DNA of 64,000 nucleotides from Nitrospirota bacterium (GCA_040758355.1 JBFLWF010000001.1:128001-192000); one strand, 5' to 3'. Numbered from the stretch's first letter, positions 1-64,000 are shown. Notes: a model not told the origin generated them from the letters alone. Translations and numbers: made by a program.

Positions 1-1205
1 ACAGTATCTGATAAGAGCATAAACCCTTTTTTGTCAAATTGCAAGAGGCTCGTTCTTTTTATGAAATCATAAACTCCAAGAGGAGATGAAAATCTTGCTG
101 TACCGCCTGTAGGCAGAGTATGATTTGGCCCTGCTGAATAATCTCCGAGAGGTTCTGGTGTCCATTGGCCTGAAAATACAGCACCGGCATTTTTAATCAT
201 TTCCATGTCTTTTTCAGGCTGTAGCGTCATTAATTCAAGATGCTCAGGCGCAATCTCATTTGCTATATCTGCGGCCTCTTTAATGCTCTTTGTCTTGATT
301 ATAGCCCCGAATCTTTTCAGTGATTTCTTTGCTATATCCTTTCTTTTCAAACCCTTAAGTTGAATATTCAATTCCTGAATTACATTGCCTGCAAGGACTT
401 CTGAGTCCGTTATCAATATGCTGGATGCAAGCTCATCGTGCTCTGCCTGACTTAGCATATCAGAAGCGACAAATTCAGGGTTTGCGGTCTCATCTGCGAT
501 TATCAATATCTCGCTTGGCCCTGCGATCATGTCGATGTCAACTTCTCCGAAGACCATTTTTTTTGCGAGGGCAACATAGATATTTCCGGGGCCGACTATC
601 TTATCCACTTTTTTTATGCTCTCTGTGCCGTATGCCATAGCGCCGACTGCCTGAGCGCCTCCAATCCTGTAAATCTCTTTAACGCCGAGCATCTCGATTG
701 CTGCCATAACATAAGGATTTGTCTCTCCAATGGGAGTGGGAACACATAAGCATATATTTTTAACACCGGCTACCTGCGCCGGGATGACATTCATTAACAC
801 TGTTGAGGGATAAGATGCCTTTCCTCCGGGAACATACACGCCTGCCCTTTCTATAGGCCTGATTATCTGTCCAAGCAATGCACCGTCTTTCTTAAACGAC
901 CATGATTTCTCCCTTTGTCTCTCGTGAAAATCCCATATTCTTTTGGCTGACAATTCCAATGCCTTTACTATCTTTTTGTCTGCCTTTTTTGCACGCTTTG
1001 CGATATCAGAGGCTTTTAGCCTTAGAGGAAGGTCGTGTTTGTCAAATCTGCGGGTGTATTTCTCTACTGCAGAATCACCGTTCTTCCTCACATCGAAAAG
1101 TATGCTTTTTACTGCCTTTTCTATCTCCGGACTGACACCCAATGCCCTTTTCCTGAGGAGATTAAGGAATGCCGATATTTCCTTTTTGTTCTCTATAATT
1201 TTCAT
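1..1205 (-). CDS. hisD: Histidinol dehydrogenase (3' end runs off the window)
   Basis: Not in the ORF track because it is truncated. Manual translation from ATG 1205 gives MKIIENKKEISAFLN...; it contains GVYVPGGKASYPSTVLMN, VGPGNIYVA, IDMIAGPSE, QAEHD, APEHLEL and GPNHTLPTGGTARF, all HisD motifs. Confidence 0.95.
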   Translation of the reverse strand, partial: MKIIENKKEISAFLNLLRKRALGVSPEIEKAVKSILFDVRKNGDSAVEKYTRRFDKHDLPLRLKASDIAKRAKKADKKIVKALELSAKRIWDFHERQREKSWSFKKDGALLGQIIRPIERAGVYVPGGKASYPSTVLMNVIPAQVAGVKNICLCVPTPIGETNPYVMAAIEMLGVKEIYRIGGAQAVGAMAYGTESIKKVDKIVGPGNIYVALAKKMVFGEVDIDMIAGPSEILIIADETANPEFVASDMLSQAEHDELASSILITDSEVLAGNVIQELNIQLKGLKRKDIAKKSLKRFGAIIKTKSIKEAADIANEIAPEHLELMTLQPEKDMEMIKNAGAVFSGQWTPEPLGDYSAGPNHTLPTGGTARFSSPLGVYDFIKRTSLLQFDKKGFMLLSDT

Positions 1206-1224
1206 GGTGATGAATTATATCATA

Positions 1225-1436
1225 TTTAAGTTGAGCGATTTTATATTCAGATTTGTAAGGCAGGTGCTGCGGAAAGACTTTAAACCCTGCATTTGCAAAT
1301 ACATTTATCTTGTATCCGTCATCTACTACATTGGATACTTGATGGATAATGCATCTGTTATCTCTAATATGCACATGAACAAGGACTTTTTAAAGTCTTA
1401 TAGCAGTGCCTGCCTTACAAAATCGCTTAAGTTAGG
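1225..1436. repeat. ~210-bp dispersed element with terminal inverted repeats (MITE-like), copy 1
   Basis: Ends TAAGTTGAGCGATT ... AATCGCTTAAGTTAGG. Inner stem TTGTAAGGCAGGTGCTGC..AAGACTTTAAA / TTTAAAGTCTT..GCAGTGCCTGCCTTACAA. The core is shared with copies at 23.9, 26.0 and 27.2 kb. Confidence 0.85.
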
Positions 1437-1440
1437 TCAT

Positions 1441-1476
1441 AAAAGAAAAGGGGCGGACATTTTTGTCCGCCCCTTT
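1441..1476 (-). terminator. Rho-independent terminator of acs
   Basis: Stem AAAGGGGCGGACA/TGTCCGCCCCTTT followed on the minus strand by TTTTCTTTT, just downstream of the acs stop. Confidence 0.85.
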
Positions 1477-1498
1477 GAAAATGATTTTTGATCTGCTT

Positions 1499-3475
1499 CT
1501 ACAATCTTCCCTTAAGCAGGTCATTAACTACCGATGGGTCGGCAAGCGTGGAGGTGTCTCCCAGATCCTCCACATCACCCTTTGCTATTTTTCTCAGTAT
1601 CCTCCTCATTATCTTGCCGCTCCTTGTCTTTGGGAGTCCCGGTGCAAACTGGAGCTTGTCAGGAGTTGCAATCGGGCCTATTACAGTCCTTACATGCCCC
1701 ACAAGTATCTTTTTCAGCTCATCAGATGGCTGCTGTCCTTCCTTGAGAGTTACATAAACATATATGCCTTCACCCTTAATCTCGTGCGGGAAGCCGACCA
1801 CTGCTGCCTCTGCAACCGACTCGTGGCTGACAAGTGCTGACTCGACCTCTGCAGTGCCGAGCCTGTGTCCTGAGATATTGATGACATCGTCTATCCTTCC
1901 CATAAGCCAGTAGTCGCCATTTTCATCTATTCTCGCACCGTCTCCTGTAAAGTATTTTCCAGGGAATCTTGAGAAGTAGACCTCTTTGACTCTCTTGTTT
2001 TCAGTGTCTCCATATGTTCCCCTTATCATTCCGGGCCATGGCTTTTCTATTACAAGGTATCCTCCTTCGTTAACACCAGCAGGGGAGCCATTCTCTTTCA
2101 ATACTGATGGCACTACTCCGGGGAATGGCCTGTTTGCAGAGCCCGGTTTCAATGTCATTGCACCAGGAAGGGGTGTTATGAGTATTCCTCCTGTCTCTGT
2201 CTGCCACCATGTGTCCACAATGGGCAGTTTGCCTTTTCCAACATGGGTGTGATACCACATCCATGCCTCGGGGTTTATTGGTTCCCCAACGCTTCCGAGC
2301 AGTCGGAGAGATGAGAGGTCATGTTTCGTTACCCAGCTTTCTCCTTCCCTCATGAGAGCCCTTATTGCAGTTGGAGCAGTATAGAAAATGTTCACCCTGT
2401 GTTTGTCGCAAATCTCCCAGAACCTTCCGGGATTGGGATATGTGGGAATACCTTCGAACATTAAACTTGTTGCCCCGTTGCTCAATGGCCCGTAAACAAT
2501 GTAGCTGTGTCCTGTTACCCATCCTATGTCTGCAGTGCAGAAGTGGATGTCTTCATCGTGATAGTCGAATATCCATCTGAATGTGAGGTTTGTGAAGAGC
2601 ATGTATCCGCCTGTTGTGTGAAGGACACCTTTTGGTTTTCCTGTAGAGCCTGATGTATAAAGGATGAATAATGGGTCTTCGGAGTCCATCCATTCAGGCT
2701 CGCAATAGTTTGCTATATCAGGGGCGCTCATTTCTTCATGCCACCATAAGTCTCTGCTCGGCTCCATGTCTATAGCAGGGTCTGTTCTTTTCACAACTAT
2801 TACCTTCTCGACAGTAGGACATTCATGGAGTGCTTCGTCTGCATTCGCCTTTAGAGGAACAAATCTTCCGCCCCTTACTCCCCTGTCTGAAGTGATGAGG
2901 AGTTTTGACTGACAGTCCTGAATCCTGTCCCTTAATGCCTGCGCGCTGAATCCTCCGAATACTATGCTGTGGATTGCTCCTATCCTTGCGCATGCGAGCA
3001 TTGCTATTGCAAGCTCCGGTATCATTGGAAGATATATGGTTACCCTGTCTCCCTTCTTTACGCCGTGCTTTTTAAGGACATTGGCAAACCTGTTGACTTC
3101 ATAATAAAGCTGCTGATACGTGTATGTCCTGTAGCCTCCGCCGTCCATCTCCCATATGATGGCAGCCTTGTTCCTTATGGGTGTGTTTATGAACCTGTCG
3201 AGGCAGTTGTAGGATGCATTTAATTTGCCGCCTGCAAACCATTTTATCTCCGGCTTTTCAAAGCTCCACTCAAGGACCTTGTCCCATTTCTTGAACCATG
3301 TCAGATTCTTTTCAGCCATCTCCGACCAGAAGCCCTCGGGGTCTTCTATAGACCTCTTGTACATCTGCTCATACTCTTTCATGTTCTTGATATGGGCCTT
3401 TTCGCTGAATTCTTTCGATGGCGGAAATATCCTTTTCTCAGCCATTAATACATCAATCTTACCTGCTTCAGTCAT
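1499..3475 (-). CDS. acs: Acetyl-CoA synthetase (AMP-forming)
   Basis: 658 aa. Has [21 protein letters not shown] and [12 protein letters not shown] (includes the acetylation Lys). Confidence 0.97.
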
Positions 3476-3499
3476 AAATACCTCCGTTTTTATTAGTTA

Positions 3500-3587
3500 A
3501 TGAGTATATGAGTATATGAGTATATGAGTATATGAGGTTTTTTAACCCATTTACTCATTCACCCATTTGCCCATTAACTCATTTGCC
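3500..3587. repeat. Two opposed octamer tandem arrays upstream of acs
   Basis: (ATGAGTAT)x4 at 3500-3536 and RCYCATTH x5 at 3545-3587. The arms are roughly reverse-complementary (ATGAGT/ACTCAT). Confidence 0.9.
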
Positions 3588-3602
3588 GCCTTAAAGTCCA
3601 TT

Positions 3603-3872
3603 TTATTTATAAGTCCCCGACCTTAAGATTATAACAAAGGCCAGACGGACTATTACAATCAAAATAATCGAGATCCATGGAATGCAGCTTTCCTTTGCAA
3701 AGGGTACAATCTTTCGTGTAATTTTGTAAACCGGTTCTGTAAATTTAATAAAAAATGCCATTATAAAGTTTTCCCTGTTAGCCCTAAAAAGCGACAAGAC
3801 AAGTCTTCCAACAATAAGCCACATGAAAAGGGCAAGGGTATAGTTAATTATCTGTATCAGCCATGCAATCAT
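3603..3872 (-). CDS. YggT-family small membrane protein
   Basis: 89 aa with two hydrophobic segments and a central N-F-I..F..KFTEPVY motif typical of YggT. Confidence 0.7.
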   Translation of the reverse strand: MIAWLIQIINYTLALFMWLIVGRLVLSLFRANRENFIMAFFIKFTEPVYKITRKIVPFAKESCIPWISIILIVIVRLAFVIILRSGTYK

Positions 3873-3894
3873 TTATCGCCCAAATATTCCTTTT

Positions 3895-3968
3895 TGGAGT
3901 ATTGGAGTGCTGGAGCAGTGTTTTGAATACAATGCTCCATCACTCCATTTATTTTACTCCAATGCTCC
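3895..3968. repeat. Opposed TGGAGTNN / NACTCCA octamer arrays at the actP 3' end
   Basis: TGGAGTAT TGGAGTGC TGGAGCAG, then CAATGCTC CATCACTC CATT, then TTACTCCAATGCTCC overlapping the last codons of actP (GALE*). Confidence 0.8.
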
Positions 3969-5966
3969 TTCTGCCTTTACTGCGCCTTTAGGATATCTGA
4001 CGCTCTCCACAAATTCCTGCATATCTTTTGATGGCTCAGCTGTGAGTCTCGACACTATCCAGATAGTGATAAAACCGAGCGGAATACCGAATATTCCAGA
4101 AGATACGGTTTTTATTCCCCACCAGTTAAGACCGAAAAACCTGCTGCCGACCATGTAGAACAGGGTTACTCCAAGTCCCACTACCATACCGGCAACAGCA
4201 CCTGCCTTATTTGCCCTCTTCGACCATATTCCCATGACAAGGGCAGGGAAGAACGATGCTGCTGCGAGGGAGAATGCCCATGCCACAAGCTCGACGATAA
4301 TAGTGAGTTTATATGTTGCCACATAGGCTGCAATGGCTGCGCTTACAACAAGCAGCGCCCTCGAAATCGTAAGCCTTCTCAGGATAGATGCCTTTGGATT
4401 GATTATCTTGTAATAGAGGTCATGTGAAAGTGCATTGGAAATAGTCAGGAGCAATCCGTCAGCAGTAGAGAGTGCTGCTGCAAGACCTCCTGCTGCCACA
4501 AGGCCTGCTATTACATAGGGAAGGCCTGCAATCTCTGGAGTTGCAAGCACTATGGCATCAGGCTTCAACAAAAGCTCTCCAAATTGCAGTATTCCGTCAC
4601 CGTTCATGTCTTTGACCGAAACAAGGCCTACCTTTGCCCATGAACTGACCCATCCCGGCAACGTGGCTACTGCCTGTCCGATAACATTTGTGAGCACCTC
4701 ATTCCTTGCAAATGCTGCATAGGCCGGTGCTGTAAAGTAGAGGAGGAATATAAAGAATAACGACCATGCAACAGATGAGCGCGCCTCTTTAACAGATGGC
4801 ACTGTATAGTATCTCATAAGAATGTGAGGAAGGCCAGCAGTACCCACCATGAGACAGAAGGTGAGGGCGAGCATGTTCTTCATATCCATTCTTGCAAAGG
4901 GCTGTATATAAGGTTTAGGCGTCTTGGCATTGTCTGCTGATGCCTTCTTTGCCTCTGTCCACTTTTCTTTTGCCTCTTCAGGTGTCTTCGGGAGGTCTTT
5001 TATGGCCTTCTGTATGGCCTCTCTGTCTTTTGCAGGTACATCTGCAGGAAGGGCAGCAAGCTTTGCCTCAAGAGATTTCTTTTCTTCATCCAGGCTTGCA
5101 GGGAGTGCCTTTATCTTTGCATCGAGATCACCTGCACGCTTTTTCCATAGATCTCGTACCTGCTGCTCAACAGGGCTTGCTATAATCTCCTTTTCCTTTG
5201 CATCTATCTTCTGTAGTGCCTGTCCGTACATTATCTGCGGTATAGGAACGCCTGTGGTCTTATAGGACATAACAGTAACAGGAACGAGATAGGCAACGAT
5301 AAGGATTATATACTGTGCAACCTGTGTCCATGTAACAGCCCTCATGCCGCCGAGCATTGAGCATACGAGGATGCCTGCGAGACCTACGAAGACGCCGACA
5401 TTAAAGGAGATCCCCAGGAATCGGCTTGTGATAATTCCTACGCCTGTGACCTGTGCTATGAGATAGGTGAAAGACGCGATAATTGCTGCTATAATACCAA
5501 TGGTACGGGCGACATTTCCTCCATACCTTGCACCTAAAAAGTCAGGGATGGTGTACTGGCCGAATTTTCTCAGGTAGGGAGCCAGGAAAACCGCCAGCAG
5601 GACATAGCCGCCCGTCCAACCCATAACATAGGCAAGTCCGTCATATCCGAATGTGTATATTGTTCCAGCCATGCCTATAAAGGATGCAGCAGACATCCAG
5701 TCAGAGCCTGTTGCCATGCCATTGAAAAATGCCGGAACCCTTCTACCTGCAACGTAGTATTCGGATATCTTTGCGGTTCTCGACATGATGCCTATTGCAG
5801 CATAAACAGCTATGGTAACGGCCATGAATGTCCAGCCAATGTACTTCGGCTGCAGCCCCAGCTGTTCTGCTATTCCGAGGGCTATAACAAAGGCAATAAA
5901 CACCCCTGTGTAAATGCCGTAAATCTTACCGAGGTTTTGCGTGAATGCATCTTTCTTCTCTGCCAT
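3954..5966 (-). CDS. actP: Sodium:solute symporter, ActP-like acetate permease
   Basis: 670 aa multi-TM protein. Has NGMATGSDWMSAASF, GGMRAVTWTQVAQY and GTAGLPHILMRYY; lies next to acs. Confidence 0.85.
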   Translation of the reverse strand: MAEKKDAFTQNLGKIYGIYTGVFIAFVIALGIAEQLGLQPKYIGWTFMAVTIAVYAAIGIMSRTAKISEYYVAGRRVPAFFNGMATGSDWMSAASFIGMAGTIYTFGYDGLAYVMGWTGGYVLLAVFLAPYLRKFGQYTIPDFLGARYGGNVARTIGIIAAIIASFTYLIAQVTGVGIITSRFLGISFNVGVFVGLAGILVCSMLGGMRAVTWTQVAQYIILIVAYLVPVTVMSYKTTGVPIPQIMYGQALQKIDAKEKEIIASPVEQQVRDLWKKRAGDLDAKIKALPASLDEEKKSLEAKLAALPADVPAKDREAIQKAIKDLPKTPEEAKEKWTEAKKASADNAKTPKPYIQPFARMDMKNMLALTFCLMVGTAGLPHILMRYYTVPSVKEARSSVAWSLFFIFLLYFTAPAYAAFARNEVLTNVIGQAVATLPGWVSSWAKVGLVSVKDMNGDGILQFGELLLKPDAIVLATPEIAGLPYVIAGLVAAGGLAAALSTADGLLLTISNALSHDLYYKIINPKASILRRLTISRALLVVSAAIAAYVATYKLTIIVELVAWAFSLAAASFFPALVMGIWSKRANKAGAVAGMVVGLGVTLFYMVGSRFFGLNWWGIKTVSSGIFGIPLGFITIWIVSRLTAEPSKDMQEFVESVRYPKGAVKAEGALE

Positions 5967-6227
5967 TTACTCCTCCTCCTCAACACCGTATTTTTTGTCG
6001 ATCCTGTTCATCTTTTTTGCGTAGTTTGCAATGAGCAGGACGAACACAATGAGAGAGCCCTGTGCACCCATGTAATATCCGAGCGGGAACCCGATAATTG
6101 ATATGTTATTCAGGGCATTTACTATTATCGCTGCGCCGAATGAGACAATGAACCATATTGCAAGGGTTATTGCAGTAAGTTTCTGGTTTTCTTTCCAGTA
6201 AGCCTCAAGTTTTTCTTTTTCGATCAT
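5967..6227 (-). CDS. DUF4212-type small membrane partner of the symporter
   Basis: ATG 6227 follows an AGGAGG RBS. Has YWKEN...GFPLGYYMGAQGS, the typical small subunit found upstream of actP-like genes. Confidence 0.8.
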   Translation of the reverse strand: MIEKEKLEAYWKENQKLTAITLAIWFIVSFGAAIIVNALNNISIIGFPLGYYMGAQGSLIVFVLLIANYAKKMNRIDKKYGVEEEE

Positions 6228-6296
6228 TTCTCCTCCTTCTCTGGTTTTTAATTTCAAATTTGAGATTTGAGATTTTTTGTTTTCACCTCCTCCCCC

Positions 6297-6953
6297 TTAA
6301 GGTCTTCCTATGATCAAGAGGTCTCTTACCGTCCTTACGCCGAGCTGCGGCAGGCGGCTCAAGAACCTCTGAAAAAGCTGCGCAGTGATAAAGGCATCCA
6401 TCAGGGCATTGTGCGCCCCGGATACCTGAATTTTGTATTTTTTCGCAAGTGAAAATAGATCCTTTTCTTCGTTATCTCCATATTGCCTGCTGAAATCCCC
6501 ATTGTGATGCTTTACCCAGTTGTGTATTCTGTATGTGTCGACAGCAGGATTATCAAGGGATTGTCCTGAAAATCTCTTTATTTCCCTGTTAAGGAACATG
6601 AGGTCAAGATGGATGAAATGACCCACGAGCACGCACTCCTTGCAAAAATTCATAAGTTCAGGAATTACGCCTCCTATGTACGGTTTTTCTTCCACCTCTG
6701 AAGGCGTGATGCCGTGAACTACAACGCTGTCCGAGGTAAGGGCTGTCTGTGGCTTTACAAGCCTGTAAAATGCCTCTCCCAGCTTTATCCTCATGCCAGA
6801 CATCTTTATCGCGCCGATGGATACTATCGAGTCCCGTTTCGGGTCAAGGCCTGTAAGCTCTGTATCAATGACCGCATAACATGCCTCATTTATGGCAATA
6901 TCGAGCAGCTCCTTCGGATACTCGGCAACCCTTCTTTTAAACAAAGTAAGCAT
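6297..6953 (-). CDS. DEDDh 3'-5' exonuclease-like protein (Pol III epsilon-like)
   Basis: VIDTELTG, GHFIHLD and HNALMDA (ExoI/II/III motifs). Confidence 0.9.
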   Translation of the reverse strand: MLTLFKRRVAEYPKELLDIAINEACYAVIDTELTGLDPKRDSIVSIGAIKMSGMRIKLGEAFYRLVKPQTALTSDSVVVHGITPSEVEEKPYIGGVIPELMNFCKECVLVGHFIHLDLMFLNREIKRFSGQSLDNPAVDTYRIHNWVKHHNGDFSRQYGDNEEKDLFSLAKKYKIQVSGAHNALMDAFITAQLFQRFLSRLPQLGVRTVRDLLIIGRP

Positions 6954-8857
6954 TATCCACCCACCATTCCGGGACCGTACTGATCTATAATGGATTCCTG
7001 AATTTTTGATATGATATGGAATGCCTCTTTAAGGGATTTCCTTTCGAGGCTGCTCAGTTTTGCAGGATTTATAAAATTGTCAGGAGGAATAGACCCCTCT
7101 ATCTGCTCCATCTGGTGGTGTATCCTCAGATGGTTTATGAACTCAAATGACTGTCCAAGCTCATCGCCCATTTCTTTGATCACGGGATTTTTGTCCCTGA
7201 GTTCCTCTATCCTCTCGATAGTGGATGTTGCATTCACGCCGGACTCGAGGGCAAAGAGCCTTATAATGTCAACAAGAGGCCCTATGCCGTTAACCTTTAG
7301 ATTCAGCTCGTCTTTATGCTCACCGCTCTTTTCCACGATAAAGGCCTTGAAAAATCCGAGGGGAGGCCTGTTCTTTGTTATTATCCCTGCCATTTTTGCA
7401 AGGAATATTTTCTGTCCCTTTAATGCATTGTTGAGGTATGCCCTCAACTCGTCCGCAAGGCCAAATTGTCCATAGAGGGGCCTGAAATCAAAGAATATGA
7501 GGGATTTAAGCACAGAATCCGGTGTTGGGCTCGATATCCATTTTGAAAAATATTTCTTCCATACGCTCAAAGGCTGTCGCCACTCAGGATTACTCGCCAT
7601 GTTATCTGCAGGACAGAGTGGAAAGCCGCATTTAACAAGGCAGTCCCTCACAAATACAGAGAAATCGGAAAAATACTTCTCCACCTCTTTTCTTTTCGTC
7701 TCATCCGACATATCGGCATAGATAATCGCATTATCCTGGTCTGTCCTGAAGGTCTGCTCCCTGCGTCCTTCGCTTCCGAACACAATCCAGCAATAGGAAA
7801 CAGGCGGCTTGCCGAGTTTGTTTTCGGCTATTTCGAGGACCTTTCTTATAATCCTGTCGTTGAGTTCCGAGATTATCTTTGTTATGTTGACTGCCCTTGC
7901 CCCTTCTTTCAGAAGCAGGCCTATTATCTTATTTATCTTCTCTGCTACCGGCACCAGCCCATCTATGGTTGTCTGGCTTTCTATGTCCTTTGCAAAGGAG
8001 AGGGGGGATTTGCCCTGAAGGAGCATGAGGTCGTGGTTTGTCAAGACCCCTCTCAGGTTTCCATCCATTATCACAAGCACATGGTGGATGTTGTGCTTTA
8101 TCATCTTTAAGACAGCTTCGAAACAGTAATCATTTGCATCTACCCTTATAAGGGGCAGGGATTTTATGCTGTCTATAGGCTCTGTGACATCCCGGCCCTT
8201 TGCAACTACCTTTTCCCTGAGGTCCCTGTCCGTTACAATGCCTGTTGGAAGATTATTTTTATCCACGATTATCACCGAGCTTACTTTATGGGCTGCCATG
8301 ACCCTTGCAGCCTCTTTTATGGGCGTCCCCTCTATCACCTTCACCACATCCTTTAAGGCAATATCGCCAACACGGGTTGTAAAAAGGACATGGTCGCTGC
8401 TGCCGTAAAACAGGCTCTTGCCGTGCAACTCCCTGTATGTTTTGTCTATATACTTTGAGAAATGGGACTGCAGGAAATATTCGGTAAATGCCGGAGTGGA
8501 ATCTATAAGCTCAAGAAGCCTTTCCTTTGCAAGCAGATAGCAGACTGTATCATCTACAGCAGTTACAGTTGTTTTCTGTTTGTTGCCCATAAGGGACATT
8601 AATCCGAAGGATTCTCCCTCACCCCGGTAATCTATTACCACATCCTCACCGCTGTCGGTTTTTATGGAGACCCTGACTCCTCCTTTTTTTATTATCCTCA
8701 GGGAGTCGCTGGGAGGTCCATCCTGTTTAAGGATAATGGTGTCTTTCGGATAAAAATCCACTGATATGCTGTTGACAACACTGTCCAATACAGCATCGTC
8801 CAGAAATTGAAAAGGCGGGGTGTTCTTCAGAAATTTTTTAATGTCCTCAAAATACAT
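6953..8857 (-). CDS. cNMP-binding/CBS/DUF294 putative nucleotidyltransferase
   Basis: N-terminal cNMP domain (GESFG), a CBS pair (GIVTDRDL), an NTase motif FGSEGRREQTFRTDQDNA and a DUF294_C tail. Confidence 0.9.
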   Translation of the reverse strand: MYFEDIKKFLKNTPPFQFLDDAVLDSVVNSISVDFYPKDTIILKQDGPPSDSLRIIKKGGVRVSIKTDSGEDVVIDYRGEGESFGLMSLMGNKQKTTVTAVDDTVCYLLAKERLLELIDSTPAFTEYFLQSHFSKYIDKTYRELHGKSLFYGSSDHVLFTTRVGDIALKDVVKVIEGTPIKEAARVMAAHKVSSVIIVDKNNLPTGIVTDRDLREKVVAKGRDVTEPIDSIKSLPLIRVDANDYCFEAVLKMIKHNIHHVLVIMDGNLRGVLTNHDLMLLQGKSPLSFAKDIESQTTIDGLVPVAEKINKIIGLLLKEGARAVNITKIISELNDRIIRKVLEIAENKLGKPPVSYCWIVFGSEGRREQTFRTDQDNAIIYADMSDETKRKEVEKYFSDFSVFVRDCLVKCGFPLCPADNMASNPEWRQPLSVWKKYFSKWISSPTPDSVLKSLIFFDFRPLYGQFGLADELRAYLNNALKGQKIFLAKMAGIITKNRPPLGFFKAFIVEKSGEHKDELNLKVNGIGPLVDIIRLFALESGVNATSTIERIEELRDKNPVIKEMGDELGQSFEFINHLRIHHQMEQIEGSIPPDNFINPAKLSSLERKSLKEAFHIISKIQESIIDQYGPGMVGG

Positions 8858-8881
8858 ATGTCCTCCAAGGTTAGAATTTAT

Positions 8882-8897
8882 AGCAAATGAAATGCCA
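8882..8897 (-). promoter_or_regulatory. Sigma54 (-24/-12) promoter of the acetate operon
   Basis: Minus strand reads TGGCATTTCATTTGCT (GG-N10-GC), about 25 nt upstream of the DUF294 ATG, which has a GGAGG RBS. Confidence 0.8.
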
Positions 8898-9046
8898 GAT
8901 TTTATAATTTAAAATACAATTAAATCAAGGACTTGCAAAAATGAATCAGGGCTGTTCTGTTAAGCCTTGTAACTAAAAGTAATAGAGGGCAGATTTTTGT
9001 TACTTTGTGTAGCAAGGGCAAGTTACAATTATTAATCAGTTGATAA

Positions 9047-9889
9047 TTAAGGAATAAGCATGGAGTGGTTCTTGATCTCCCTATAAGAAAAAACAGGGCC
9101 GTCTGTGCAGATGTATTTGGGGCCAGCATAGCAATGGCCGCATTTGCCGACACCGCACTTCATATGAGATTCGAGGGTGGTGATTATCTTCTCATCAGGC
9201 ATGCCGAGAAAGAACAGGTCTCTCATGGCAGCCTTAATCATTACCTCAGGGCCGCATATATAAGCGACTGCCCTTTTAAAGCTTGTGCGCACCTCCGGCC
9301 AGAGACCTGTCACGAGTCCCACGCTTCCATTCCATTTGTCACTTCCCTTATCAGCAGTCAGTACAACTGTTATTCCGGCCTTTTCCCATTCTTCTACTTC
9401 ATCCCGGAATATAATCTCATCCGGTGTTCTTGAGCCGTAAAGGAGGGTTACTTTACCGACCTCATTGTGATTCTTTATAAACTGTTTTATAAGGGGTCTA
9501 AGGGGTGCAATGCCGATTCCACCTGCAACCATGACCACATCTCTTCCCTTTGATATATCTATGGGAAAGCCATTTCCGTAAGGCCCCCTCAACCCGATGG
9601 TTTGTCCTGTCTCCAAGGAATGGATTGCAGAGGTTACAACACCCGTCTTTCTAATGCATAGCTCTATTGTCCCATTCTTTTCAGGCAGGGATGCCACGGA
9701 TATCGGGACTTCGCCCGCACCCCAGAAAGAGACCATAAAGAACTGTCCGGGAACATAATCAATAGAAGCCCCTGTCTTTACCTTGAAGAGTCTCACATCA
9801 CCTGTGAGTTGTGTGATCTCCTCTATTTTGCCGCTCAGGGGTATGTATACATTCTCGTTCGTCCAGTTATTTTTCATACTGCCTTTCAT
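9047..9889 (-). CDS. FAD/NAD(P)-binding [2Fe-2S] subunit, AsrB/HydG-like
   Basis: PGQFFM, RGPYGNGF, VAGGIGIAP, ICGPEVM and CGVGKCGHC...C motifs. Confidence 0.88.
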   Translation of the reverse strand: MKGSMKNNWTNENVYIPLSGKIEEITQLTGDVRLFKVKTGASIDYVPGQFFMVSFWGAGEVPISVASLPEKNGTIELCIRKTGVVTSAIHSLETGQTIGLRGPYGNGFPIDISKGRDVVMVAGGIGIAPLRPLIKQFIKNHNEVGKVTLLYGSRTPDEIIFRDEVEEWEKAGITVVLTADKGSDKWNGSVGLVTGLWPEVRTSFKRAVAYICGPEVMIKAAMRDLFFLGMPDEKIITTLESHMKCGVGKCGHCYAGPKYICTDGPVFSYREIKNHSMLIP

Positions 9890-10950
9890 TCTTCTTCCTC
9901 GCTGATAACAAGTCCTTTAAGCTTTGTTGCGATGGAGGCCATATCGATCTTTCCGGGGCATGTTATGGTGCATCTTCCGCACCCAACACACCCGAAACCG
10001 CCCAGCGTTTCAGGATAATGGATCAGCTTGTGATAATACCACCTCTTTGTCCTTTTAACCATTATTTCATTGGGCAGAATACCTCCGGCCATCCGTGTAA
10101 ATCCCTTGAACATGCATGTATCCCACAGCCTTATCCTTTCAGTTCCTTCAGGATATGCCCTGTCTGTAACAGTAAAGCAGGTACAAAGGGGGCAATCGTA
10201 TACACAACCCCCGCATTCAAAGCACCTGCCGGCAACCCACTGCCAGAAGTCGTCCTTTACCTTTCCTGAAAGGATCATCTCCCTTATGCCTTCCAGGTTT
10301 ATTCTTTTATGGAACCTTGCCTTTGAGCTGAGAAAGGCTTCGTACTGATCTTCATAATCTGCTCTTTTAGGTTTTCTGAAAAGAAATGACATGGAGTTTA
10401 TTGTTTTTGCGCCTTCAGGAGAGCCTATCTGCACAAAGTACCTGTCTCCGAGGTCTGTCATCTGTACGTCAAACCCCTTTTCTAAATAGGGGCCTGTCCC
10501 GAGTCCCATGCAGAAGCATGTGGGGTCAGGATCGTTGCATACAATGGATATGAAAAGGGTATTCCTTCTTCTTTCTGCATAATAAGGGTCTTTATGGCCT
10601 TCGAGATAGAATTTATCTAAGAGTGCGAGTGCAGAGATGTCGCATGACCTTACGCCGAATATGACCCGTTTTGTTCTATCTGTCAGATCAACTACTTCTT
10701 GACCTTTGTCCCTTGCCCCTTGACTCTGTTCTTTATATTCGAGCATTGGCTCGTATTGAGGGAAAAGGAATTCCTTTGGCGATGGCAGTGATGATGGACA
10801 GTCAAGAACAATCTCGTGTATCTTATCAACACCTTTAAAGACAATATCATTACCGCCATTCATCAAAGGCCCGATAAGCTCCCTGTTCTTCCTGAGCTGT
10901 CTGAGCCAATAGGAGAGGTTGTTTTTGTCAAGAATTAACTCATTCTTCAT
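9886..10950 (-). CDS. 4Fe-4S dicluster subunit, AsrA/HydB-like
   Basis: FGVRSCD, C..P.PTCFC, CFECGGCVYDCPLCTC and CVGCGRCTITCP. Confidence 0.88.
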   Translation of the reverse strand: MKNELILDKNNLSYWLRQLRKNRELIGPLMNGGNDIVFKGVDKIHEIVLDCPSSLPSPKEFLFPQYEPMLEYKEQSQGARDKGQEVVDLTDRTKRVIFGVRSCDISALALLDKFYLEGHKDPYYAERRRNTLFISIVCNDPDPTCFCMGLGTGPYLEKGFDVQMTDLGDRYFVQIGSPEGAKTINSMSFLFRKPKRADYEDQYEAFLSSKARFHKRINLEGIREMILSGKVKDDFWQWVAGRCFECGGCVYDCPLCTCFTVTDRAYPEGTERIRLWDTCMFKGFTRMAGGILPNEIMVKRTKRWYYHKLIHYPETLGGFGCVGCGRCTITCPGKIDMASIATKLKGLVISEEEE

Positions 10951-13037
10951 GTAATCCTCAGAGCCTCCAAATCAACTGAAGGAATTCTTCTGACCTTCTT
11001 GGGTTTGGCGAGAGACTCAACCCTTACCGCGCAAACCTTATATTCAGGTATTTTTGCTCCGGGGTCTGTTGCAGGATTCGTGAGGATATTTGCTGCAGCC
11101 TCTCTGAAATGGAATGGTATAAAGACAATACCTTCTGGCGTTCTATTTGTAACATATGCCTTGAGCTCGATTTCGCCCCTCCTTGAACTCACCTTGACCA
11201 TAGACCTGTTCCTTATGCCCAGTCTTTCAGCATCCTCGGGATTTATCTCTACAAAGGATTCGGGTTCTTCCCTTTCAAGCACAGCAGTCCTTCCGCACAT
11301 GGTTGCAGTGTGATAACGGAAATAGATGCGTCCTGTTGTAAGCAGGAATGGATATTCACTGTCAGGAGGCTCATCAGGAGGAACAAAATCAACTGTGATA
11401 AATGTGCCGAGCCCCCTTGCAAACTTCTTTCTATGAAGATACTGTGTTCCTGAATGGTTTATGTCATGACACGGCCACTGCAGGCCGAATCCTTCCTGTA
11501 GTCTGTGATGTAATATCCCGCCGTAGGAGGGTGTGAGGAGGGCGATCTCTTCCATTATCTCGTAAGTCCCTCTGTAATTCATCTCATATCCCATTCTGTT
11601 TGAGAGTTCGCAGATAATCTCCCAATCGGGTTTTGATTCTCCTATTGGCTCGATGGCCTTTCTGAGAAGCTGAACCCTTCTCTCTGTGTTTGTGAATGTC
11701 CCGTCCTTTTCTGCATAGGATGACGCAGGGAGTATCACATCTGCATATTCCGATGTTTCATTAGGGAATATATCCTGAACAACCATGAATTCGAGCCTTT
11801 CCAATGCCTCCCTTAAGTGGTTAAGGTCAGGGTCTGAAACCAGAGGATTTTCTCCCATTATGTACATTGCCTTCAGGCTGCCGTCATATGCCTTTTCCAT
11901 CATGTCCATCAATGTGAGTCCGGGCCTTTCAGGGAGTTTTTTTCTCCATGCCATCTCGAACTTTTTTCTTGCCCTCGGGTCTGTTACTGTCTGGTAGCCT
12001 GAATAAACATTGGGCAGCCCGCCCATATCGCATGCGCCCTGGACATTGTTCTGCCCCCTCAAAGGATTGAGTCCAGACATGGGAAGTCCTATGTGTCCTG
12101 TGAGCATCACAAGATTGGCGCATGCCCTTACATTATCAACGCCTGTTATATGCTGTGTAATGCCCATGGCATAAAAGAGCATGGAGCGCTTTTCCATGGC
12201 ATAGATTCTTGCCACACGGCGTATATCGCCGGCCTTGACCCCTGTGATGCCTTCAACGACATCAGGAGAATAGCGCCTCAGAACCTCTTCGAATGTATCG
12301 AAGTTCTCCGTCCTTCTTTTCACAAAATCTATATCCACGAGGCCTTCGTTCACTATGGCATTCATTATTCCCATTAAAAGGGCTACATCTGTACCGCTTT
12401 TCTGCCTGAGATGTATGTGTGCAAACTCTGCTATCTTTGTCCTTCTCGGGTCTGCCACTATTAATGTGGCGCCTCTGTCAACAGCCTCAAGCATGTGCAT
12501 TCCTATCATAGGGTGCTGCTCTGTTGTATTTGAGCCTATTACAAAGAGGACCTTTGCATCCGCAATCTCGCTTATGGAATTTGTCATGGCGCCGGAACCG
12601 AATGCTGCTGCAAGTCCTCCCACAGTGGATGAATGGCAAAGCCTTGCACAGTGGTCTATATTGTTTGTTCCAAGAACTGCCCTTGCGAACTTCATCATAA
12701 GGTAGTTTTCTTCATTTGTGCATTTTGCCGAACTGAGGATGCCTATGGAGTCAGGGCCGTGTTTCCTTTTTATTTCATCAAGGCGTGCTGCTACGAGAGT
12801 TAATGCCTCATTCCATGTTGATCTTCTAAATTCCCCGTTCTGCCTTATCATCGGATATTTCAGCCTGTCAGGATGTGCAACAAACTCATGGGCGTTCCAG
12901 CCCTTTACGCACAGGCTTCCCCTGTTTACAGGATGGGATCTGCTTGGAGATACACCTACGATCTTTCCGTTTTCTACATGGAGATAGAGGCCGCATCCGC
13001 AGCCGCAATATGGACAGACTGTGGGAACCTTGTTCAT
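10947..13037 (-). CDS. fdhF: Formate dehydrogenase alpha subunit (Mo/W-bisPGD, Cys type, cytoplasmic)
   Basis: CPYCGCGC...C, DHCARLCH (Cys at the Sec position), LRGQNNVQG and IPEYKVCAV. No Tat signal. Confidence 0.92.
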   Translation of the reverse strand: MNKVPTVCPYCGCGCGLYLHVENGKIVGVSPSRSHPVNRGSLCVKGWNAHEFVAHPDRLKYPMIRQNGEFRRSTWNEALTLVAARLDEIKRKHGPDSIGILSSAKCTNEENYLMMKFARAVLGTNNIDHCARLCHSSTVGGLAAAFGSGAMTNSISEIADAKVLFVIGSNTTEQHPMIGMHMLEAVDRGATLIVADPRRTKIAEFAHIHLRQKSGTDVALLMGIMNAIVNEGLVDIDFVKRRTENFDTFEEVLRRYSPDVVEGITGVKAGDIRRVARIYAMEKRSMLFYAMGITQHITGVDNVRACANLVMLTGHIGLPMSGLNPLRGQNNVQGACDMGGLPNVYSGYQTVTDPRARKKFEMAWRKKLPERPGLTLMDMMEKAYDGSLKAMYIMGENPLVSDPDLNHLREALERLEFMVVQDIFPNETSEYADVILPASSYAEKDGTFTNTERRVQLLRKAIEPIGESKPDWEIICELSNRMGYEMNYRGTYEIMEEIALLTPSYGGILHHRLQEGFGLQWPCHDINHSGTQYLHRKKFARGLGTFITVDFVPPDEPPDSEYPFLLTTGRIYFRYHTATMCGRTAVLEREEPESFVEINPEDAERLGIRNRSMVKVSSRRGEIELKAYVTNRTPEGIVFIPFHFREAAANILTNPATDPGAKIPEYKVCAVRVESLAKPKKVRRIPSVDLEALRIT

Positions 13038-13123
13038 AATTTCTATTTTAACAAACTTTATGCCCTATATCTTCATCATAGCGACATGATCGCTTATTTT
13101 CCGAAAAGTCAAAACAGGAAAAT

Positions 13124-14002
13124 TTATAAATCTATTCTACATCCAACGGTCCCATATTCGAACTCATCAGGCATTTCTATGGATATCCTCTTTATTGCCT
13201 CAAAACCGGTACAGTGAATAGGAACAATCTTTTTTACATTAAGTCGTCTGAATTCGTTTATCGTTTTTTCAATCTTGGCTTCTCCAGGGCCTATCAGGTG
13301 AAAGCCGCCTATCACGCAATAGATGTCATCAATCCCGGTTATCTTTATAGCCTGCTCAATTGTATTAATTATCCCGGCATGACTGCAGCCTGCAATGATA
13401 ACAAGTCCTTTTTTGGTATTTATTATCACGCCCTGGTCATCGAGAACCCTATCGTTCAATGTTTCATCATCCCTTTTTATTCTGAACACATTTAATTCTT
13501 CCCATAAATGAATCCTCGGTATCTCTCCTGTAGTAATGACGCCCCTTGATAACTTAACCGGCTCTTTATGAAGTTCCAGAAATTGTCTCCGTGGGTCGAT
13601 TTGAGGGCTTGTCAATTCATAACTTACACCTTCCTTAGGAACGAGGTATCGCTGATAAAATGAGTCTGGATGAGCTATGACCTTTCCTTTGAGTTTAGGA
13701 AGCCCCCCTGTGTGGTCGTTATGTCCGTGAGATAAAAAGACAACATCGATGTCATCGAAAGTCAGGCCAATAAGGTTGAGATTGTGCTCCAGAGCAATCC
13801 CTGTAGCTCCTGTATCCACGAGTATCTTCTTGCCTTCAGTTTCTATCAATGCTGAAAACCCGTGTTCGGCAATGAAATTTGAGCTTGGCTTAGAAAGACG
13901 GTTTATCATTTTGCTCCCTGGAATTAACTCCATGATAGTGTTATCCACAAGGATGGTTATCACAGCTTCAACTGTTTCTAAAGCCTCTTTGATAGATTCC
14001 AT
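13124..14002 (-). CDS. Metallo-beta-lactamase-fold hydrolase (MptH/MJ0448-like subfamily)
   Basis: ITILVDN, EHGFS, SHGHNDHTGG, GCSHAG, GGFHL and HCTG. Confidence 0.85.
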   Translation of the reverse strand: MESIKEALETVEAVITILVDNTIMELIPGSKMINRLSKPSSNFIAEHGFSALIETEGKKILVDTGATGIALEHNLNLIGLTFDDIDVVFLSHGHNDHTGGLPKLKGKVIAHPDSFYQRYLVPKEGVSYELTSPQIDPRRQFLELHKEPVKLSRGVITTGEIPRIHLWEELNVFRIKRDDETLNDRVLDDQGVIINTKKGLVIIAGCSHAGIINTIEQAIKITGIDDIYCVIGGFHLIGPGEAKIEKTINEFRRLNVKKIVPIHCTGFEAIKRISIEMPDEFEYGTVGCRIDL

Positions 14003-14043
14003 TATATCCTCCTCGATATGTTAAAAGCAGCCAACGAATTTGT

Positions 14044-14808
14044 TTAGAAGATCTTAAATATGTCTCCTGTAAATTCTTCGTACATTATCCCTGATATTGG
14101 TATATTTTCAGGGATTAGTTTTGATTGCCTTATAACTTCAGCCTGTTTTTTTAAATTGGCCTCCGGGTCTTTAAAGTTCTTGATTAGACTCCTAATGTCT
14201 TTTTTCTCCATTTTTCCCTGTAATTTTTCATCAAGCTCATCCACTATCAGCCTCACATTTGCTTCTCTGATTCTGCAGTCTCTATGGCCTATAATAAATA
14301 TTTCCTCTGTGCCAAAGACCCTGGTAGAAAAAACTAAGGCCCTTAGTTCAGAATCGTCAATGAGAAGCCCTGCATTTCTTAGGATATATGCATTGTCCTT
14401 GTTTTGCTGCAGAATATTTTCAAGATTCAGTCTGCAGTCCATGCAGAGTATCATCGCTACTTTCTTAGATGCAGCATCTCTGAGGTTAAATTTTCTTTTC
14501 TCATCATGTGCGATCAACCCCAAGGGTTTTTTTGTCAAAAATCTCTGTCTTGCGTCATCCACATAAGAGGTGAGGCTGATTGCCCCCCATGTACAAGCCT
14601 CTTCACACTTCCCGCAGCCTATACATGCATCAGGATTTGACAGCCATGGTATAAAGACCCCTTTATTTTCGGTTTCCCACATCTCGAGACCATGTACAGG
14701 ACAGGCATTAACACAATCGGTACAACCTTCACATTGAGCTGGGATAACCCATGGTAAAGCCTTTTTCACGACTTTCTTTTCTTGTTCAACTCCGCTTTCG
14801 ATAATCAT
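14044..14808 (-). CDS. 2[4Fe-4S] ferredoxin fused to a beta-class carbonic anhydrase domain
   Basis: CEGCTDCVNACP and CIGCGKCEEAC, followed by the beta-CA zinc ligands CMDCR, RNAG and GHRDC. Confidence 0.82.
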   Translation of the reverse strand: MIIESGVEQEKKVVKKALPWVIPAQCEGCTDCVNACPVHGLEMWETENKGVFIPWLSNPDACIGCGKCEEACTWGAISLTSYVDDARQRFLTKKPLGLIAHDEKRKFNLRDAASKKVAMILCMDCRLNLENILQQNKDNAYILRNAGLLIDDSELRALVFSTRVFGTEEIFIIGHRDCRIREANVRLIVDELDEKLQGKMEKKDIRSLIKNFKDPEANLKKQAEVIRQSKLIPENIPISGIMYEEFTGDIFKIF

Positions 14809-14875
14809 CTTTCCCCCATTATTTTCTCAATTTATGTTTCTTCTCTCCCACTGAAGCAGAAAATCGTTTTTAGAA

Positions 14876-14898
14876 GCTGCGGCCCATTGGGCCGCAGC
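14876..14898. other. GC-rich intergenic palindrome
   Basis: GCTGCGGCCCA-T-TGGGCCGCAGC between the second split-barrel gene and the ferredoxin-CA gene; no clear U tract. Confidence 0.6.
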
Positions 14899-14928
14899 AA
14901 TGGAAACGCCGCCATTTTACCCGGATCT

Positions 14929-15342
14929 TCATCCTTTCGGAGGCGTTAAGTCCTTCCAATGACTCTGATCGAATTCCTCGACTTCTCCGTAAGGCATTAC
15001 ATCCAACCTTTTGCCAGCTTCGGGTCCTGGTTTTGTGCAATAAATTTCGTTTACCTCTACAGTGAGCTCCTTTCCATTTATTTTTGCAGTTCCCTTAAGT
15101 TGATAAGGCGCCCTTACACAGCCGAGACCTCCGGGGCCGATAGCCACTTGCGGATTCTCAGAAATATTGTCTTTGATATGATTTATTTGGGCATCGGTTA
15201 AAGGGAATTTTATGATGTTAATTCCTTCTACCTTAGCTGTTTCTACAACAATTGTTGTAGGAAACCCTTTCTTTGTTGCAGTCCCAATGTGTCCTCCAAA
15301 ATACTCTATCCAATTTTTCATTCTTGGTGTTAACTGTGACAT
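14929..15342 (-). CDS. Divergent PNPOx-like FMN-binding split-barrel protein
   Basis: IGTATKKGFP, NISENPQVAI, YQLKGTA and VEVNEIYCTKPGPEAGKRL. Confidence 0.65.
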   Translation of the reverse strand: MSQLTPRMKNWIEYFGGHIGTATKKGFPTTIVVETAKVEGINIIKFPLTDAQINHIKDNISENPQVAIGPGGLGCVRAPYQLKGTAKINGKELTVEVNEIYCTKPGPEAGKRLDVMPYGEVEEFDQSHWKDLTPPKG

Positions 15343-15353
15343 CCTCTCCTCCC

Positions 15354-15848
15354 TTATAATATTTTTTTGCCTGATTCATCAGGCTTATAGCTATAGACTT
15401 CTTCAACCTTCATTGCTATTACTCCCCTTTGCATACATACAGGCGGCCTAATATCTGGAGGAACTTCATCAGGCGGTTCCTTTTCAGCCCAGTTGCCCCA
15501 TTCGTCAATAACTTCTTTGGCGTTAAGCCCGTGAAATTCATAATCCGGAGGAAGTCCTGGTATAAGACAAGTAGTCGGCCCTCTAAATGCCCATGTCCTG
15601 TCTTTAACCGGATGAGCTACCGTGATGATTGCAATTGGATTTTCTTGAAGGTTTACCTTTGTCTTTTGTGCAAACATGTCTGCTATGAGAATATATCTGT
15701 CCTTAACAACAGTTATAAACCGCTCCCCGACAGTATTGCATTTTCCATCCGCATTACACGTTGTTAAGTGGACTACAACGCCTCCCTTACCGATAACCTT
15801 TAAGGCATCTTTCATTTCATCTGTCAATTTCATTTTACTCTCCCCCAT
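15354..15848 (-). CDS. PNPOx-like FMN-binding split-barrel protein
   Basis: LTTCNADGKCN, ILIADMFAQKTKVNLQENP and KVEEVYSYKP..GKKI. Confidence 0.75.
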   Translation of the reverse strand: MGESKMKLTDEMKDALKVIGKGGVVVHLTTCNADGKCNTVGERFITVVKDRYILIADMFAQKTKVNLQENPIAIITVAHPVKDRTWAFRGPTTCLIPGLPPDYEFHGLNAKEVIDEWGNWAEKEPPDEVPPDIRPPVCMQRGVIAMKVEEVYSYKPDESGKKIL

Positions 15849-15954
15849 TGTTTTAAAATTTCGCTCTCATCTCACCAGAAATTTAAACTTTTTACTTATC
15901 ATCTGATACCTATGTCATTCTCCTGCACCTCCTTCCTACCATTACATGATATAG

Positions 15955-15968
15955 CTTGATATAACAAG
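15955..15968. promoter_or_regulatory. Putative GntR/HutC operator
   Basis: Near-palindrome CTTGATATAACAAG upstream of the split-barrel genes; matches the site at 16804-16817. Confidence 0.6.
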
Positions 15969-15990
15969 TTTTAAAATAAAAAAATTATCC

Positions 15991-16803
15991 TTATTTGGTT
16001 ATGGGAAAATTGGAGACCCTCGTCTTAAATCTATAGAGGTCTCCCCGCATAACCGAAGCAATCCATCCACAAGGGGTATTATCTTTCTTATACGCTACCA
16101 GATCGACATAAAATGCCAGGCTGCCAGCAGGCACCTGAAGATACTTTGATTCATCGGACCGAACTGTTGTTACTTCGATGGTGACATCAGCGTATTCATT
16201 ACAGATGTGGCATTTTCCGGCCAAAACATCAAAGACAGCCTGACTCTCGATACTTGTTGGGTCTTCATAGACATGGGAATTGAGTATCTTGCAATCTGTA
16301 CAGACTATGAATTTTTTCTCAAGCACATAGGGCTTTTTATCAGCAAGAAAGAGCCGTTTTATACAAAATACATCTTCGTTTAGAGGCACCATGAGCTTCT
16401 CCGACACAAGTTTACTGGCCTTAATACGCCTAACGTCTAAAATCTTCACTTCGGGCTTCAATCCTCTTTCGGTCATATCTTCAAAAAAGTCGGGAATCTT
16501 TATCATGAGATCCAGCTTAGGCTCTGCTACAAAGGTTCCCTTACCCTTAATCGCATATAACAATCCATCCTGTGTCAGCTTTTTTAAGGCTTCCCTCACT
16601 GTAATTCTGCTTACTCCATACACTTTGCAAAGTTCTGTTTCAGAGGGCAGCATATCATGGGCTTGCAGCATCCTGTTCCTTATCTGACTGTAAATAATGT
16701 CAATTAATTGGTTATAGGCTGGAATTGGAGATCTTTTATTTACGGTAGCAGAAGCATCTCCTGGAACCGGGGGGAATTTATGCATTTTGTGAAATACCTC
16801 CAA
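15991..16803 (-). CDS. GntR-family (HutC/UTRA) transcriptional regulator
   Basis: LPSETELCKVYGVSRITVREAL...GKGTFV winged HTH plus a C-terminal UTRA domain. The start may be at a downstream Met. Confidence 0.92.
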   Translation of the reverse strand: MEVFHKMHKFPPVPGDASATVNKRSPIPAYNQLIDIIYSQIRNRMLQAHDMLPSETELCKVYGVSRITVREALKKLTQDGLLYAIKGKGTFVAEPKLDLMIKIPDFFEDMTERGLKPEVKILDVRRIKASKLVSEKLMVPLNEDVFCIKRLFLADKKPYVLEKKFIVCTDCKILNSHVYEDPTSIESQAVFDVLAGKCHICNEYADVTIEVTTVRSDESKYLQVPAGSLAFYVDLVAYKKDNTPCGWIASVMRGDLYRFKTRVSNFPITK

Positions 16804-16817
16804 CTTGTTATGACATG
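16804..16817. promoter_or_regulatory. Putative GntR autoregulatory operator
   Basis: CTTGTTATGACATG, two mismatches from the palindrome CTTGTTATAACAAG, directly upstream of gntR. Confidence 0.55.
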
Positions 16818-16874
16818 ATATTACTACATGGTTTTATCTCTGTCAAGGAAAAAATTTCTTGCAAAATATATTTT

Positions 16875-18221
16875 TCATTCCCTTGCTATTCCCCATCTCT
16901 TCCTTTTTTCCCAGAGGGACTTTCTTGTAATTCCGAGCATGTCCGCAAGCTGCTGCTCGTTAAACTCGTCCTGGTGTTTCTGGATAAACGCCTTTGTGTA
17001 GTCCTCGATGGAGAGTTTATCGCCGAGGGCTGCATGTATAAATGACCCTTCTGTTTTTATGCCCTCCGGCAAATGCTCTGCCCTTATAACTCCGTCTTCT
17101 GCTATGAGGATTGCCCTTTCTATTATGTTCTGTAGTTCCCTGATATTGCCGGGCCAGTGGTATGCTTTGAGGATCTCCGATGCCTCGTTATCTATCTCAT
17201 TCACCGGTTTGCCCAGTTCCTTTGAATATTTATGTATGAAATATCTTACCAATAGTTCTATATCCTCTTTCCTCTCCCTCAAGGGAGGAAGCTTTATGGT
17301 AATCACGTTTATCCTGTAAAAGAGGTCTTCCCTGAAAGTCCCCTCGTTTATGGTATTTTCTATATCCTTGTTTGTAGCAGATATAAATCTCAGGTCAACC
17401 TTAATGCTCTGTGTCCCGCCCACCGGCCTTATCTCATGGTCTTCAAGCACCCTCAGGAGCTTTGATTGAAGGCCGATGCTCAAATCACCAATCTCATCGA
17501 GGAATACAGTGCCTCCGTTTGCTTCTTCAAAAAGCCCCTTCTTTGAAGTTATTGCGCCTGTAAAGGCGCCCCTTACATGGCCGAAGAGTTCTGACTCAAG
17601 GAGATTCTCAGGGATGGCGCTGCAGTTAATTGGTATAAAGGTCTTGTCTGCTCTGCTGCTGTTAAAGTGTATAGCCCTCGCAATGAGCTCCTTGCCCGTG
17701 CCTGTTTCTCCAAGTAAAAGCACATTGCTCCTTGCGTCTGCAATCTTCTTTACCTCGGTGATTATCTTCTGCATTGCTGAACTCTCGCCTATTATCCTGC
17801 TGAAGTCGTACTGCCTTTCTATCTGTTTTTTGAGGAGGACATTTTCTGCCTGAAGTGCCCTTTGTTTAAGGGCATTTTTTACAATCTGCTTTATCTCTTC
17901 ATGTATGATGGGCTTTACGACATAGTCGTAAGCGCCTGCCCTGAGGGCTTCAACAGCGGTCTCTAAAGAGGCGTATGCCGTAACTATTATTACGGTCTGG
18001 TCAGGAAACTTTTCCTTTATTCTTTTAAGGAGCTCTATGCCGTCGATTCCTGGCAGTATGATGTCTGTTATTATGATGTCATAAATGCCTTTATCGAGCA
18101 TTTCGAGGGCAGACTCTGCATTGTCAACAACTTCGGCCTCGTAGCCGTCCCTTAAAAATACCCTTCTCAGGGATGAACTCAGGGTCTCTTCATCTTCAAC
18201 TATGAGTATTCTCTCAGACAT
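16875..18221 (-). CDS. Sigma54-dependent response regulator (NtrC family)
   Basis: REC domain, [31 protein letters not shown] and a C-terminal HTH. Confidence 0.95.
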
Positions 18222-21183
18222 TGGGCTGTATCGGCAACTTTATCACAAATGTCGTTCCCTCTCCCTTTTTGCTTTTTACAGTGATTGTGCCGTTGTGCTC
18301 CCTGATTATACCATAGCAGATGCTCAGGCCTAATCCAGTGCCCTTTCCAAAAGGCTTTGTTGTAAAGAAGGGGTCGAATATTTTGTCCATCACAGATTCC
18401 TCTATTCCAACGCCTGTGTCATGGAAAATAATCTCGATGAAATTGCCAGTCCTTTCCATTTTAATATCGAGCCTTCCCCCTTCGGGCATGGCATCGAGGG
18501 CATTGAGCATCAGGTTTAGAAAGACCTGCTGTATCTGGTCAGGATTGAATAGTAATCTGGGAATATCTCCTATTTCTGTATCGAGATGTATATCTTTAAA
18601 CCTCTTGTCGTATTTCACCAGATTAATTGTACGATCAAGTATCTCGGGGATGCTCGAAACCGTTTTTTCCACGGATGATATCCGTGCAAAGTCTCCGAGG
18701 CTGCGGACTATCCTTGCAATGCGCTCTATATGGCTGTTTATAGTCTTCAGGGAGTCCTCCGTAAATTCTGTATCGTCATTCGATTCCGGCTTCAGCACCC
18801 TGAGTTCCTGCACGAGGGAGGATATTGATGCAAGTGGATTGCCGATCTCGTGTGATATTCCAGCAGTCAATTTGCCGATACTGGCTAACTTTGATGCCTG
18901 AAACAACTGCTCCTCCATTTTTTTCTTTTCTGTTATATCTTCGAGGATGACCACATATCCGCCTGCAAGATACCCGGATGGGTCCTTAAACGGGCTGATA
19001 TTTATCTTAAACGTCTGATGCGTTGGCGTCTGGAAGGTGATCTCGTTTTGTTCATTCTGCAGGAGTGCATCGCCAGGAATCCACGGCAATAAAAGTATTA
19101 TCGAGCTGTTAAATGCCTCTGATTTTTTAATCCCTGTAATTGTCTCCATTTCTTTGTTCCAGTATTTGACCCTCAAGAGAGAGTCAACCGTGGTAATGCC
19201 CACAGGCGCGCTCTCTATGATATTCTCGCTGAACTCTTTTAGATAGGACAGTTCCCTGTTGGCGTCTGCCAGCTCCTGACGGGAGAGCCTGAGGCTTTCA
19301 GTAATATGCTTTATCGACTCCGAAAGCTCTCCCCTTTCCTTTTCTGTCAGAACGAGTTTGTTTTCGAATATAATTGCTGCTATAGATGAGCCTATTGCCC
19401 CTGATAGTATCTTTTCAGCCTCGTTTCTCAACTCGAAGAGTTCCTTTGATGTGAGCTCGTCCTGTTTCTTCTTCTTTTTTAACAGGAAGGAATGTATCGC
19501 CTCCCTTGCCTCCGGCCTGCCCAGATACTGGGCAAGGATATCCTCTATGTCATTAACAGTGTAGGAACTGCCGTGGGCGAGCTCCCTTGCCTTTTCATAA
19601 GACTCCACGAATATAAGGGACTGTATCTCTTCATCCTTTGACTGCTTCGTAAATACAGATACACCGATATAAAACATCAAATTAAAGAACATGCTCCAGA
19701 ACAGGGAGTTGCCCCACTTGCCGAGACCTTTTATTCCGAAGAGGCTTGCAGGATTGAGCATTTCAGAGCCGGTCATAAGTCCGATGAGCCCGATATCCTT
19801 TACAATGCCTGCCTTGATGAGTGCGGGCATTATAAGGGTGTAGAACCATACAGTAAAGCCTGCAATAAGGCCTGCGATTGCCCCCATCTTTGTCCCCCTC
19901 TTCCAGTAAAGACCCAAAAGAAATGCGGGCGCAAAGAGTGTCACTGCCTCGAAGGACTTAAGCCCCATATCCACGAGGCTGTAAAATTCTCCGATTGATG
20001 TGGCAAAGAAATAGCCGAGGAAGACGACGCCGAGGATTACAAGCCTCTTTATATTCAAAACTATGGCAGGAAATTTTGGTGCATCGTGGAAATTTATGAG
20101 TGTGGGCATAATTATACTGTTCATGACCATTGTGCTCAGTGCCAATGCCTCCACAATTACCATGCCTGTTGCAGCAGAAAAACCGCCTATAAAGGCGAGG
20201 AGTGAGAGGTATTGTTTTCCGTAACTCAGGGGCAGGGTAAGGACGAAATAATCCGCATCTTTGCCTGCACCTCCGAGAAGAAGCCCTCCGAAGGCTATGG
20301 GCAGTACGAATATGTTTATCAGGAAAAGATACAGCGGGAAGAGCCATGCAGCCTTTGTTATGTGTGCCTCGTCATAATTCTCCACGACAGCCATCTGGAA
20401 CTGTCTGGGCAGAAACATTATGGCCATCATTGAGAGGAAGAGGAGGGCAAACCACTCGAAATAGGCTGTTTCTGTGCCTGTTCCGAGAAAGAGCAGAACA
20501 GAATGCTCGGAATCCTTGATCCTGTCGAATATGTCGCTAAACCCTTCAAACAGCCCGTAAGTGACGAAGATGCCTACAAGGACAAAGGCTATAAGTTTTA
20601 CTATGGACTCAAAGGCGATGGCAAAGACAAGGCCGCCGTGCCTTTCTGATGAATCGAGGCGTCTGGCGCCGAACATAATGGCGAATATGCCGAGTATCAT
20701 CGTAATGAAGAGCCCTGCAGCAGCACTGCCTTTCACCTCTCCGGATATAATAGTGAATGTGCTTATGATTGCCTTTATCTGCAATCCGAGATATGGAGCG
20801 ATTCCCACCACAGCAACTATTGTTACAAGGGTTGAAAGTGAGAGGGACTTGCCGTATCTCGAACCCATGAAATCGGATATGGTTGTGATCCTGTTTGCCT
20901 TTGCTATCCTTACAACCTTTTTCAGGACAACGAGCCATACGGCAGCCATGAGTGTGGGGCCTAAATATGTGGTGAGGAATGAAAGGCCCGAAGTGGCCGC
21001 CTTTCCGACGCTTCCGTAGAATGTCCATGAGGTGCAGTAAACTGCGAGGGACAGGGAATAGATGTAAGGGTTATTGACTATGCTTTTCCCTGCCTTCTCC
21101 TTTTTCTCTGCATAATATGCAACTGCAAAGAGGAGCAGGAGGTAACACAGGACTATGAAGAAAAGATTATATGATGCAAACAT
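18214..21183 (-). CDS. Solute-symporter-fused sensor histidine kinase (CrbS/CbrA-like: SLC5-STAC-PAS-HisKA-HATPase)
   Basis: YSLSLAVYCTSWTFYGSVG, LPRQF, a STAC-like segment (AEKILSGAIGSSIA), PAS, HEIGNPL H-box, PFFTTK and GTGLGL. Confidence 0.9.
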   Translation of the reverse strand: MFASYNLFFIVLCYLLLLFAVAYYAEKKEKAGKSIVNNPYIYSLSLAVYCTSWTFYGSVGKAATSGLSFLTTYLGPTLMAAVWLVVLKKVVRIAKANRITTISDFMGSRYGKSLSLSTLVTIVAVVGIAPYLGLQIKAIISTFTIISGEVKGSAAAGLFITMILGIFAIMFGARRLDSSERHGGLVFAIAFESIVKLIAFVLVGIFVTYGLFEGFSDIFDRIKDSEHSVLLFLGTGTETAYFEWFALLFLSMMAIMFLPRQFQMAVVENYDEAHITKAAWLFPLYLFLINIFVLPIAFGGLLLGGAGKDADYFVLTLPLSYGKQYLSLLAFIGGFSAATGMVIVEALALSTMVMNSIIMPTLINFHDAPKFPAIVLNIKRLVILGVVFLGYFFATSIGEFYSLVDMGLKSFEAVTLFAPAFLLGLYWKRGTKMGAIAGLIAGFTVWFYTLIMPALIKAGIVKDIGLIGLMTGSEMLNPASLFGIKGLGKWGNSLFWSMFFNLMFYIGVSVFTKQSKDEEIQSLIFVESYEKARELAHGSSYTVNDIEDILAQYLGRPEAREAIHSFLLKKKKKQDELTSKELFELRNEAEKILSGAIGSSIAAIIFENKLVLTEKERGELSESIKHITESLRLSRQELADANRELSYLKEFSENIIESAPVGITTVDSLLRVKYWNKEMETITGIKKSEAFNSSIILLLPWIPGDALLQNEQNEITFQTPTHQTFKINISPFKDPSGYLAGGYVVILEDITEKKKMEEQLFQASKLASIGKLTAGISHEIGNPLASISSLVQELRVLKPESNDDTEFTEDSLKTINSHIERIARIVRSLGDFARISSVEKTVSSIPEILDRTINLVKYDKRFKDIHLDTEIGDIPRLLFNPDQIQQVFLNLMLNALDAMPEGGRLDIKMERTGNFIEIIFHDTGVGIEESVMDKIFDPFFTTKPFGKGTGLGLSICYGIIREHNGTITVKSKKGEGTTFVIKLPIQPNV

Positions 21184-21227
21184 ATCTGTTTTTCAGGCTA
21201 AAGGCAAACGGTAAATGAGTATAAACT

Positions 21228-21413
21228 CTAAACTCTAAGCTTAGCTTTTTTGTCTTCAGTTCTGTAGACTGCAAATGCTATAAGGATTATAAAAATGAGC
21301 CAGAAGGCGAATAGGTATTCGGCCACATCGGTGTGGAATATCTCCAGCAATGGCCAGTTAAGGCCAAGGAGACCGAGGATGAATATGAATATCCAGACTT
21401 CTGTATTTTTCAT
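21228..21413 (-). CDS. Small two-TM protein upstream of the sensor kinase
   Basis: 61-aa hydrophobic ORF with an LNWPLL motif; starts immediately after the gyrA stop. Confidence 0.6.
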   Translation of the reverse strand: MKNTEVWIFIFILGLLGLNWPLLEIFHTDVAEYLFAFWLIFIILIAFAVYRTEDKKAKLRV

Positions 21414-23837
21414 TTACTCCTTTATTTCTTCCTCTACCACCCTGCCGATGCTTACGATTCTATCATCTGCCTCCAAGTCCATGAGCTTCACACCCTGGGT
21501 ATTCCTGCCCTGAACAGAGATGCTGTCGGCTTTTGTCCTTATTAATTTTCCCGAATTTGTTATCAGGACAATCTCGTCTTCATCCTTTACCTGAAGGAGG
21601 CCGACTGCATTGCCTCCCCTCTCTGTGAGTTTTATGGATATGACTCCTTTTCCGCCTCTGCCGTGAACAGGATACTCTTCTGGTTTTGTCCGTTTTCCAA
21701 GGCCTTTCTCTGTGACTGTCAACAGGCTTGTTCTTTCTCCTACCACATCGGCTGATACAACCTCATCTCCCTCGGAGAGCCTTATTCCTATAACACCCCT
21801 TGCTGTTCTTCCCACATCCCTGACATCGTCTTCCTTAAACCTTGCAGCAAGCCCGCTCCTTGTGCCTATGATTAAATCATTTTTTCCGGTTGTCCTCTTA
21901 ACAGCAATAAGCTCATCTCCCTCATCGAGGCTGACCGCTATTATTCCCTTGCTCCTCGGATTGCTGTATTCCTCGAGTGCTGTTTTCTTAACGATGCCTT
22001 TTTTTGTGAACATCACGAGGAATCCTTCCTTGAAGTCCTTAACATTTAAGGCTATTGTTATCCTCTCTCCCTCTGTCAGTGGTAATAGATTAACAAGGGC
22101 CTTGCCTTTTGCTGTCCTTCCTGCCTCGGGTATTTCATATATTTTTTTCCAGTATAGCCTTCCTAAATTGCTGAAAAAAAGCATGTAGTCATGAGTGGAG
22201 CCTATAAAGAGCTGCTCCACATAATCCTCTTCCCTTGTCTCCATACCGGTTAGTCCCTTTCCACCACGACGCTGGCTCCTGTAAATAGAAAGCGGATTCC
22301 TCTTTATATAGCCGTTGTGCGAAAGGGTGATGACCATATCCTCTTCTGTGATGAGGTCTTCAATGGTCAGCTCTGCAGTCTCTGCTACAATCTCTGTCTT
22401 TCTTTCGTCTCCGTATTTATTCTTAATCTCTACAAGTTCATCTTTTATAATCTTCGAAACGAGTTTCTCGCTTCCTAAAATCTCCTTTAATCTCTCTATC
22501 TCCTTCAGTGTATCCTCATAATCCTTTACAATCTTATCCCTCTCAAGGCCGGTCAGTCTCTGGAGTTTCATATCCAGTATTGCCTGTGCCTGGACCTCTG
22601 TCAATGGATATTTTGTCATCAATCCGTTTCTTGCCTCTTCCGGGTTCTTTGAATTCCTTATGAGGGTTATGATCGCATCGAGATGGTCGAGGGCAATCTT
22701 CAGCCCCTCAAGGATGTGAGCCCTTTCTTCAGCCTTTCTTAATTCAAACCTTGTCCTGCGTAATATGACATCCCTTCTGTGGTGTAAGAAGTGTCCGAGC
22801 ATCCGTTTGAGATTGAGTATGTGCGGCTGTCCATTAACAAGGGCCAACATGATGATTCCGAAGGTGGACTCCATCTGCGTGTGTTTATAGAGGTTATTCA
22901 GAATTACCTGCGGAACCTCGGCGCGCTTTAATTCAAGGACTATCCTTATTCCGTCCCTGTCTGATTCATCCCTGATGTCGGATATTCCTTCTATGCGCTT
23001 TTCACGGACAAGCTCTGCTATTTTTTCTATAAGCCGTGCCTTATTTACCTGATATGGAAGCTCGGAGATTATTATGCTGTCTCCGCCTTTTGCTTCCCTC
23101 TCAATCCTTGCCTTTGCCCTGACCTTTATTAATCCCCTGCCGTGAGTGTAGGCTTCAACTATTCCTCCTGTCCCGTAAATCATTGCGCCTGTAGGAAAGT
23201 CCGGGCCTTTGATTACAGCCATCAAGTCATTGATTGTAGCATCAGGATTCTTAAGGAGCATTATCAGTCCATCCACAACCTCTCCAAGATTATGGGGAGG
23301 TATGTTTGTGGCCATTCCAACAGCTATTCCGGCAGAGCCGTTTATGAGGAGGTTCGGAATCCTTGTTGGCAGGACAACAGGCTCCTCTGTTGTCTCATCG
23401 AAATTAGGGGTGAAATCTACTGTTTCTTTGTCTATATCAGCCAGCAGCTCTTCTGCTATCTTTGCGAGCCTTGCCTCTGTGTATCTGTATGCAGCAGCAG
23501 GATCGCCGTCAATCGAGCCGAAATTCCCCTGTCCATCTACAAGCGGGTATCTCATATTAAAGTCCTGTGCGAGCCTTACAAGTGCATCATAAACTGCTGT
23601 ATCGCCGTGTGGATGGTATTTTTTAAGGACTTCACCAACAACACCTGCGCATTTCGAATACTTCTTGCCCGGAAGAAGCCCCTCCCTGAACATGGCATAG
23701 AGTATCCTCCTCTGCACAGGCTTGAGCCCGTCCCTTATCTCAGGCAAGGCCCTTCCTATGATTACGCTCATGGCGTAATCGAGGTAGCTGGACTTCATCT
23801 CTTCTTCTATGCTGATGAATGTATTCTGTGGTGTCAT
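21414..23837 (-). CDS. gyrA: DNA gyrase subunit A
   Basis: [14 protein letters not shown], catalytic RYTE and GyrA box QRRGGKG. Confidence 0.97.
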
Positions 23838-23875
23838 AATGGATATTCCTCTCTTTTGGTAGCTTTTATAAGTCT

Positions 23876-24086
23876 CCTAAATTAAGTGATTCTAATCTAA
23901 AAATATATGTCAGGTGCTGCGAAAAGACTTTAAACCACGCACTTGTAAAAACATTTATCCTGTATCCGCCATCTACTACATTGAATACTTGATGGATTAT
24001 GCATTTATTATCTTTCATATACATTCGAATCAACACTTTTTAAAGTCTTTGAGCAGTGCCTGACATATAAAATCGCTCAGCTTATA
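23876..24086. repeat. ~210-bp TIR element, copy 2
   Basis: CCTAAATTAAGTGATT ... AATCGCTCAGCTTA. Inner stem TATATGTCAGGTGCTGC / GCAGTGCCTGACATATA. Confidence 0.85.
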
Positions 24087-24093
24087 AAGTCTA

Positions 24094-26016
24094 TTATTTT
24101 AACATACTTTTCAGTCTCTTTATCTCCTCTTTTGTAAATCTTCTGTCTTTGTAATAATGTCTCTCGAACTCCTCCACAAACCTGTATGCCGACTGTTTCA
24201 ACTCCTCTTCCCTTATGCCTGCAACAAACTCCTCAAGCCCCTCAGATTTTCCCTTCTTGTAGCCATGTCTTTCCATCTTCTTCAGAAAAAGGGCGATCAG
24301 CCTTTCTTCCTCTGTTTTCCTGCCGGAAATGAGGACATAGAGCATGAATACAGATAGAGACAAAACAGCCGGGATAACAAGATACTTTATGAGTTTTTCT
24401 TTATTTATGGATAGTTTGATTTCGGGCTTTCTTATGCCGGACTGTATTTTATGGAACAGGGATAACTGCTTTTCAAAGTCATAGCTTATTACAAAGGCGT
24501 TCCAGTAATAATTGATTGTGTCCAGAACGAGCCTTATCTTAAACAGGATATCCCTTTTATGGGGAGGTACAAAGCCTTCAATGGATGCCGGAGTAGGGTC
24601 TAATCTTATCCATCCTTTATCTGTATATGCCTCAACCCATACATGGGCGTTTTTCTGTGGGACAAGATAATACTTCCCGATGTCATTGTAGTATCCTCCC
24701 CTGTAACCACCAACAAGCCTTGCAGGCACGCCAGAAATCCTCAACATAACTGCCATTGCCGATGCAAAGTACTCGCAGTTGCCGTGCTTGTATTTAAAAA
24801 GAAAGTCATCGAGAGGGGTCTTTGATACTGGAAGATTTTGGAGGGAGTACTTATAATTGCCGTCCTTTAAAAATGATAGAATGGATTTTACGGCCTCTTT
24901 CTGTTCAGTTATTTCTCTCACTAACTTTATAACTTCAGGGGATATATTTTCGGGCAGTTGCAGGTACCTTTCCTTATCTATATCTACTTCGGAGATTGCG
25001 TCAGACAATATGGACACAGCATCGTATCTTATCCTTTTATCAACCTCTTTAGGTAAAGAGAATGTTAAATCACCATATTTTTTTATATCCTTTAGCGTTA
25101 TTAAATACGGCTTATCGAGGGCAAAGATATACCTGTGTTCATAAGGCTCAAGATATATTGTCTGCCTTACTTTTTCGCCCTTCAAGATGTTCGTAGGGGA
25201 GATTTCATCTTCCCTGCGAACCCCCTCTGTACTCTTCCATGATGTGCCGTCAAAATAGTCAAGGACAATGCCGCGCCAATAAAGATGCCTTTCATCGATC
25301 TTTTCCATATGCGCCCTGAATATGGCGGTTGCATCTTCCTGAATTCCAGATACCGAACCAAGCCTCACATTATCCGTGAATCCTGTCTTTGCCTTCTCTG
25401 CCCTGTTCAGGAAATTAAAGAACGGATAGCTTGTCCTCGGGAGCATTACGAAGAGAAACAGGGTCATGGGCATGGATATTAAGGGTATGAGCAGGGATTT
25501 CAATGCAATTTTTATGATCGTGCTTTTTGGCAGCTCTAAATCAGGTTCCTGTGAGTAGTATGTGAGGAGGACTATAGATAAGCTCATCATGAAAATCATG
25601 ATTAAGAAATAAATGGAGAATTCTATGTCTATTGTGAGCAGGGCAGAGCCCGAAAGCAGAAACAGGGATATGAGATATATCTGCATATAGTCCCTGAATT
25701 TTTTTTCTTCCAGAAATTTTATTGAAAGGAGTATTAGCAGTCCCTCTACTGCCGGGACAACGAGGTTGTCGAGACTTAATCTGAAGAGTGATAGCAATAT
25801 TACTGCCAGCGCCGTTAAGTTTAAAAACCACCTCGGCATATGGAAGCTCTTTTTGTAGTCAAAATAAACGGCTAAAAGACACAGGACTATGAATGCTGCG
25901 GAATAGATGAAGCTTATGTGTTTAAAGACAGATAGAAATCCTATAAGTCCGATAATGTACGTTATTATCTTTACGATATATTCAATTTTTACCCAAACTG
26001 AGCGATTCTTAGCCAT
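24094..26016 (-). CDS. Membrane transglutaminase-like protein (TgpA/DUF3488 type)
   Basis: N-terminal TM region and catalytic motifs GNCEYFASA, HVWVE and DPTP. Confidence 0.9.
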   Translation of the reverse strand: MAKNRSVWVKIEYIVKIITYIIGLIGFLSVFKHISFIYSAAFIVLCLLAVYFDYKKSFHMPRWFLNLTALAVILLSLFRLSLDNLVVPAVEGLLILLSIKFLEEKKFRDYMQIYLISLFLLSGSALLTIDIEFSIYFLIMIFMMSLSIVLLTYYSQEPDLELPKSTIIKIALKSLLIPLISMPMTLFLFVMLPRTSYPFFNFLNRAEKAKTGFTDNVRLGSVSGIQEDATAIFRAHMEKIDERHLYWRGIVLDYFDGTSWKSTEGVRREDEISPTNILKGEKVRQTIYLEPYEHRYIFALDKPYLITLKDIKKYGDLTFSLPKEVDKRIRYDAVSILSDAISEVDIDKERYLQLPENISPEVIKLVREITEQKEAVKSILSFLKDGNYKYSLQNLPVSKTPLDDFLFKYKHGNCEYFASAMAVMLRISGVPARLVGGYRGGYYNDIGKYYLVPQKNAHVWVEAYTDKGWIRLDPTPASIEGFVPPHKRDILFKIRLVLDTINYYWNAFVISYDFEKQLSLFHKIQSGIRKPEIKLSINKEKLIKYLVIPAVLSLSVFMLYVLISGRKTEEERLIALFLKKMERHGYKKGKSEGLEEFVAGIREEELKQSAYRFVEEFERHYYKDRRFTKEEIKRLKSMLK

Positions 26017-26201
26017 AAATATATGTCAGGTGCGGCGAAAAGACTTTAAACTCCGCACTTGTAAATACATTTATCTTGTATCCGTCATCTACTACATTGG
26101 ATACTTGTTGGGTGATGCACTTATAATCTTTTATATACACTTGAACCAACACTTTTTAAAGGCTTTGAGCCGTACCTGACATATAAATCGCTCAACTTAG
26201 A
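25992..26201. repeat. ~210-bp TIR element, copy 3
   Basis: CCCAAACTGAGCGATT ... AATCGCTCAACTTAG. It overlaps the DUF58 stop codon and the transglutaminase start codon. Confidence 0.85.
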
Positions 26202-27177
26202 TTTCAGCACCATACAACGCCAGTTCCTTTAAAATAGATATCTTATGGGCATTTGAAACATCAGGCCTGTAGAATTTATCTCCCATCTTCAATCCCACAG
26301 GTATGTTCTTTTTCAATAATTGCAGAATTGTATATGTGATGCATGAAATCTTTTCTTCAATGCTTCTTATGGTGCTCTTTTCAAAATCTATCACAATGGG
26401 CTGAAATGCGAGGGATGAAAGCTCCTTTGTCTTGAGTTCTCCTGTTTTTGCAGTCGCCTTCCAGTTGATATATTTGAAAGGGTCTCCATGAATATACTCC
26501 CTGATTGATAGTATCTCTGATTCGAAACCTGCCTTATCCAGATGCCTCTCTCCCTTTGATATCCTTTCCTTTTCAAAACTGCTCAGGAGTTCGCACCTTT
26601 TTGGTTCAGGGAAGACAATGAATTCAAAAGGCTTGTTAAGCCTCCTGCATCTTATGAAAAAATTGAAGGGGAATACAGAGCATATGTGGACATTTTTTAT
26701 TTCATGTTTTCCCCTCTCTTTAAAGGAGATGTTCATATATTTAACAGAGTCCCTTTTTTTATCTATGAAGGGGAAAAGGGTTTCGTATTGATCTATTTTT
26801 ACCCTCATCAGAAACACAGGAAGAAAACCGCGATTGTTTTTCAGTTTTATTTTTAATGGGAATTCCTTATTTGCATAAATCTCCTGCGGATAGTTCACTT
26901 CTATATCGATCTTTGACAGGTTTCTCTTTCCGAAAAATCCTGAGATGCCCATGAAACTGAGGAGTGCAGAGACTATGAGGTAAATGAGGTTGTTCCCTGT
27001 GTTTACTGCTGAAAAGCCCAGAAATAGGGTCAATGCTATGTAGATATAGCCGGCCTTCGTGATTTTAATTACGCCGGGACTGTTTCGTAAGGGGGACTTT
27101 GTCCCCCTTACGGGATCCCCCTTTTTAATAAATTGCAAAAATCTCAAATCAACCATTCCTAAATTGAGCGATTCCAA
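26197..27177 (-). CDS. DUF58-domain protein (true start uncertain; N-terminal ~35 aa look repeat-derived)
   Basis: AVNTGNNLIYL, FPFNFF and REYIHGD..KYINWKATAK; lies between moxR and the transglutaminase gene. Confidence 0.88.
   Translation of the reverse strand: MESLNLGMVDLRFLQFIKKGDPVRGTKSPLRNSPGVIKITKAGYIYIALTLFLGFSAVNTGNNLIYLIVSALLSFMGISGFFGKRNLSKIDIEVNYPQEIYANKEFPLKIKLKNNRGFLPVFLMRVKIDQYETLFPFIDKKRDSVKYMNISFKERGKHEIKNVHICSVFPFNFFIRCRRLNKPFEFIVFPEPKRCELLSSFEKERISKGERHLDKAGFESEILSIREYIHGDPFKYINWKATAKTGELKTKELSSLAFQPIVIDFEKSTIRSIEEKISCITYTILQLLKKNIPVGLKMGDKFYRPDVSNAHKISILKELALYGAEI
27086..27112. repeat. REP-like palindrome within the DUF58 5' region
   Basis: CGTAAGGGGGAC-TTT-GTCCCCCTTACG, a perfect 12-bp stem. 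Confidence 0.75.
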
Positions 27178-27371
27178 TCTAAAAATATATGTCAGGTGCT
27201 GCGAAAAGACTTTAAACCACGCACTTGTTAAAACTTTTATCTTGTATCCGTCATCTACTACATTGGATACTTGATGGATGATGCATTTATTATCTTTACA
27301 TATACACTTGAACCAACACTTTTTAAAGTCTTTGAGCAGTGCCTGACATATATAAAATCACTTAACTTAGG
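27158..27371. repeat. ~210-bp TIR element, copy 4
   Basis: CCTAAATTGAGCGATT ... AATCACTTAACTTAGG, with the same core as the other copies. Confidence 0.85.
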
Positions 27372-27374
27372 TTT

Positions 27375-28307
27375 CTATGCTGGAACAGGTATCTCTTCTA
27401 TCAATGCCCTTATAATCTCCTTCTTGTTCAGGTTTTCGTACTCTTCCTTGAACATGACCCTGTGAGGTATCGTGTATTCAGCAAGCTCCTTTATGTCTTC
27501 GGGTATTACGAAGTCCCTTCCGTGAAAATAGGCATTCGTCTTTGCAGTGTACGTCAGCGCCAATGCACCTCTTGTGGATAGCCCTGCATTGAGATACTTG
27601 CTGCTCCTTGTTGCCTCGATTATTTTCAGGGCGTAATCCAGTATCCTGTCGGAGATGTATGTATTGCCCCTTATGTCTCCCTGTATCTGCAAGGCCTCAT
27701 CTCTATTCATTATGGGTTCGATGGAATACAGTTCTTCCCTTTTGCTTCCTCCACGCAATATCTCCCTTTCCGAATCGCTTGAAGGATACCCGATGCTTAT
27801 CTTCATTATGAACCTGTCGAGCTGAGATTCAGGCAAAGGGAATGTCCCGAAATGTTCCACAGGATTCTGTGTTGCTATGACAAAAAATGGCTTCGGGAGC
27901 TTGTAAGTCCTCCCCTCTATGGTGACCTGCTCCTCTCCCATTGCTTCGAGCAGTGCGCTCTGGGTCTTTGGCGTAGCCCTGTTTATCTCGTCAACAAGGA
28001 CGATGTTATTGAAAACCGGGCCTGGATGGAACTCAAACTCTCCAGTGGTTTTGCTGTATATAGATAAGCCTGTGATGTCTGTTGGCAGCAAATCGCTTGT
28101 GCATTGAATCCTGCCGAAGCTAAGTCCGAGTGCTTTTGCAATACCGATGGCAAGTGTTGTCTTTCCAAGCCCGGGCAGATCTTCTATCAGGAGATGTCCT
28201 TTTGAGAAAAAGGCTGCGAGGGAGAGCTTCAATGCCCTCGTCTTTCCCTGAAGGTATTTCGATAAAGACTCAATTATGTAATCGATCCTGTCGCTTCTGA
28301 TTTCCAT
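27375..28307 (-). CDS. moxR: MoxR-family AAA+ ATPase
   Basis: EDLPGLGKT, RIQCTSDLLPTD, DEINRATPKTQSALLE and GTFPLPESQLDRF. Confidence 0.93.
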   Translation of the reverse strand: MEIRSDRIDYIIESLSKYLQGKTRALKLSLAAFFSKGHLLIEDLPGLGKTTLAIGIAKALGLSFGRIQCTSDLLPTDITGLSIYSKTTGEFEFHPGPVFNNIVLVDEINRATPKTQSALLEAMGEEQVTIEGRTYKLPKPFFVIATQNPVEHFGTFPLPESQLDRFIMKISIGYPSSDSEREILRGGSKREELYSIEPIMNRDEALQIQGDIRGNTYISDRILDYALKIIEATRSSKYLNAGLSTRGALALTYTAKTNAYFHGRDFVIPEDIKELAEYTIPHRVMFKEEYENLNKKEIIRALIEEIPVPA

Positions 28308-28309
28308 AT

Positions 28310-29662
28310 TTACCCGAATATCTTCCCCGGATTCATTATTCCCCTCGGATCAAATATCCCTTTGATGCCTTTCATTAATTCAAGCTCTTTTTCTTTTATC
28401 TCCATGCCGATGTAGGGCGCTTTTGTAATGCCTATTCCATGCTCTCCTGAAATCGAGCCGCCGAGCTTAAGTGTTATCTCGAAAATCCTCTTTACGATCT
28501 CCACGCCCTTTGCATATTCCTCTTTGTTGTCCCTATCCACCATTACATTCACATGGATGTTGCCGTCGCCTGCGTGGCCGAAGCTTATGATTTTTATTCC
28601 GCTTTCTTCTGAAATCCTCTGCAGATCGGTGAGGATTAATGGGATCTTATCCCTTGGCACGACAATGTCTTCATTTATCTTTGTTGGCTTGATGCGATAA
28701 AGGGCAGGGGATATCGACCTCCTTGCCTCCCAGAGCCTTTCCCTTGCCATGTCATCTTCGGCAACTGTAGCCTCTCCACCGAGGGAATGGCATATATCAA
28801 CTATCCGTTCTGCCTCTTTTTTAATTGTTGCAGGGTATCCATCGAGTTCTATAAGAAGCAGTGCATCAACATCTGTAGGAAGCCCTGTTGGTTTGTAGTT
28901 TTCTATAGCCTCTATGGCAAGCCTGTCCATGAATTCCACTGTCCTCGGTATTATCTTTGACGAGATGATTTTTGAGACTGCTGTTCCTGATGCCTCAAGA
29001 TTCTTGAAAAGAACAAGGAGCGTCATTATGTCTTCAGGAAGGGGCAGCATCTTCAGGCGTATCCTCGTGGAAATGGCGAGGGTTCCTTCAGAGCCTATAA
29101 GAAGATTTTTTAAATCATAACCCACAGCCTTTTTATATGTCCTGCCGCCTGTATTTATAACACTTCCGTCAGAAAGGACTGCCTCGATTCCCATCACATA
29201 ATCCCGTGTAACGCCGTATTTTAAAGCCCTCGGGCCTCCTGCATTTGTCGCCACATTCCCTCCGATGGTGCATATATTGAGGCTTGCAGGATCCGGTGGA
29301 TAAAAATAGCCGAGGTATTCCAGCTCTTTCTGTAGTCTTCCGTTTACTATGCCGGGCTCGACAACTACGGTCATGTTTTTGGTGTCAACATCGAGTATCT
29401 TCCGCATTTTTTCAAAGCTTAGTACGATGCAATTCTCTGATGGTATTGATGCGCCTGCCATGCCTGTGCCTGCGCCGCGAGGTATAATGGAAAGGTTATT
29501 TTCATTTGCATATTTGACAAGCCTTATTACTTCATCGGTATTTTTCGGCCATGCAACAGCCTGTGGAAGTGCCGATTCTGCGATGGACGCATCAAAGCTG
29601 TAGCATATAAGGTCTTCTTTATCGGTGGAGATTTGAATGCCGGAAAGCGGAGAATTTTTCAT
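28310..29662 (-). CDS. FAD-linked oxidoreductase, GlcD/D-lactate dehydrogenase family
   Basis: PRGAGTG, YPPDPAS, TIGGNVATNAGG, GHAGDGNIH and SGEHGIG. Confidence 0.9.
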   Translation of the reverse strand: MKNSPLSGIQISTDKEDLICYSFDASIAESALPQAVAWPKNTDEVIRLVKYANENNLSIIPRGAGTGMAGASIPSENCIVLSFEKMRKILDVDTKNMTVVVEPGIVNGRLQKELEYLGYFYPPDPASLNICTIGGNVATNAGGPRALKYGVTRDYVMGIEAVLSDGSVINTGGRTYKKAVGYDLKNLLIGSEGTLAISTRIRLKMLPLPEDIMTLLVLFKNLEASGTAVSKIISSKIIPRTVEFMDRLAIEAIENYKPTGLPTDVDALLLIELDGYPATIKKEAERIVDICHSLGGEATVAEDDMARERLWEARRSISPALYRIKPTKINEDIVVPRDKIPLILTDLQRISEESGIKIISFGHAGDGNIHVNVMVDRDNKEEYAKGVEIVKRIFEITLKLGGSISGEHGIGITKAPYIGMEIKEKELELMKGIKGIFDPRGIMNPGKIFG

Positions 29663-29717
29663 ATGGAATTATACTACATTGTTCGGCTGCTCTGTAAATT
29701 TTAAGACAGGATGAAAA

Positions 29718-29799
29718 ATAATTCCCAAATCAGTGATAAGCGGGATTTGCTTTATGGCGCGAGCAAAATCGTATGCTTATCGCTGAATTGTGGAATTAT
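29718..29799. repeat. ~80-bp imperfect inverted repeat downstream of rpsU
   Basis: ATAATTCCCAAATCAGTGATAAGC...GCTTATCGCTGAATTGTGGAATTAT with an inner GATTTGCT/AGCAAAATC pair. Confidence 0.65.
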
Positions 29800-29818
29800 A
29801 AAGATTGATCTAAAACCC

Positions 29819-30013
29819 TTAGTGTGGTTGTCTGAATCTTAGAGCCTTTATCCTTTTTTTTCTTGCCTCTCTTTGTTTCCGTTTCTCTTTTTCGGAAGGT
29901 TTTTCATAGAAACTTCTCTTTTTAATTTCCTTGAAAAGTCCTTCTTTCTGGAGCTGGCGTTTTAGTGCCTTGAGCGCTTTTTCTATATCATTGCCATAGA
30001 CTTTTATATCCAA
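29819..30013 (-). CDS. rpsU: 30S ribosomal protein S21
   Basis: IEKALKALKR...FYEKPSEKEKRK. Confidence 0.93.
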   Translation of the reverse strand: MDIKVYGNDIEKALKALKRQLQKEGLFKEIKKRSFYEKPSEKEKRKQREARKKRIKALRFRQPH

Positions 30014-30019
30014 AATAGT

Positions 30020-30349
30020 TTATCTCCGTCCTCTTCCAGGCCCCCTGCCTCCGCCAAAACCGCCTCTCCTTTTTTCAAAACCACCGCGCCTTTCTCTGGG
30101 CTGCTGCGGCTTTGCTTCAGCAACAGAAAGCGTCCTTTCCATAAATACCGAACCGTTAAGGGCTGCTATTGCCTTCTGGGCATCTTCCTCCGATGCCATT
30201 TCAACAAAGCCAAATCCTTTAGGCCGGCCTGTATGCGGATCGGTTATTATATTGACCGATTCCACTTCCCCTTGTTTTGAGAAGAGTTCCCTGATGTCAT
30301 CCGTTGTTGCCTTAAACGAGATGTTGCCTACATAGATCTTTTTGCTCAT
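30020..30349 (-). CDS. RRM RNA-binding protein with Gly/Arg-rich tail
   Basis: RNP2 IYVGNI, RNP1 KGFGFVEM and an RGG tail. Confidence 0.93.
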   Translation of the reverse strand: MSKKIYVGNISFKATTDDIRELFSKQGEVESVNIITDPHTGRPKGFGFVEMASEEDAQKAIAALNGSVFMERTLSVAEAKPQQPRERRGGFEKRRGGFGGGRGPGRGRR

Positions 30350-30369
30350 AGTCTTTCCCCTTTTCTTTG

Positions 30370-30411
30370 ATGAAATAGAAAATCCCCGGAGCTTTTAAAG
30401 TCTCCGGGGAT
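30370..30411 (-). terminator. Terminator-like hairpin upstream of the RRM gene
   Basis: Stem ATCCCCGGAG/CTCCGGGGAT followed on the minus strand by TTTCTATTTC. Confidence 0.6.
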
Positions 30412-30505
30412 CCCTAACTTTAAAAAAGCTACCTATAGTATAGGATAAAATTATTTTTTTGTAAAATGTTTATTTATAGCAAGTGTGTTTTAGATGGTAT
30501 AAGAA

Positions 30506-33500
30506 TCAATTCAGATTTGCTGCTTCGGTGAATTGTAGCGAGATTGCCTTTGACACACCCGGCTCTTCCATTGTAATGCCGTAGAGATAATCCGCAACCT
30601 CCATAGTTGTCCTGTTATGAGTAATAACGATAAACTGCGTCTCTTTGGAAAGCTCCTTTATCATCTGAGCGAATCGAACAGTGTTGGATTCGTCCAGCGG
30701 TGCGTCTGCCTCGTCGAGGACGCAGAGGGGGCTCGGCTTTATCAAGAATCCTGCAAACAAAAGGGCTAGGGAGGTCAATGCCTTTTCCCCGCCTGAAAGC
30801 AGATTGATGTTCTGGAGCTTCTTGCCCGGTGGTTGGGCTATTATGTCCAGGCCTGATTCGAGAATATTCTCTTCATCTGTAAGAATGATGTCCGCTCTTC
30901 CTCCTCCGAAAAGGGTAGTGAAGACCTCAGTGAATTTCGTCCTTAATGAATCATAAGCCTCTCGGAGTTTTCGTCTCGTTGTTGTGTTTATCCTGCTTAT
31001 TGCCTCTTCCAGTTCGGCAATGGACATGGTCAGGTCCTGCTGCTGTTTTGTCAGGAAGTCGTAGCGGTTTTTGAGTTCTTCGTATTCTTCGATAGTGCCT
31101 AAGTTTACAGGCCCGAGTTCCCGTATTTTGGTGTTGAGCTCATCGATTTTATTTTCATCTTCTGCTGCATCAAACCCTTCTATCTCTATCACCTCGGTCT
31201 TTATATCGAGCCCGTATTTCTGGTTTATGGATGTTTCGATATTCTCTATCCTGAGCCTGTTTTCCACTGCCTTTGAATTAAGGTCGGAAAGCTGCTGGGA
31301 TATCTCGTCTATCTGCGCCCTGATATTTCTGAGGATATTGCCCTTTGAGACTATTTCTTGATTTTCCGAGCTAATCGTATCCCTTAACTTTGTCCGCTCG
31401 ACCTGCATGTTGTCGACATCCATGACTATTGATTTTATTTCCTCTTCGAGTTTCTGGAGTTCTGCGGTCGATTCTTTTATTCTTTCATCTGCATCCTGAA
31501 TTTCCTTTATTGCCTGTTCCTTTTTATTTTCAAACTCTCCGATGGCATCACTGATTGCATCCCTTTCCCTTCTGAGTGCATCTATTTTTTCCCTGTATGA
31601 GGTCATAGAGAGCTTTAATTCGGTGAGGTGAGACCGGGCATCTTCGTAATCTCCTTTTATAGTCGAAAGTGATTCCTGCAGTGCTGCTATGCTGTTGTTG
31701 ACTTCGTTAAGCTCGCCTTCGAGCCCGCCGATTTCCTCTGTTTTGGACTGCAGAATACCATCCAGAGAGCCCATTTCCTGAGAGATAGTCGTTATTTCAG
31801 TATTCAGGAAGGAGAGCCTCCTTGTCTTCCTATCCATTTCCTCCTGATGACTTTTCAGGGAGTGTTCTATAAGTGATAGCTGTTTTTCTGTCTCGTTGAT
31901 CGAATCCTCGGTATTCTTTAGAGATTCTTTTTTGTTTGTTAGATCATTGCTGTGAGAGTCGAGCATTGCCTCCATGTTTTTTATTCTAAGCTGCTGCTCA
32001 TCGATTGTCTGTTGGAGTTCTTTTATCTCTCTTTTCCTTTTCAGGATATCCTTCCCGTGTCCTGCAAACAACCACCCGTCGCTGGTTATAATCTCCCCAT
32101 CGAGGGTAACGAGATGAACGGGATGGGTGAATGGGCGAATGGGCGAATGGGTGAAAAGGATTCCCATAGCAGTTTGTAAGTCTTTTACTATATAGGTAGT
32201 GTCTGTTATGCCAAATACCTTTTCCTTGACTTCGTTATCCTCGAATGTTGCAAAGTCTGATGCCTTGCCAATAATGTTGTCATGAGTAATATTTGCTGTC
32301 GTCTGTCCTTTGTCCTCTGTCGTCTGACTTCTGTCGTCTGTCCTCTGTCCTCTGTATAATATGGCTGTCCTTCCAAGATTCTTCTCTTTGACAATATCTA
32401 TTACCGAGATGGCGTCTTCGATATTATCTATTATCAGGGCATTGATTTTTTCTGAAAGGGCAGCCTCGATGGCCATTTCATAATCCTTATTTGCATTAAT
32501 GATATCGGACAGGACCCTGTATCCACGTCCTTCGGATACGAAGTCCGCGATGGATCTGTCCACGATTAATTCCTTTAATGAATTAAGCCTGGATATATTG
32601 GAGGCAAGGTCTTCTCTCTCTTGAGAAAGGAGCGTTTTTTTGCTTTCAATATCATCCTTTAACTGCGCTATCTCTGAGGTTATTGCGTCTTTTTCGGATT
32701 TAAGCCTCAGGATATCGTCTGTTTTTATCTTTATGGATTCCTCGGCTTCTCTAATGGCCTTTTCCAGTTCGTCCATACCTGCTTTTATAGTCTCTATATC
32801 CTTGAGGGCAACCGATTCCCGGTATTTCATGTTCTCAAGGGAAGACTGGAGCTTGTGGAACTCATTCTTTCTATTGCTGAGATTTTCGGATGCCTTGAAG
32901 ATCTCTTTTCTTTGATTTTCAATCTCGGATTCCTTGTCTGTAATCTTAGTCTCGATGTCCGCTATCCAGTCCTTCTTTTCGTTCAACTCCATGGATATGT
33001 TTTCTATGCTGGACAGCAGTGCGTTTTCTGTGTCGTCGAGTTCTGAAATCTTTCCTGAGAGTTCTTCTTTTTTATTCTTTATTTCTTCCTGCTGATTGGT
33101 AAGCCTGATGATATCCTCTTTTTTATTTTCGATGTTTGTTTTTAGCACCGCTATGTGTTTTTCGGAGTCCGATATAGACCGTTCTTTCTCGTGCAGGTTG
33201 TTTTCGAGTTCTGTCAGGGCCTTCTCTCTTTCTGCAAGCTCAAGGCGTTTGGTTTCTATGAGGTTTTCTAAGATGGAGAGTTCGCTCCTCTGAGAGGCAT
33301 CTATTTCCCTCAGTTTTTCGATCTCTGATAATATCTCGCTCAGAACCGTGCCGAGCCTTGTGTACTCTCTCTTTGCCGTTCTTAGTTCCACCTCTTTCAG
33401 CTCGCCTATCAATCTCTTGTATCGCTCGGCCTTTTTTACCTGCCTGTCGAGGCTGTTTATCTGGCGTTTTACTTCATATACAATGTCGTTTATCCTCTGT

Positions 33501-34093
33501 AAGTTCTGTTTTGATGATTCGAGCTTTGAAAGGGCCTCTGCCTTTCTGACCTTGTATTTCATTACCCCGGCTACCTCTTCTATAAGGAACCGCCTTTCAT
33601 GGGGCTTGGTATTGATGATCTCTCCTATCCTGCCCTGGTCGAGTATGGAGTAGCTTTTTACATCGAGCCCTGTGTCGAGGAATATATCCTTTATATCTTT
33701 AAGCCTGCACTGTTTCTTGTTTAATAGGTATTCGCTTTCACCGGACCTGTACAGTCTTCTGGCAACATAAATTTCATTAGCGTCTTCATCGGGTGAGCCG
33801 TTACCGTTTTTAGCATCGCTTTTCTGTGAGATAATCAACGTAACCTCGGCCATTCCCTTCTGCTTCTTTGTGGCTGACCCCTGGAATATTACCTCTTCCA
33901 TTTTTTCGCCGCGCAGGCTCTTTGCGCTCTGCTCCCCGAGCACCCACCTGAAGGCATCTACCACGTTGCTCTTCCCGCAGCCATTGGGGCCTACGATGCA
34001 GGTAATGCCGCTGTGGAGGGGGAACGGTGTCTTGTCAGCAAAGGATTTGAACCCGATAAGCTCGATCTGTTTGATTTTCATAATGCCCTTCAT
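30506..34093 (-). CDS. smc: Chromosome segregation protein SMC (start probably 34081)
   Basis: GFKSF, GPNGCGKSN, long coiled coils, a hinge domain, LLSGGEKAL and LDEADAPLD. Confidence 0.97.
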   Translation of the reverse strand: MKGIMKIKQIELIGFKSFADKTPFPLHSGITCIVGPNGCGKSNVVDAFRWVLGEQSAKSLRGEKMEEVIFQGSATKKQKGMAEVTLIISQKSDAKNGNGSPDEDANEIYVARRLYRSGESEYLLNKKQCRLKDIKDIFLDTGLDVKSYSILDQGRIGEIINTKPHERRFLIEEVAGVMKYKVRKAEALSKLESSKQNLQRINDIVYEVKRQINSLDRQVKKAERYKRLIGELKEVELRTAKREYTRLGTVLSEILSEIEKLREIDASQRSELSILENLIETKRLELAEREKALTELENNLHEKERSISDSEKHIAVLKTNIENKKEDIIRLTNQQEEIKNKKEELSGKISELDDTENALLSSIENISMELNEKKDWIADIETKITDKESEIENQRKEIFKASENLSNRKNEFHKLQSSLENMKYRESVALKDIETIKAGMDELEKAIREAEESIKIKTDDILRLKSEKDAITSEIAQLKDDIESKKTLLSQEREDLASNISRLNSLKELIVDRSIADFVSEGRGYRVLSDIINANKDYEMAIEAALSEKINALIIDNIEDAISVIDIVKEKNLGRTAILYRGQRTDDRSQTTEDKGQTTANITHDNIIGKASDFATFEDNEVKEKVFGITDTTYIVKDLQTAMGILFTHSPIRPFTHPVHLVTLDGEIITSDGWLFAGHGKDILKRKREIKELQQTIDEQQLRIKNMEAMLDSHSNDLTNKKESLKNTEDSINETEKQLSLIEHSLKSHQEEMDRKTRRLSFLNTEITTISQEMGSLDGILQSKTEEIGGLEGELNEVNNSIAALQESLSTIKGDYEDARSHLTELKLSMTSYREKIDALRRERDAISDAIGEFENKKEQAIKEIQDADERIKESTAELQKLEEEIKSIVMDVDNMQVERTKLRDTISSENQEIVSKGNILRNIRAQIDEISQQLSDLNSKAVENRLRIENIETSINQKYGLDIKTEVIEIEGFDAAEDENKIDELNTKIRELGPVNLGTIEEYEELKNRYDFLTKQQQDLTMSIAELEEAISRINTTTRRKLREAYDSLRTKFTEVFTTLFGGGRADIILTDEENILESGLDIIAQPPGKKLQNINLLSGGEKALTSLALLFAGFLIKPSPLCVLDEADAPLDESNTVRFAQMIKELSKETQFIVITHNRTTMEVADYLYGITMEEPGVSKAISLQFTEAANLN
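32123..32355. repeat. Two in-frame tandem arrays in the SMC hinge
   Basis: (ATGGGYGA)x4 at 32123-32154 encodes FTHSPIRPFTH. About 8 x CTGTCCT-like heptamers at 32296-32355 encode RGQRTDDRSQTTEDKGQTT. Confidence 0.9.
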
Positions 34094-34253
34094 TTTACGC
34101 AGTAGACACCAAAACGGTCAAGTTAAAGTTTAAAATAAAGCTAATATAATAATAAATTTTTTTTATTTGACGATTCCTGTATTTCTATATTAGCCTGTAA
34201 TGCCTTTTTGGTGAATTCTTAAGCCTTTAAAATCAAATAAAGAGGAGGATTTT

Positions 34254-35438
34254 ATGCCAAAGAAGTATGAGACTCCCCTGTTGGACGAGCTGGAAAAAGG
34301 CCCATTCCCAAGCTTCGTAACAGAGATCAAGAAAGCAGCAGCAAAGAGCGACATGGCTGCCGACGAGCTTGGGCAGCTCGAAAAGTCCTATAGGGACAAG
34401 CGCGGTTACTGGAAGCACGGCGGCATCGTTGGTGTCAGGGGGTACGGAGGCGGTGTTATCGGAAGGTATTCATCCCTTCCCGAGGAATTCCCCGATGTTG
34501 CAAACTTCCATACCGTCAGAATTAACTCCATTGCAGGATTTTTCTACACATCCAAATTCCTGAATGAGATGTGCGACATATGGGACAAGTATGGAAGCGG
34601 TCTCACAAACCTCCATGGTTCTACCGGAGACCTTGTTCTCCTCGGAACAAACACAGAAAACCTCGAACCTATCTTCGCCGAATTCTCATCCCGCGGATGG
34701 GACCTCGGAGGCTCCGGTTCTGCTTTGAGGACACCGAGCTGCTGCGTCGGTCCAGCAAGGTGCGAGTGGTCAAACATCGATACCCTCGACATTACATACA
34801 GTATTACACAGGAGTGGCAGGACGAAATGCACAGGCCTGCATTCCCTTATAAATTCAAATTCAAGACAGCAGGATGCGCAGTTGACTGCATTGCATCAAT
34901 TGCCCGTGCAGACTGCTCTATTATCGGCACATGGAAAGGCAATATAGCAGTTGATCAGGCCGAGGTTGCCAACTATTCAAAGAAGGGCATGAATATCAAG
35001 GAAGAGATAGTGGATATGTGCCCCAGCAAGTGCATGAGCTATGACGGTAAAGAACTGAAGATAAACGATGCAGACTGCGTAAGGTGCATGCACTGTATTG
35101 CAAAGATGACAAAGGCATTAAAGCCGACCGGTGAGAAGGGTGCAACAATCCTCATCGGCAGCAAGGCGCCGTTCGTTATCGGTGCAACACTCTCATGGGT
35201 AATCGTTCCATTCATAAAGATGGAGCCGCCATATGATGAGTTCAAAGACCTTATCAGGAAGATGTGGGAGTTCTGGGATGAGCACGGAAAGAACAGGGAA
35301 AGGATTGGCGAGCTTATCATCAGAAAGGGCATGAGGGAGTTCCTCGAGTTCATCGGCGTTGAGCCCCAGGCTCAGCAGGTTAAAGAGCCGAGAAGAGACC
35401 CATTCTTCTTCTGGACAGAAGCAGATTTGCAGAAATAA
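34254..35438 (+). CDS. dsrA: Dissimilatory sulfite reductase alpha subunit
   Basis: ETPLLDELEKGPFPSFV, WKHGGIVGVRGYGGGVIGRY, HRPAFPYKFKFK and CVRCMHCI. Confidence 0.98.
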   Translation: MPKKYETPLLDELEKGPFPSFVTEIKKAAAKSDMAADELGQLEKSYRDKRGYWKHGGIVGVRGYGGGVIGRYSSLPEEFPDVANFHTVRINSIAGFFYTSKFLNEMCDIWDKYGSGLTNLHGSTGDLVLLGTNTENLEPIFAEFSSRGWDLGGSGSALRTPSCCVGPARCEWSNIDTLDITYSITQEWQDEMHRPAFPYKFKFKTAGCAVDCIASIARADCSIIGTWKGNIAVDQAEVANYSKKGMNIKEEIVDMCPSKCMSYDGKELKINDADCVRCMHCIAKMTKALKPTGEKGATILIGSKAPFVIGATLSWVIVPFIKMEPPYDEFKDLIRKMWEFWDEHGKNRERIGELIIRKGMREFLEFIGVEPQAQQVKEPRRDPFFFWTEADLQK

Positions 35439-35472
35439 ACATTAAAAAAATTTAAATATAAGGAGGAAAGTT

Positions 35473-36543
35473 ATGGCATTACCACAGAGAAGAACAGATA
35501 TAGGCCCGCCTCATTATAAGGATTTTTTACCTCCGGTAATCCAGAAAAACTATGGAGACTGGAAGTATCACGAAGTTGTCAATGCCGGTGTTATGGTCCA
35601 TGTTGCAAACAGCGGCGATAAGATCTGGTCTGTGCGAGTAGCATCCCCAAGGCTTCTCAGCACAGATACCATAAGGGATATGGCTGCCATTGCCGAAAAA
35701 TACTGTGGAGGCTATATCAGATTTACAACAAGAAACAATGTGGAGTTCCTTATATCTGACGAGAAGAACCTTGAGCCGTTACAGAAAGAGCTTAGAGACA
35801 AAAAATACATGATGGGCGGTATCGGAAACAGGATAAGCAACATCGTCCATACACAGGGATGGATACACTGCCATTCCGCAGCATCCGATGCATCGGGTCT
35901 TGTCAAGGTATTAATGGATGAATTTGCCGACTACTTCACAACAAAGGAAACCCCTAACAAGGTGAGGATGGCAGTTGCATGCTGCGTAAACATGTGCGGT
36001 GCCGTTCACTGCTCTGATATAGCTGTTGTTGCTATCCACAGAAAAGTGCCGACCATCGATCATGATAAGGTAAAGAATATGTGCGAGGTGCCATCAACAA
36101 TTGCTGCCTGCCCGACAGGCGCAATAAGCCCCGAACCTTCGAAGAAAAGCGTGAAGATCAATGCAGACAAATGCATGTACTGCGGCAACTGCTTTACAGT
36201 ATGTCCTCCTATCGAAATTCATGACCCGGAGTTTGACGGCGTAGCAATCGTGGTAGGCGGCAAAGTAGGAAACCTCAGGAGCAATCCCAAGTTCTCCAAG
36301 CTTGCTATTCCTTTTATCAAGAATAATCCTCCGAGGTGGCCTGAAGTTACTGCAGCAGTGAGGAAGATCCTCGATGCCTATGTTGCCGATGCAAAGAAGC
36401 ATGAGAGGGTCGGCGAATGGATAGAAAGAATAGGCTGGGAGAAGTTCTTCAAGGTTACAGGATTGCCATTCACATTCCAGCATATCGATGACTTCGTAAT
36501 TGCAAGGGAGACATTCAGAACAGCAGCAACATTTAAGTGGTAA
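35473..36543 (+). CDS. dsrB: Dissimilatory sulfite reductase beta subunit
   Basis: [39 protein letters not shown] and [11 protein letters not shown]. Confidence 0.98.
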
Positions 36544-36562
36544 GTGTTATACGATAGAGATG

Positions 36563-36592
36563 CCAGCAGGAGGCATGCATGCTTCCTGCTGG
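36563..36592 (+). other. Stem-loop between dsrB and dsrD
   Basis: CCAGCAGGAGGCAT/ATGCTTCCTGCTGG with no U tract on the + strand. Confidence 0.6.
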
Positions 36593-36632
36593 AAAATATT
36601 AACCGCTAAACTGCTAAAGAGAGGGGTGCGAG

Positions 36633-36848
36633 ATGGAAAAGGAAGAAGTAAAGAAAAAGATTTATGAGTTGGTGGAAAAGTCCACGGGCAAGAAAAAGCT
36701 CAAATCAAGCGACATCCAGAAGACCGTTTCAGCAGAGGCCGGTATCTCGAGGGATGAAGTCAAGGATGCATTGAAGGATCTCATTGACGAAGGCAGGCTT
36801 ATCTATACATACTTTGGCGGTAGCTTTGTAGAGATCCCCCCAAAATAA
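36633..36848 (+). CDS. dsrD: DsrD
   Basis: 71-aa basic winged-helix-like protein directly after dsrB, ending LIDEGRLIYTYFGGSFVEIP. Confidence 0.8.
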   Translation: MEKEEVKKKIYELVEKSTGKKKLKSSDIQKTVSAEAGISRDEVKDALKDLIDEGRLIYTYFGGSFVEIPPK

Positions 36849-36882
36849 ACAGACTTTAAATTTAAATATATTTGTCTTAGAC

Positions 36883-36920
36883 AAGGCAGTCCACCGAAAA
36901 AGCGGCAGACTGCCTTTTTT
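36883..36920 (+). terminator. Rho-independent terminator of dsrABD
   Basis: AAGGCAGTC...GACTGCCTT followed by a T run. Confidence 0.8.
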
Positions 36921-36972
36921 GTTTTCATGGATCTCTGTTGTAACAAGCAGAAACAAAATCCGGTATAATTAA

Positions 36973-37566
36973 ATGGATAGTGAGATTAAAATGCAGCCTT
37001 TAAATATTGTAAATACGGCATTAAGAACAAAGCTGATAGTAGCAATTATATTGCTTCTGGTACTTATAGCATCATCGAGTGTTGTATTTTTCTATTACTA
37101 CACCGACAGCGAACTCGGAAAAACCTATGCCCAGAAGGTATTCATGCTTCCCCAATTTAAGGCAATAATCATAAGTAACAGCCTGTATATCTACGCCTTA
37201 TTTGCACTCGTCGCAACCTTAGGAATAGCTGCAATCGTCATTCTGCACACGCATCGGGTTGTAGGTCCGCTTATAAGAATGGAGAGGCTTATGGAGAAGA
37301 TGTCGATGGGTGATTTTGAAGAGGCAGTGAGGTTTAGAAAAATGGATGCAGTTCATCCCCTTGCCGATGCACTGCAAAATGTAGAAATAAAGTATAAGGA
37401 GAGATATTCTGTTATAAGGGAGTCGATACACGCGATGCATAAAGATTCGATCGAGATGTACGAGTTTCTTCAGAATGGCGATATCGAGGCTGCAGAAAAC
37501 AAAAGGCATTATATTAGGAAAAAGGCCGAAGATATAAGCAAGCTCCTTTCCGGGATCAAGTTATGA
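36973..37566 (+). CDS. Two-TM HAMP-domain protein with short coiled-coil tail
   Basis: Two TM helices, then HRVVGPLIRM..MSMGDF...RKMD (HAMP). No kinase or MCP signalling domain. Confidence 0.7.
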   Translation: MDSEIKMQPLNIVNTALRTKLIVAIILLLVLIASSSVVFFYYYTDSELGKTYAQKVFMLPQFKAIIISNSLYIYALFALVATLGIAAIVILHTHRVVGPLIRMERLMEKMSMGDFEEAVRFRKMDAVHPLADALQNVEIKYKERYSVIRESIHAMHKDSIEMYEFLQNGDIEAAENKRHYIRKKAEDISKLLSGIKL

Positions 37567-38333
37567 AGGTATTTTTAGTTTTGGCATTTATATTCATTTT
37601 ATTCATTATCATTGTGTATGCTGCTATTCAATCCATTCATTCTTTCTCAGAAAATGAGTGCATGAACTGCCACATTGATCACAAAAAGGATCCAAAATCA
37701 TTGAAGGCCCCTGTTACACTGTTATGCAAAAAATGTCATGAGGACATAACAAGCACGTCATCCCATCCCTCTGATATTTACCCTGTTTCGACCAGGATTC
37801 CTCCGGACCTTCCGCTTCACAACGGTATGGTTACATGCAATACATGCCATAATATTCACAGAGAGAGATTTTTAACATCGGGCGAAAAGACATACTTTCT
37901 CAGAAGAACAAAGCTGGGAAGGGCGTTTTGTGTTTCATGCCATATGGTCAAGCCCGAGGGCCATGTAGAGACGTTAATAGCGGCACATCCGAGCAAAAAA
38001 TATAAAGTAATGGATAAATCAAAAACCATCGATCCTATATCCATGGAATGCATCGGATGTCATGACGGAATACAGGGTAGCAATGTCGAGCACAGGTTAG
38101 GTCCCGGCATATGGAGCCACGAGAGTTATTCTCATCCTATAAGTGTTGATTACAATGTTAGCAGGATGAAAGGGAAGAGATTAAAACATATTTCGATGGT
38201 CGACAGGAGGATAAGGTTTTTTGACGGAAGGATTGGATGCGGTACATGTCATGACCTGTATTCAAAACTGCCTAAAAAACTTGTAATGAGCAATAATAGA
38301 AGCAAGCTTTGTTTTGAATGCCATGATATATAG
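37563..38333 (+). CDS. Membrane-anchored/exported 7-heme c-type cytochrome
   Basis: N-terminal hydrophobic anchor and seven CxxCH motifs (CMNCH, CKKCH, CNTCH, CVSCH, CIGCH, CGTCH, CFECH). Confidence 0.9.
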   Translation: MKVFLVLAFIFILFIIIVYAAIQSIHSFSENECMNCHIDHKKDPKSLKAPVTLLCKKCHEDITSTSSHPSDIYPVSTRIPPDLPLHNGMVTCNTCHNIHRERFLTSGEKTYFLRRTKLGRAFCVSCHMVKPEGHVETLIAAHPSKKYKVMDKSKTIDPISMECIGCHDGIQGSNVEHRLGPGIWSHESYSHPISVDYNVSRMKGKRLKHISMVDRRIRFFDGRIGCGTCHDLYSKLPKKLVMSNNRSKLCFECHDI

Positions 38334-38354
38334 ATTAAGCAGGGAAGGCATGAA

Positions 38355-38909
38355 ATGAAAAGAAAACAATACATGACTCACAAAAGCTACCAAAGAGGAG
38401 TTGTATTGCGGATTGTCCTGATATGCGCCATAGGTCTACTCATAAATCTCGGCATTTTTAACTTTCTTTCGTATAGAGAGGTCGAATCATTGAGATGGAG
38501 AATGCATATCCCTGTAAATACAATCGGCGATATTATCGGACAATATCTTATATATTCGACTATCCCATCTGTAGCCTTTGTAGCGATAGCACTCTTAATA
38601 TATTTCAGGTATCTAATAAAGAATACCGACCGGATGTTATACGGCTTGAAAAACGATATCGAGAAGGTAGCAGACGGAGACCTTTCGTTTAATGTCTCAT
38701 TAGATAAAAGAGACGATTTTAAGAATATATCCGGCGGTTGCAGCAGGATGATAGGTTCTTTCAGGGATAAGTTCTCGTTATTAAAACTAAAAATGCATGA
38801 CATGAATGGAATATTAGAAAGCCTTGAACATGTAAAGGATAAACAAGCCCTAATCCAAAAGACTCAGCTATTAATAGATACCCTTGAGCATCTTGAGAAG
38901 GAAGTCTGA
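38355..38909 (+). CDS. Two-TM HAMP-domain protein
   Basis: MKRKQY start, two TM helices, then KVADGDLSFNVSLDKRDDF (HAMP) and a coiled coil. Confidence 0.7.
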   Translation: MKRKQYMTHKSYQRGVVLRIVLICAIGLLINLGIFNFLSYREVESLRWRMHIPVNTIGDIIGQYLIYSTIPSVAFVAIALLIYFRYLIKNTDRMLYGLKNDIEKVADGDLSFNVSLDKRDDFKNISGGCSRMIGSFRDKFSLLKLKMHDMNGILESLEHVKDKQALIQKTQLLIDTLEHLEKEV

Positions 38910-38945
38910 ATAAGCATTCTGTTTTAAGTTATAATAAAAATTGCC

Positions 38946-40385
38946 ATGAAAAACCATCCAAGGCTGGTCATTGCCGGAGTCAGAGGCGGCAGCGGAAAAA
39001 CAACCCTCTCCCTCGGCATAATTGCTGCGTTAAGATCCCGGAAAGGTCTGAAGGTCATTCCATTTAAAAAAGGCCCTGATTTCATAGATGCAGGATGGAT
39101 GTCTGTTGCTGCAAAGAACCCATGCTATAATCTCGACCCTTTTCTTATATCGAAGGAAAAGGTTCTGGAATCCTTCATATCACATTTTACTGGCGACATA
39201 GCAATTATAGAAGGCAACAGGGGATTATATGATGGCATGGATACAGAAGGCTCATACAGCACTGCAGAACTGTCAAAGCTTCTAAAATCCTCTGTCATAC
39301 TGATTGTTGACTGCACAAAGATGACGAGGACAGCAGCAGCCGTGGTATTGGGCTGCATGAATCTCGACAGGGATGTCAACATAAAGGGTGTTGTTTTAAA
39401 TCAGGTGGCAGGCAGCCGTCATGAATCAGTGGTGCGCTCATCCATAGAAAAGCATTGCTCATTGCCTGTGCTCGGTGCGATACCGAGATTGAATTCAGGA
39501 GAGTTCCCCGAGCGCCATATGGGCTTAACACCATACCAGGAGCATCATGACACAGGGAATGCACTTTCATTCGTGGAAGACATAGCAAATAAATATCTTG
39601 ACCTTGACAGGATTTTGAGCATAGCAATGGAAGCAGAACCGATAAATAACAGGCACGAGGCTATAGGCTATAGGCAAAAGGCAAAAACCGAAATGCAGGA
39701 TGTAAGTTCCTCATTGCCCATGGCCCATAGCCTATCGCCTGCCGTAAGGATTGGAGTAATAAGGGACTCTGCTTTCCAGTTTTATTATCCTGAAAATATC
39801 GAAGAGCTTGAAAAAAACGGTGCAGAGATTATTGAGGTAAACGCCCTTGAGGATGATCGCCTGCCTGATATCGATGCCCTTTACATAGGAGGAGGCTTCC
39901 CTGAGACAAATGCCATAAGGCTTGCAGAAAATGAAGACTTCAGGGACTCTGTTCTCAATTCAGCAGAAAAGGGTCTTCCCATTTATGCAGAGTGCGGAGG
40001 ACTTATGTTTTTGGGAGACTCCATTATAGTTGACGGCAGGAAATATCCTATGGTAGGTATTTTCCCAATAACCTTTGAAATGAAGAAAAAACCACAAGCG
40101 CATGGCTACACAATCGTTGAAGTAGAAAAAGAGAACCCATTTTATCCTGTAGGAACAGTGCTGCACGGACATGAGTTTCATTATTCTGCTGTTGCCAGCA
40201 TATCAGAAAACGACAGTGCATTTACAGCCTTTAGAATGAAGAGGGGGCATGGCATAAAGAATAAAATGGACGGGATATGTTATAAGAATGTCTTTGCAAC
40301 TTATACGCATATACATGCCCTCGGTGCGGAAGAATGGGTGAGAGGACTTATAAATAAGGCAAAGGAGTTCAAGAAGGCAAAATGA
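38946..40385 (+). CDS. dsrN: DsrN siroheme amidase (CbiA/CobB paralogue)
   Basis: GGSGKTT, KKGPDFID, EGNRGLYDG, YAECGG and GHEFHYS. It sits in the dsr cluster while a separate cbiA lies in the cob cluster. Confidence 0.85.
   Translation: MKNHPRLVIAGVRGGSGKTTLSLGIIAALRSRKGLKVIPFKKGPDFIDAGWMSVAAKNPCYNLDPFLISKEKVLESFISHFTGDIAIIEGNRGLYDGMDTEGSYSTAELSKLLKSSVILIVDCTKMTRTAAAVVLGCMNLDRDVNIKGVVLNQVAGSRHESVVRSSIEKHCSLPVLGAIPRLNSGEFPERHMGLTPYQEHHDTGNALSFVEDIANKYLDLDRILSIAMEAEPINNRHEAIGYRQKAKTEMQDVSSSLPMAHSLSPAVRIGVIRDSAFQFYYPENIEELEKNGAEIIEVNALEDDRLPDIDALYIGGGFPETNAIRLAENEDFRDSVLNSAEKGLPIYAECGGLMFLGDSIIVDGRKYPMVGIFPITFEMKKKPQAHGYTIVEVEKENPFYPVGTVLHGHEFHYSAVASISENDSAFTAFRMKRGHGIKNKMDGICYKNVFATYTHIHALGAEEWVRGLINKAKEFKKAK
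39651..39740. repeat. Opposed heptamer arrays in the DsrN interdomain linker
   Basis: AGGCACG AGGCTAT AGGCTAT AGGCAAA AGGCAAA ... ATTGCCC ATGGCCC ATAGCCT ATCGCCT, in frame. Confidence 0.88.
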
Positions 40386-41425
40386 ATAAATATCCGCCTG
40401 AATGTCCGTTTTGCGGACGGCATATTGTTCGTCCCGAGACAACAAGGACCGAATTCGGAGAAGTTTTGAGCGGTAGATGCAACTGTGGTGCGGTCTATGT
40501 GTGCGATCCCACCGGGCATAATGCAGGCGAGGCATACATGGAAGCCATGGCAATGGCAAAGGGGGACTGGGATATAGGCCTGATGGATGAAGATATGGAC
40601 TACCAGACCGAGGATATGGATTACGACTTGAAGAACCATATGAGGCTTTATTCAGCAGGCATGGGCGAGACGCGGGGAAAGCTTATCTTTGTAAAACTCA
40701 AGAGGCCTGATGCACAGCAATCGCAACCTGCGGAGATACCATCGAAAACAGCATCTGTGTCGGAAGATAGAGGTAAAAAAGGCGATCTGAAGGAAAGGAT
40801 TAAGGATGCCCTCAGTGCCCGATCCTACGACGAGATTACAGACATGGCAAGGAGGGATAAAGGCGTGATACGGCGTCTCATATCCCTCGCATACGATAAG
40901 GACGATGTCATGGGCTGGAGGGCCATAGAGGCAATGGGATATGTAGCAGGCGAGTTGTCAAAACAAAGGATCGATATTGTAAGAGATACCATAAGGAGAC
41001 TTCTATGGTCTATGGGAGAGGAGTCCGGCGGCATTGGATGGAGCGCTGCAGAGATGATTGGAGAGATCGTCAGGAGCAATCCCGACCAATTTACCGACAT
41101 TGTTCCAATTGTCTGGTCTTTCCATGAAGAGGAGATGTTCAGGGAAGGAACAGTCTGGGCGATGGGACGGATAGCTTCTGTGAGGCCTGACCTCGTGAAA
41201 TTTATATTAAAGGATATACAGGGCATGTTAACAGACAAAAACCCTGCTGTCAGGGGATATGCCGCATGGGTTATAGGCATCCTAAGAGAGGACGGTTTCT
41301 TGGGAGATATCAATAAACTCACATCCGATAACAGCACCGTGAATTTTTATCAGGAAGGCGAACTGACAAGGAAGACGGTTGCCGAAATAGTTAAAGCAGC
41401 AATGAACAAGATAACTCATAAATAG
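40382..41425 (+). CDS. Cys-rich N-terminal domain + HEAT-repeat protein (DVU0298-like)
   Basis: CPFC...CNCGAVYVCD, then RRLLWSMGEESGGIGW and helical repeats. Overlaps the dsrN stop. Confidence 0.7.
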   Translation: MNKYPPECPFCGRHIVRPETTRTEFGEVLSGRCNCGAVYVCDPTGHNAGEAYMEAMAMAKGDWDIGLMDEDMDYQTEDMDYDLKNHMRLYSAGMGETRGKLIFVKLKRPDAQQSQPAEIPSKTASVSEDRGKKGDLKERIKDALSARSYDEITDMARRDKGVIRRLISLAYDKDDVMGWRAIEAMGYVAGELSKQRIDIVRDTIRRLLWSMGEESGGIGWSAAEMIGEIVRSNPDQFTDIVPIVWSFHEEEMFREGTVWAMGRIASVRPDLVKFILKDIQGMLTDKNPAVRGYAAWVIGILREDGFLGDINKLTSDNSTVNFYQEGELTRKTVAEIVKAAMNKITHK

Positions 41426-41578
41426 AATAAATAAAAATATAATATTATTTTATTTGACCTGACCTTCGGGTCTATATTATTTTCTTACCACTTTTGTTTT
41501 TTTTGATTTTGAATAAAAGCCATCAAAGTAGTATAATTACAGTCTTCAGCAATTAAAACAAAGAAAGGAGGTAGCACA

Positions 41579-41914
41579 ATGCCAACAATTGATTTTCAGG
41601 GAAAACAAATTGAGGTGGACGAGGACGGGTATCTTGTAAATCTTGATGACTGGCAGAAGGATCTCGGTATCCAGATGGCTAAGGGAGATGGCTTGGATCT
41701 TACCGAAGCCCACTGGGAGGTTATCAACTTCCTCAGAGATTACTATGCAAAGTACCAGATTGCTCCGATGATAAAGATCCTCGTGAAAGAGATCGCCAAG
41801 GTCATGGGCCCGGAGAAAGGTAACACAAAATACCTCTACGAACTCTTCCCGGACGGACCTGCAAAACAGGCATGTAGGTACGCAGGACTTCCAAAGCCGA
41901 CAGGTTGCGTATAG
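41579..41914 (+). CDS. dsrC: DsrC sulfur carrier
   Basis: EVDEDGYL, HWEVINFLRDYY and a C-terminus with both cysteines, CRYAGLPKPTGCV. Confidence 0.96.
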   Translation: MPTIDFQGKQIEVDEDGYLVNLDDWQKDLGIQMAKGDGLDLTEAHWEVINFLRDYYAKYQIAPMIKILVKEIAKVMGPEKGNTKYLYELFPDGPAKQACRYAGLPKPTGCV

Positions 41915-42007
41915 TTCCCAAAATAATGTTTAAGGTTTGGTGCCCCTGTGATATTTCATTCGGGGTACCATCCTTGAACCAAATAAAAACAGATATGCAA
42001 CCCAGAT

Positions 42008-42637
42008 ATGCAACAATTGAACAGTCCATTTGAACGGGGAGGAGGGGTGTCATCTTTACAGAGTATTAGGAGTCTGAATGAACTTCTGTCAGAAAAAAAG
42101 CAGGCCATCTTAGAAAAATGGTTTGACTCGGTATTAGAGACGTATCCTCACGACACTGCTAAATTCCTCAAGAGACAAAAAGACCAATTTGCCAACCCGG
42201 TAGGGAGCACCATTTACAAAGGGATGGGTTCTCTTCTCGATTTGATTGTAAACAGCGCCGATGCAGATAACATAACAAAATCCCTTGACGAGATTATAAG
42301 GATAAGGGCGATTCAGGATTTTACACCTTCACATGCCCTTGCCTTTGTTGTCGAGCTCAAGAGGATCGTCAGGGAAGAAATAAAAGGCGAGACCTGCGCA
42401 TCGCAATTAATCGATGAATTGCCGGAATTTGATCGCAGGGTAGATAGTCTTTTACTGCTGTCCTTCGACATATATATGAAATGCAGGGAAAAGATTTACG
42501 AGCTTAAGGCCAATGAACTCAGGAACATGACGTCCAAGCTCGTGGAAAGGGCAAACCGTATATTCGAGGCAAAGTATCGCAACGTTGACCTTGAAGATAT
42601 AATTTCACAAGGCAATAAAACAGAAAGAGGTGAGTAG
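42008..42637 (+). CDS. dsrT: DsrT (RsbRD-N domain protein)
   Basis: WFDSVLETY, DQFANPVG, IRIRAIQDFTPS and FDIYMKCREKIYE; immediately upstream of dsrM. Confidence 0.88.
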   Translation: MQQLNSPFERGGGVSSLQSIRSLNELLSEKKQAILEKWFDSVLETYPHDTAKFLKRQKDQFANPVGSTIYKGMGSLLDLIVNSADADNITKSLDEIIRIRAIQDFTPSHALAFVVELKRIVREEIKGETCASQLIDELPEFDRRVDSLLLLSFDIYMKCREKIYELKANELRNMTSKLVERANRIFEAKYRNVDLEDIISQGNKTERGE

Positions 42638-43630
42638 ATGAAGATCTTGTTTCCATTTTTCGCAGTAATATCGCTTGTCCTGCTTGCCGTAGTCGGTGTA
42701 AAGGGAGCCAATCTGCACTTCCTTTTCGGAGTTGTTGTTCCCTATGCCGCTGTTTTTACTTTTATCATAGGGGTTATATATCGCGTTTTAAAATGGGCTA
42801 AGTCGCCCGTGCCGTTCTCCATAGCAACCACATGCGGACAGCAAAAGACCCTTCCGTGGATCAAACAGAACAAGCTCGAAAACCCTTCGAGCACATTGCA
42901 TGTTATAGGCAGGATGGCATTGGAGGTGCTTCTTTTCAGGTCGCTGTTCAGGAACATTAAGGGGGAACTGAAAGACAGTTCACGGCTTATTTACGGTTCC
43001 GACAAGTGGTTATGGCTTGCAGGCATTGCATTCCATTATTCTTTCTTGATCGTTTTGCTGAGACATATAAGACTATTTGCCGAGCCCGCACCTTTTTATC
43101 TCCATCTCTTTGAGACCTTTGACGGCTTTTTGCAGATAGGCATTCCGAGGCTTTTCATGACAGGTGTAATACTGCTTGCAGCCGTAACATTCCTCTTTAT
43201 CAGAAGGCTCTATATCCCGCAGGTGCGCTACATCTCCCTTGCAGCAGATTATTTCCCCCTCTTCCTGATAATCGGAATTGCTACGACAGGAATACTGATG
43301 AGGTATTTCTTGAAAACCGATATAGTAGGAGTGAAAGAACTCACTATGGGATTGGTGAGCCTTAGTCCTGTTATCCCGGAAGGGGTCGGTGCGGTATTCT
43401 ATGTCCACCTGCTGCTTGTGAGCATGTTGTTCGCATATTTTCCGTTCAGCAAGCTGATGCATATGGGCGGAGTCTTCCTCAGCCCCACAAGGAACCTCAC
43501 CGGCAACAGCCGTGAATACAGGCGCATCAATCCATGGAACTACCCTGTTGAGGTACACACCTACGAGGAATACGAGGAAGAATTCAGGGATAAAATGAAA
43601 ATGGCTGAAATACCTGTGGAAAAGGAGTAA
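42638..43630 (+). CDS. dsrM: DsrM (b-type cytochrome, NarI-like)
   Basis: WAKSPVPF.I.TTCGQQ, LFRSLFRN and YFPFSKLMHMGGVFLSPTRN. Confidence 0.95.
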   Translation: MKILFPFFAVISLVLLAVVGVKGANLHFLFGVVVPYAAVFTFIIGVIYRVLKWAKSPVPFSIATTCGQQKTLPWIKQNKLENPSSTLHVIGRMALEVLLFRSLFRNIKGELKDSSRLIYGSDKWLWLAGIAFHYSFLIVLLRHIRLFAEPAPFYLHLFETFDGFLQIGIPRLFMTGVILLAAVTFLFIRRLYIPQVRYISLAADYFPLFLIIGIATTGILMRYFLKTDIVGVKELTMGLVSLSPVIPEGVGAVFYVHLLLVSMLFAYFPFSKLMHMGGVFLSPTRNLTGNSREYRRINPWNYPVEVHTYEEYEEEFRDKMKMAEIPVEKE

Positions 43631-43632
43631 AT

Positions 43633-45243
43633 ATGGCAAAGTTTACCGCAAAACCTGCTGAACTGTTAAAAATTGACTTTAAAACACCAAAGACGGATTG
43701 GATGGATACCCCAGTTGAAATCAGGGAGCATATGTACTGTCATCCCTCAAAGGCAAAGGATCTCGAGACTGTCGGCTTTCCGAATATCCACGAATGGAGA
43801 CCGGTCGATGAGAATTGGAACCTTCCTGAAAACTGGAAAGAGACAGTCATAAACGGCATAAAGGAAAGGCTCCAGAAATACCGCTCATTCCATGTCTTTA
43901 TGGATATCTGCGTGAGATGCGGCGCATGTGCCGATAAGTGCCATTTCTATCTCGGCACCGGCGATCCCAAAAATATGCCTGTTTTGAGGGCAGAGCTCCT
44001 GAGGTCGGTGTACAGGAAATATTTCACCACCGGAGGAAAAATATTCGGAAAGACAGCCGGAGCGAGGGAGCTGACAGAGGATGTATTGAAAGAACTCTGG
44101 TATTACTACTACCAGTGCACTGAATGCCGCCGCTGTTCCGTATTCTGTCCTTATGGCATCGACCAGGCAGAAATTACCATGATAGGCAGGGAGCTCACCA
44201 ATCTCCTCGGCTTACAGTTAGGCTGGATTGCAGGGCCTGTCGCAAACTGCTACATGAAAGGCAACCACCTCGGTCTTGAGCCCCATACCATCAAGAGCAA
44301 TATCGAAATGATGCTCGATGATATTGAGACCATAACAGGCGTAAGGATTAACCCTACATTTAACAGAAAGGGCGCAGAAATCCTGTTTGTTACACCTTCA
44401 GGCGACCTGTTTGCTATGCCGGGCATTTATACCGCTATGGGATACCTTATGCTCTTTCACGAACTCGGACTCGACTATACATGGAGTACATATGCATCGG
44501 AAGGCGGAAACTTCGGCTTTTTCACATCAAACGAGATGGCGAAAAGGCTCAATTCCAAGATTTACGCCGAGGCCAAGAGATTAGGCGTAAAGTGGATACT
44601 CGGCGGCGAGTGCGGCCATATGTGGAGGGTGCTGCACCAGTATATGGATACATGGAACGGTCCTGCAGATTTCCTCGAAGTGCCCAAGTCTCCAATAACT
44701 GGAACTGTATTTGAGAATGCAAAGTCATTAAAGATGACTCATGTCATAGAGTTTGCAGCGGACCTGATAAAACACGGCAAGCTTAAGATCGATCCGAGCA
44801 GGAACGACCATCTTAAGGTGACCTTCCATGACTCCTGCAATGTTTCCCGCGGTATGGGAATGTTCGAGGAGCCGAGGTATGTCATCAAAAATATTTGCAA
44901 CCATTTCTATGAAATGCCGGAAAATACTATCAGGGAAAAGACCTTCTGCTGCGGAAGCGGCACCGGCCTGAATGCCTCTGAAAATATGGAATTAAGGATG
45001 AGGGGGGGATTGCCGAGGGCAAATGCGGTTAAATATGTTCGCGATCAGCACGGCGTAAACATGCTCGCAAATATTTGCGCTATTGACAGGGCGACCCTTT
45101 CTGCATCAATGGATTACTGGGTGCCTGGTACGGCTGTTGCCGGAATCCATGAACTCATTGGCAATGCACTGGTGATGAAGGGAGAAAAGGAGAGGACCAC
45201 CGACTTGCGCGGTGAACCACTTCCTGGAAAGGAGGGCGCTTAA
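43633..45243 (+). CDS. dsrK: DsrK (HdrD-like Fe-S protein)
   Basis: CVRCGACADKCH, CTECRRCSVFCP, GECGH, FHDSCN and a CCG domain. Confidence 0.96.
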   Translation: MAKFTAKPAELLKIDFKTPKTDWMDTPVEIREHMYCHPSKAKDLETVGFPNIHEWRPVDENWNLPENWKETVINGIKERLQKYRSFHVFMDICVRCGACADKCHFYLGTGDPKNMPVLRAELLRSVYRKYFTTGGKIFGKTAGARELTEDVLKELWYYYYQCTECRRCSVFCPYGIDQAEITMIGRELTNLLGLQLGWIAGPVANCYMKGNHLGLEPHTIKSNIEMMLDDIETITGVRINPTFNRKGAEILFVTPSGDLFAMPGIYTAMGYLMLFHELGLDYTWSTYASEGGNFGFFTSNEMAKRLNSKIYAEAKRLGVKWILGGECGHMWRVLHQYMDTWNGPADFLEVPKSPITGTVFENAKSLKMTHVIEFAADLIKHGKLKIDPSRNDHLKVTFHDSCNVSRGMGMFEEPRYVIKNICNHFYEMPENTIREKTFCCGSGTGLNASENMELRMRGGLPRANAVKYVRDQHGVNMLANICAIDRATLSASMDYWVPGTAVAGIHELIGNALVMKGEKERTTDLRGEPLPGKEGA

Positions 45244-45244
45244 C

Positions 45245-45643
45245 ATGTATAATGGCGGGAAAATTTTAATAGGGATAATCATCTTTGTGCTTTTTGCAAC
45301 ATTCCCCTTTTACAATAATGCAGGCAAGGTCAGCGCAAAACCCGAGCCTAAACTGGATACCCCTGTTATTCAGCAATTGGCTGAAAAGAAGTGCGTGGAG
45401 CCAAAGGAATTTATGAAGGCAGAACATATGCAGTTGTTGGATGACTGGAGGGATTCTGCCATCCGGGAAGGCAAGAGGGTATATATAAACTCAGAGGGCA
45501 AGGAGTTCAGGATAAGTCTTCAGAATACATGTATGAACTGCCATTCCAACAAGAAGGAGTTTTGCGATAAGTGCCACAACTATGCAGCAGTAAAACCTTA
45601 CTGCTGGACCTGTCATATCGAGCCAAAGGAGAAACAGTTATGA
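45245..45643 (+). CDS. dsrJ: DsrJ triheme cytochrome c
   Basis: Start MYNGGK after a GGAGG RBS; HMQLLDDWRD, CMNCH, CDKCH and CWTCH. Confidence 0.95.
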   Translation: MYNGGKILIGIIIFVLFATFPFYNNAGKVSAKPEPKLDTPVIQQLAEKKCVEPKEFMKAEHMQLLDDWRDSAIREGKRVYINSEGKEFRISLQNTCMNCHSNKKEFCDKCHNYAAVKPYCWTCHIEPKEKQL

Positions 45644-46455
45644 GCATGGATAGAAGACAATTCTTAAAAATAGCTGGACTTTCGACAATTGGAATAGGTG
45701 CAGGGTGGATACTCAGCAGGCCCGGAGAGTTCCTTGAGGCCTCCCAATTCTTACAGACAAAGGAACTCCTGAAGGCAAAGCAGTGGGCAATGGTTGTTGA
45801 TATGAGGAAGTTCAAGACAGAGGAAGACTACAAAAAGGTCATCGATGCATGCCATAAAATTCATAATGTCCCGGATTTCGGCAACCCGAAGGACGAGATC
45901 AAGTGGATATGGTCAGATACCTTTGAGCATGCATTCCCCGGGCAGGAAAGCGAGTTTATGCCCGAGCAAATGAAGCACAAGCCCTTTGTTCTCCTCTGCA
46001 ACCACTGTGAAAACCCTCCATGCGTAAGGGTTTGCCCCACAAAGGCCACATTCAAGAGAAAAGACGGCATCACAATGCAGGATCTCCACAGATGCATCGG
46101 ATGCAGATACTGCATGGCAGCCTGTCCCTTTGGAGCAAGGAGCTTCAATTACAGGGATCCAAAACCGGCCATTAAAGAGCCGAATCCCGAATATCCCACA
46201 AGGATGATAGGTGTCGTGGAGAAGTGCACATTCTGCGAAGAGAGGCTCGCTAAAGGCCAGATGCCTGCATGCGTGGAGGCATCCAACGGTGCATTGGCCT
46301 TCGGAGATATTTCAGACCCAAATTCCGAGGTCAGGAAAATCCTAAATGCCAATTATACCATCAGGAGAAAGGCCGAACTCGGAACGCGCCCAAGTGTTTA
46401 TTACATATTAGACATACCAACTTCAGTTGTATCGGGAGGTGAAAGCAATGCTTGA
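45640..46455 (+). CDS. dsrO: DsrO periplasmic Fe-S protein
   Basis: Tat motif DRRQFLK; CNHCENPPCVRVCP, CIGCRYCMAACP and KCTFC. Confidence 0.95.
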   Translation: MSMDRRQFLKIAGLSTIGIGAGWILSRPGEFLEASQFLQTKELLKAKQWAMVVDMRKFKTEEDYKKVIDACHKIHNVPDFGNPKDEIKWIWSDTFEHAFPGQESEFMPEQMKHKPFVLLCNHCENPPCVRVCPTKATFKRKDGITMQDLHRCIGCRYCMAACPFGARSFNYRDPKPAIKEPNPEYPTRMIGVVEKCTFCEERLAKGQMPACVEASNGALAFGDISDPNSEVRKILNANYTIRRKAELGTRPSVYYILDIPTSVVSGGESNA

Positions 46456-47620
46456 GAAGGCGTTAGTCGGAAGTAAAAGATATTGGACATGGATATTCTT
46501 CTTGCTCGGCGTTGTGGGCATAGGCTTTATCACATATCTTCAGCAGTTTAAATTGGGTTTGGGAATAACAGGACTGAGCAGGGATGTTTCATGGGGACTG
46601 TACATAGGGCAGTTCACATTCCTCGTCGGTGTGGCTGCTTCTGCAGTTATGCTTGTTATCCCTTATTACCTGCACGACTTCAAGAAATTCAGCAAGATCG
46701 TTATCCTTGGAGAGTTTCTTGCTGTCTCTGCGGTGACAATGTGTATCCTCTTTATATTTGTTGACATGGGACAGCCGATGAGGATAATGAACGTCATGCT
46801 CCATCCTACTCCCAACTCCGTAATGTTCTGGGACAGCGTTGTATTGGGCGGATATTTAGGTTTAAATATAATAATAGGCTGGGCAACACTGCATGCTGAT
46901 AAAAAGGGGACAATGCCTGCTGCGTGGGTAAAGCCCCTCATATATCTCTCCATACCATGGGCTGTCAGCATTCATACCGTCACTGCTTTCCTGTATGCAG
47001 GACTTCCCGGAAGGCATTTCTGGCTGAGCGCAATCATGGCTGCCCGATTCCTGGCATCGGCATTTGCAGGAGGTCCGGCACTTCTCATAATCCTCGCATT
47101 GATTGTCAGGAAGTTCACGAAGTTCGATCCCGGCAAGGAGGCGATTCAGGCCATAGGCAAGATCGTCACATATGCGATGATTGCAAACGTGTTTTTCCTA
47201 TTGCTCGAAATCTTTACTGCTGCCTACAGCACCATACCGGGGCATACACATCCTTTCAAATATCTGTATTTCGGTCTTGAAGGGCATGCAAGGCTTGTCC
47301 CTCTGATGTGGACATCATCCATCCTTGCAATAGTATCCCTTGTGCTTCTCATATTCCCGGCCATAAGGAGGAATGAGAGCATGCTGGCACTTGCATGCAT
47401 ATCATTATTCGTATCCTTATGGATAGACAAAGGATTCGGTCTGATCATCGGCGGCTTTGTGCCCAACATGTTCGAAAAGGTCACAGAATACTGGCCAACA
47501 CTGCCGGAGACCATAATTACCATCAGTGTGTGGGCAGTCGGCTTTCTGGTTCTTACCATACTCTATAAGGTGGCTGTTTCTGTCAGGGAAGAGACAGCGG
47601 GAGTTGAGCTGGAGCACTGA
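46448..47620 (+). CDS. dsrP: DsrP (NrfD-family membrane protein)
   Basis: MLEKAL start, SRDVSWGLYIGQFTFLVGVAASA and WAVSIHTVTAF. Confidence 0.95.
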   Translation: MLEKALVGSKRYWTWIFFLLGVVGIGFITYLQQFKLGLGITGLSRDVSWGLYIGQFTFLVGVAASAVMLVIPYYLHDFKKFSKIVILGEFLAVSAVTMCILFIFVDMGQPMRIMNVMLHPTPNSVMFWDSVVLGGYLGLNIIIGWATLHADKKGTMPAAWVKPLIYLSIPWAVSIHTVTAFLYAGLPGRHFWLSAIMAARFLASAFAGGPALLIILALIVRKFTKFDPGKEAIQAIGKIVTYAMIANVFFLLLEIFTAAYSTIPGHTHPFKYLYFGLEGHARLVPLMWTSSILAIVSLVLLIFPAIRRNESMLALACISLFVSLWIDKGFGLIIGGFVPNMFEKVTEYWPTLPETIITISVWAVGFLVLTILYKVAVSVREETAGVELEH

Positions 47621-47694
47621 TAAGGCAGAAAATATTGGACATTTTTTGGTTAAATTTTTTAGATTATAAGGATTATTTTACAGGAGGTGATTAA

Positions 47695-47880
47695 ATGTAT
47701 CTCGTAGCAGTTGATGCCGCAAAGTGCGAAGGATGCGAGGAGTGCGTCAATAACTGTCCACAGGCTGTATTCAGGATGATGGATGGAAAGTCCGACCCTT
47801 ATCAGTCATCCGAATGTGTTTTCTGCGAGACATGCTTGCAGGTATGTGCACCTGGTGCAATTACCATAACCGAGATGTAA
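47695..47880 (+). CDS. 2[4Fe-4S] ferredoxin
   Basis: CEGCEECVNNCP and CVFCETCLQVC; strong AGGAGG RBS. Confidence 0.9.
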   Translation: MYLVAVDAAKCEGCEECVNNCPQAVFRMMDGKSDPYQSSECVFCETCLQVCAPGAITITEM

Positions 47881-47886
47881 GAGAGC

Positions 47887-47930
47887 AATAAAAAAGGGCG
47901 TCCCGAATATTCGGGACGCCCTTTTTTATT
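47887..47930. terminator. Bidirectional terminator
   Basis: Perfect palindrome AATAAAAAAGGGCGTCCCGAATATTCGGGACGCCCTTTTTTATT between convergent genes. Confidence 0.92.
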
Positions 47931-47938
47931 TTGCCTAA

Positions 47939-48187
47939 TTAGCTTTTCTTGACGTAAAGTTCCCAATAACCCTTGTCCTCAAGCTTTACGGATTCAAACT
48001 CATAGCCCTGCTTTTCAGCATACCTTGGAATCGAATCCTCAGCAGATGCAGGAGCGTCACATATTATCTTGAGAATTCCGCCGCTTGCCATTTTCTCCAG
48101 TGCTTTTTTGGTTAATACCAGGGGATAGGGACATACCCTACCCAATACATCCAATGTCTCTGCTGGTGTTTGATCTTTTAAAGCCAT
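47939..48187 (-). CDS. tusA: TusA-family sulfur carrier
   Basis: LDVLGRVCPYP motif; 82 aa. Confidence 0.92.
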   Translation of the reverse strand: MALKDQTPAETLDVLGRVCPYPLVLTKKALEKMASGGILKIICDAPASAEDSIPRYAEKQGYEFESVKLEDKGYWELYVKKS

Positions 48188-48215
48188 TTTATCCTCCTTA
48201 ATATAGTTATATAGT

Positions 48216-48629
48216 TTAAAAGAATTGCAGATGGTTTACGGATTCCATTACCTTTGCAATCTCGCTGTATGGCACTATCCGGGCCTTTGTTTCTCCGCCG
48301 ATATCTTCAGCATCCATTATAAGCGCTTCTTCTTTTATGCCGAGTCTTTCTATATCTTCTTTACAAATCATGATATTCAGGTCGAGAAGGAGCCCGTTCT
48401 TTACATGCTGCTCAATGCTTGTGATGCCGTAATGCTTCATTGCCTGCTGGCTCTTAAGGCAGTTGAGTACTCCGTCTCCGATAAAGCAAAGTACCGGCTC
48501 AACATTGTCCCCGTCCTCTAAATATATCTCCACGGTCTGGCTTGCTATCGCGTGTGTGAGTGCAAGCCTTGATGCCTCAGTTTTATAGGGAAGCGACCTT
48601 ACTATAAATGCGAGTTTTGTAATAGCCAT
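48216..48629 (-). CDS. DsrF/TusC-like (DsrE superfamily) protein
   Basis: Start MAITKLAF after a GGAGG RBS; RSLPY, FIGDGV and ICKEDIERLG. Confidence 0.7.
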   Translation of the reverse strand: MAITKLAFIVRSLPYKTEASRLALTHAIASQTVEIYLEDGDNVEPVLCFIGDGVLNCLKSQQAMKHYGITSIEQHVKNGLLLDLNIMICKEDIERLGIKEEALIMDAEDIGGETKARIVPYSEIAKVMESVNHLQFF

Positions 48630-48630
48630 A

Positions 48631-48993
48631 TTAATCACCTCCCATGAGAAGCACTCTGTCTGCACTGAAGCAGCTTGCAAGATACCAGTCCATGCTGCGC
48701 CTTCCCCAGCCTTCCATTGTGTCATCCTTATGATAGCCCCTCGCCTCAGCACATGCCTCGCAGGCTACTGCCTTGAATTTGCCTGTTGCGAAGAGTTCCG
48801 TGAGTGTTTTTGCAAGGTGGGAGTAATCTTTAAATGCCTTTTGGCCCTTTTTTGAAAGCATTGTTGCATTGCTTGATACCCAAAAGTCTACCTCGTGTCC
48901 CTTTTTTACGGCTGCATCTGCCAGTTTCACCGAAAAGTCGAGGGATACGGAGCCGACCAGTGATGAAAAACAGCCTATAGTCAATTTGCCCAT
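48631..48993 (-). CDS. DsrE/TusD-like sulfurtransferase
   Basis: AAVKKGHEVDFW, ACEACAEARG (sulfur-binding Cys position) and ADRVL. Confidence 0.75.
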   Translation of the reverse strand: MGKLTIGCFSSLVGSVSLDFSVKLADAAVKKGHEVDFWVSSNATMLSKKGQKAFKDYSHLAKTLTELFATGKFKAVACEACAEARGYHKDDTMEGWGRRSMDWYLASCFSADRVLLMGGD

Positions 48994-49006
48994 AATTGCC
49001 TCCTTT

Positions 49007-49303
49007 CTATATCCATATTATTTTTTCATAGTCATTGAAAATAAGGTCAACCACATCGCTGTAAGTGACAGGCTTTACGCGGCTGTCCACATCGGCAGAA
49101 CCGAATCCCCTGCTTTCGAGGTCTTCTGACAGCACATAGAAATTTGCTGATTTGTCCAGCAGAGGTGAAGATTTTCCAGTTTCTTTTGTTGTTGCGTGAT
49201 AAATGCCGTTACCTACGAGGATGATGCCGAGTTTCTCTGCACTCAATCTGTCGAGGACATCGGAACCGCCTCTGAAATCGCTCATAAAAACGCCAAGCTT
49301 CAT
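49007..49303 (-). CDS. DsrH/TusB-like protein
   Basis: YVLSEDLESRG and VTYSDVVDL...KIIW, TusB-like motifs. Confidence 0.75.
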   Translation of the reverse strand: MKLGVFMSDFRGGSDVLDRLSAEKLGIILVGNGIYHATTKETGKSSPLLDKSANFYVLSEDLESRGFGSADVDSRVKPVTYSDVVDLIFNDYEKIIWI

Positions 49304-49455
49304 AGAAACACCTCCTGTTCATGGATTTTAGAGTCTGGCATGCAGACTATATTTACAAATAAAATGACAAGCAACTTTACAGGTATGACTTTATACCAGT
49401 TATAAGCTATACTTGTCAATAAAAAAATCTGCCAATTCAGCAATTAAAAAACTAT

Positions 49456-50319
49456 ATGACTTTTGAGACAGAATTTTATGCCGGACGCAGAAATATGCCC
49501 CTTGCAGTTTTTATCCACGGCATGGGAATGAATGCAAAAGTGTGGAGCAATCCGCATGATGCAAGGATTTTAGGCGGAAAGTATCCGTTAAGAGTCTTGC
49601 TCGGCGGGATTGATGAAATGAGGACATCGTTCATGGATTTGAGGGATATCGGATTTTCCGTTCTTTCATGGAAACAGAGGCGGCCTGCAGGCCCGATGAA
49701 TACGGCGGTTGCAGAACTTAAAGATCTGATTTATGAATATAGAAATCACATTAGAGACGGCATAATCCTTGTAGGCCACAGCAGGGGAGGGCTGATTGCA
49801 AGGAAATACCTTGAAGAAAGGAATGAATTCATAAGGGGATTTATAACCATTGCAACGCCCCATCACGGCACAACAATGGCCAAATGGGCGGCCCATATTT
49901 CACCCATTGCCTCTTTATTAAATCAGCTCTTGGGAGAGCCGCACAAAAAGGACATAAGGTCAGTGCTTAAAAGGATACTCGGATTTCTCAGCAGCGAAGG
50001 ATTAAAGGAGCTTCTTCCCGATGCGAAATTTTATTCAGGGCTGAAAGATGTTAAGCATCAAGGTGTGCGCTATATATCAATAGGCGGAACAAGTCCTGAC
50101 ATTCTGAAAATAAATTCCATACCCATGTCAGACTTTATTATAAAAGCGATTCCTGAAAGGCTTATTCCTGAAGAACTGAGGGAAGGGTATGGAGACGGGC
50201 TTGTCTCAGCCTCAAGCTCTGTGCTTCCTTATGCAGATATGCATTATGACTTCCATGTAAATCATGTGCGAATCTTATTTGACAGGCAAGTCAGGGAATG
50301 CATTATTAATGCATTTTAG
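49456..50319 (+). CDS. Alpha/beta hydrolase (lipase/PGAP1-like)
   Basis: FIHGMG, nucleophile elbow GHSRGG, ATPHHGT, GDGLVS and a C-terminal His. Confidence 0.85.
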   Translation: MTFETEFYAGRRNMPLAVFIHGMGMNAKVWSNPHDARILGGKYPLRVLLGGIDEMRTSFMDLRDIGFSVLSWKQRRPAGPMNTAVAELKDLIYEYRNHIRDGIILVGHSRGGLIARKYLEERNEFIRGFITIATPHHGTTMAKWAAHISPIASLLNQLLGEPHKKDIRSVLKRILGFLSSEGLKELLPDAKFYSGLKDVKHQGVRYISIGGTSPDILKINSIPMSDFIIKAIPERLIPEELREGYGDGLVSASSSVLPYADMHYDFHVNHVRILFDRQVRECIINAF

Positions 50320-51617
50320 CACTTTCCTCCGTTTCTTATCTCATCATCAAACATACCCTTCAAAATCCTCGATGCGCAGAACTGTCCGCACATGGTGCAT
50401 GAGTCTTCGGCTGATGGCTGCCTTTCGCTTCTTATCCTCACTGCCTCATCCTTTGCGATTGCCAGATCAAACTGTTTATGCCAGTCGAGGTCTCTCCTTG
50501 CAATGGACATCTCCTTGTCCCTGTCTCGTTTCTTCAGCTTCACCATATCGCCGATGTATGCCGCAATCCTTGCTGTAATTACACCCTGCTTAACATCTTC
50601 AGGAAATGGCAGGCCTAAATGCTCGGCTGGAGTCACATAGCAGATGAAATCAGCGCCATAGGCAGATGAGAGCGCAGCACCGATGGCCGATGTTATGTGG
50701 TCGTATCCGGGTGCGATGTCTGTTGTTATCGGGCCTAACATGTAAAATGGCGATTCTCCGCTCATCTTTTTTTCGAGGAGCACATTTGCCTCTATTTCAT
50801 CGATGGGAATATGTCCGGGTCCTTCCACCATTGTCTGGCATCCCATGTTTCTTCCGATCTCTGCAAGCTCGCAGTTGATTATCAATTCCTGAATCTGCAC
50901 CCTGTCTGATGAATCATGTATTGCGCCTGCCCTGAATCCATTCCCGAGGCTCAATACAACATCATGCTTTTTTAGTATTTCAACAACCCTGTCGAATTTC
51001 TCATACAAAGGGTTTTCTTTATTATTGTGAAGCATCCATGCCGTGAGATACGAACCGCCCTTTGATACAAGTCCACCGTAGCGATAACCCTGCTTTTTCA
51101 GTCTTTCTATGGTCATGAGATTTATGCCGCAGTGGATTGCCATGAATGCTACTCCTTCTTCACACTGCATTTCCAGTACATCCCATAGCAGTTCCTCCGG
51201 CATATCTACAGCACTGCCGTATTTCTCTATGGCAATTGCAAATGCCTCATAAAGGGGGACAGTGCCTATCGGGAGATTTATAGCTTCCATAACAGCCCTT
51301 CTTATTCCACGAACATCGCCTCCTACGCTTAAATCCATGAGCGTATCAGCACCGTGCTGCTCTGCGACCTTTGCCTTTTCCACTTCCATGAGTATATCCG
51401 CAATGTCAGTGGATGAGCCGATGGATGCGTTTATCTTTGTCCTTAAACCCTTTCCTATGCCGACGATTTTACTTTTTCTGTTCTTATTGGCAGGGATTAC
51501 TATTTTCCCCGCTGCAACCCTTGACCTTACGGTTTCTACATCAACACCTTCTTCCAATGCTACTTTTTTTACCTCTTCTGTTGTTACTCCTCTTTTTGTC
51601 TTTTCAAGCTGTGTCAT
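50316..51617 (-). CDS. bzaF: ThiC-paralogous radical SAM enzyme, probably 5-hydroxybenzimidazole synthase BzaF
   Basis: ThiC fold (TKINASIG, EGPGH, CYVTPAEHL, CTMCGQFC). Has GYRYGGLVSKGG and AIHDSSDR..IQEL, which I recognise from BzaF, and it is the last gene of the cob operon. Confidence 0.75.
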   Translation of the reverse strand: MTQLEKTKRGVTTEEVKKVALEEGVDVETVRSRVAAGKIVIPANKNRKSKIVGIGKGLRTKINASIGSSTDIADILMEVEKAKVAEQHGADTLMDLSVGGDVRGIRRAVMEAINLPIGTVPLYEAFAIAIEKYGSAVDMPEELLWDVLEMQCEEGVAFMAIHCGINLMTIERLKKQGYRYGGLVSKGGSYLTAWMLHNNKENPLYEKFDRVVEILKKHDVVLSLGNGFRAGAIHDSSDRVQIQELIINCELAEIGRNMGCQTMVEGPGHIPIDEIEANVLLEKKMSGESPFYMLGPITTDIAPGYDHITSAIGAALSSAYGADFICYVTPAEHLGLPFPEDVKQGVITARIAAYIGDMVKLKKRDRDKEMSIARRDLDWHKQFDLAIAKDEAVRIRSERQPSAEDSCTMCGQFCASRILKGMFDDEIRNGGKC

Positions 51618-51625
51618 TGCGCCTC

Positions 51626-52858
51626 CTATATTTTTAATAGTATATATAAAATTTTGTCTACCTCGTCTATGAGCTTCTTAAATAACCCTCCATGACTCTT
51701 TGAGTTTCCAAAAAGCTCTGTCCGCATTTCCTGTATTTCAGGGTCATCACACTTTTCGTATGTAATATGCCCGTTCTGCATTGCATATCTTTCTAAAATC
51801 AAGAGTCGTTTTGCATTTTCTATAAATGGCATTAACAATTCTTTTATTTTGTTTAAATCTGACTGCTGACTGCTGACTGCTGACTGCTGTTTTTTAATTA
51901 TTTCCGCAATCTCTTTTATCATGGCGTATAATGTGCAGTATTCGAGTCCCCTTACTCCCCTCCGCCACTGCAAAAGCATGGGATTTCTCCAGAACCAGAG
52001 AAAGTTGCGAGTGCCGAGTGATATTAAATCATCGACTGCTGATTCAAGGTCGGCAAGAATAGATGGAGCAATGGAGTAATAGAGTGATGAGTTAAGTTTC
52101 TGGGCTTCTTCTGACTTTTGACCGGAGAGGTATTCCCAGAGATTTTTTAAAACCCTTGCTCCGTTTGTGTCGTCTGGTGTATCAAAGTGTATTAATGATA
52201 AAATTACTTTGCCTTTTCCGAAACTTCCCTCCACCACTGAAGGCGCATCTTTTAATCTCCGGGGATTCAGATTGATTTTATAAATATCTTCCAATTCCGA
52301 CCAGCCGCCGTTGGCTTCCACATCTCCTACATTCAAATCCGAACTGAACGAGTCGGAAAGTGCATCTCCATAAGTGGCGAGTATTTTTATGGGCGTATCA
52401 TCGACTAAAAATTGTGAAGGCCACCATGCGTGAAAGATAGCTGATGGAGTGATGGAGTGATGGAGTGATGAGTTCCATATAGGATGTCCATTTACATTCA
52501 GATGAATACGGCCGCTGAAGCTCGGCACCCTCTGTTTTGTGGGCATCCTGTTTATATTTAAAAGCCCTATACCATCAAGCGTTGCAAGGCCTGCTCCTCC
52601 GCAGAAACCCAAATAATTACCGCCGCTATTCACAAAATTCTTTATTTCGCCGATGCCCTTTTCACCGAGGGTTTTCATCTTATTCGATGCCCATCCACCG
52701 GGCACAAAGAGCATCCTGTAATTTTTTAGTTCTCCTTTCTTTATATCATCTGAACGGATAAGTTCAAAAGAAAGATTACAGGCCTTCAGAGCCTTATATG
52801 ACATCAATCCCCAAAGAAACGATTCGTCCCATAGAAAAGCAATTGTTTTATTTACCAT
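51626..52858 (-). CDS. BPL-N-like class I glutamine amidotransferase-fold protein
   Basis: LFVPGG, GGNYLGFCGGAG and GKGKVILSLIHFD. Confidence 0.7.
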   Translation of the reverse strand: MVNKTIAFLWDESFLWGLMSYKALKACNLSFELIRSDDIKKGELKNYRMLFVPGGWASNKMKTLGEKGIGEIKNFVNSGGNYLGFCGGAGLATLDGIGLLNINRMPTKQRVPSFSGRIHLNVNGHPIWNSSLHHSITPSAIFHAWWPSQFLVDDTPIKILATYGDALSDSFSSDLNVGDVEANGGWSELEDIYKINLNPRRLKDAPSVVEGSFGKGKVILSLIHFDTPDDTNGARVLKNLWEYLSGQKSEEAQKLNSSLYYSIAPSILADLESAVDDLISLGTRNFLWFWRNPMLLQWRRGVRGLEYCTLYAMIKEIAEIIKKQQSAVSSQQSDLNKIKELLMPFIENAKRLLILERYAMQNGHITYEKCDDPEIQEMRTELFGNSKSHGGLFKKLIDEVDKILYILLKI

Positions 52859-54696
52859 TACTCCAGCACTCCATTACTCCACTTTTTTTCATAACCCCTC
52901 GGTGTAATCATATAGTTATTCAATGTAAATGTCTGAGAGTTTCCTATTATCACTGTTGTCTGCATGTCGATCTCGTAATTGAGCATGTCCCTCAGATTTG
53001 CGATAATAATCCTTTCATTTTCTCTCGTTGCACCCTTTACTATGCCTACAGGTGTTTCGGTGCTCCGGTGTTTGAGGAATATAGCCCTTGCCTTATTGAT
53101 ATGCTCAGGCCTTCCCATGCTTTTGGGATTATAGAGGACTGTTACAAAATCAGACATCGCCGCTGCTGCAAGCCTTTTCTCAATCAATTCCCACGGTGTG
53201 AGTCTATCTGAAAGGCTTATTACTGCGAAATCATGCATGAGCGGCGCGCCGAGCCTTGCTGCGCAGGCATTCAGGGCAGATATACCGGGGATGACTTCTA
53301 CAGCGATGCGTGATGCATTACTTCCTTTTATCTCATTACGCATTACGGATAACGCATTACGGTCTTTAAGTATCTCAAACACCAGCCCTGCCATGGCATA
53401 TATTCCTGGGTCTCCGCCGCTTATGACAGAAACGGTTTTTCCAGACAGTGCAAGCTCAACTGCCTTTTTGCACCTGTCAATTTCCTGCGTCATGCCGGTG
53501 GATACAACCTCTTTGTCTTTGATCAGTTCCTGTATCAAATCGAGATATGTTCCGTATCCAACAATAACATCTGACTTTCTTATGGCATCCTGTGCATAGG
53601 GGGTTATATGTTCAATGCTTCCGGGCCCGGTGCCGACAATGTAAAGCTTTGGAGTGATGGAGTGCTGGAGTATTGGAGCAACTAATTCAGCAACTGCGAT
53701 TGTCACATTTCCGATTTTCTGCTTCGGAACAAGCAACTCCGAAGCGCCTGATGCAAGGAGCGCCGCAGGCTCTGAAACAGCATTTGCGCCTGTTGCCTTA
53801 AAGACTGCCTCTGATTTAGCCATGCCTTCAACTGAGTTTAGTTCTTCAGCCTTAAAGCCGGTAATTGTAAATCCATACCTTTGGGCGAATTTGATCAAGC
53901 CATCTTCTTTACACTTTATGTCAATAGTTGCGAGGGAGTGAATGGACAGAAACGAGAGATTATTATTTTTAAGTACAGCCTTGACTGCTCCTTCTATCTC
54001 TTCTTCTGATGTCCCACTGTTGCATCCGATGCCTACAATAAGATTTTTAGGGCGAAGATAAAGCTGTCCTTTTACGCGGCATGAGCCTGTCGAACATTCT
54101 GCGGATGAGCATTGAGGTTCTTTTAAATAAATATCTTTTTTATTTGTTATGATCGCATCTGCAAATCTGGGCTCGCTTACCTTGAGAAATTCATCAGGCA
54201 GAGATATTTCTATTTCTGAATATACGCGCAATGCGCCATTGTTAAGGTATCGCGTGGCAACATGCGGCATTATCTCCCAGTCTTCGATAGCGAGACTATT
54301 TTCTGATACCCATATATCTATCGCAGTCAGGTTATTTACATCGGATGCGGTTGTTATAATTGCTTCGCCTTTCAAAAAATTCGCAATCTCTTTTGCCAGT
54401 TTGTTTCCTCCGCCTAAATGTCCGCTTAAGAGGCTTATGGCATATTTCCCTTTTTCATCGAGAACAACAACTGCAGGATCTATTTTTTTGTCTTTTATTA
54501 AAGGCGCTATAGTCCTTACCACAATGCCTGTTGCCATGATAAATATGAGATTTTTGCATTCATTCCATATCTCAGGAACAACTTCTGATTTGAATTTTAA
54601 AATTTGAGTATCCTTATAAAGACTTTTAAGCCTTTCAGCGAGCTTCAATCCATTTTCTGTTATATAAAATATTGCGGTTTTATTTTCTATATTCAT
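52858..54696 (-). CDS. cbiGH: CbiG-CbiH fusion (cobalt-precorrin-5A hydrolase / precorrin-3B C17-methyltransferase)
   Basis: IMATGIVVR, DPAVVVLDE, SGHLGGGN, GIGC and VSEPAAL, followed by VGTGPG, SGGDPGIYAMAG, SLSDRLTPW and TPRGY. Confidence 0.9.
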   Translation of the reverse strand: MNIENKTAIFYITENGLKLAERLKSLYKDTQILKFKSEVVPEIWNECKNLIFIMATGIVVRTIAPLIKDKKIDPAVVVLDEKGKYAISLLSGHLGGGNKLAKEIANFLKGEAIITTASDVNNLTAIDIWVSENSLAIEDWEIMPHVATRYLNNGALRVYSEIEISLPDEFLKVSEPRFADAIITNKKDIYLKEPQCSSAECSTGSCRVKGQLYLRPKNLIVGIGCNSGTSEEEIEGAVKAVLKNNNLSFLSIHSLATIDIKCKEDGLIKFAQRYGFTITGFKAEELNSVEGMAKSEAVFKATGANAVSEPAALLASGASELLVPKQKIGNVTIAVAELVAPILQHSITPKLYIVGTGPGSIEHITPYAQDAIRKSDVIVGYGTYLDLIQELIKDKEVVSTGMTQEIDRCKKAVELALSGKTVSVISGGDPGIYAMAGLVFEILKDRNALSVMRNEIKGSNASRIAVEVIPGISALNACAARLGAPLMHDFAVISLSDRLTPWELIEKRLAAAAMSDFVTVLYNPKSMGRPEHINKARAIFLKHRSTETPVGIVKGATRENERIIIANLRDMLNYEIDMQTTVIIGNSQTFTLNNYMITPRGYEKKWSNGVLE

Positions 54697-55435
54697 GCTT
54701 AAAATCCTTGTTATAGAGTTTTGATTCCTTGCCTAAAGAACTCTCCGACGCCATTAATGATTTGCCTATATAAATTAATGCGGTCTTTTTAATACCAGCA
54801 TCTTTCACCATCTCGACAATATCTTTCAATATACCTTTCAGAATTCTCTGCTCAGGCCATGAAGCCTTTTCAATGACTACAACTGGAGTATCTTCGGGAT
54901 AGCCCTCCAAAAGCTCATCTTTTACTTTTTCGACCATTCCCACACTCAAAAAAATCACCATTGTTGCTTTATGCTTTGCCAATTCGCTCAACTTCTCGGT
55001 TTCGGGAACAGGCGTCCGTCCTTCCATGCGTGTAAATATAACGGTTTGGCTGATTTCGGGTATGGTGAGTTCCTGTCCAAGTACAGCTGCACCTGCCATT
55101 GCTGAAGATACGCCGGGAATGACTTCGTATTCAATATTTAATCCTCTCAACCGCTCTATCTGCTCTGATATGGCGCTGTAAAAGGATGTGTCGCCTGTGT
55201 GCAGCCTGACAACTGTTTTCTTGGCTGCAATGGACTTTTTAATAACTTCTGTTGTCTCATCGAGTGTCATGCTTGCAGAGTTATATATCTCTGCCTTTAT
55301 GCCCTTTAATAATTCAGGGTTAACAAGGCTTCCTGCATAAATAACGACATCAGCGTTATCGAGCAGTTTCCTGCCTTTAATGGTTATCAGTTCAGGGTCT
55401 CCCGGCCCTGCGCCTATGAAATATACCTTACTCAT
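54680..55435 (-). CDS. cbiF: Precorrin-4 C11-methyltransferase
   Basis: GAGPGDPELIT, YAGSLVN, RLHTGD, ELTIPEISQTVI and SKLY. Confidence 0.92.
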   Translation of the reverse strand: MSKVYFIGAGPGDPELITIKGRKLLDNADVVIYAGSLVNPELLKGIKAEIYNSASMTLDETTEVIKKSIAAKKTVVRLHTGDTSFYSAISEQIERLRGLNIEYEVIPGVSSAMAGAAVLGQELTIPEISQTVIFTRMEGRTPVPETEKLSELAKHKATMVIFLSVGMVEKVKDELLEGYPEDTPVVVIEKASWPEQRILKGILKDIVEMVKDAGIKKTALIYIGKSLMASESSLGKESKLYNKDFKHEYRK

Positions 55436-56181
55436 TTCTTGATTATCACCACCGAAAAATAGTTGAGGTCGCCTTCCTTGATGTCCCTTATATTTTTGAA
55501 TATCTTTTCATCATCCATGCCTGCCCGTGAGACATAAACTGCATTATTCGTTAGATTCATTTCATTAAGAATAGTTAGAACCCTATCAAAGACCCTGTGA
55601 ACCTTCATGAGAACGATGGTGTCAAACCTCTCCAGAGTCTCTTTTATGTTATCAGTGTAGGTTGCAGGAAGGATGGCGATTTTTTCATCAGCAAGGCTTA
55701 AGGACAGGTTTGCCCTTGCTGCTGCGGTATTTATGGATGACACGCCCGGAATTATTTCTATACTGAGTTCAGGATTGAGTTCGAGGAGCTTGTCGTATAA
55801 ATAGAAAAATGTGCTGTAAATGGTGGGGTCTCCGATAGTTATGAAAGCCATATCAGTGCCTTTATTCAACCTGCTGTAAACCGTCTCGATTGTTTCCTGC
55901 CATTTGGTATCAAGCATGCATAAATCATTTTTTTCTTTCTGACCGCTGACTGCTGACTGCTGACTGCTTTTCGTTTTTCTCATGGGAAAATGTGCTTCGA
56001 TAATCTCTTTGCCGTCGAGATTCAATGCCTTTTCCACAATGGATAATGCCATGCTGCTGCCTTCTTCCCTTCCCTTTGGAACGCAGATGCATTGAACCTC
56101 TTTAAAGATTCTCACTGCCTTCAATGTCAACAGTTCAGGGTCTCCGGGACCGACTCCTATGACATAAAGTTTTCCTGTCAT
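55432..56181 (-). CDS. cbiL: Precorrin-2 C20-methyltransferase
   Basis: GVGPGDPELLTLKA, FPM, GDPTIYSTF, VLMK and YFS. Confidence 0.9.
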   Translation of the reverse strand: MTGKLYVIGVGPGDPELLTLKAVRIFKEVQCICVPKGREEGSSMALSIVEKALNLDGKEIIEAHFPMRKTKSSQQSAVSGQKEKNDLCMLDTKWQETIETVYSRLNKGTDMAFITIGDPTIYSTFFYLYDKLLELNPELSIEIIPGVSSINTAAARANLSLSLADEKIAILPATYTDNIKETLERFDTIVLMKVHRVFDRVLTILNEMNLTNNAVYVSRAGMDDEKIFKNIRDIKEGDLNYFSVVIIKK

Positions 56182-57458
56182 CTTTCACCTTTTATCACAA
56201 ATACTGGATTCAATGCGCTCATGTGTCTTTTGCCTGCTATATCCTTTGATCTCGATACGGATATCTCAGAGACTTCTGGCTCGAATCCATTGCTTTCAAG
56301 GTGTTGGATTGCCTCATTCAAAGTCTCTATGGTTGTGGCATTTATGACAATATGTTTGCAAGTCATGCTGGAGATAAAATCTATTATCTCTTTGAGTCTT
56401 CCGCTACTGCCGCCAACAAACACCCTGTCGGGAGATGGAAGGTTTATCAAGGCATCAGGGGCTTCACCGCTTATTATTTCAATATTAAGTGAGTTAAATC
56501 TCTCCTTATTTTCTCTGATATGGTTAATTTGTTCTTTGTCTTTTTCGACAGCAAAGACCTTCAATTCCGGATATAATCTTGCAGCCTCTATTGATACAGA
56601 GCCGGAGCCTGCGCCGATATCCCAGAATACGCCCCTTTGCGGAAGCCTTAATTTATGTATCGTCACCGCCCTTACTTCGTCTTTTGTTATCAGTCCTTTG
56701 GAGTGGGAAATCTCGGTCTCTTTTAATCCAAAGGCGGTAGCTGATGACTGACTGTTGATGGCTGACCGCTGAATTATTACCACATTCGGCTCTGAAAACG
56801 TCATTCCTGCAATCTCTTCAGGCGTGCCTTCTGTAATTTTCTCATCTTGGTAACCCAGCCTTTCGCAGACATACATAACAGGCAATAGGCTATGGGCAAT
56901 AGGCGATAGGTTAAGGATTTTGGCTATTTCTGAAGGATTGTTTTCTCTGTCTGTAAGTATGGCGACTTTATTATGTCTTTGCAGTAAAGATGGAATATCA
57001 TTTATCGTATACGGCAATCTTCTTCTCTTTTCCGGATCAGGACCTCCGTGAAGACTCATTAAAAATGCATCGTCCCACGGCTCTTTTATCCTTGAAAATG
57101 CAATCTGAACGCTCGATAAATCAGGCAATATCTCAACCATGTCTCTCCCAAATTCTTTAACTGCCCTTCTGCCTATTCCAAAGAACATCGGGTCTCCGGA
57201 GGCGAGAAGGACGACGGGGAATGATGGGGTGCTGGAGTGTTGGAGTAGTGAGTGAATGAATTCAATTGTCTCATTCACATTATTAATTACCTTTACCTTA
57301 TCTTTAACTGCCTCAAATTCATCATAGCCTTTAAAGACTTCAAAGAGTCTGTTGGATGCAAGGATAACGCCTGCACGGGAAATAATCTCCCGTGCTTTCT
57401 TATCAAGTGGCTTATAGCCAATGCCTATTACATAGAGTTTATTACTCATTATTGTCAT
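56178..57458 (-). CDS. cbiET: CbiE-CbiT fusion (precorrin-6Y methyltransferase/decarboxylase)
   Basis: LASGDPMFFGIG and CERLG, followed by ITKDEVR, WDIGAGSGSVSIE and NPVFVI. Confidence 0.92.
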   Translation of the reverse strand: MTIMSNKLYVIGIGYKPLDKKAREIISRAGVILASNRLFEVFKGYDEFEAVKDKVKVINNVNETIEFIHSLLQHSSTPSFPVVLLASGDPMFFGIGRRAVKEFGRDMVEILPDLSSVQIAFSRIKEPWDDAFLMSLHGGPDPEKRRRLPYTINDIPSLLQRHNKVAILTDRENNPSEIAKILNLSPIAHSLLPVMYVCERLGYQDEKITEGTPEEIAGMTFSEPNVVIIQRSAINSQSSATAFGLKETEISHSKGLITKDEVRAVTIHKLRLPQRGVFWDIGAGSGSVSIEAARLYPELKVFAVEKDKEQINHIRENKERFNSLNIEIISGEAPDALINLPSPDRVFVGGSSGRLKEIIDFISSMTCKHIVINATTIETLNEAIQHLESNGFEPEVSEISVSRSKDIAGKRHMSALNPVFVIKGER

Positions 57459-58221
57459 GGGCCCTCAAAATATATGTCTCCATTATCCAGCCGTTATTCT
57501 TTTTTGCCTCATTCCTTGTCCTTATAATCTCATCGAGGACTTCCTTTAGTCTGCCAGAAATGAGAATCTCTTCTCCTGTTCCGAGATAACCACCCCAGTA
57601 AATATGGAGGTCTGCATCCGTAAAGTTTCTGTAAGTTAGATAATTATCCAGCAGCACCACACTATTTTTAACATCATCAGGATGAATCTCTTTCAGTCTC
57701 CTGCCCGTAGTGATAAGGATACTCTCGCCAATGAAATTCAGGGGAATCTTATGCCTTGCTGTCAATACCTGCATGCTTGTTATTCCTGGTATAACTTCAA
57801 ATTCGAAATCTACCCGTCCTTCTTTAAGGATATAATTGAGTATCTCTGTATGGCCGTCATAAAGGGAAGGATCGCCCCAGATGAGAATGGCGCCTGTTTC
57901 ACCATCAGTTATCTCCTGTTTTATTAAGGTAGATATAATCTCTGCCTTTTGTTTTCTCCATGAGGCGACCTTTTCTTTATAGACCTCTAATTCCTTGCCA
58001 CCCTTTTTTCTTTCAGGAATCTTTACTGTCATAACCCTGTATCTTTCATCGGGCAGATACCTTTGTAATATCTCCTTCCTGAGTTTAACAAGGTCTTCGT
58101 TTTTTTCAGACTCCTTCTCAAGAATAAAAAAGACATTTACCTTTTTTAATGTATTTATAGCCTGAATCGTGAGATGTTCAGGATTGCCGGTACCTATGCC
58201 GATAAGATATATTTTTTTCAT
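57442..58221 (-). CDS. cobF: Precorrin-6A synthase (deacetylating)
   Basis: IGIGTGNPEHLTIQA, WGDPSLYD, IPGITSMQVLTARH.IPLN.IG, ITTGRRL, IYWGGYLG and GWIMETY, which are CobF-specific motifs. Confidence 0.85.
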   Translation of the reverse strand: MKKIYLIGIGTGNPEHLTIQAINTLKKVNVFFILEKESEKNEDLVKLRKEILQRYLPDERYRVMTVKIPERKKGGKELEVYKEKVASWRKQKAEIISTLIKQEITDGETGAILIWGDPSLYDGHTEILNYILKEGRVDFEFEVIPGITSMQVLTARHKIPLNFIGESILITTGRRLKEIHPDDVKNSVVLLDNYLTYRNFTDADLHIYWGGYLGTGEEILISGRLKEVLDEIIRTRNEAKKNNGWIMETYILRAHDNNE

Positions 58222-58248
58222 TTTATCCCCTTTTTGTCAGTCTATTTG

Positions 58249-58767
58249 TTAGTGTTCAATGCCCCTTCTCGCTTTTACGCCTTTTTTGTAGTAATGCTTT
58301 ATTTCCTTCATTTCCGTTACAAGGTCTGCCATTTCTATAATTTTCTCATCGGCATATCTGCCTGTAAGAACAACCTCCATGCCTGAAGGCCTGGAATTTA
58401 ACAAATCCACAATGTCTTCGACATTCAGGAGTTTGTAGTGCACTGCGACATTTATCTCATCCAGCACCACCAGGTCATAGGTTTTAGATGAAATTATGTT
58501 TTTCACCTCTTCAAATCCTTTTTGGGCTGCTTCGATCTCTGATTGCGTCGGCTTTTCGCCCTTTATAAATCCTGTCCCGTATTGTTTGACGGTAATCAGG
58601 TCTTTAAACCTATCCAGTGCCTTGTGCTCGCTGCATCTCCTTTTCTTAATAAACTGCGCAATGAATACTTTGAGTCCTGCGCCTGCTGCCCTCAATGCGA
58701 GACCAAGGGCTGCCGTAGTTTTTCCTTTGCTGTTGCCGGTGTAAACCTGTACGTACCCTTTACGCAT
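58249..58767 (-). CDS. cobO: Cob(I)yrinic acid a,c-diamide adenosyltransferase (BtuR/CobO)
   Basis: YTGNSKGKTTAA, QFIK, LDEIN, LTGR, ADLVTEM and GIE. Confidence 0.93.
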   Translation of the reverse strand: MRKGYVQVYTGNSKGKTTAALGLALRAAGAGLKVFIAQFIKKRRCSEHKALDRFKDLITVKQYGTGFIKGEKPTQSEIEAAQKGFEEVKNIISSKTYDLVVLDEINVAVHYKLLNVEDIVDLLNSRPSGMEVVLTGRYADEKIIEMADLVTEMKEIKHYYKKGVKARRGIEH

Positions 58768-59611
58768 ACAACCTCGCTATCTCTCTTCTTGCCTCGCCGA
58801 TGGTGAGAGGGATTCTCTCAAAGGGCATATTATCCTCATGCTTTAGCTTGTAAATTAGTTCCGCAATCTGTGGTAGCCTGAGTTTGACATTTGACATATC
58901 CTCCGGCGCTGTGAAGACATCCTCGGGAATGCCTCCCCTCGCAACACGACCCCTGCTTAAAATATAAAGCCTGTCGAGGAATAATGGGACAAGGTCAACG
59001 CTGTGTGTAGCCATGACAATGGTTACTCCATTTCCCTTGTTCAGCTTTGTGAGGAGATTCATCATTTTATACTCTCCCATGGGATCCAATCCTGCAGTGG
59101 GTTCATCAAGGAGCAGTATCTCATGCCCCATAGCAAGAAGCCCTGCAATGCACACCCTTTTCTTTTGCCCGAAGCTGAGGTTGTGAATGGACTTTTTTGC
59201 ATATCCATCCATCTCCACATATTTAAGGGCATTATTAACTCGACTGACAACCTCATTTTCTGAAAAGCCCATATTTATCGGCCCGAATGCCACATCTTCG
59301 AATACTGTTGCAGCAAAAAGCTGGTCGTCAGGGTTTTGAAAGACAAGACCAGCCTTTCTATATATCTCTTTTGGAGATAGTTTTTTAATATTAGCTCCAT
59401 CAAGGAGAATATTTCCCTCAAAGTCCTTAAGCAGTCCGTCCATTATCTTTAATAATGTTGTTTTCCCCGAACCGTTTGAACCCAGTATGCCGATGAATTC
59501 ACCCCTTTTTATCTCAAGGCTTATGTCAGACAGGGCTGTTGTCCCGTCAGGATATTTAAATGAATTAATATTTACAGATAGTCTTATCTGACTGCTTTTT
59601 ATATTTTCCAT
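58760..59611 (-). CDS. cbiO: Cobalt ECF transporter ATPase
   Basis: GSNGSGKTT, FQNPDDQLF, LSFGQKKRV and LDEPTAGLD. Confidence 0.92.
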   Translation of the reverse strand: MENIKSSQIRLSVNINSFKYPDGTTALSDISLEIKRGEFIGILGSNGSGKTTLLKIMDGLLKDFEGNILLDGANIKKLSPKEIYRKAGLVFQNPDDQLFAATVFEDVAFGPINMGFSENEVVSRVNNALKYVEMDGYAKKSIHNLSFGQKKRVCIAGLLAMGHEILLLDEPTAGLDPMGEYKMMNLLTKLNKGNGVTIVMATHSVDLVPLFLDRLYILSRGRVARGGIPEDVFTAPEDMSNVKLRLPQIAELIYKLKHEDNMPFERIPLTIGEARREIARLYA

Positions 59612-60366
59612 ATAAATCCCATTGCAGTTATGAATAGCGCCGAGACAATAACTTCAGCCGGTTTGAAGGGCTTATGCCTTAACATCGGGATATTTCCGTC
59701 ATAGCCCCTTTGAATCATTGACACTGTGATATTGTGGCTGTGCTCAAATGCCTTGAGCATCAGGGATCCGGCGAGGGTGCCGAATGAGCCGAGTCCACGC
59801 CTTATGTTTGAGTAACCGAGGCGATTTTTCTGTGCATTATAAATGACCATTGCATCCTCAAAGAGAACAAAAATATATCTATATGCAAACATCAATACCT
59901 CTATAAAACCTTTTGGAATTCTCAGCCATGAAAGTCCTGCGATAAATTCCGTAAACGGCGTAGAAAATCCCATTACAGCAACAATGGAGACCGCGCCCAG
60001 GATTCTGATTGCAATCATCAACCCATCCATAAGTCCGTCTTTATATCCTGTTAAAGTGAGAAGTGAGAAGTGAGAGGTAGGAAGCGAGATGGAGAAAAGC
60101 ACATCCTTCCCTGAAAAAAATAATTTCAGGAGGATTATTATCGATGCAATGAAGACCGGCTCTGAAAATCTTAATAAAAAGACCTTCAACGGTATTCTCA
60201 TCCACATGCAGAGAAAGAGGCATATTGATGTTACGAACAATGGAAGGGCAAAGCCCTTATAGCTCAAGACCATTACAAGAATGGCAAGGCTGACAAGTAT
60301 CTTTACCCTCGAATCGATCTTTGAAAGGATATGTTCTTTTTTGAAATATTCAGAAAATAGTTCCAT
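59599..60366 (-). CDS. cbiQ: Cobalt ECF transporter T component
   Basis: DSRVK, FAYRYIFVL, AQKNRLG and MIQRGY. Confidence 0.9.
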   Translation of the reverse strand: MELFSEYFKKEHILSKIDSRVKILVSLAILVMVLSYKGFALPLFVTSICLFLCMWMRIPLKVFLLRFSEPVFIASIIILLKLFFSGKDVLFSISLPTSHFSLLTLTGYKDGLMDGLMIAIRILGAVSIVAVMGFSTPFTEFIAGLSWLRIPKGFIEVLMFAYRYIFVLFEDAMVIYNAQKNRLGYSNIRRGLGSFGTLAGSLMLKAFEHSHNITVSMIQRGYDGNIPMLRHKPFKPAEVIVSALFITAMGFIWKI

Positions 60367-60370
60367 GCCT

Positions 60371-60697
60371 CTATTTGTTTCCTGTAACCTGTATTCTTGC
60401 TTCTGATTTCCGGCTTCTGCCCTCTGTCAGTGACCTCCAATAATATCCTGCTGCAAATCCTCCTACTGCACCTGCGAGGAGAAAGACAAAGAGCAGCAGG
60501 TCTCCCTGGTCTGTGTTTATCAATGGTTCTTTTGCCTCCCTGCCATGCTCCTTTGCGAATTTCTCTATTACGGATTCGTCAACGCCGGACCATTTGTCAG
60601 AGGCAAAAACAACAGTGAATAGTGAACAGTGAATAGCGAACAGTAAGAAAACAATCAAGAAAATTTGAAATTTGAAATTTGAAATTTGAAATCTCAT
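60371..60697 (-). CDS. cbiN: CbiN-like cobalt transporter accessory protein
   Basis: WSGVDESVIEK...DQGDLLLFVFLLAGAVGGFAAGYYWR; lies between cbiM and cbiQ. Confidence 0.7.
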   Translation of the reverse strand: MRFQISNFKFQIFLIVFLLFAIHCSLFTVVFASDKWSGVDESVIEKFAKEHGREAKEPLINTDQGDLLLFVFLLAGAVGGFAAGYYWRSLTEGRSRKSEARIQVTGNK

Positions 60698-61464
60698 GCT
60701 GTCACCTCCTCGGGCTTAAGGACACGCATCTTTACAAGAAGATCTGGACGCTTTTTATAAAGCAGTACAACCATTCCTGCTGTCATTGCACCCTCAAGGA
60801 TTCCGAGGGGTAGTTGTGTAGGTATGAATGCAATGAGTATCTTCCAGAAAAGCGGCATGAATGGAGAGTCTCCCTTTATGCCTGATGCAAGCTCAACCGA
60901 TGTGGTGAAGTATGTTGCCCAGTCTGCAAACAATCCTGCCATGAATCCCGAGATTGCCATGTTTATTTTCAGTGAGCGCAATGCCCTGAAGGTCAAGAAT
61001 CCTGCAAAGGAGCCCATTACGCCCATTGATACTATATCTGCGCCCCATGTGCTTAGACCTCCATGAGCAAGGAATAATGCCTGAATAAGCAATGCCACTG
61101 CCGTAATCAGTATGCTGATTGCCGGTCCTACAAGTATACCCGATATTCCTGTGCCGCAAGGGTGCGAGCATGTGCCTGCGGTCGGCACGGGTATGGGCAT
61201 GCACGAGATGATAAAAACAACTGCTGCCATGAGTCCCACAAGTGGTTTGAATGACAGGTCAATTGAAGATTGCTTTTTTAGTTTATACAATCCCCATGCT
61301 ACAAAGGGTGCTGCAACGACTGACCAGAATAATGCCCAGTTAAATGGCAATATGCCCTCTGAAATATGCATGGCGTGGGCATCAGAAACAGTAAACAGTG
61401 AATAGTGAATAGTGAATAGTGATAAAAAAATTTGAAATTTGAAATTTGAAATTTGAAATTTCAT
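60694..61464 (-). CDS. cbiM: Cobalt ECF transporter S component
   Basis: Signal peptide ending AHA, mature N-terminus MHISEG, SHPCGTG and AHGGLSTWGA. Confidence 0.92.
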   Translation of the reverse strand: MKFQISNFKFQIFLSLFTIHYSLFTVSDAHAMHISEGILPFNWALFWSVVAAPFVAWGLYKLKKQSSIDLSFKPLVGLMAAVVFIISCMPIPVPTAGTCSHPCGTGISGILVGPAISILITAVALLIQALFLAHGGLSTWGADIVSMGVMGSFAGFLTFRALRSLKINMAISGFMAGLFADWATYFTTSVELASGIKGDSPFMPLFWKILIAFIPTQLPLGILEGAMTAGMVVLLYKKRPDLLVKMRVLKPEEVTA

Positions 61465-62471
61465 AGTCCCTCCTTTGATATTTTTAATAATGCATTTATA
61501 ATTGCTACTGCCACTGGCGTGCCACCCTTTCTGCTTAAATTTGTTATAAACGGAAATTTCTGTGCTGCAAGCAGTGCCTTTGATTCCAATGCCTTGACAA
61601 AGCCAACAGGGACACCGACGACGAGAATGGGTGAATGGGTGAATAGGTGAATAGGTGAATTGAACATTTCGATAACTTTCAATAATGCGGTCGGCGCATT
61701 GCCTATAGCGATGATGCCTATATTGTTGTTTGCCTGCAATGCCTTTTTAATGGCTATTTCAGAACGGGTCTTGCCCGTGTCCTTTGAGAGCCTGACAACA
61801 TCTTCATCATTGATATTGCAGATAACCTTTCCGCCATATGGCTCAAGCCATCTTTTGATAATTCCAGTTTTTACCATTTCAACATCAGTAAGGATGTTCT
61901 TGCCTGCTTTTATAGCATCTATTCCTGTCCTTATGGCATCTGGATGGAACATGAGCGTATTCTTGAATTCAAAGTCGGCAGTGGAATGTATTACTCTTTT
62001 TATAATGGGCAGTTGCTCCGGCGGCATATCGCTTAAATCGGCCTCCTCAGAGATTATCTCAAAGCTCCTCTTCTCAATATCATGCGGTTTTAAACCATTT
62101 GCTGTATGTATCCTTTCCATCACCACATGCACCAATTTTTCGTGGATGCCGAGTGGCTCTGTGTAAATGAATTCCCTGTCAGGATACATATCTTTTGCCT
62201 CCTTTATTATCTCAGGGATATCCTTCGTGACATGCATGCCGCTGCTTAAAAAATAGGGATGGATGACTATCCTTTTGGCCCCGCTAAGAACACACTCCTT
62301 GATTGCGTCCGCAATCCCGGGCTCTGCAAACTGAAGGTATGCGACCTTTACACAGTTGTTGTTGCAGTTTGGATGAATTGCACTGTGCAGAAGCCTGCCT
62401 GTGAGTTCGATGTTGTTGGCGTCTTTTTTAGGACTTCCGTGTCCTATAAGTATTATGTTCTCCATTATCAC
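61461..62471 (-). CDS. cbiXC: CbiX (sirohydrochlorin cobaltochelatase)-CbiC (precorrin-8X methylmutase) fusion
   Basis: GHGS, AYLQFAEP and PYFLSSGMHV..DIP, followed by IEKRSFEII, RVIHSTAD, IGNAPTAL, PVGFV and RKGGT. Confidence 0.9.
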   Translation of the reverse strand: MIMENIILIGHGSPKKDANNIELTGRLLHSAIHPNCNNNCVKVAYLQFAEPGIADAIKECVLSGAKRIVIHPYFLSSGMHVTKDIPEIIKEAKDMYPDREFIYTEPLGIHEKLVHVVMERIHTANGLKPHDIEKRSFEIISEEADLSDMPPEQLPIIKRVIHSTADFEFKNTLMFHPDAIRTGIDAIKAGKNILTDVEMVKTGIIKRWLEPYGGKVICNINDEDVVRLSKDTGKTRSEIAIKKALQANNNIGIIAIGNAPTALLKVIEMFNSPIHLFTHSPILVVGVPVGFVKALESKALLAAQKFPFITNLSRKGGTPVAVAIINALLKISKEGL

Positions 62472-63811
62472 TCCTTTATAAAATTTATAAAAGTCTTTGC
62501 AATATTGCTATTGCTTCCAAAATGCAGATGCACATAGCTCGCAAGGGTATTTTCAATCCTGTATCCTTCGTTTTGAAGATCTTGGCCAGTATTATCAAAC
62601 AGTGAATAACAAGTAGTTAGGGCTGAAGGCTGAAGGCTGAAGGCTGAAGGCTTTATCTCCGAATAATGGAATTCATGTCCTCTCAGTTTGTCTCCTTTTT
62701 TGCCGTGTATGCAGTCATCGTTTAATATGACCTCTCTGTAGCCTAAATGAGATCGTCCATTTTTCATCTGTGTCTCGAAAGGAAATACACCGGCCATTTT
62801 GAAGAAATTACCATCACAATCATGAATTCCCCTTGACAGATACATTAAGCCTCCGCATTCGGCATACATTGGCTTTCCTGAGTCAGCCCAGTTATAAATG
62901 GCCTCAAGCATCGATTGGTTTTTTGATAGCTCCCCGGCATAAAGCTCTGGATAGCCGCCGCCGATGTATATGGCATCGGCTTCAGGGATAGCTTGATTAT
63001 AAAGAGGGCTGAATTTTATTATCTCCGCTCCGGCGTCTTTTAATAGGTCAAGATTGTCTTCATAATAAAAGCAGAAGGCTCTGTCGTAAGCGATGGCGAT
63101 TTTTGGAGCCGATGTCGGGGACAGTCCCGATTCTACGGCTGCGCCCGTAAATCTGGGACAGTCCCCTATGGCAAGAATCGCTTCTATATGCACATGCTTT
63201 AAAACCGCATCCGCAAGCCTTTCAATGTTCTCTCCGGCAATAGGATTTTCTTCTGCAACGGCTAATCCGAGATGTCTGTGCGGAATCTCGAAGTTCAAAT
63301 CCCTCGGCAGGTATCCTAAAACCTCAACACCACGAACACTATTTTTAAGCCTTTTGAAATGCCTTTCCGATGCCACCCGATTAAAGATTATGCCTTTAAT
63401 TAAATTTGGATTTTTGTATTCCATAAAGCCTTTCACAACTGCCCCTGCGCTTTCTGCCATGCCGTACGCATCGACAACCAGGATAACGGGCAGATTAAGC
63501 GCATCTGCCAATCTTGCCGTGCTGAAGTCTCCGTCATATAGGCCCATGACGCCTTCTACAACCGATATGTCAACACCTGTTGAGTGTTTATGAAAGCAGG
63601 CTTTCACGTAATCCTCGCCGCACATCCATAAATCGAGGTTTCTTGATGGTCTGCCGGTAATCATTCTGTGGAGTCCTGTGTCTATGAAGTCAGGGCCTGC
63701 CTTGAATGACTGAACAGCCATCCCCTTTTTCTTTAAGGCTGCAAGCACGCCTAAAGTAATCGTTGTCTTCCCGCAGCCGCTGTGTGTGCCTGCTATTACT
63801 ACCCCCGGCAT
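62468..63811 (-). CDS. cbiA: Cobyrinate a,c-diamide synthase
   Basis: SGCGKTT, GPDFID, EGVMGLYDG, RHLGL, YAECGG, GHEFHYS and YVHLHF. Confidence 0.93.
   Translation of the reverse strand: MPGVVIAGTHSGCGKTTITLGVLAALKKKGMAVQSFKAGPDFIDTGLHRMITGRPSRNLDLWMCGEDYVKACFHKHSTGVDISVVEGVMGLYDGDFSTARLADALNLPVILVVDAYGMAESAGAVVKGFMEYKNPNLIKGIIFNRVASERHFKRLKNSVRGVEVLGYLPRDLNFEIPHRHLGLAVAEENPIAGENIERLADAVLKHVHIEAILAIGDCPRFTGAAVESGLSPTSAPKIAIAYDRAFCFYYEDNLDLLKDAGAEIIKFSPLYNQAIPEADAIYIGGGYPELYAGELSKNQSMLEAIYNWADSGKPMYAECGGLMYLSRGIHDCDGNFFKMAGVFPFETQMKNGRSHLGYREVILNDDCIHGKKGDKLRGHEFHYSEIKPSAFSLQPSALTTCYSLFDNTGQDLQNEGYRIENTLASYVHLHFGSNSNIAKTFINFIKE
63117..63166. repeat. In-frame REP-like element in the CbiA linker
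   Basis: GGGGACAGTCCC-GATTCTACGG..CCGTAAATC-TGGGACAGTCCCC; encodes GDCPRFTGAAVESGLSP. Confidence 0.8.
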
Positions 63812-64000
63812 ATATACGCAAGCTCCTTAAGCAGTTTCATGTTGTCCTTGTTTGATTTTACTGCAATTCTCATATATGAGCTATCGAGTCCCATGAAATT
63901 GGAACAATCCCTTATCATCACTCCTCTATTTCTAAGGGATGAAATTATCTTTTGAGCATTCTCATGCTTAATTAAATAAAAATTGACAGTTGATGGAAAA
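63799..64000 (-). CDS. cobD: Threonine-phosphate decarboxylase / HisC-like aminotransferase, C-terminal fragment
   Basis: Manual translation gives FPSTVNFYL...GVMIRDCSNFMGLDSSYMRIAVK...ICRG*. It overlaps the cbiA start. Confidence 0.75.
   Translation of the reverse strand, partial: FPSTVNFYLIKHENAQKIISSLRNRGVMIRDCSNFMGLDSSYMRIAVKSNKDNMKLLKELAYICRG

Follow-up and report, generated by a model that had tools for sequence, protein, structure and literature searches.

Dispersed short tandem heptamer repeats (STRR) are a known feature of cyanobacterial genomes. The reports on Xanthomonas and Nostoc (PMC4692102) and on Beggiatoaceae (PMC4679880) describe heptamers that are mostly intergenic and belong to a single unit or a few in each genome, and propose G-quadruplex or regulatory roles but no origin for them; in a supplement to the former, an array overlaps the start codon of the solved four-helix-bundle pentamer, XCC0516 (PMC4692102). 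Four-helix-bundle genes (FHB; TIGR02436/PF05635, Avd-like) also occur in the 23S intervening sequences (IVS; S23p) of Coxiella and Leptospira, where, as in the cassettes described here, the FHB ORF lies in the loop of a terminal-inverted-repeat stem; tandem heptamers stand 5' of its start codon, and mobility was proposed and left unexplained (PMC4990558). The DGR protein Avd acts with a reverse transcriptase (RT) on RNA, and all five of its protomers touch flipped-out bases (10.1101/2023.10.23.563531).

The window analysed here is a stretch of 64,000 nt from a sulfate-reducing bacterium of the Nitrospirota (genome G000). A period of 7 or 8 was found in 27 of its 47 tandem-repeat rows (TRF), and a scan seeded with units picked from the same data gave 21 arrays of at least three units, 18 of them within ORFs, against none in three shuffles (Table 1). 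Every unit family named in a first-pass annotation of this DNA was recovered, and its five peptides (QQSAVSSQQS, HHSITPS, SPIHLFTHSP, FQISNFKFQ and SAFSLQPSA) are all present in the window translations. The annotation placed the arrays inside proteins, which holds for most of them, two being intergenic (3500-3584 and 21222-21242) and one lying at a gene junction (6256-6276); a unit length of always 7 or 8 bp is right in bulk but not throughout, since 9-mer families occur too. As it had stated, the window contains no TIGR02436-like gene. No Rfam match was found within the window.

Table 1. Repeat arrays of the window, with positions counted from its first nucleotide. G002 is the 89%-identical genome used for site-by-site comparison with G000.
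Feature	Position	Strand	Remarks
Empty inverted pair of 8-mer arms, 5' of acs	3500..3584	.	ATGAGTAT x4.6, 8-bp spacer, ACCCATTT-type x5
Short ATTTGAG/AAATTTG arm, exonuclease-DUF4212 junction	6256..6276	.	TRF and unit scan
CTTGNCC solo arm within 4Fe-4S protein, peptide SQGARDKGQE	10698..10725	-	unit scan
Short TAAACTC arm, intergenic between gyrA and histidine kinase gene	21222..21242	.	TRF and unit scan
8-mer arm within smc, FTHSPIRPFTHP	32121..32155	-	different array at the site in G002
CTGTCCT-type array x8.6 within smc, RGQRTDDRSQTTEDKGQT	32296..32355	-	unchanged in G002
AGGCTAT/AGGCAAA arm, CbiA/CobB-like gene, EAIGYRQKAK	39658..39686	+	in-frame deletion of most of it in G002
CTGACTG arm, BPL_N-domain gene, QQSAVSSQQS	51859..51889	-	every unit CTGACTT in G002
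Degenerate 8-mer arm, BPL_N-domain gene, SLYYSIAPS	52063..52087	-	TRF and unit scan
TGGAGTGA arm, SLHHSITPS	52442..52470	-	other families or no insert in relatives
8-mer arm forming C-terminus of cbiG/H, WSNGVLE-stop	52858..52881	-	unit scan
CATTACG arm within cbiG/H, RNALSVMRNE	53334..53361	-	unit scan
TTGGAGTG arm, CbiG-CbiH linker, APILQHSITP	53649..53678	-	TRF
CTGACTG arm, CbiL loop, SSQQSAVSGQ	55939..55968	-	several other families or no insert in orthologues of 29 relatives
AGGCAAT-family arm within cbiE/T, LSPIAHSLLP	56880..56910	-	unit scan
Short 8-mer arm within cbiE/T, LLQHSSTPS	57225..57246	-	TRF
AAGTGAG arm within cbiQ, LPTSHFSLLT	60054..60089	-	more distant orthologues without the arm
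Two arms (AAATTTG and AATAGTG families) forming N-terminal leader of cbiN-like gene	60611..60695	-	translation and unit scan
Two arms forming CbiM leader, MKFQISNFKFQ...FTIHYSLFT	61386..61462	-	leader made of other families in relatives
GAATGGGT arm within cbiX/C, SPIHLFTHSP	61625..61660	-	ATTTGAG family instead in G002
GGCTGAA arm within cbiA, PSAFSLQPSA	62621..62655	-	contig of run X3 is 21 nt (3 units) shorter

The arm pair 5' of acs has a predicted fold of -34.3 kcal/mol (z -8.6); it was not seen among the 29 relatives' loci listed, where gene order is often different. The leader arms at 60600-60700 and 61380-61470 folded no better than shuffles, and hence neighbouring arms are not always cognate. 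No FHB gene was found at the window sites in relatives, among 30 loci 5' of acs, 30 around cbiM and 39 cob loci.

Genome-wide, G000 was observed to carry 298 period-7 and 133 period-8 arrays (shuffle, 0 and 2), and its coding DNA contains 136 perfect 7-mer and 19 perfect 8-mer arrays. Three synonymous-codon resamplings left 0-1 of the 7-mer and none of the 8-mer arrays, and three codon-order shuffles left none, placing repeat recurrence above codon-matched controls. Units are shared by unlinked loci in both orientations, as first claimed; the CAGCAGT family, for example, accounts for 41 of 297 7-mer arrays. Array length is narrow (median 31 bp, 5-95% range 22-41), with a modal copy number of 4 and a ceiling near 5 units. 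Among the 573 arrays placed, 304 were in gene calls, 87 across gene ends and 182 intergenic; these calls are crude and misplace some gene starts, counting the leaders of cbiM and cbiN as non-coding, so that the share of coding arrays is a minimum. The arrays are under selection for an open frame, as had been proposed: for units that are stop-free in one orientation only, 182 internal arrays were stop-free and 13 were not, and all 30 of the length differences listed between internal arrays of G000 and G002 were multiples of 3. Orthologues without a repeat were also without its peptide.

In the comparison with G002, 31 of 88 arrays differed at the same site in the unit itself, and we therefore rejected slippage-type SSRs as their class. 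Since slippage explains neither the shared units, nor the narrow length, nor this whole-unit replacement, it is rejected as the sole source of the arrays, in agreement with the first-pass annotation; a slippage-type allele change (same unit, other copy number) was seen in one strain-level case. Four DNA sequencing runs, in which contigs break at arrays, gave only strain-level indels. Around replaced arrays sequence identity was back to normal within 40-80 bp, and long recombination tracts were rejected as the source because flanks beyond 80 bp show normal identity. Matches to the pattern CAGCRRT numbered 81 in G000, 14 in G002 and 0 in G003, as a burst would give. Where an array is present in one genome and absent from the other, 2-20 bp of different sequence takes the place of the insert, and no target-site duplication was seen by eye, at a resolution limited by the 89% identity. 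Sites showed memory, both at junctions (6/22 vs 7/235) and in coding tiles (23/39 vs 7/3091). Unrelated palindromic elements gather in the same protein loops, and thus part of this memory reflects permissiveness.

The suggested link to TIGR02436 genes was borne out at other loci of the same genome. Inverted 7/8-mer arms flank each of the five standalone FHB genes or gene fragments in G000, and 9-mer arms flank a sixth, which has a suffix domain. Arrays were observed on both sides of 86 of 139 full-length FHB genes, compared with 49 of 2674 genes of G000, and of 30 of 63 FHB genes on viral contigs. There were 102 close array pairs where about 8 were expected; 71 ran purine-then-pyrimidine and none the reverse, and 69 of the 102 were complementary (mean with shuffled partners, 14). 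Orthologous sites are variously loaded, empty or bare. Where a relative has an FHB cassette, G000 shows an empty pair with a different unit at four sites (one 5' of ugd, the others at carB-pfk, at flgH-flgI and at a further junction) and no array at several more. Putative cognate cassettes, with no more than 2 mismatches in either arm, were found for 7 of the 12 units that the first-pass annotation names. Among 140 candidate pairs, cases in which two loci share a long, heterogeneous and identical arm were rare (one pair of 63-67 nt, C3/C9; one 44-nt arm, C25; one duplicate including its flanks), and direct donor copying is therefore without support.

Other observations argue against a cassette origin. 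No good cognate was found among 224 cassettes for 5 of the 12 window units, and no FHB for the commonest array family of G000 is resident in that genome. Lower-scoring FHBs of the family had both arms in only 5 of 20 cases, and in 15 of 82 arm sets the arms ran in direct and not inverted orientation. No recurrent partner gene or inserting enzyme was found near the cassettes: the 61 neighbouring ORFs from 34 cassette loci included no transposase, integrase or RT, with Cas1/Cas4 beside 2 loci and 18 ORFs having no match at 1e-25.

All five proteins submitted from G000 cassette genes matched the TIGR02436 profile at 33-126 bits (cut-off 24). The FHB model (pLDDT 95.6) aligned with 2GSC at a Z of 19.9 and an rmsd of 1.1 Å over 112 residues, and with the Avd fold at a Z of 14.5-14.9; matches to the Avd family NF033474 reached 27-42 bits, under its cut-off of 80. 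We know of no catalytic site in the FHB fold. The five chains of the solved homologues 2GSC and 2RLD, together with PMC4990558, suggest that FHB is a homopentamer. In one FHB subfamily, residue and base covary: Asp occurs with GGC in 35 of 35 cases and Asn with GGT in 35 of 36, and both arms obey the rule equally. In the FHB of G000:C19 (L001) the residue is Asn61, in the loop between helices 2 and 3, which also holds Arg58. On the tree the covariation amounts to 12 changes, of which well-supported branches force 5 or more; of the phylogenetically independent pairs 4 agreed, none disagreed and 1 was uninformative, an underpowered comparison (p=0.125). A second correlation, of Arg with A (42/42), involves only 2 tree changes. 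L129, a duplicate of L106, was dropped from these analyses, and a further locus was left out for having under 4 informative bases (74/75).

The arrays share their units with the inverted arms bracketing FHB genes and were likely left by FHB cassettes. We assign a probability of roughly 0.62 to the reading that they are remnants of selfish cassettes, each encoding a pentamer that recognises the arms of its own cassette and drives arm insertion, selection then keeping the frames open. The gene common to array ends is FHB and not a known transposase; the insertion step would be enzyme-mediated. The predicted pentamer would bind the arms, probably reading one repeat unit per subunit on a substrate that may be DNA, single-stranded or in hairpin form. 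It would likely drive insertion of arm pairs or single arms with a preference for older arrays, copying perhaps proceeding through host repair or template switching and not a classical transposase; a trans-acting IS enzyme may also be the inserter. Selection would afterwards retain stop-free, in-frame copies in tolerant loops, and slippage would only trim or extend them later. It is possible that successive lineage-specific bursts each came from a horizontally arriving FHB of different specificity, with phages as one putative carrier of the cassettes.

We consider it unlikely that the arrays arise by Avd-like retro-deposition, in which the pentamer binds arm RNA and recruits a host, phage or DGR RT in trans, and short cDNA overwrites arrays as in DGR retrohoming. 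The 30-90 bp local patch replacement does look like retrohoming, FHB has the Avd fold with weak NF033474 matches, Avd itself partners an RT on RNA (10.1101/2023.10.23.563531), and RTs are present in four of five close relatives; however, G000 and G002, in which the fast turnover was measured, gave no RT match in their fragmented assemblies (for G000, none to PF00078 or TIGR04416 at 99% completeness in 93 contigs), and no RT lies beside the scanned cassettes. The residue-base rule holds equally for both arms, and the transcribed strand has no G-U wobble bias (160 vs 190 in cassettes, 77 vs 86 in empty pairs), a result on which RNA-stem selection was rejected too.

That the arrays are passive scars seems to us quite improbable. 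Here an unrelated host or IS enzyme would insert whole cassettes, which interrupt genes or come to lie at junctions and decay by hairpin-driven deletion, FHB would bind its arms solely for the regulation of its own RNA, and the few tolerated sites would be reused, as the sharing of loops with other small palindromic elements might indicate. A methyltransferase-like gene is indeed split by a cassette in two relatives (L047 and L059), nested and partly deleted pairs were observed, and the 23S IVS with an ORF undergoes processing as an RNA stem (PMC4990558). Yet LeuS, MurD, Dxs, DnaG, ArgS, MurE, WaaA and FolC, normally essential, contain 2-4 internal arrays each, which makes repeated gene-splitting intermediates implausible, and 40 coding tiles that tolerate indels hold no array whereas 23 of 39 array tiles were re-occupied. 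Ordinary long microsatellites, made and homogenised by slippage with units shared through mutation bias and gene exchange among relatives, are a largely refuted and very improbable source, for although a near strain has an in-frame 3-unit contraction, all units at 51859 changed by one base in concert and cob genes appear exchanged between genera, the excess is restricted to periods 7-8, lengths are capped near 5 units, pairs are inverted, polar and cognate, unit sequence follows a residue of the adjacent protein, and flanks of replaced sites beyond 80 bp are no more diverged.

If FHB cassettes are the source, a function would be at hand for the very large unknown-function family S23p/TIGR02436, and an origin for the bacterial heptamer repeats, for which PMC4692102 and PMC4679880 give no mechanism. 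The Asn/Asp-to-base rule makes binding testable by one mutation and might lead to a small scaffold for programmable nucleic-acid binding. About 300 protein segments of this lineage (among them loops of LeuS, MurD and DnaG and N-terminal leaders) have been rewritten faster than species diverge, which bears on protein evolution and on the alignment and annotation of such genomes. More tentatively, we propose a new class of mobile element without transposase or RT, in which a 115-residue pentamer with a one-residue-one-base code for a 7-9-nt repeat writes 30-bp arms over earlier arms; such a class might underlie a continual remaking of surface loops and leader peptides in housekeeping proteins, bacterial heptamers and ORF-bearing rRNA intervening sequences. 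A search with most subscription journals outside it found no literature joining FHB genes to tandem repeats and no published precedent.

RAYTs are HUH transposases that act on short palindromes. Like REP/RAYT, the FHB system pairs a small gene, bracketed by its own repeats, with many dispersed copies that have no gene, but FHB lacks an HUH motif and the arms of its cassettes consist of tandem arrays; G000 also has a RAYT-like gene, which is flanked by a repeat of its own. With DGR Avd (4DWL, 8UB7) the FHBs share the fold and the pentamer of solved homologues, and equivalent residues of different Avd protomers make repeated base contacts (10.1101/2023.10.23.563531), whereas FHBs score below the Avd cut-off and have no linked RT. 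Rickettsia palindromic elements (RPEs) and MITEs are likewise short non-autonomous repeats in frame in unrelated housekeeping proteins (reviewed in PMC10969869). RPEs are conserved palindromes of about 150 bp, in contrast to the present tandem arrays of 20-100 bp, which have neither a common terminal sequence nor a clear target duplication and for which no partner transposase was found. The terminal inverted repeats of MITEs and RPEs are present in the array pairs and absent from solo arms. Unlike the 23S IVS, the cassettes lie between and inside protein-coding genes, with no 23S or 16S rRNA gene as flank, their arms persist ORF-less and translated in hundreds of copies, and a link between protein sequence and repeat unit is seen here and not in the available part of PMC4990558. 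The arrays fit the STRR type, dispersed few-copy 7-nt tandem arrays often in convergent pairs (a descriptive definition, partly after PMC4692102), and they share with the heptamers of Xanthomonas and Nostoc (PMC4692102) and Beggiatoaceae (PMC4679880) a unit length of 7, a mode of four copies, convergent pairs and gene-end positions. What sets the present arrays apart from those heptamers is that dozens of unit families, over half of the arrays coding, replace one another.

Tandem arrays of period 7 or 8 account for 27 of the 47 rows that TRF returned for the window, and a unit-seeded scan found 21 arrays of at least three units, 18 of them in ORFs, against none in three shuffles; the first-pass annotation had counted more than 20. 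Across the genome (93 contigs, 2.77 Mb, 99% complete), at a TRF score of at least 40, we observed 298 arrays of period 7 and 133 of period 8, where a shuffled genome gave 0 and 2, and only 1 and 14 of periods 5 and 6. Perfect coding arrays numbered 136 for 7-mers (50 units, the commonest 38 times) and 19 for 8-mers. Synonymous-codon resampling left 0-1 and 0, and shuffling codon order left none of either. The genome-wide scan and the shuffled and codon-matched controls, both suggested at first pass, thus show the excess to be real and far from chance. Array size is confined: among 573 arrays (score at least 36) the median length is 31 bp (5-95%, 22-41), four units is the usual copy number, and just 7 of 296 heptamer arrays have six or more. 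By crude gene calls, 304 of the 573 lie within genes, 87 at gene ends and 182 in intergenic DNA. Since the window carries dsrAB, dsrC and dsrMKJOP-like genes, together with acs, gyrA, smc and cobalamin genes, the host is a sulfate reducer; its gene content also suggests membership of the Nitrospirota.

The coding arrays are insertions filtered for frame. Alignment with orthologues, also proposed at first pass, revealed that the CbiL loop with SSQQSAVSGQ is short in some of 30 orthologues, for example in a same-genus relative (G001), and consists of unrelated unit families in others, as single arms or inverted pairs. The remaining cob proteins follow the same pattern, and the CbiM leader is made of differing arm families from relative to relative. 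Units with just one stop-free orientation adopt it in 182 internal arrays and the other in 13, and all 30 internal coding differences printed between this genome and G002, a relative about 89% identical, are multiples of three. Of the 66 arrays lying at the 3' ends of genes, 64 place their purine-rich strand on the coding side, an orientation often supplying stops. Single proteins may hold several arrays: four in MurD and FolC, three in LeuS, Dxs and WaaA, two in DnaG, ArgS and MurE.

Turnover was followed over 367 kb of G002 aligned at 89% identity, which covered 88 arrays. Of these, 33 were the same, 31 were replaced by another unit and 2 rewritten within their family; at 22 sites no array was detected in G002. 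Unit replacement is a local change, because the flanks of replaced sites have a low median identity nearby (0.67 at 0-20 bp, 0.80 at 20-40, 0.85 at 40-80) that rises to 0.91 at 80-160 and 0.90 at 160-320 bp, compared with roughly 0.92 for unchanged sites. Sites are also reused. With shared arrays left out, arrays occur in G002 at 6 of the 22 junctions that carry one here versus 7 of 235 array-free ones, and in 23 of 39 array-bearing coding tiles versus 7 of 3091; another 40 coding tiles have indels and no array. Permissiveness of the sites contributes to reuse, since palindromic elements unrelated to the arrays insert into these loops as well. Array loops in relatives' cob operons (L037-L045) carry such inserts, giving peptides such as PPLTKGG, KGTVPDLRT...VESGLSP and SFPLVGNLS. 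No clear target duplication was seen at present-absent sites in this alignment, and bare sites often have 2-20 other bases in place of the array. The commonest unit family, with 81 pattern matches here, 14, 12, 8 and 0 in four relatives (G002, G004, G001, G003) and presence in 17 of 61 genomes, is a recent burst in this genome. Slippage acts on arrays afterwards, as at 62621; a reading of the arrays as microsatellites is contradicted by the unit replacement and by the protein-to-repeat code described below.

A tentative suggestion in the first-pass annotation linked such arrays to four-helix-bundle (FHB; TIGR02436/PF05635, Avd-like) genes, and this proved well founded. Arrays lie on both sides of 86 of 139 full-length FHB genes, drawn from relatives and a genome scan, compared with 49 of 2674 genes in this genome. 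In viral contigs 30 of 63 FHB genes are bracketed in this way, and among lower-scoring family hits just 5 of 20. This genome has six PF05635 matches, none within the window, as had been stated; inverted arms of 7/8-mers bracket five of them, and 9-mer arms the remaining one, a TIGR04258 fusion. Arm sets are inverted in 67 of 82 cases and direct in the other 15. Close array pairs number 102 where about 8 are expected; 71 run from purine-rich to pyrimidine-rich and none in reverse, and 69 have complementary arms versus 7-19 with shuffled partners. When relatives' cassettes were mapped onto this genome, an empty pair of a different unit was found at L065, L066, L072 and L099, and bare junctions at L048, L060, L069, L073, L077, L078, L089 and L091. 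Among 224 cassettes, 7 of the 12 units listed at first pass match, by raw count, both arms of a cassette within two mismatches; the other 5 do not reach this level. For the dominant family, 80 metagenome loci came with DNA, and 2 of these carried an FHB gene, both of EGCGR type. The arrays are very probably the arms of FHB cassettes.

FHB subfamilies correspond to unit families. In the subfamily with an EG[DE]E[RL]x[TSA] loop, 74 of 75 loci were scored, a sample skewed towards relatives of a single query. At the residue following this motif, Asp goes with GGC units in 35/35 and Asn with GGT units in 35/36. On a tree built with the residue masked, this label switches 12 times, at least five switches being forced by strongly supported branches; of the independent pairs, 4 agreed with the rule, 0 contradicted it and 1 showed no difference, a number too small to reach significance (p=0.125). 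Arg/Leu at the position three residues before it covaries with a second base (A in 42/42, C/T in 30/32), with just two changes on the tree. In the predicted structure of one FHB protein (L001), Arg58 and Asn61 occupy the loop joining helices 2 and 3 and the first part of helix 3; the model scores Z 19.9 against 2GSC, 14.5-14.9 against Avd and up to 13 against unrelated bundles. Left and right arms obey the code equally and no G-U bias was found among arm mismatches, which favours a model in which the protein would read DNA, or read both strands, over one of selection for an RNA stem.

Beyond the cassette anatomy, site states, unit replacement, residue-base covariation and frame filter, all observed, the mobilising step is proposed only. 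An FHB pentamer would bind 4-5 units, in line with the length cap, and carry arm DNA to breaks or forks, with a preference for sites already holding arrays. An arm pair or single arm may then be written through host repair or template switching, with small target loss, every arriving FHB variant seeding its own unit family. We place the probability of this full reading, with FHB cassettes as source and pentamer-driven writing by host repair or template switching, at roughly 0.6. The first-pass idea of templated or enzyme-mediated insertion followed by frame selection is supported overall, except that no inserting enzyme was found. Reverse transcriptase had no match in this genome or G002 and is present in 4 of 5 relatives searched; no transposase, integrase or reverse transcriptase was seen among 61 of 108 extracted ORFs neighbouring cassettes (34 loci). 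Cas1/Cas4 adjoin cassettes at two of the 34 loci; at L081 and L088 the FHB gene has cas1 on one side and cas4 on the other, and its arms are weak or direct.

Coordinates of individual features (contigs are of the genome under study unless G003, a relative, is named; L numbers are extracted loci)
Feature	Location	Observation
Array pair	window 3500-3584	folds with z -8.6
dsrAB, dsrC, dsrMKJOP-like region	window 34254-47620	nearly array-free; one array, in a CbiA/CobB-like gene
cob operon	window 51626-63811	array-dense, unlike the dsr region
N-terminal leaders	window 60611-61462; L066, L078, L091	often arm-built; charged part from purine-rich arms, hydrophobic part from pyrimidine-rich
Array	window 62621	exactly three units missing in a contig of sequencing run X3
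REP-like pair of GGGACAGTCCC motifs	window 63117-63170	in frame in cbiA, reads GDCPRFTGAAVESGLSP; 92 copies of the motif genome-wide
RAYT-like Y1 transposase genes	C10:9258; C21:13013	flanked by motifs related to GGGACAGTCCC; C21 copy broken
FHB + TIGR04258 suffix fusion	L006:1450-2049 (C2:52792)	own ORF contains right 9-mer arm
Methyltransferase-like gene	C2:113412-113563	continuous here; split by FHB cassettes in L047 and L059, arms forming the new ends of both pieces
Heterogeneous empty pair, 63-67 nt	C3:97389-97444; C9:20969-21032	same pair at unrelated loci; clearest sign of whole-pair copying
Two FHB copies (L051, L075)	G003:C1:1520320 and 1736797	equal-scoring, each with internal TAA; possibly duplicated within repeated operons
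GxxExxY (PD-(D/E)XK-like) gene	L277:1501-1839 (C7:41192-41622)	between inverted 9-mer arrays of GATTACACA type; parallel arm-gene-arm cassette with a nuclease-family gene rather than FHB

Several described systems share parts of this picture. The accessible text of PMC4692102 reports heptamer repeats of four units as well as convergent pairs and draws no FHB link, and its table includes an array that overlaps the start of the gene for the 2GSC protein, XCC0516; in the corresponding portion of PMC4679880 no mechanism is evident for heptamer repeats. As far as the accessible portions of the sources go, RPE insertions are in frame (PMC10969869), PF05635 resembles Avd and is found in rRNA insertions (PMC10053308, 10.1101/2024.02.27.582315), Avd-RNA contacts are described (10.1101/2023.10.23.563531), and a 23S IVS has tandem heptamers upstream of S23p (PMC4990558). 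ORF-bearing rRNA intervening sequences are identical in cassette anatomy to the FHB cassettes here. No paper linking FHB genes to tandem repeats was found in a literature search whose coverage mostly excludes subscription journals. No described family unites a putative repeat-reading FHB protein with gene-less arms in the hundreds and with the exchange of one unit for another within proteins.
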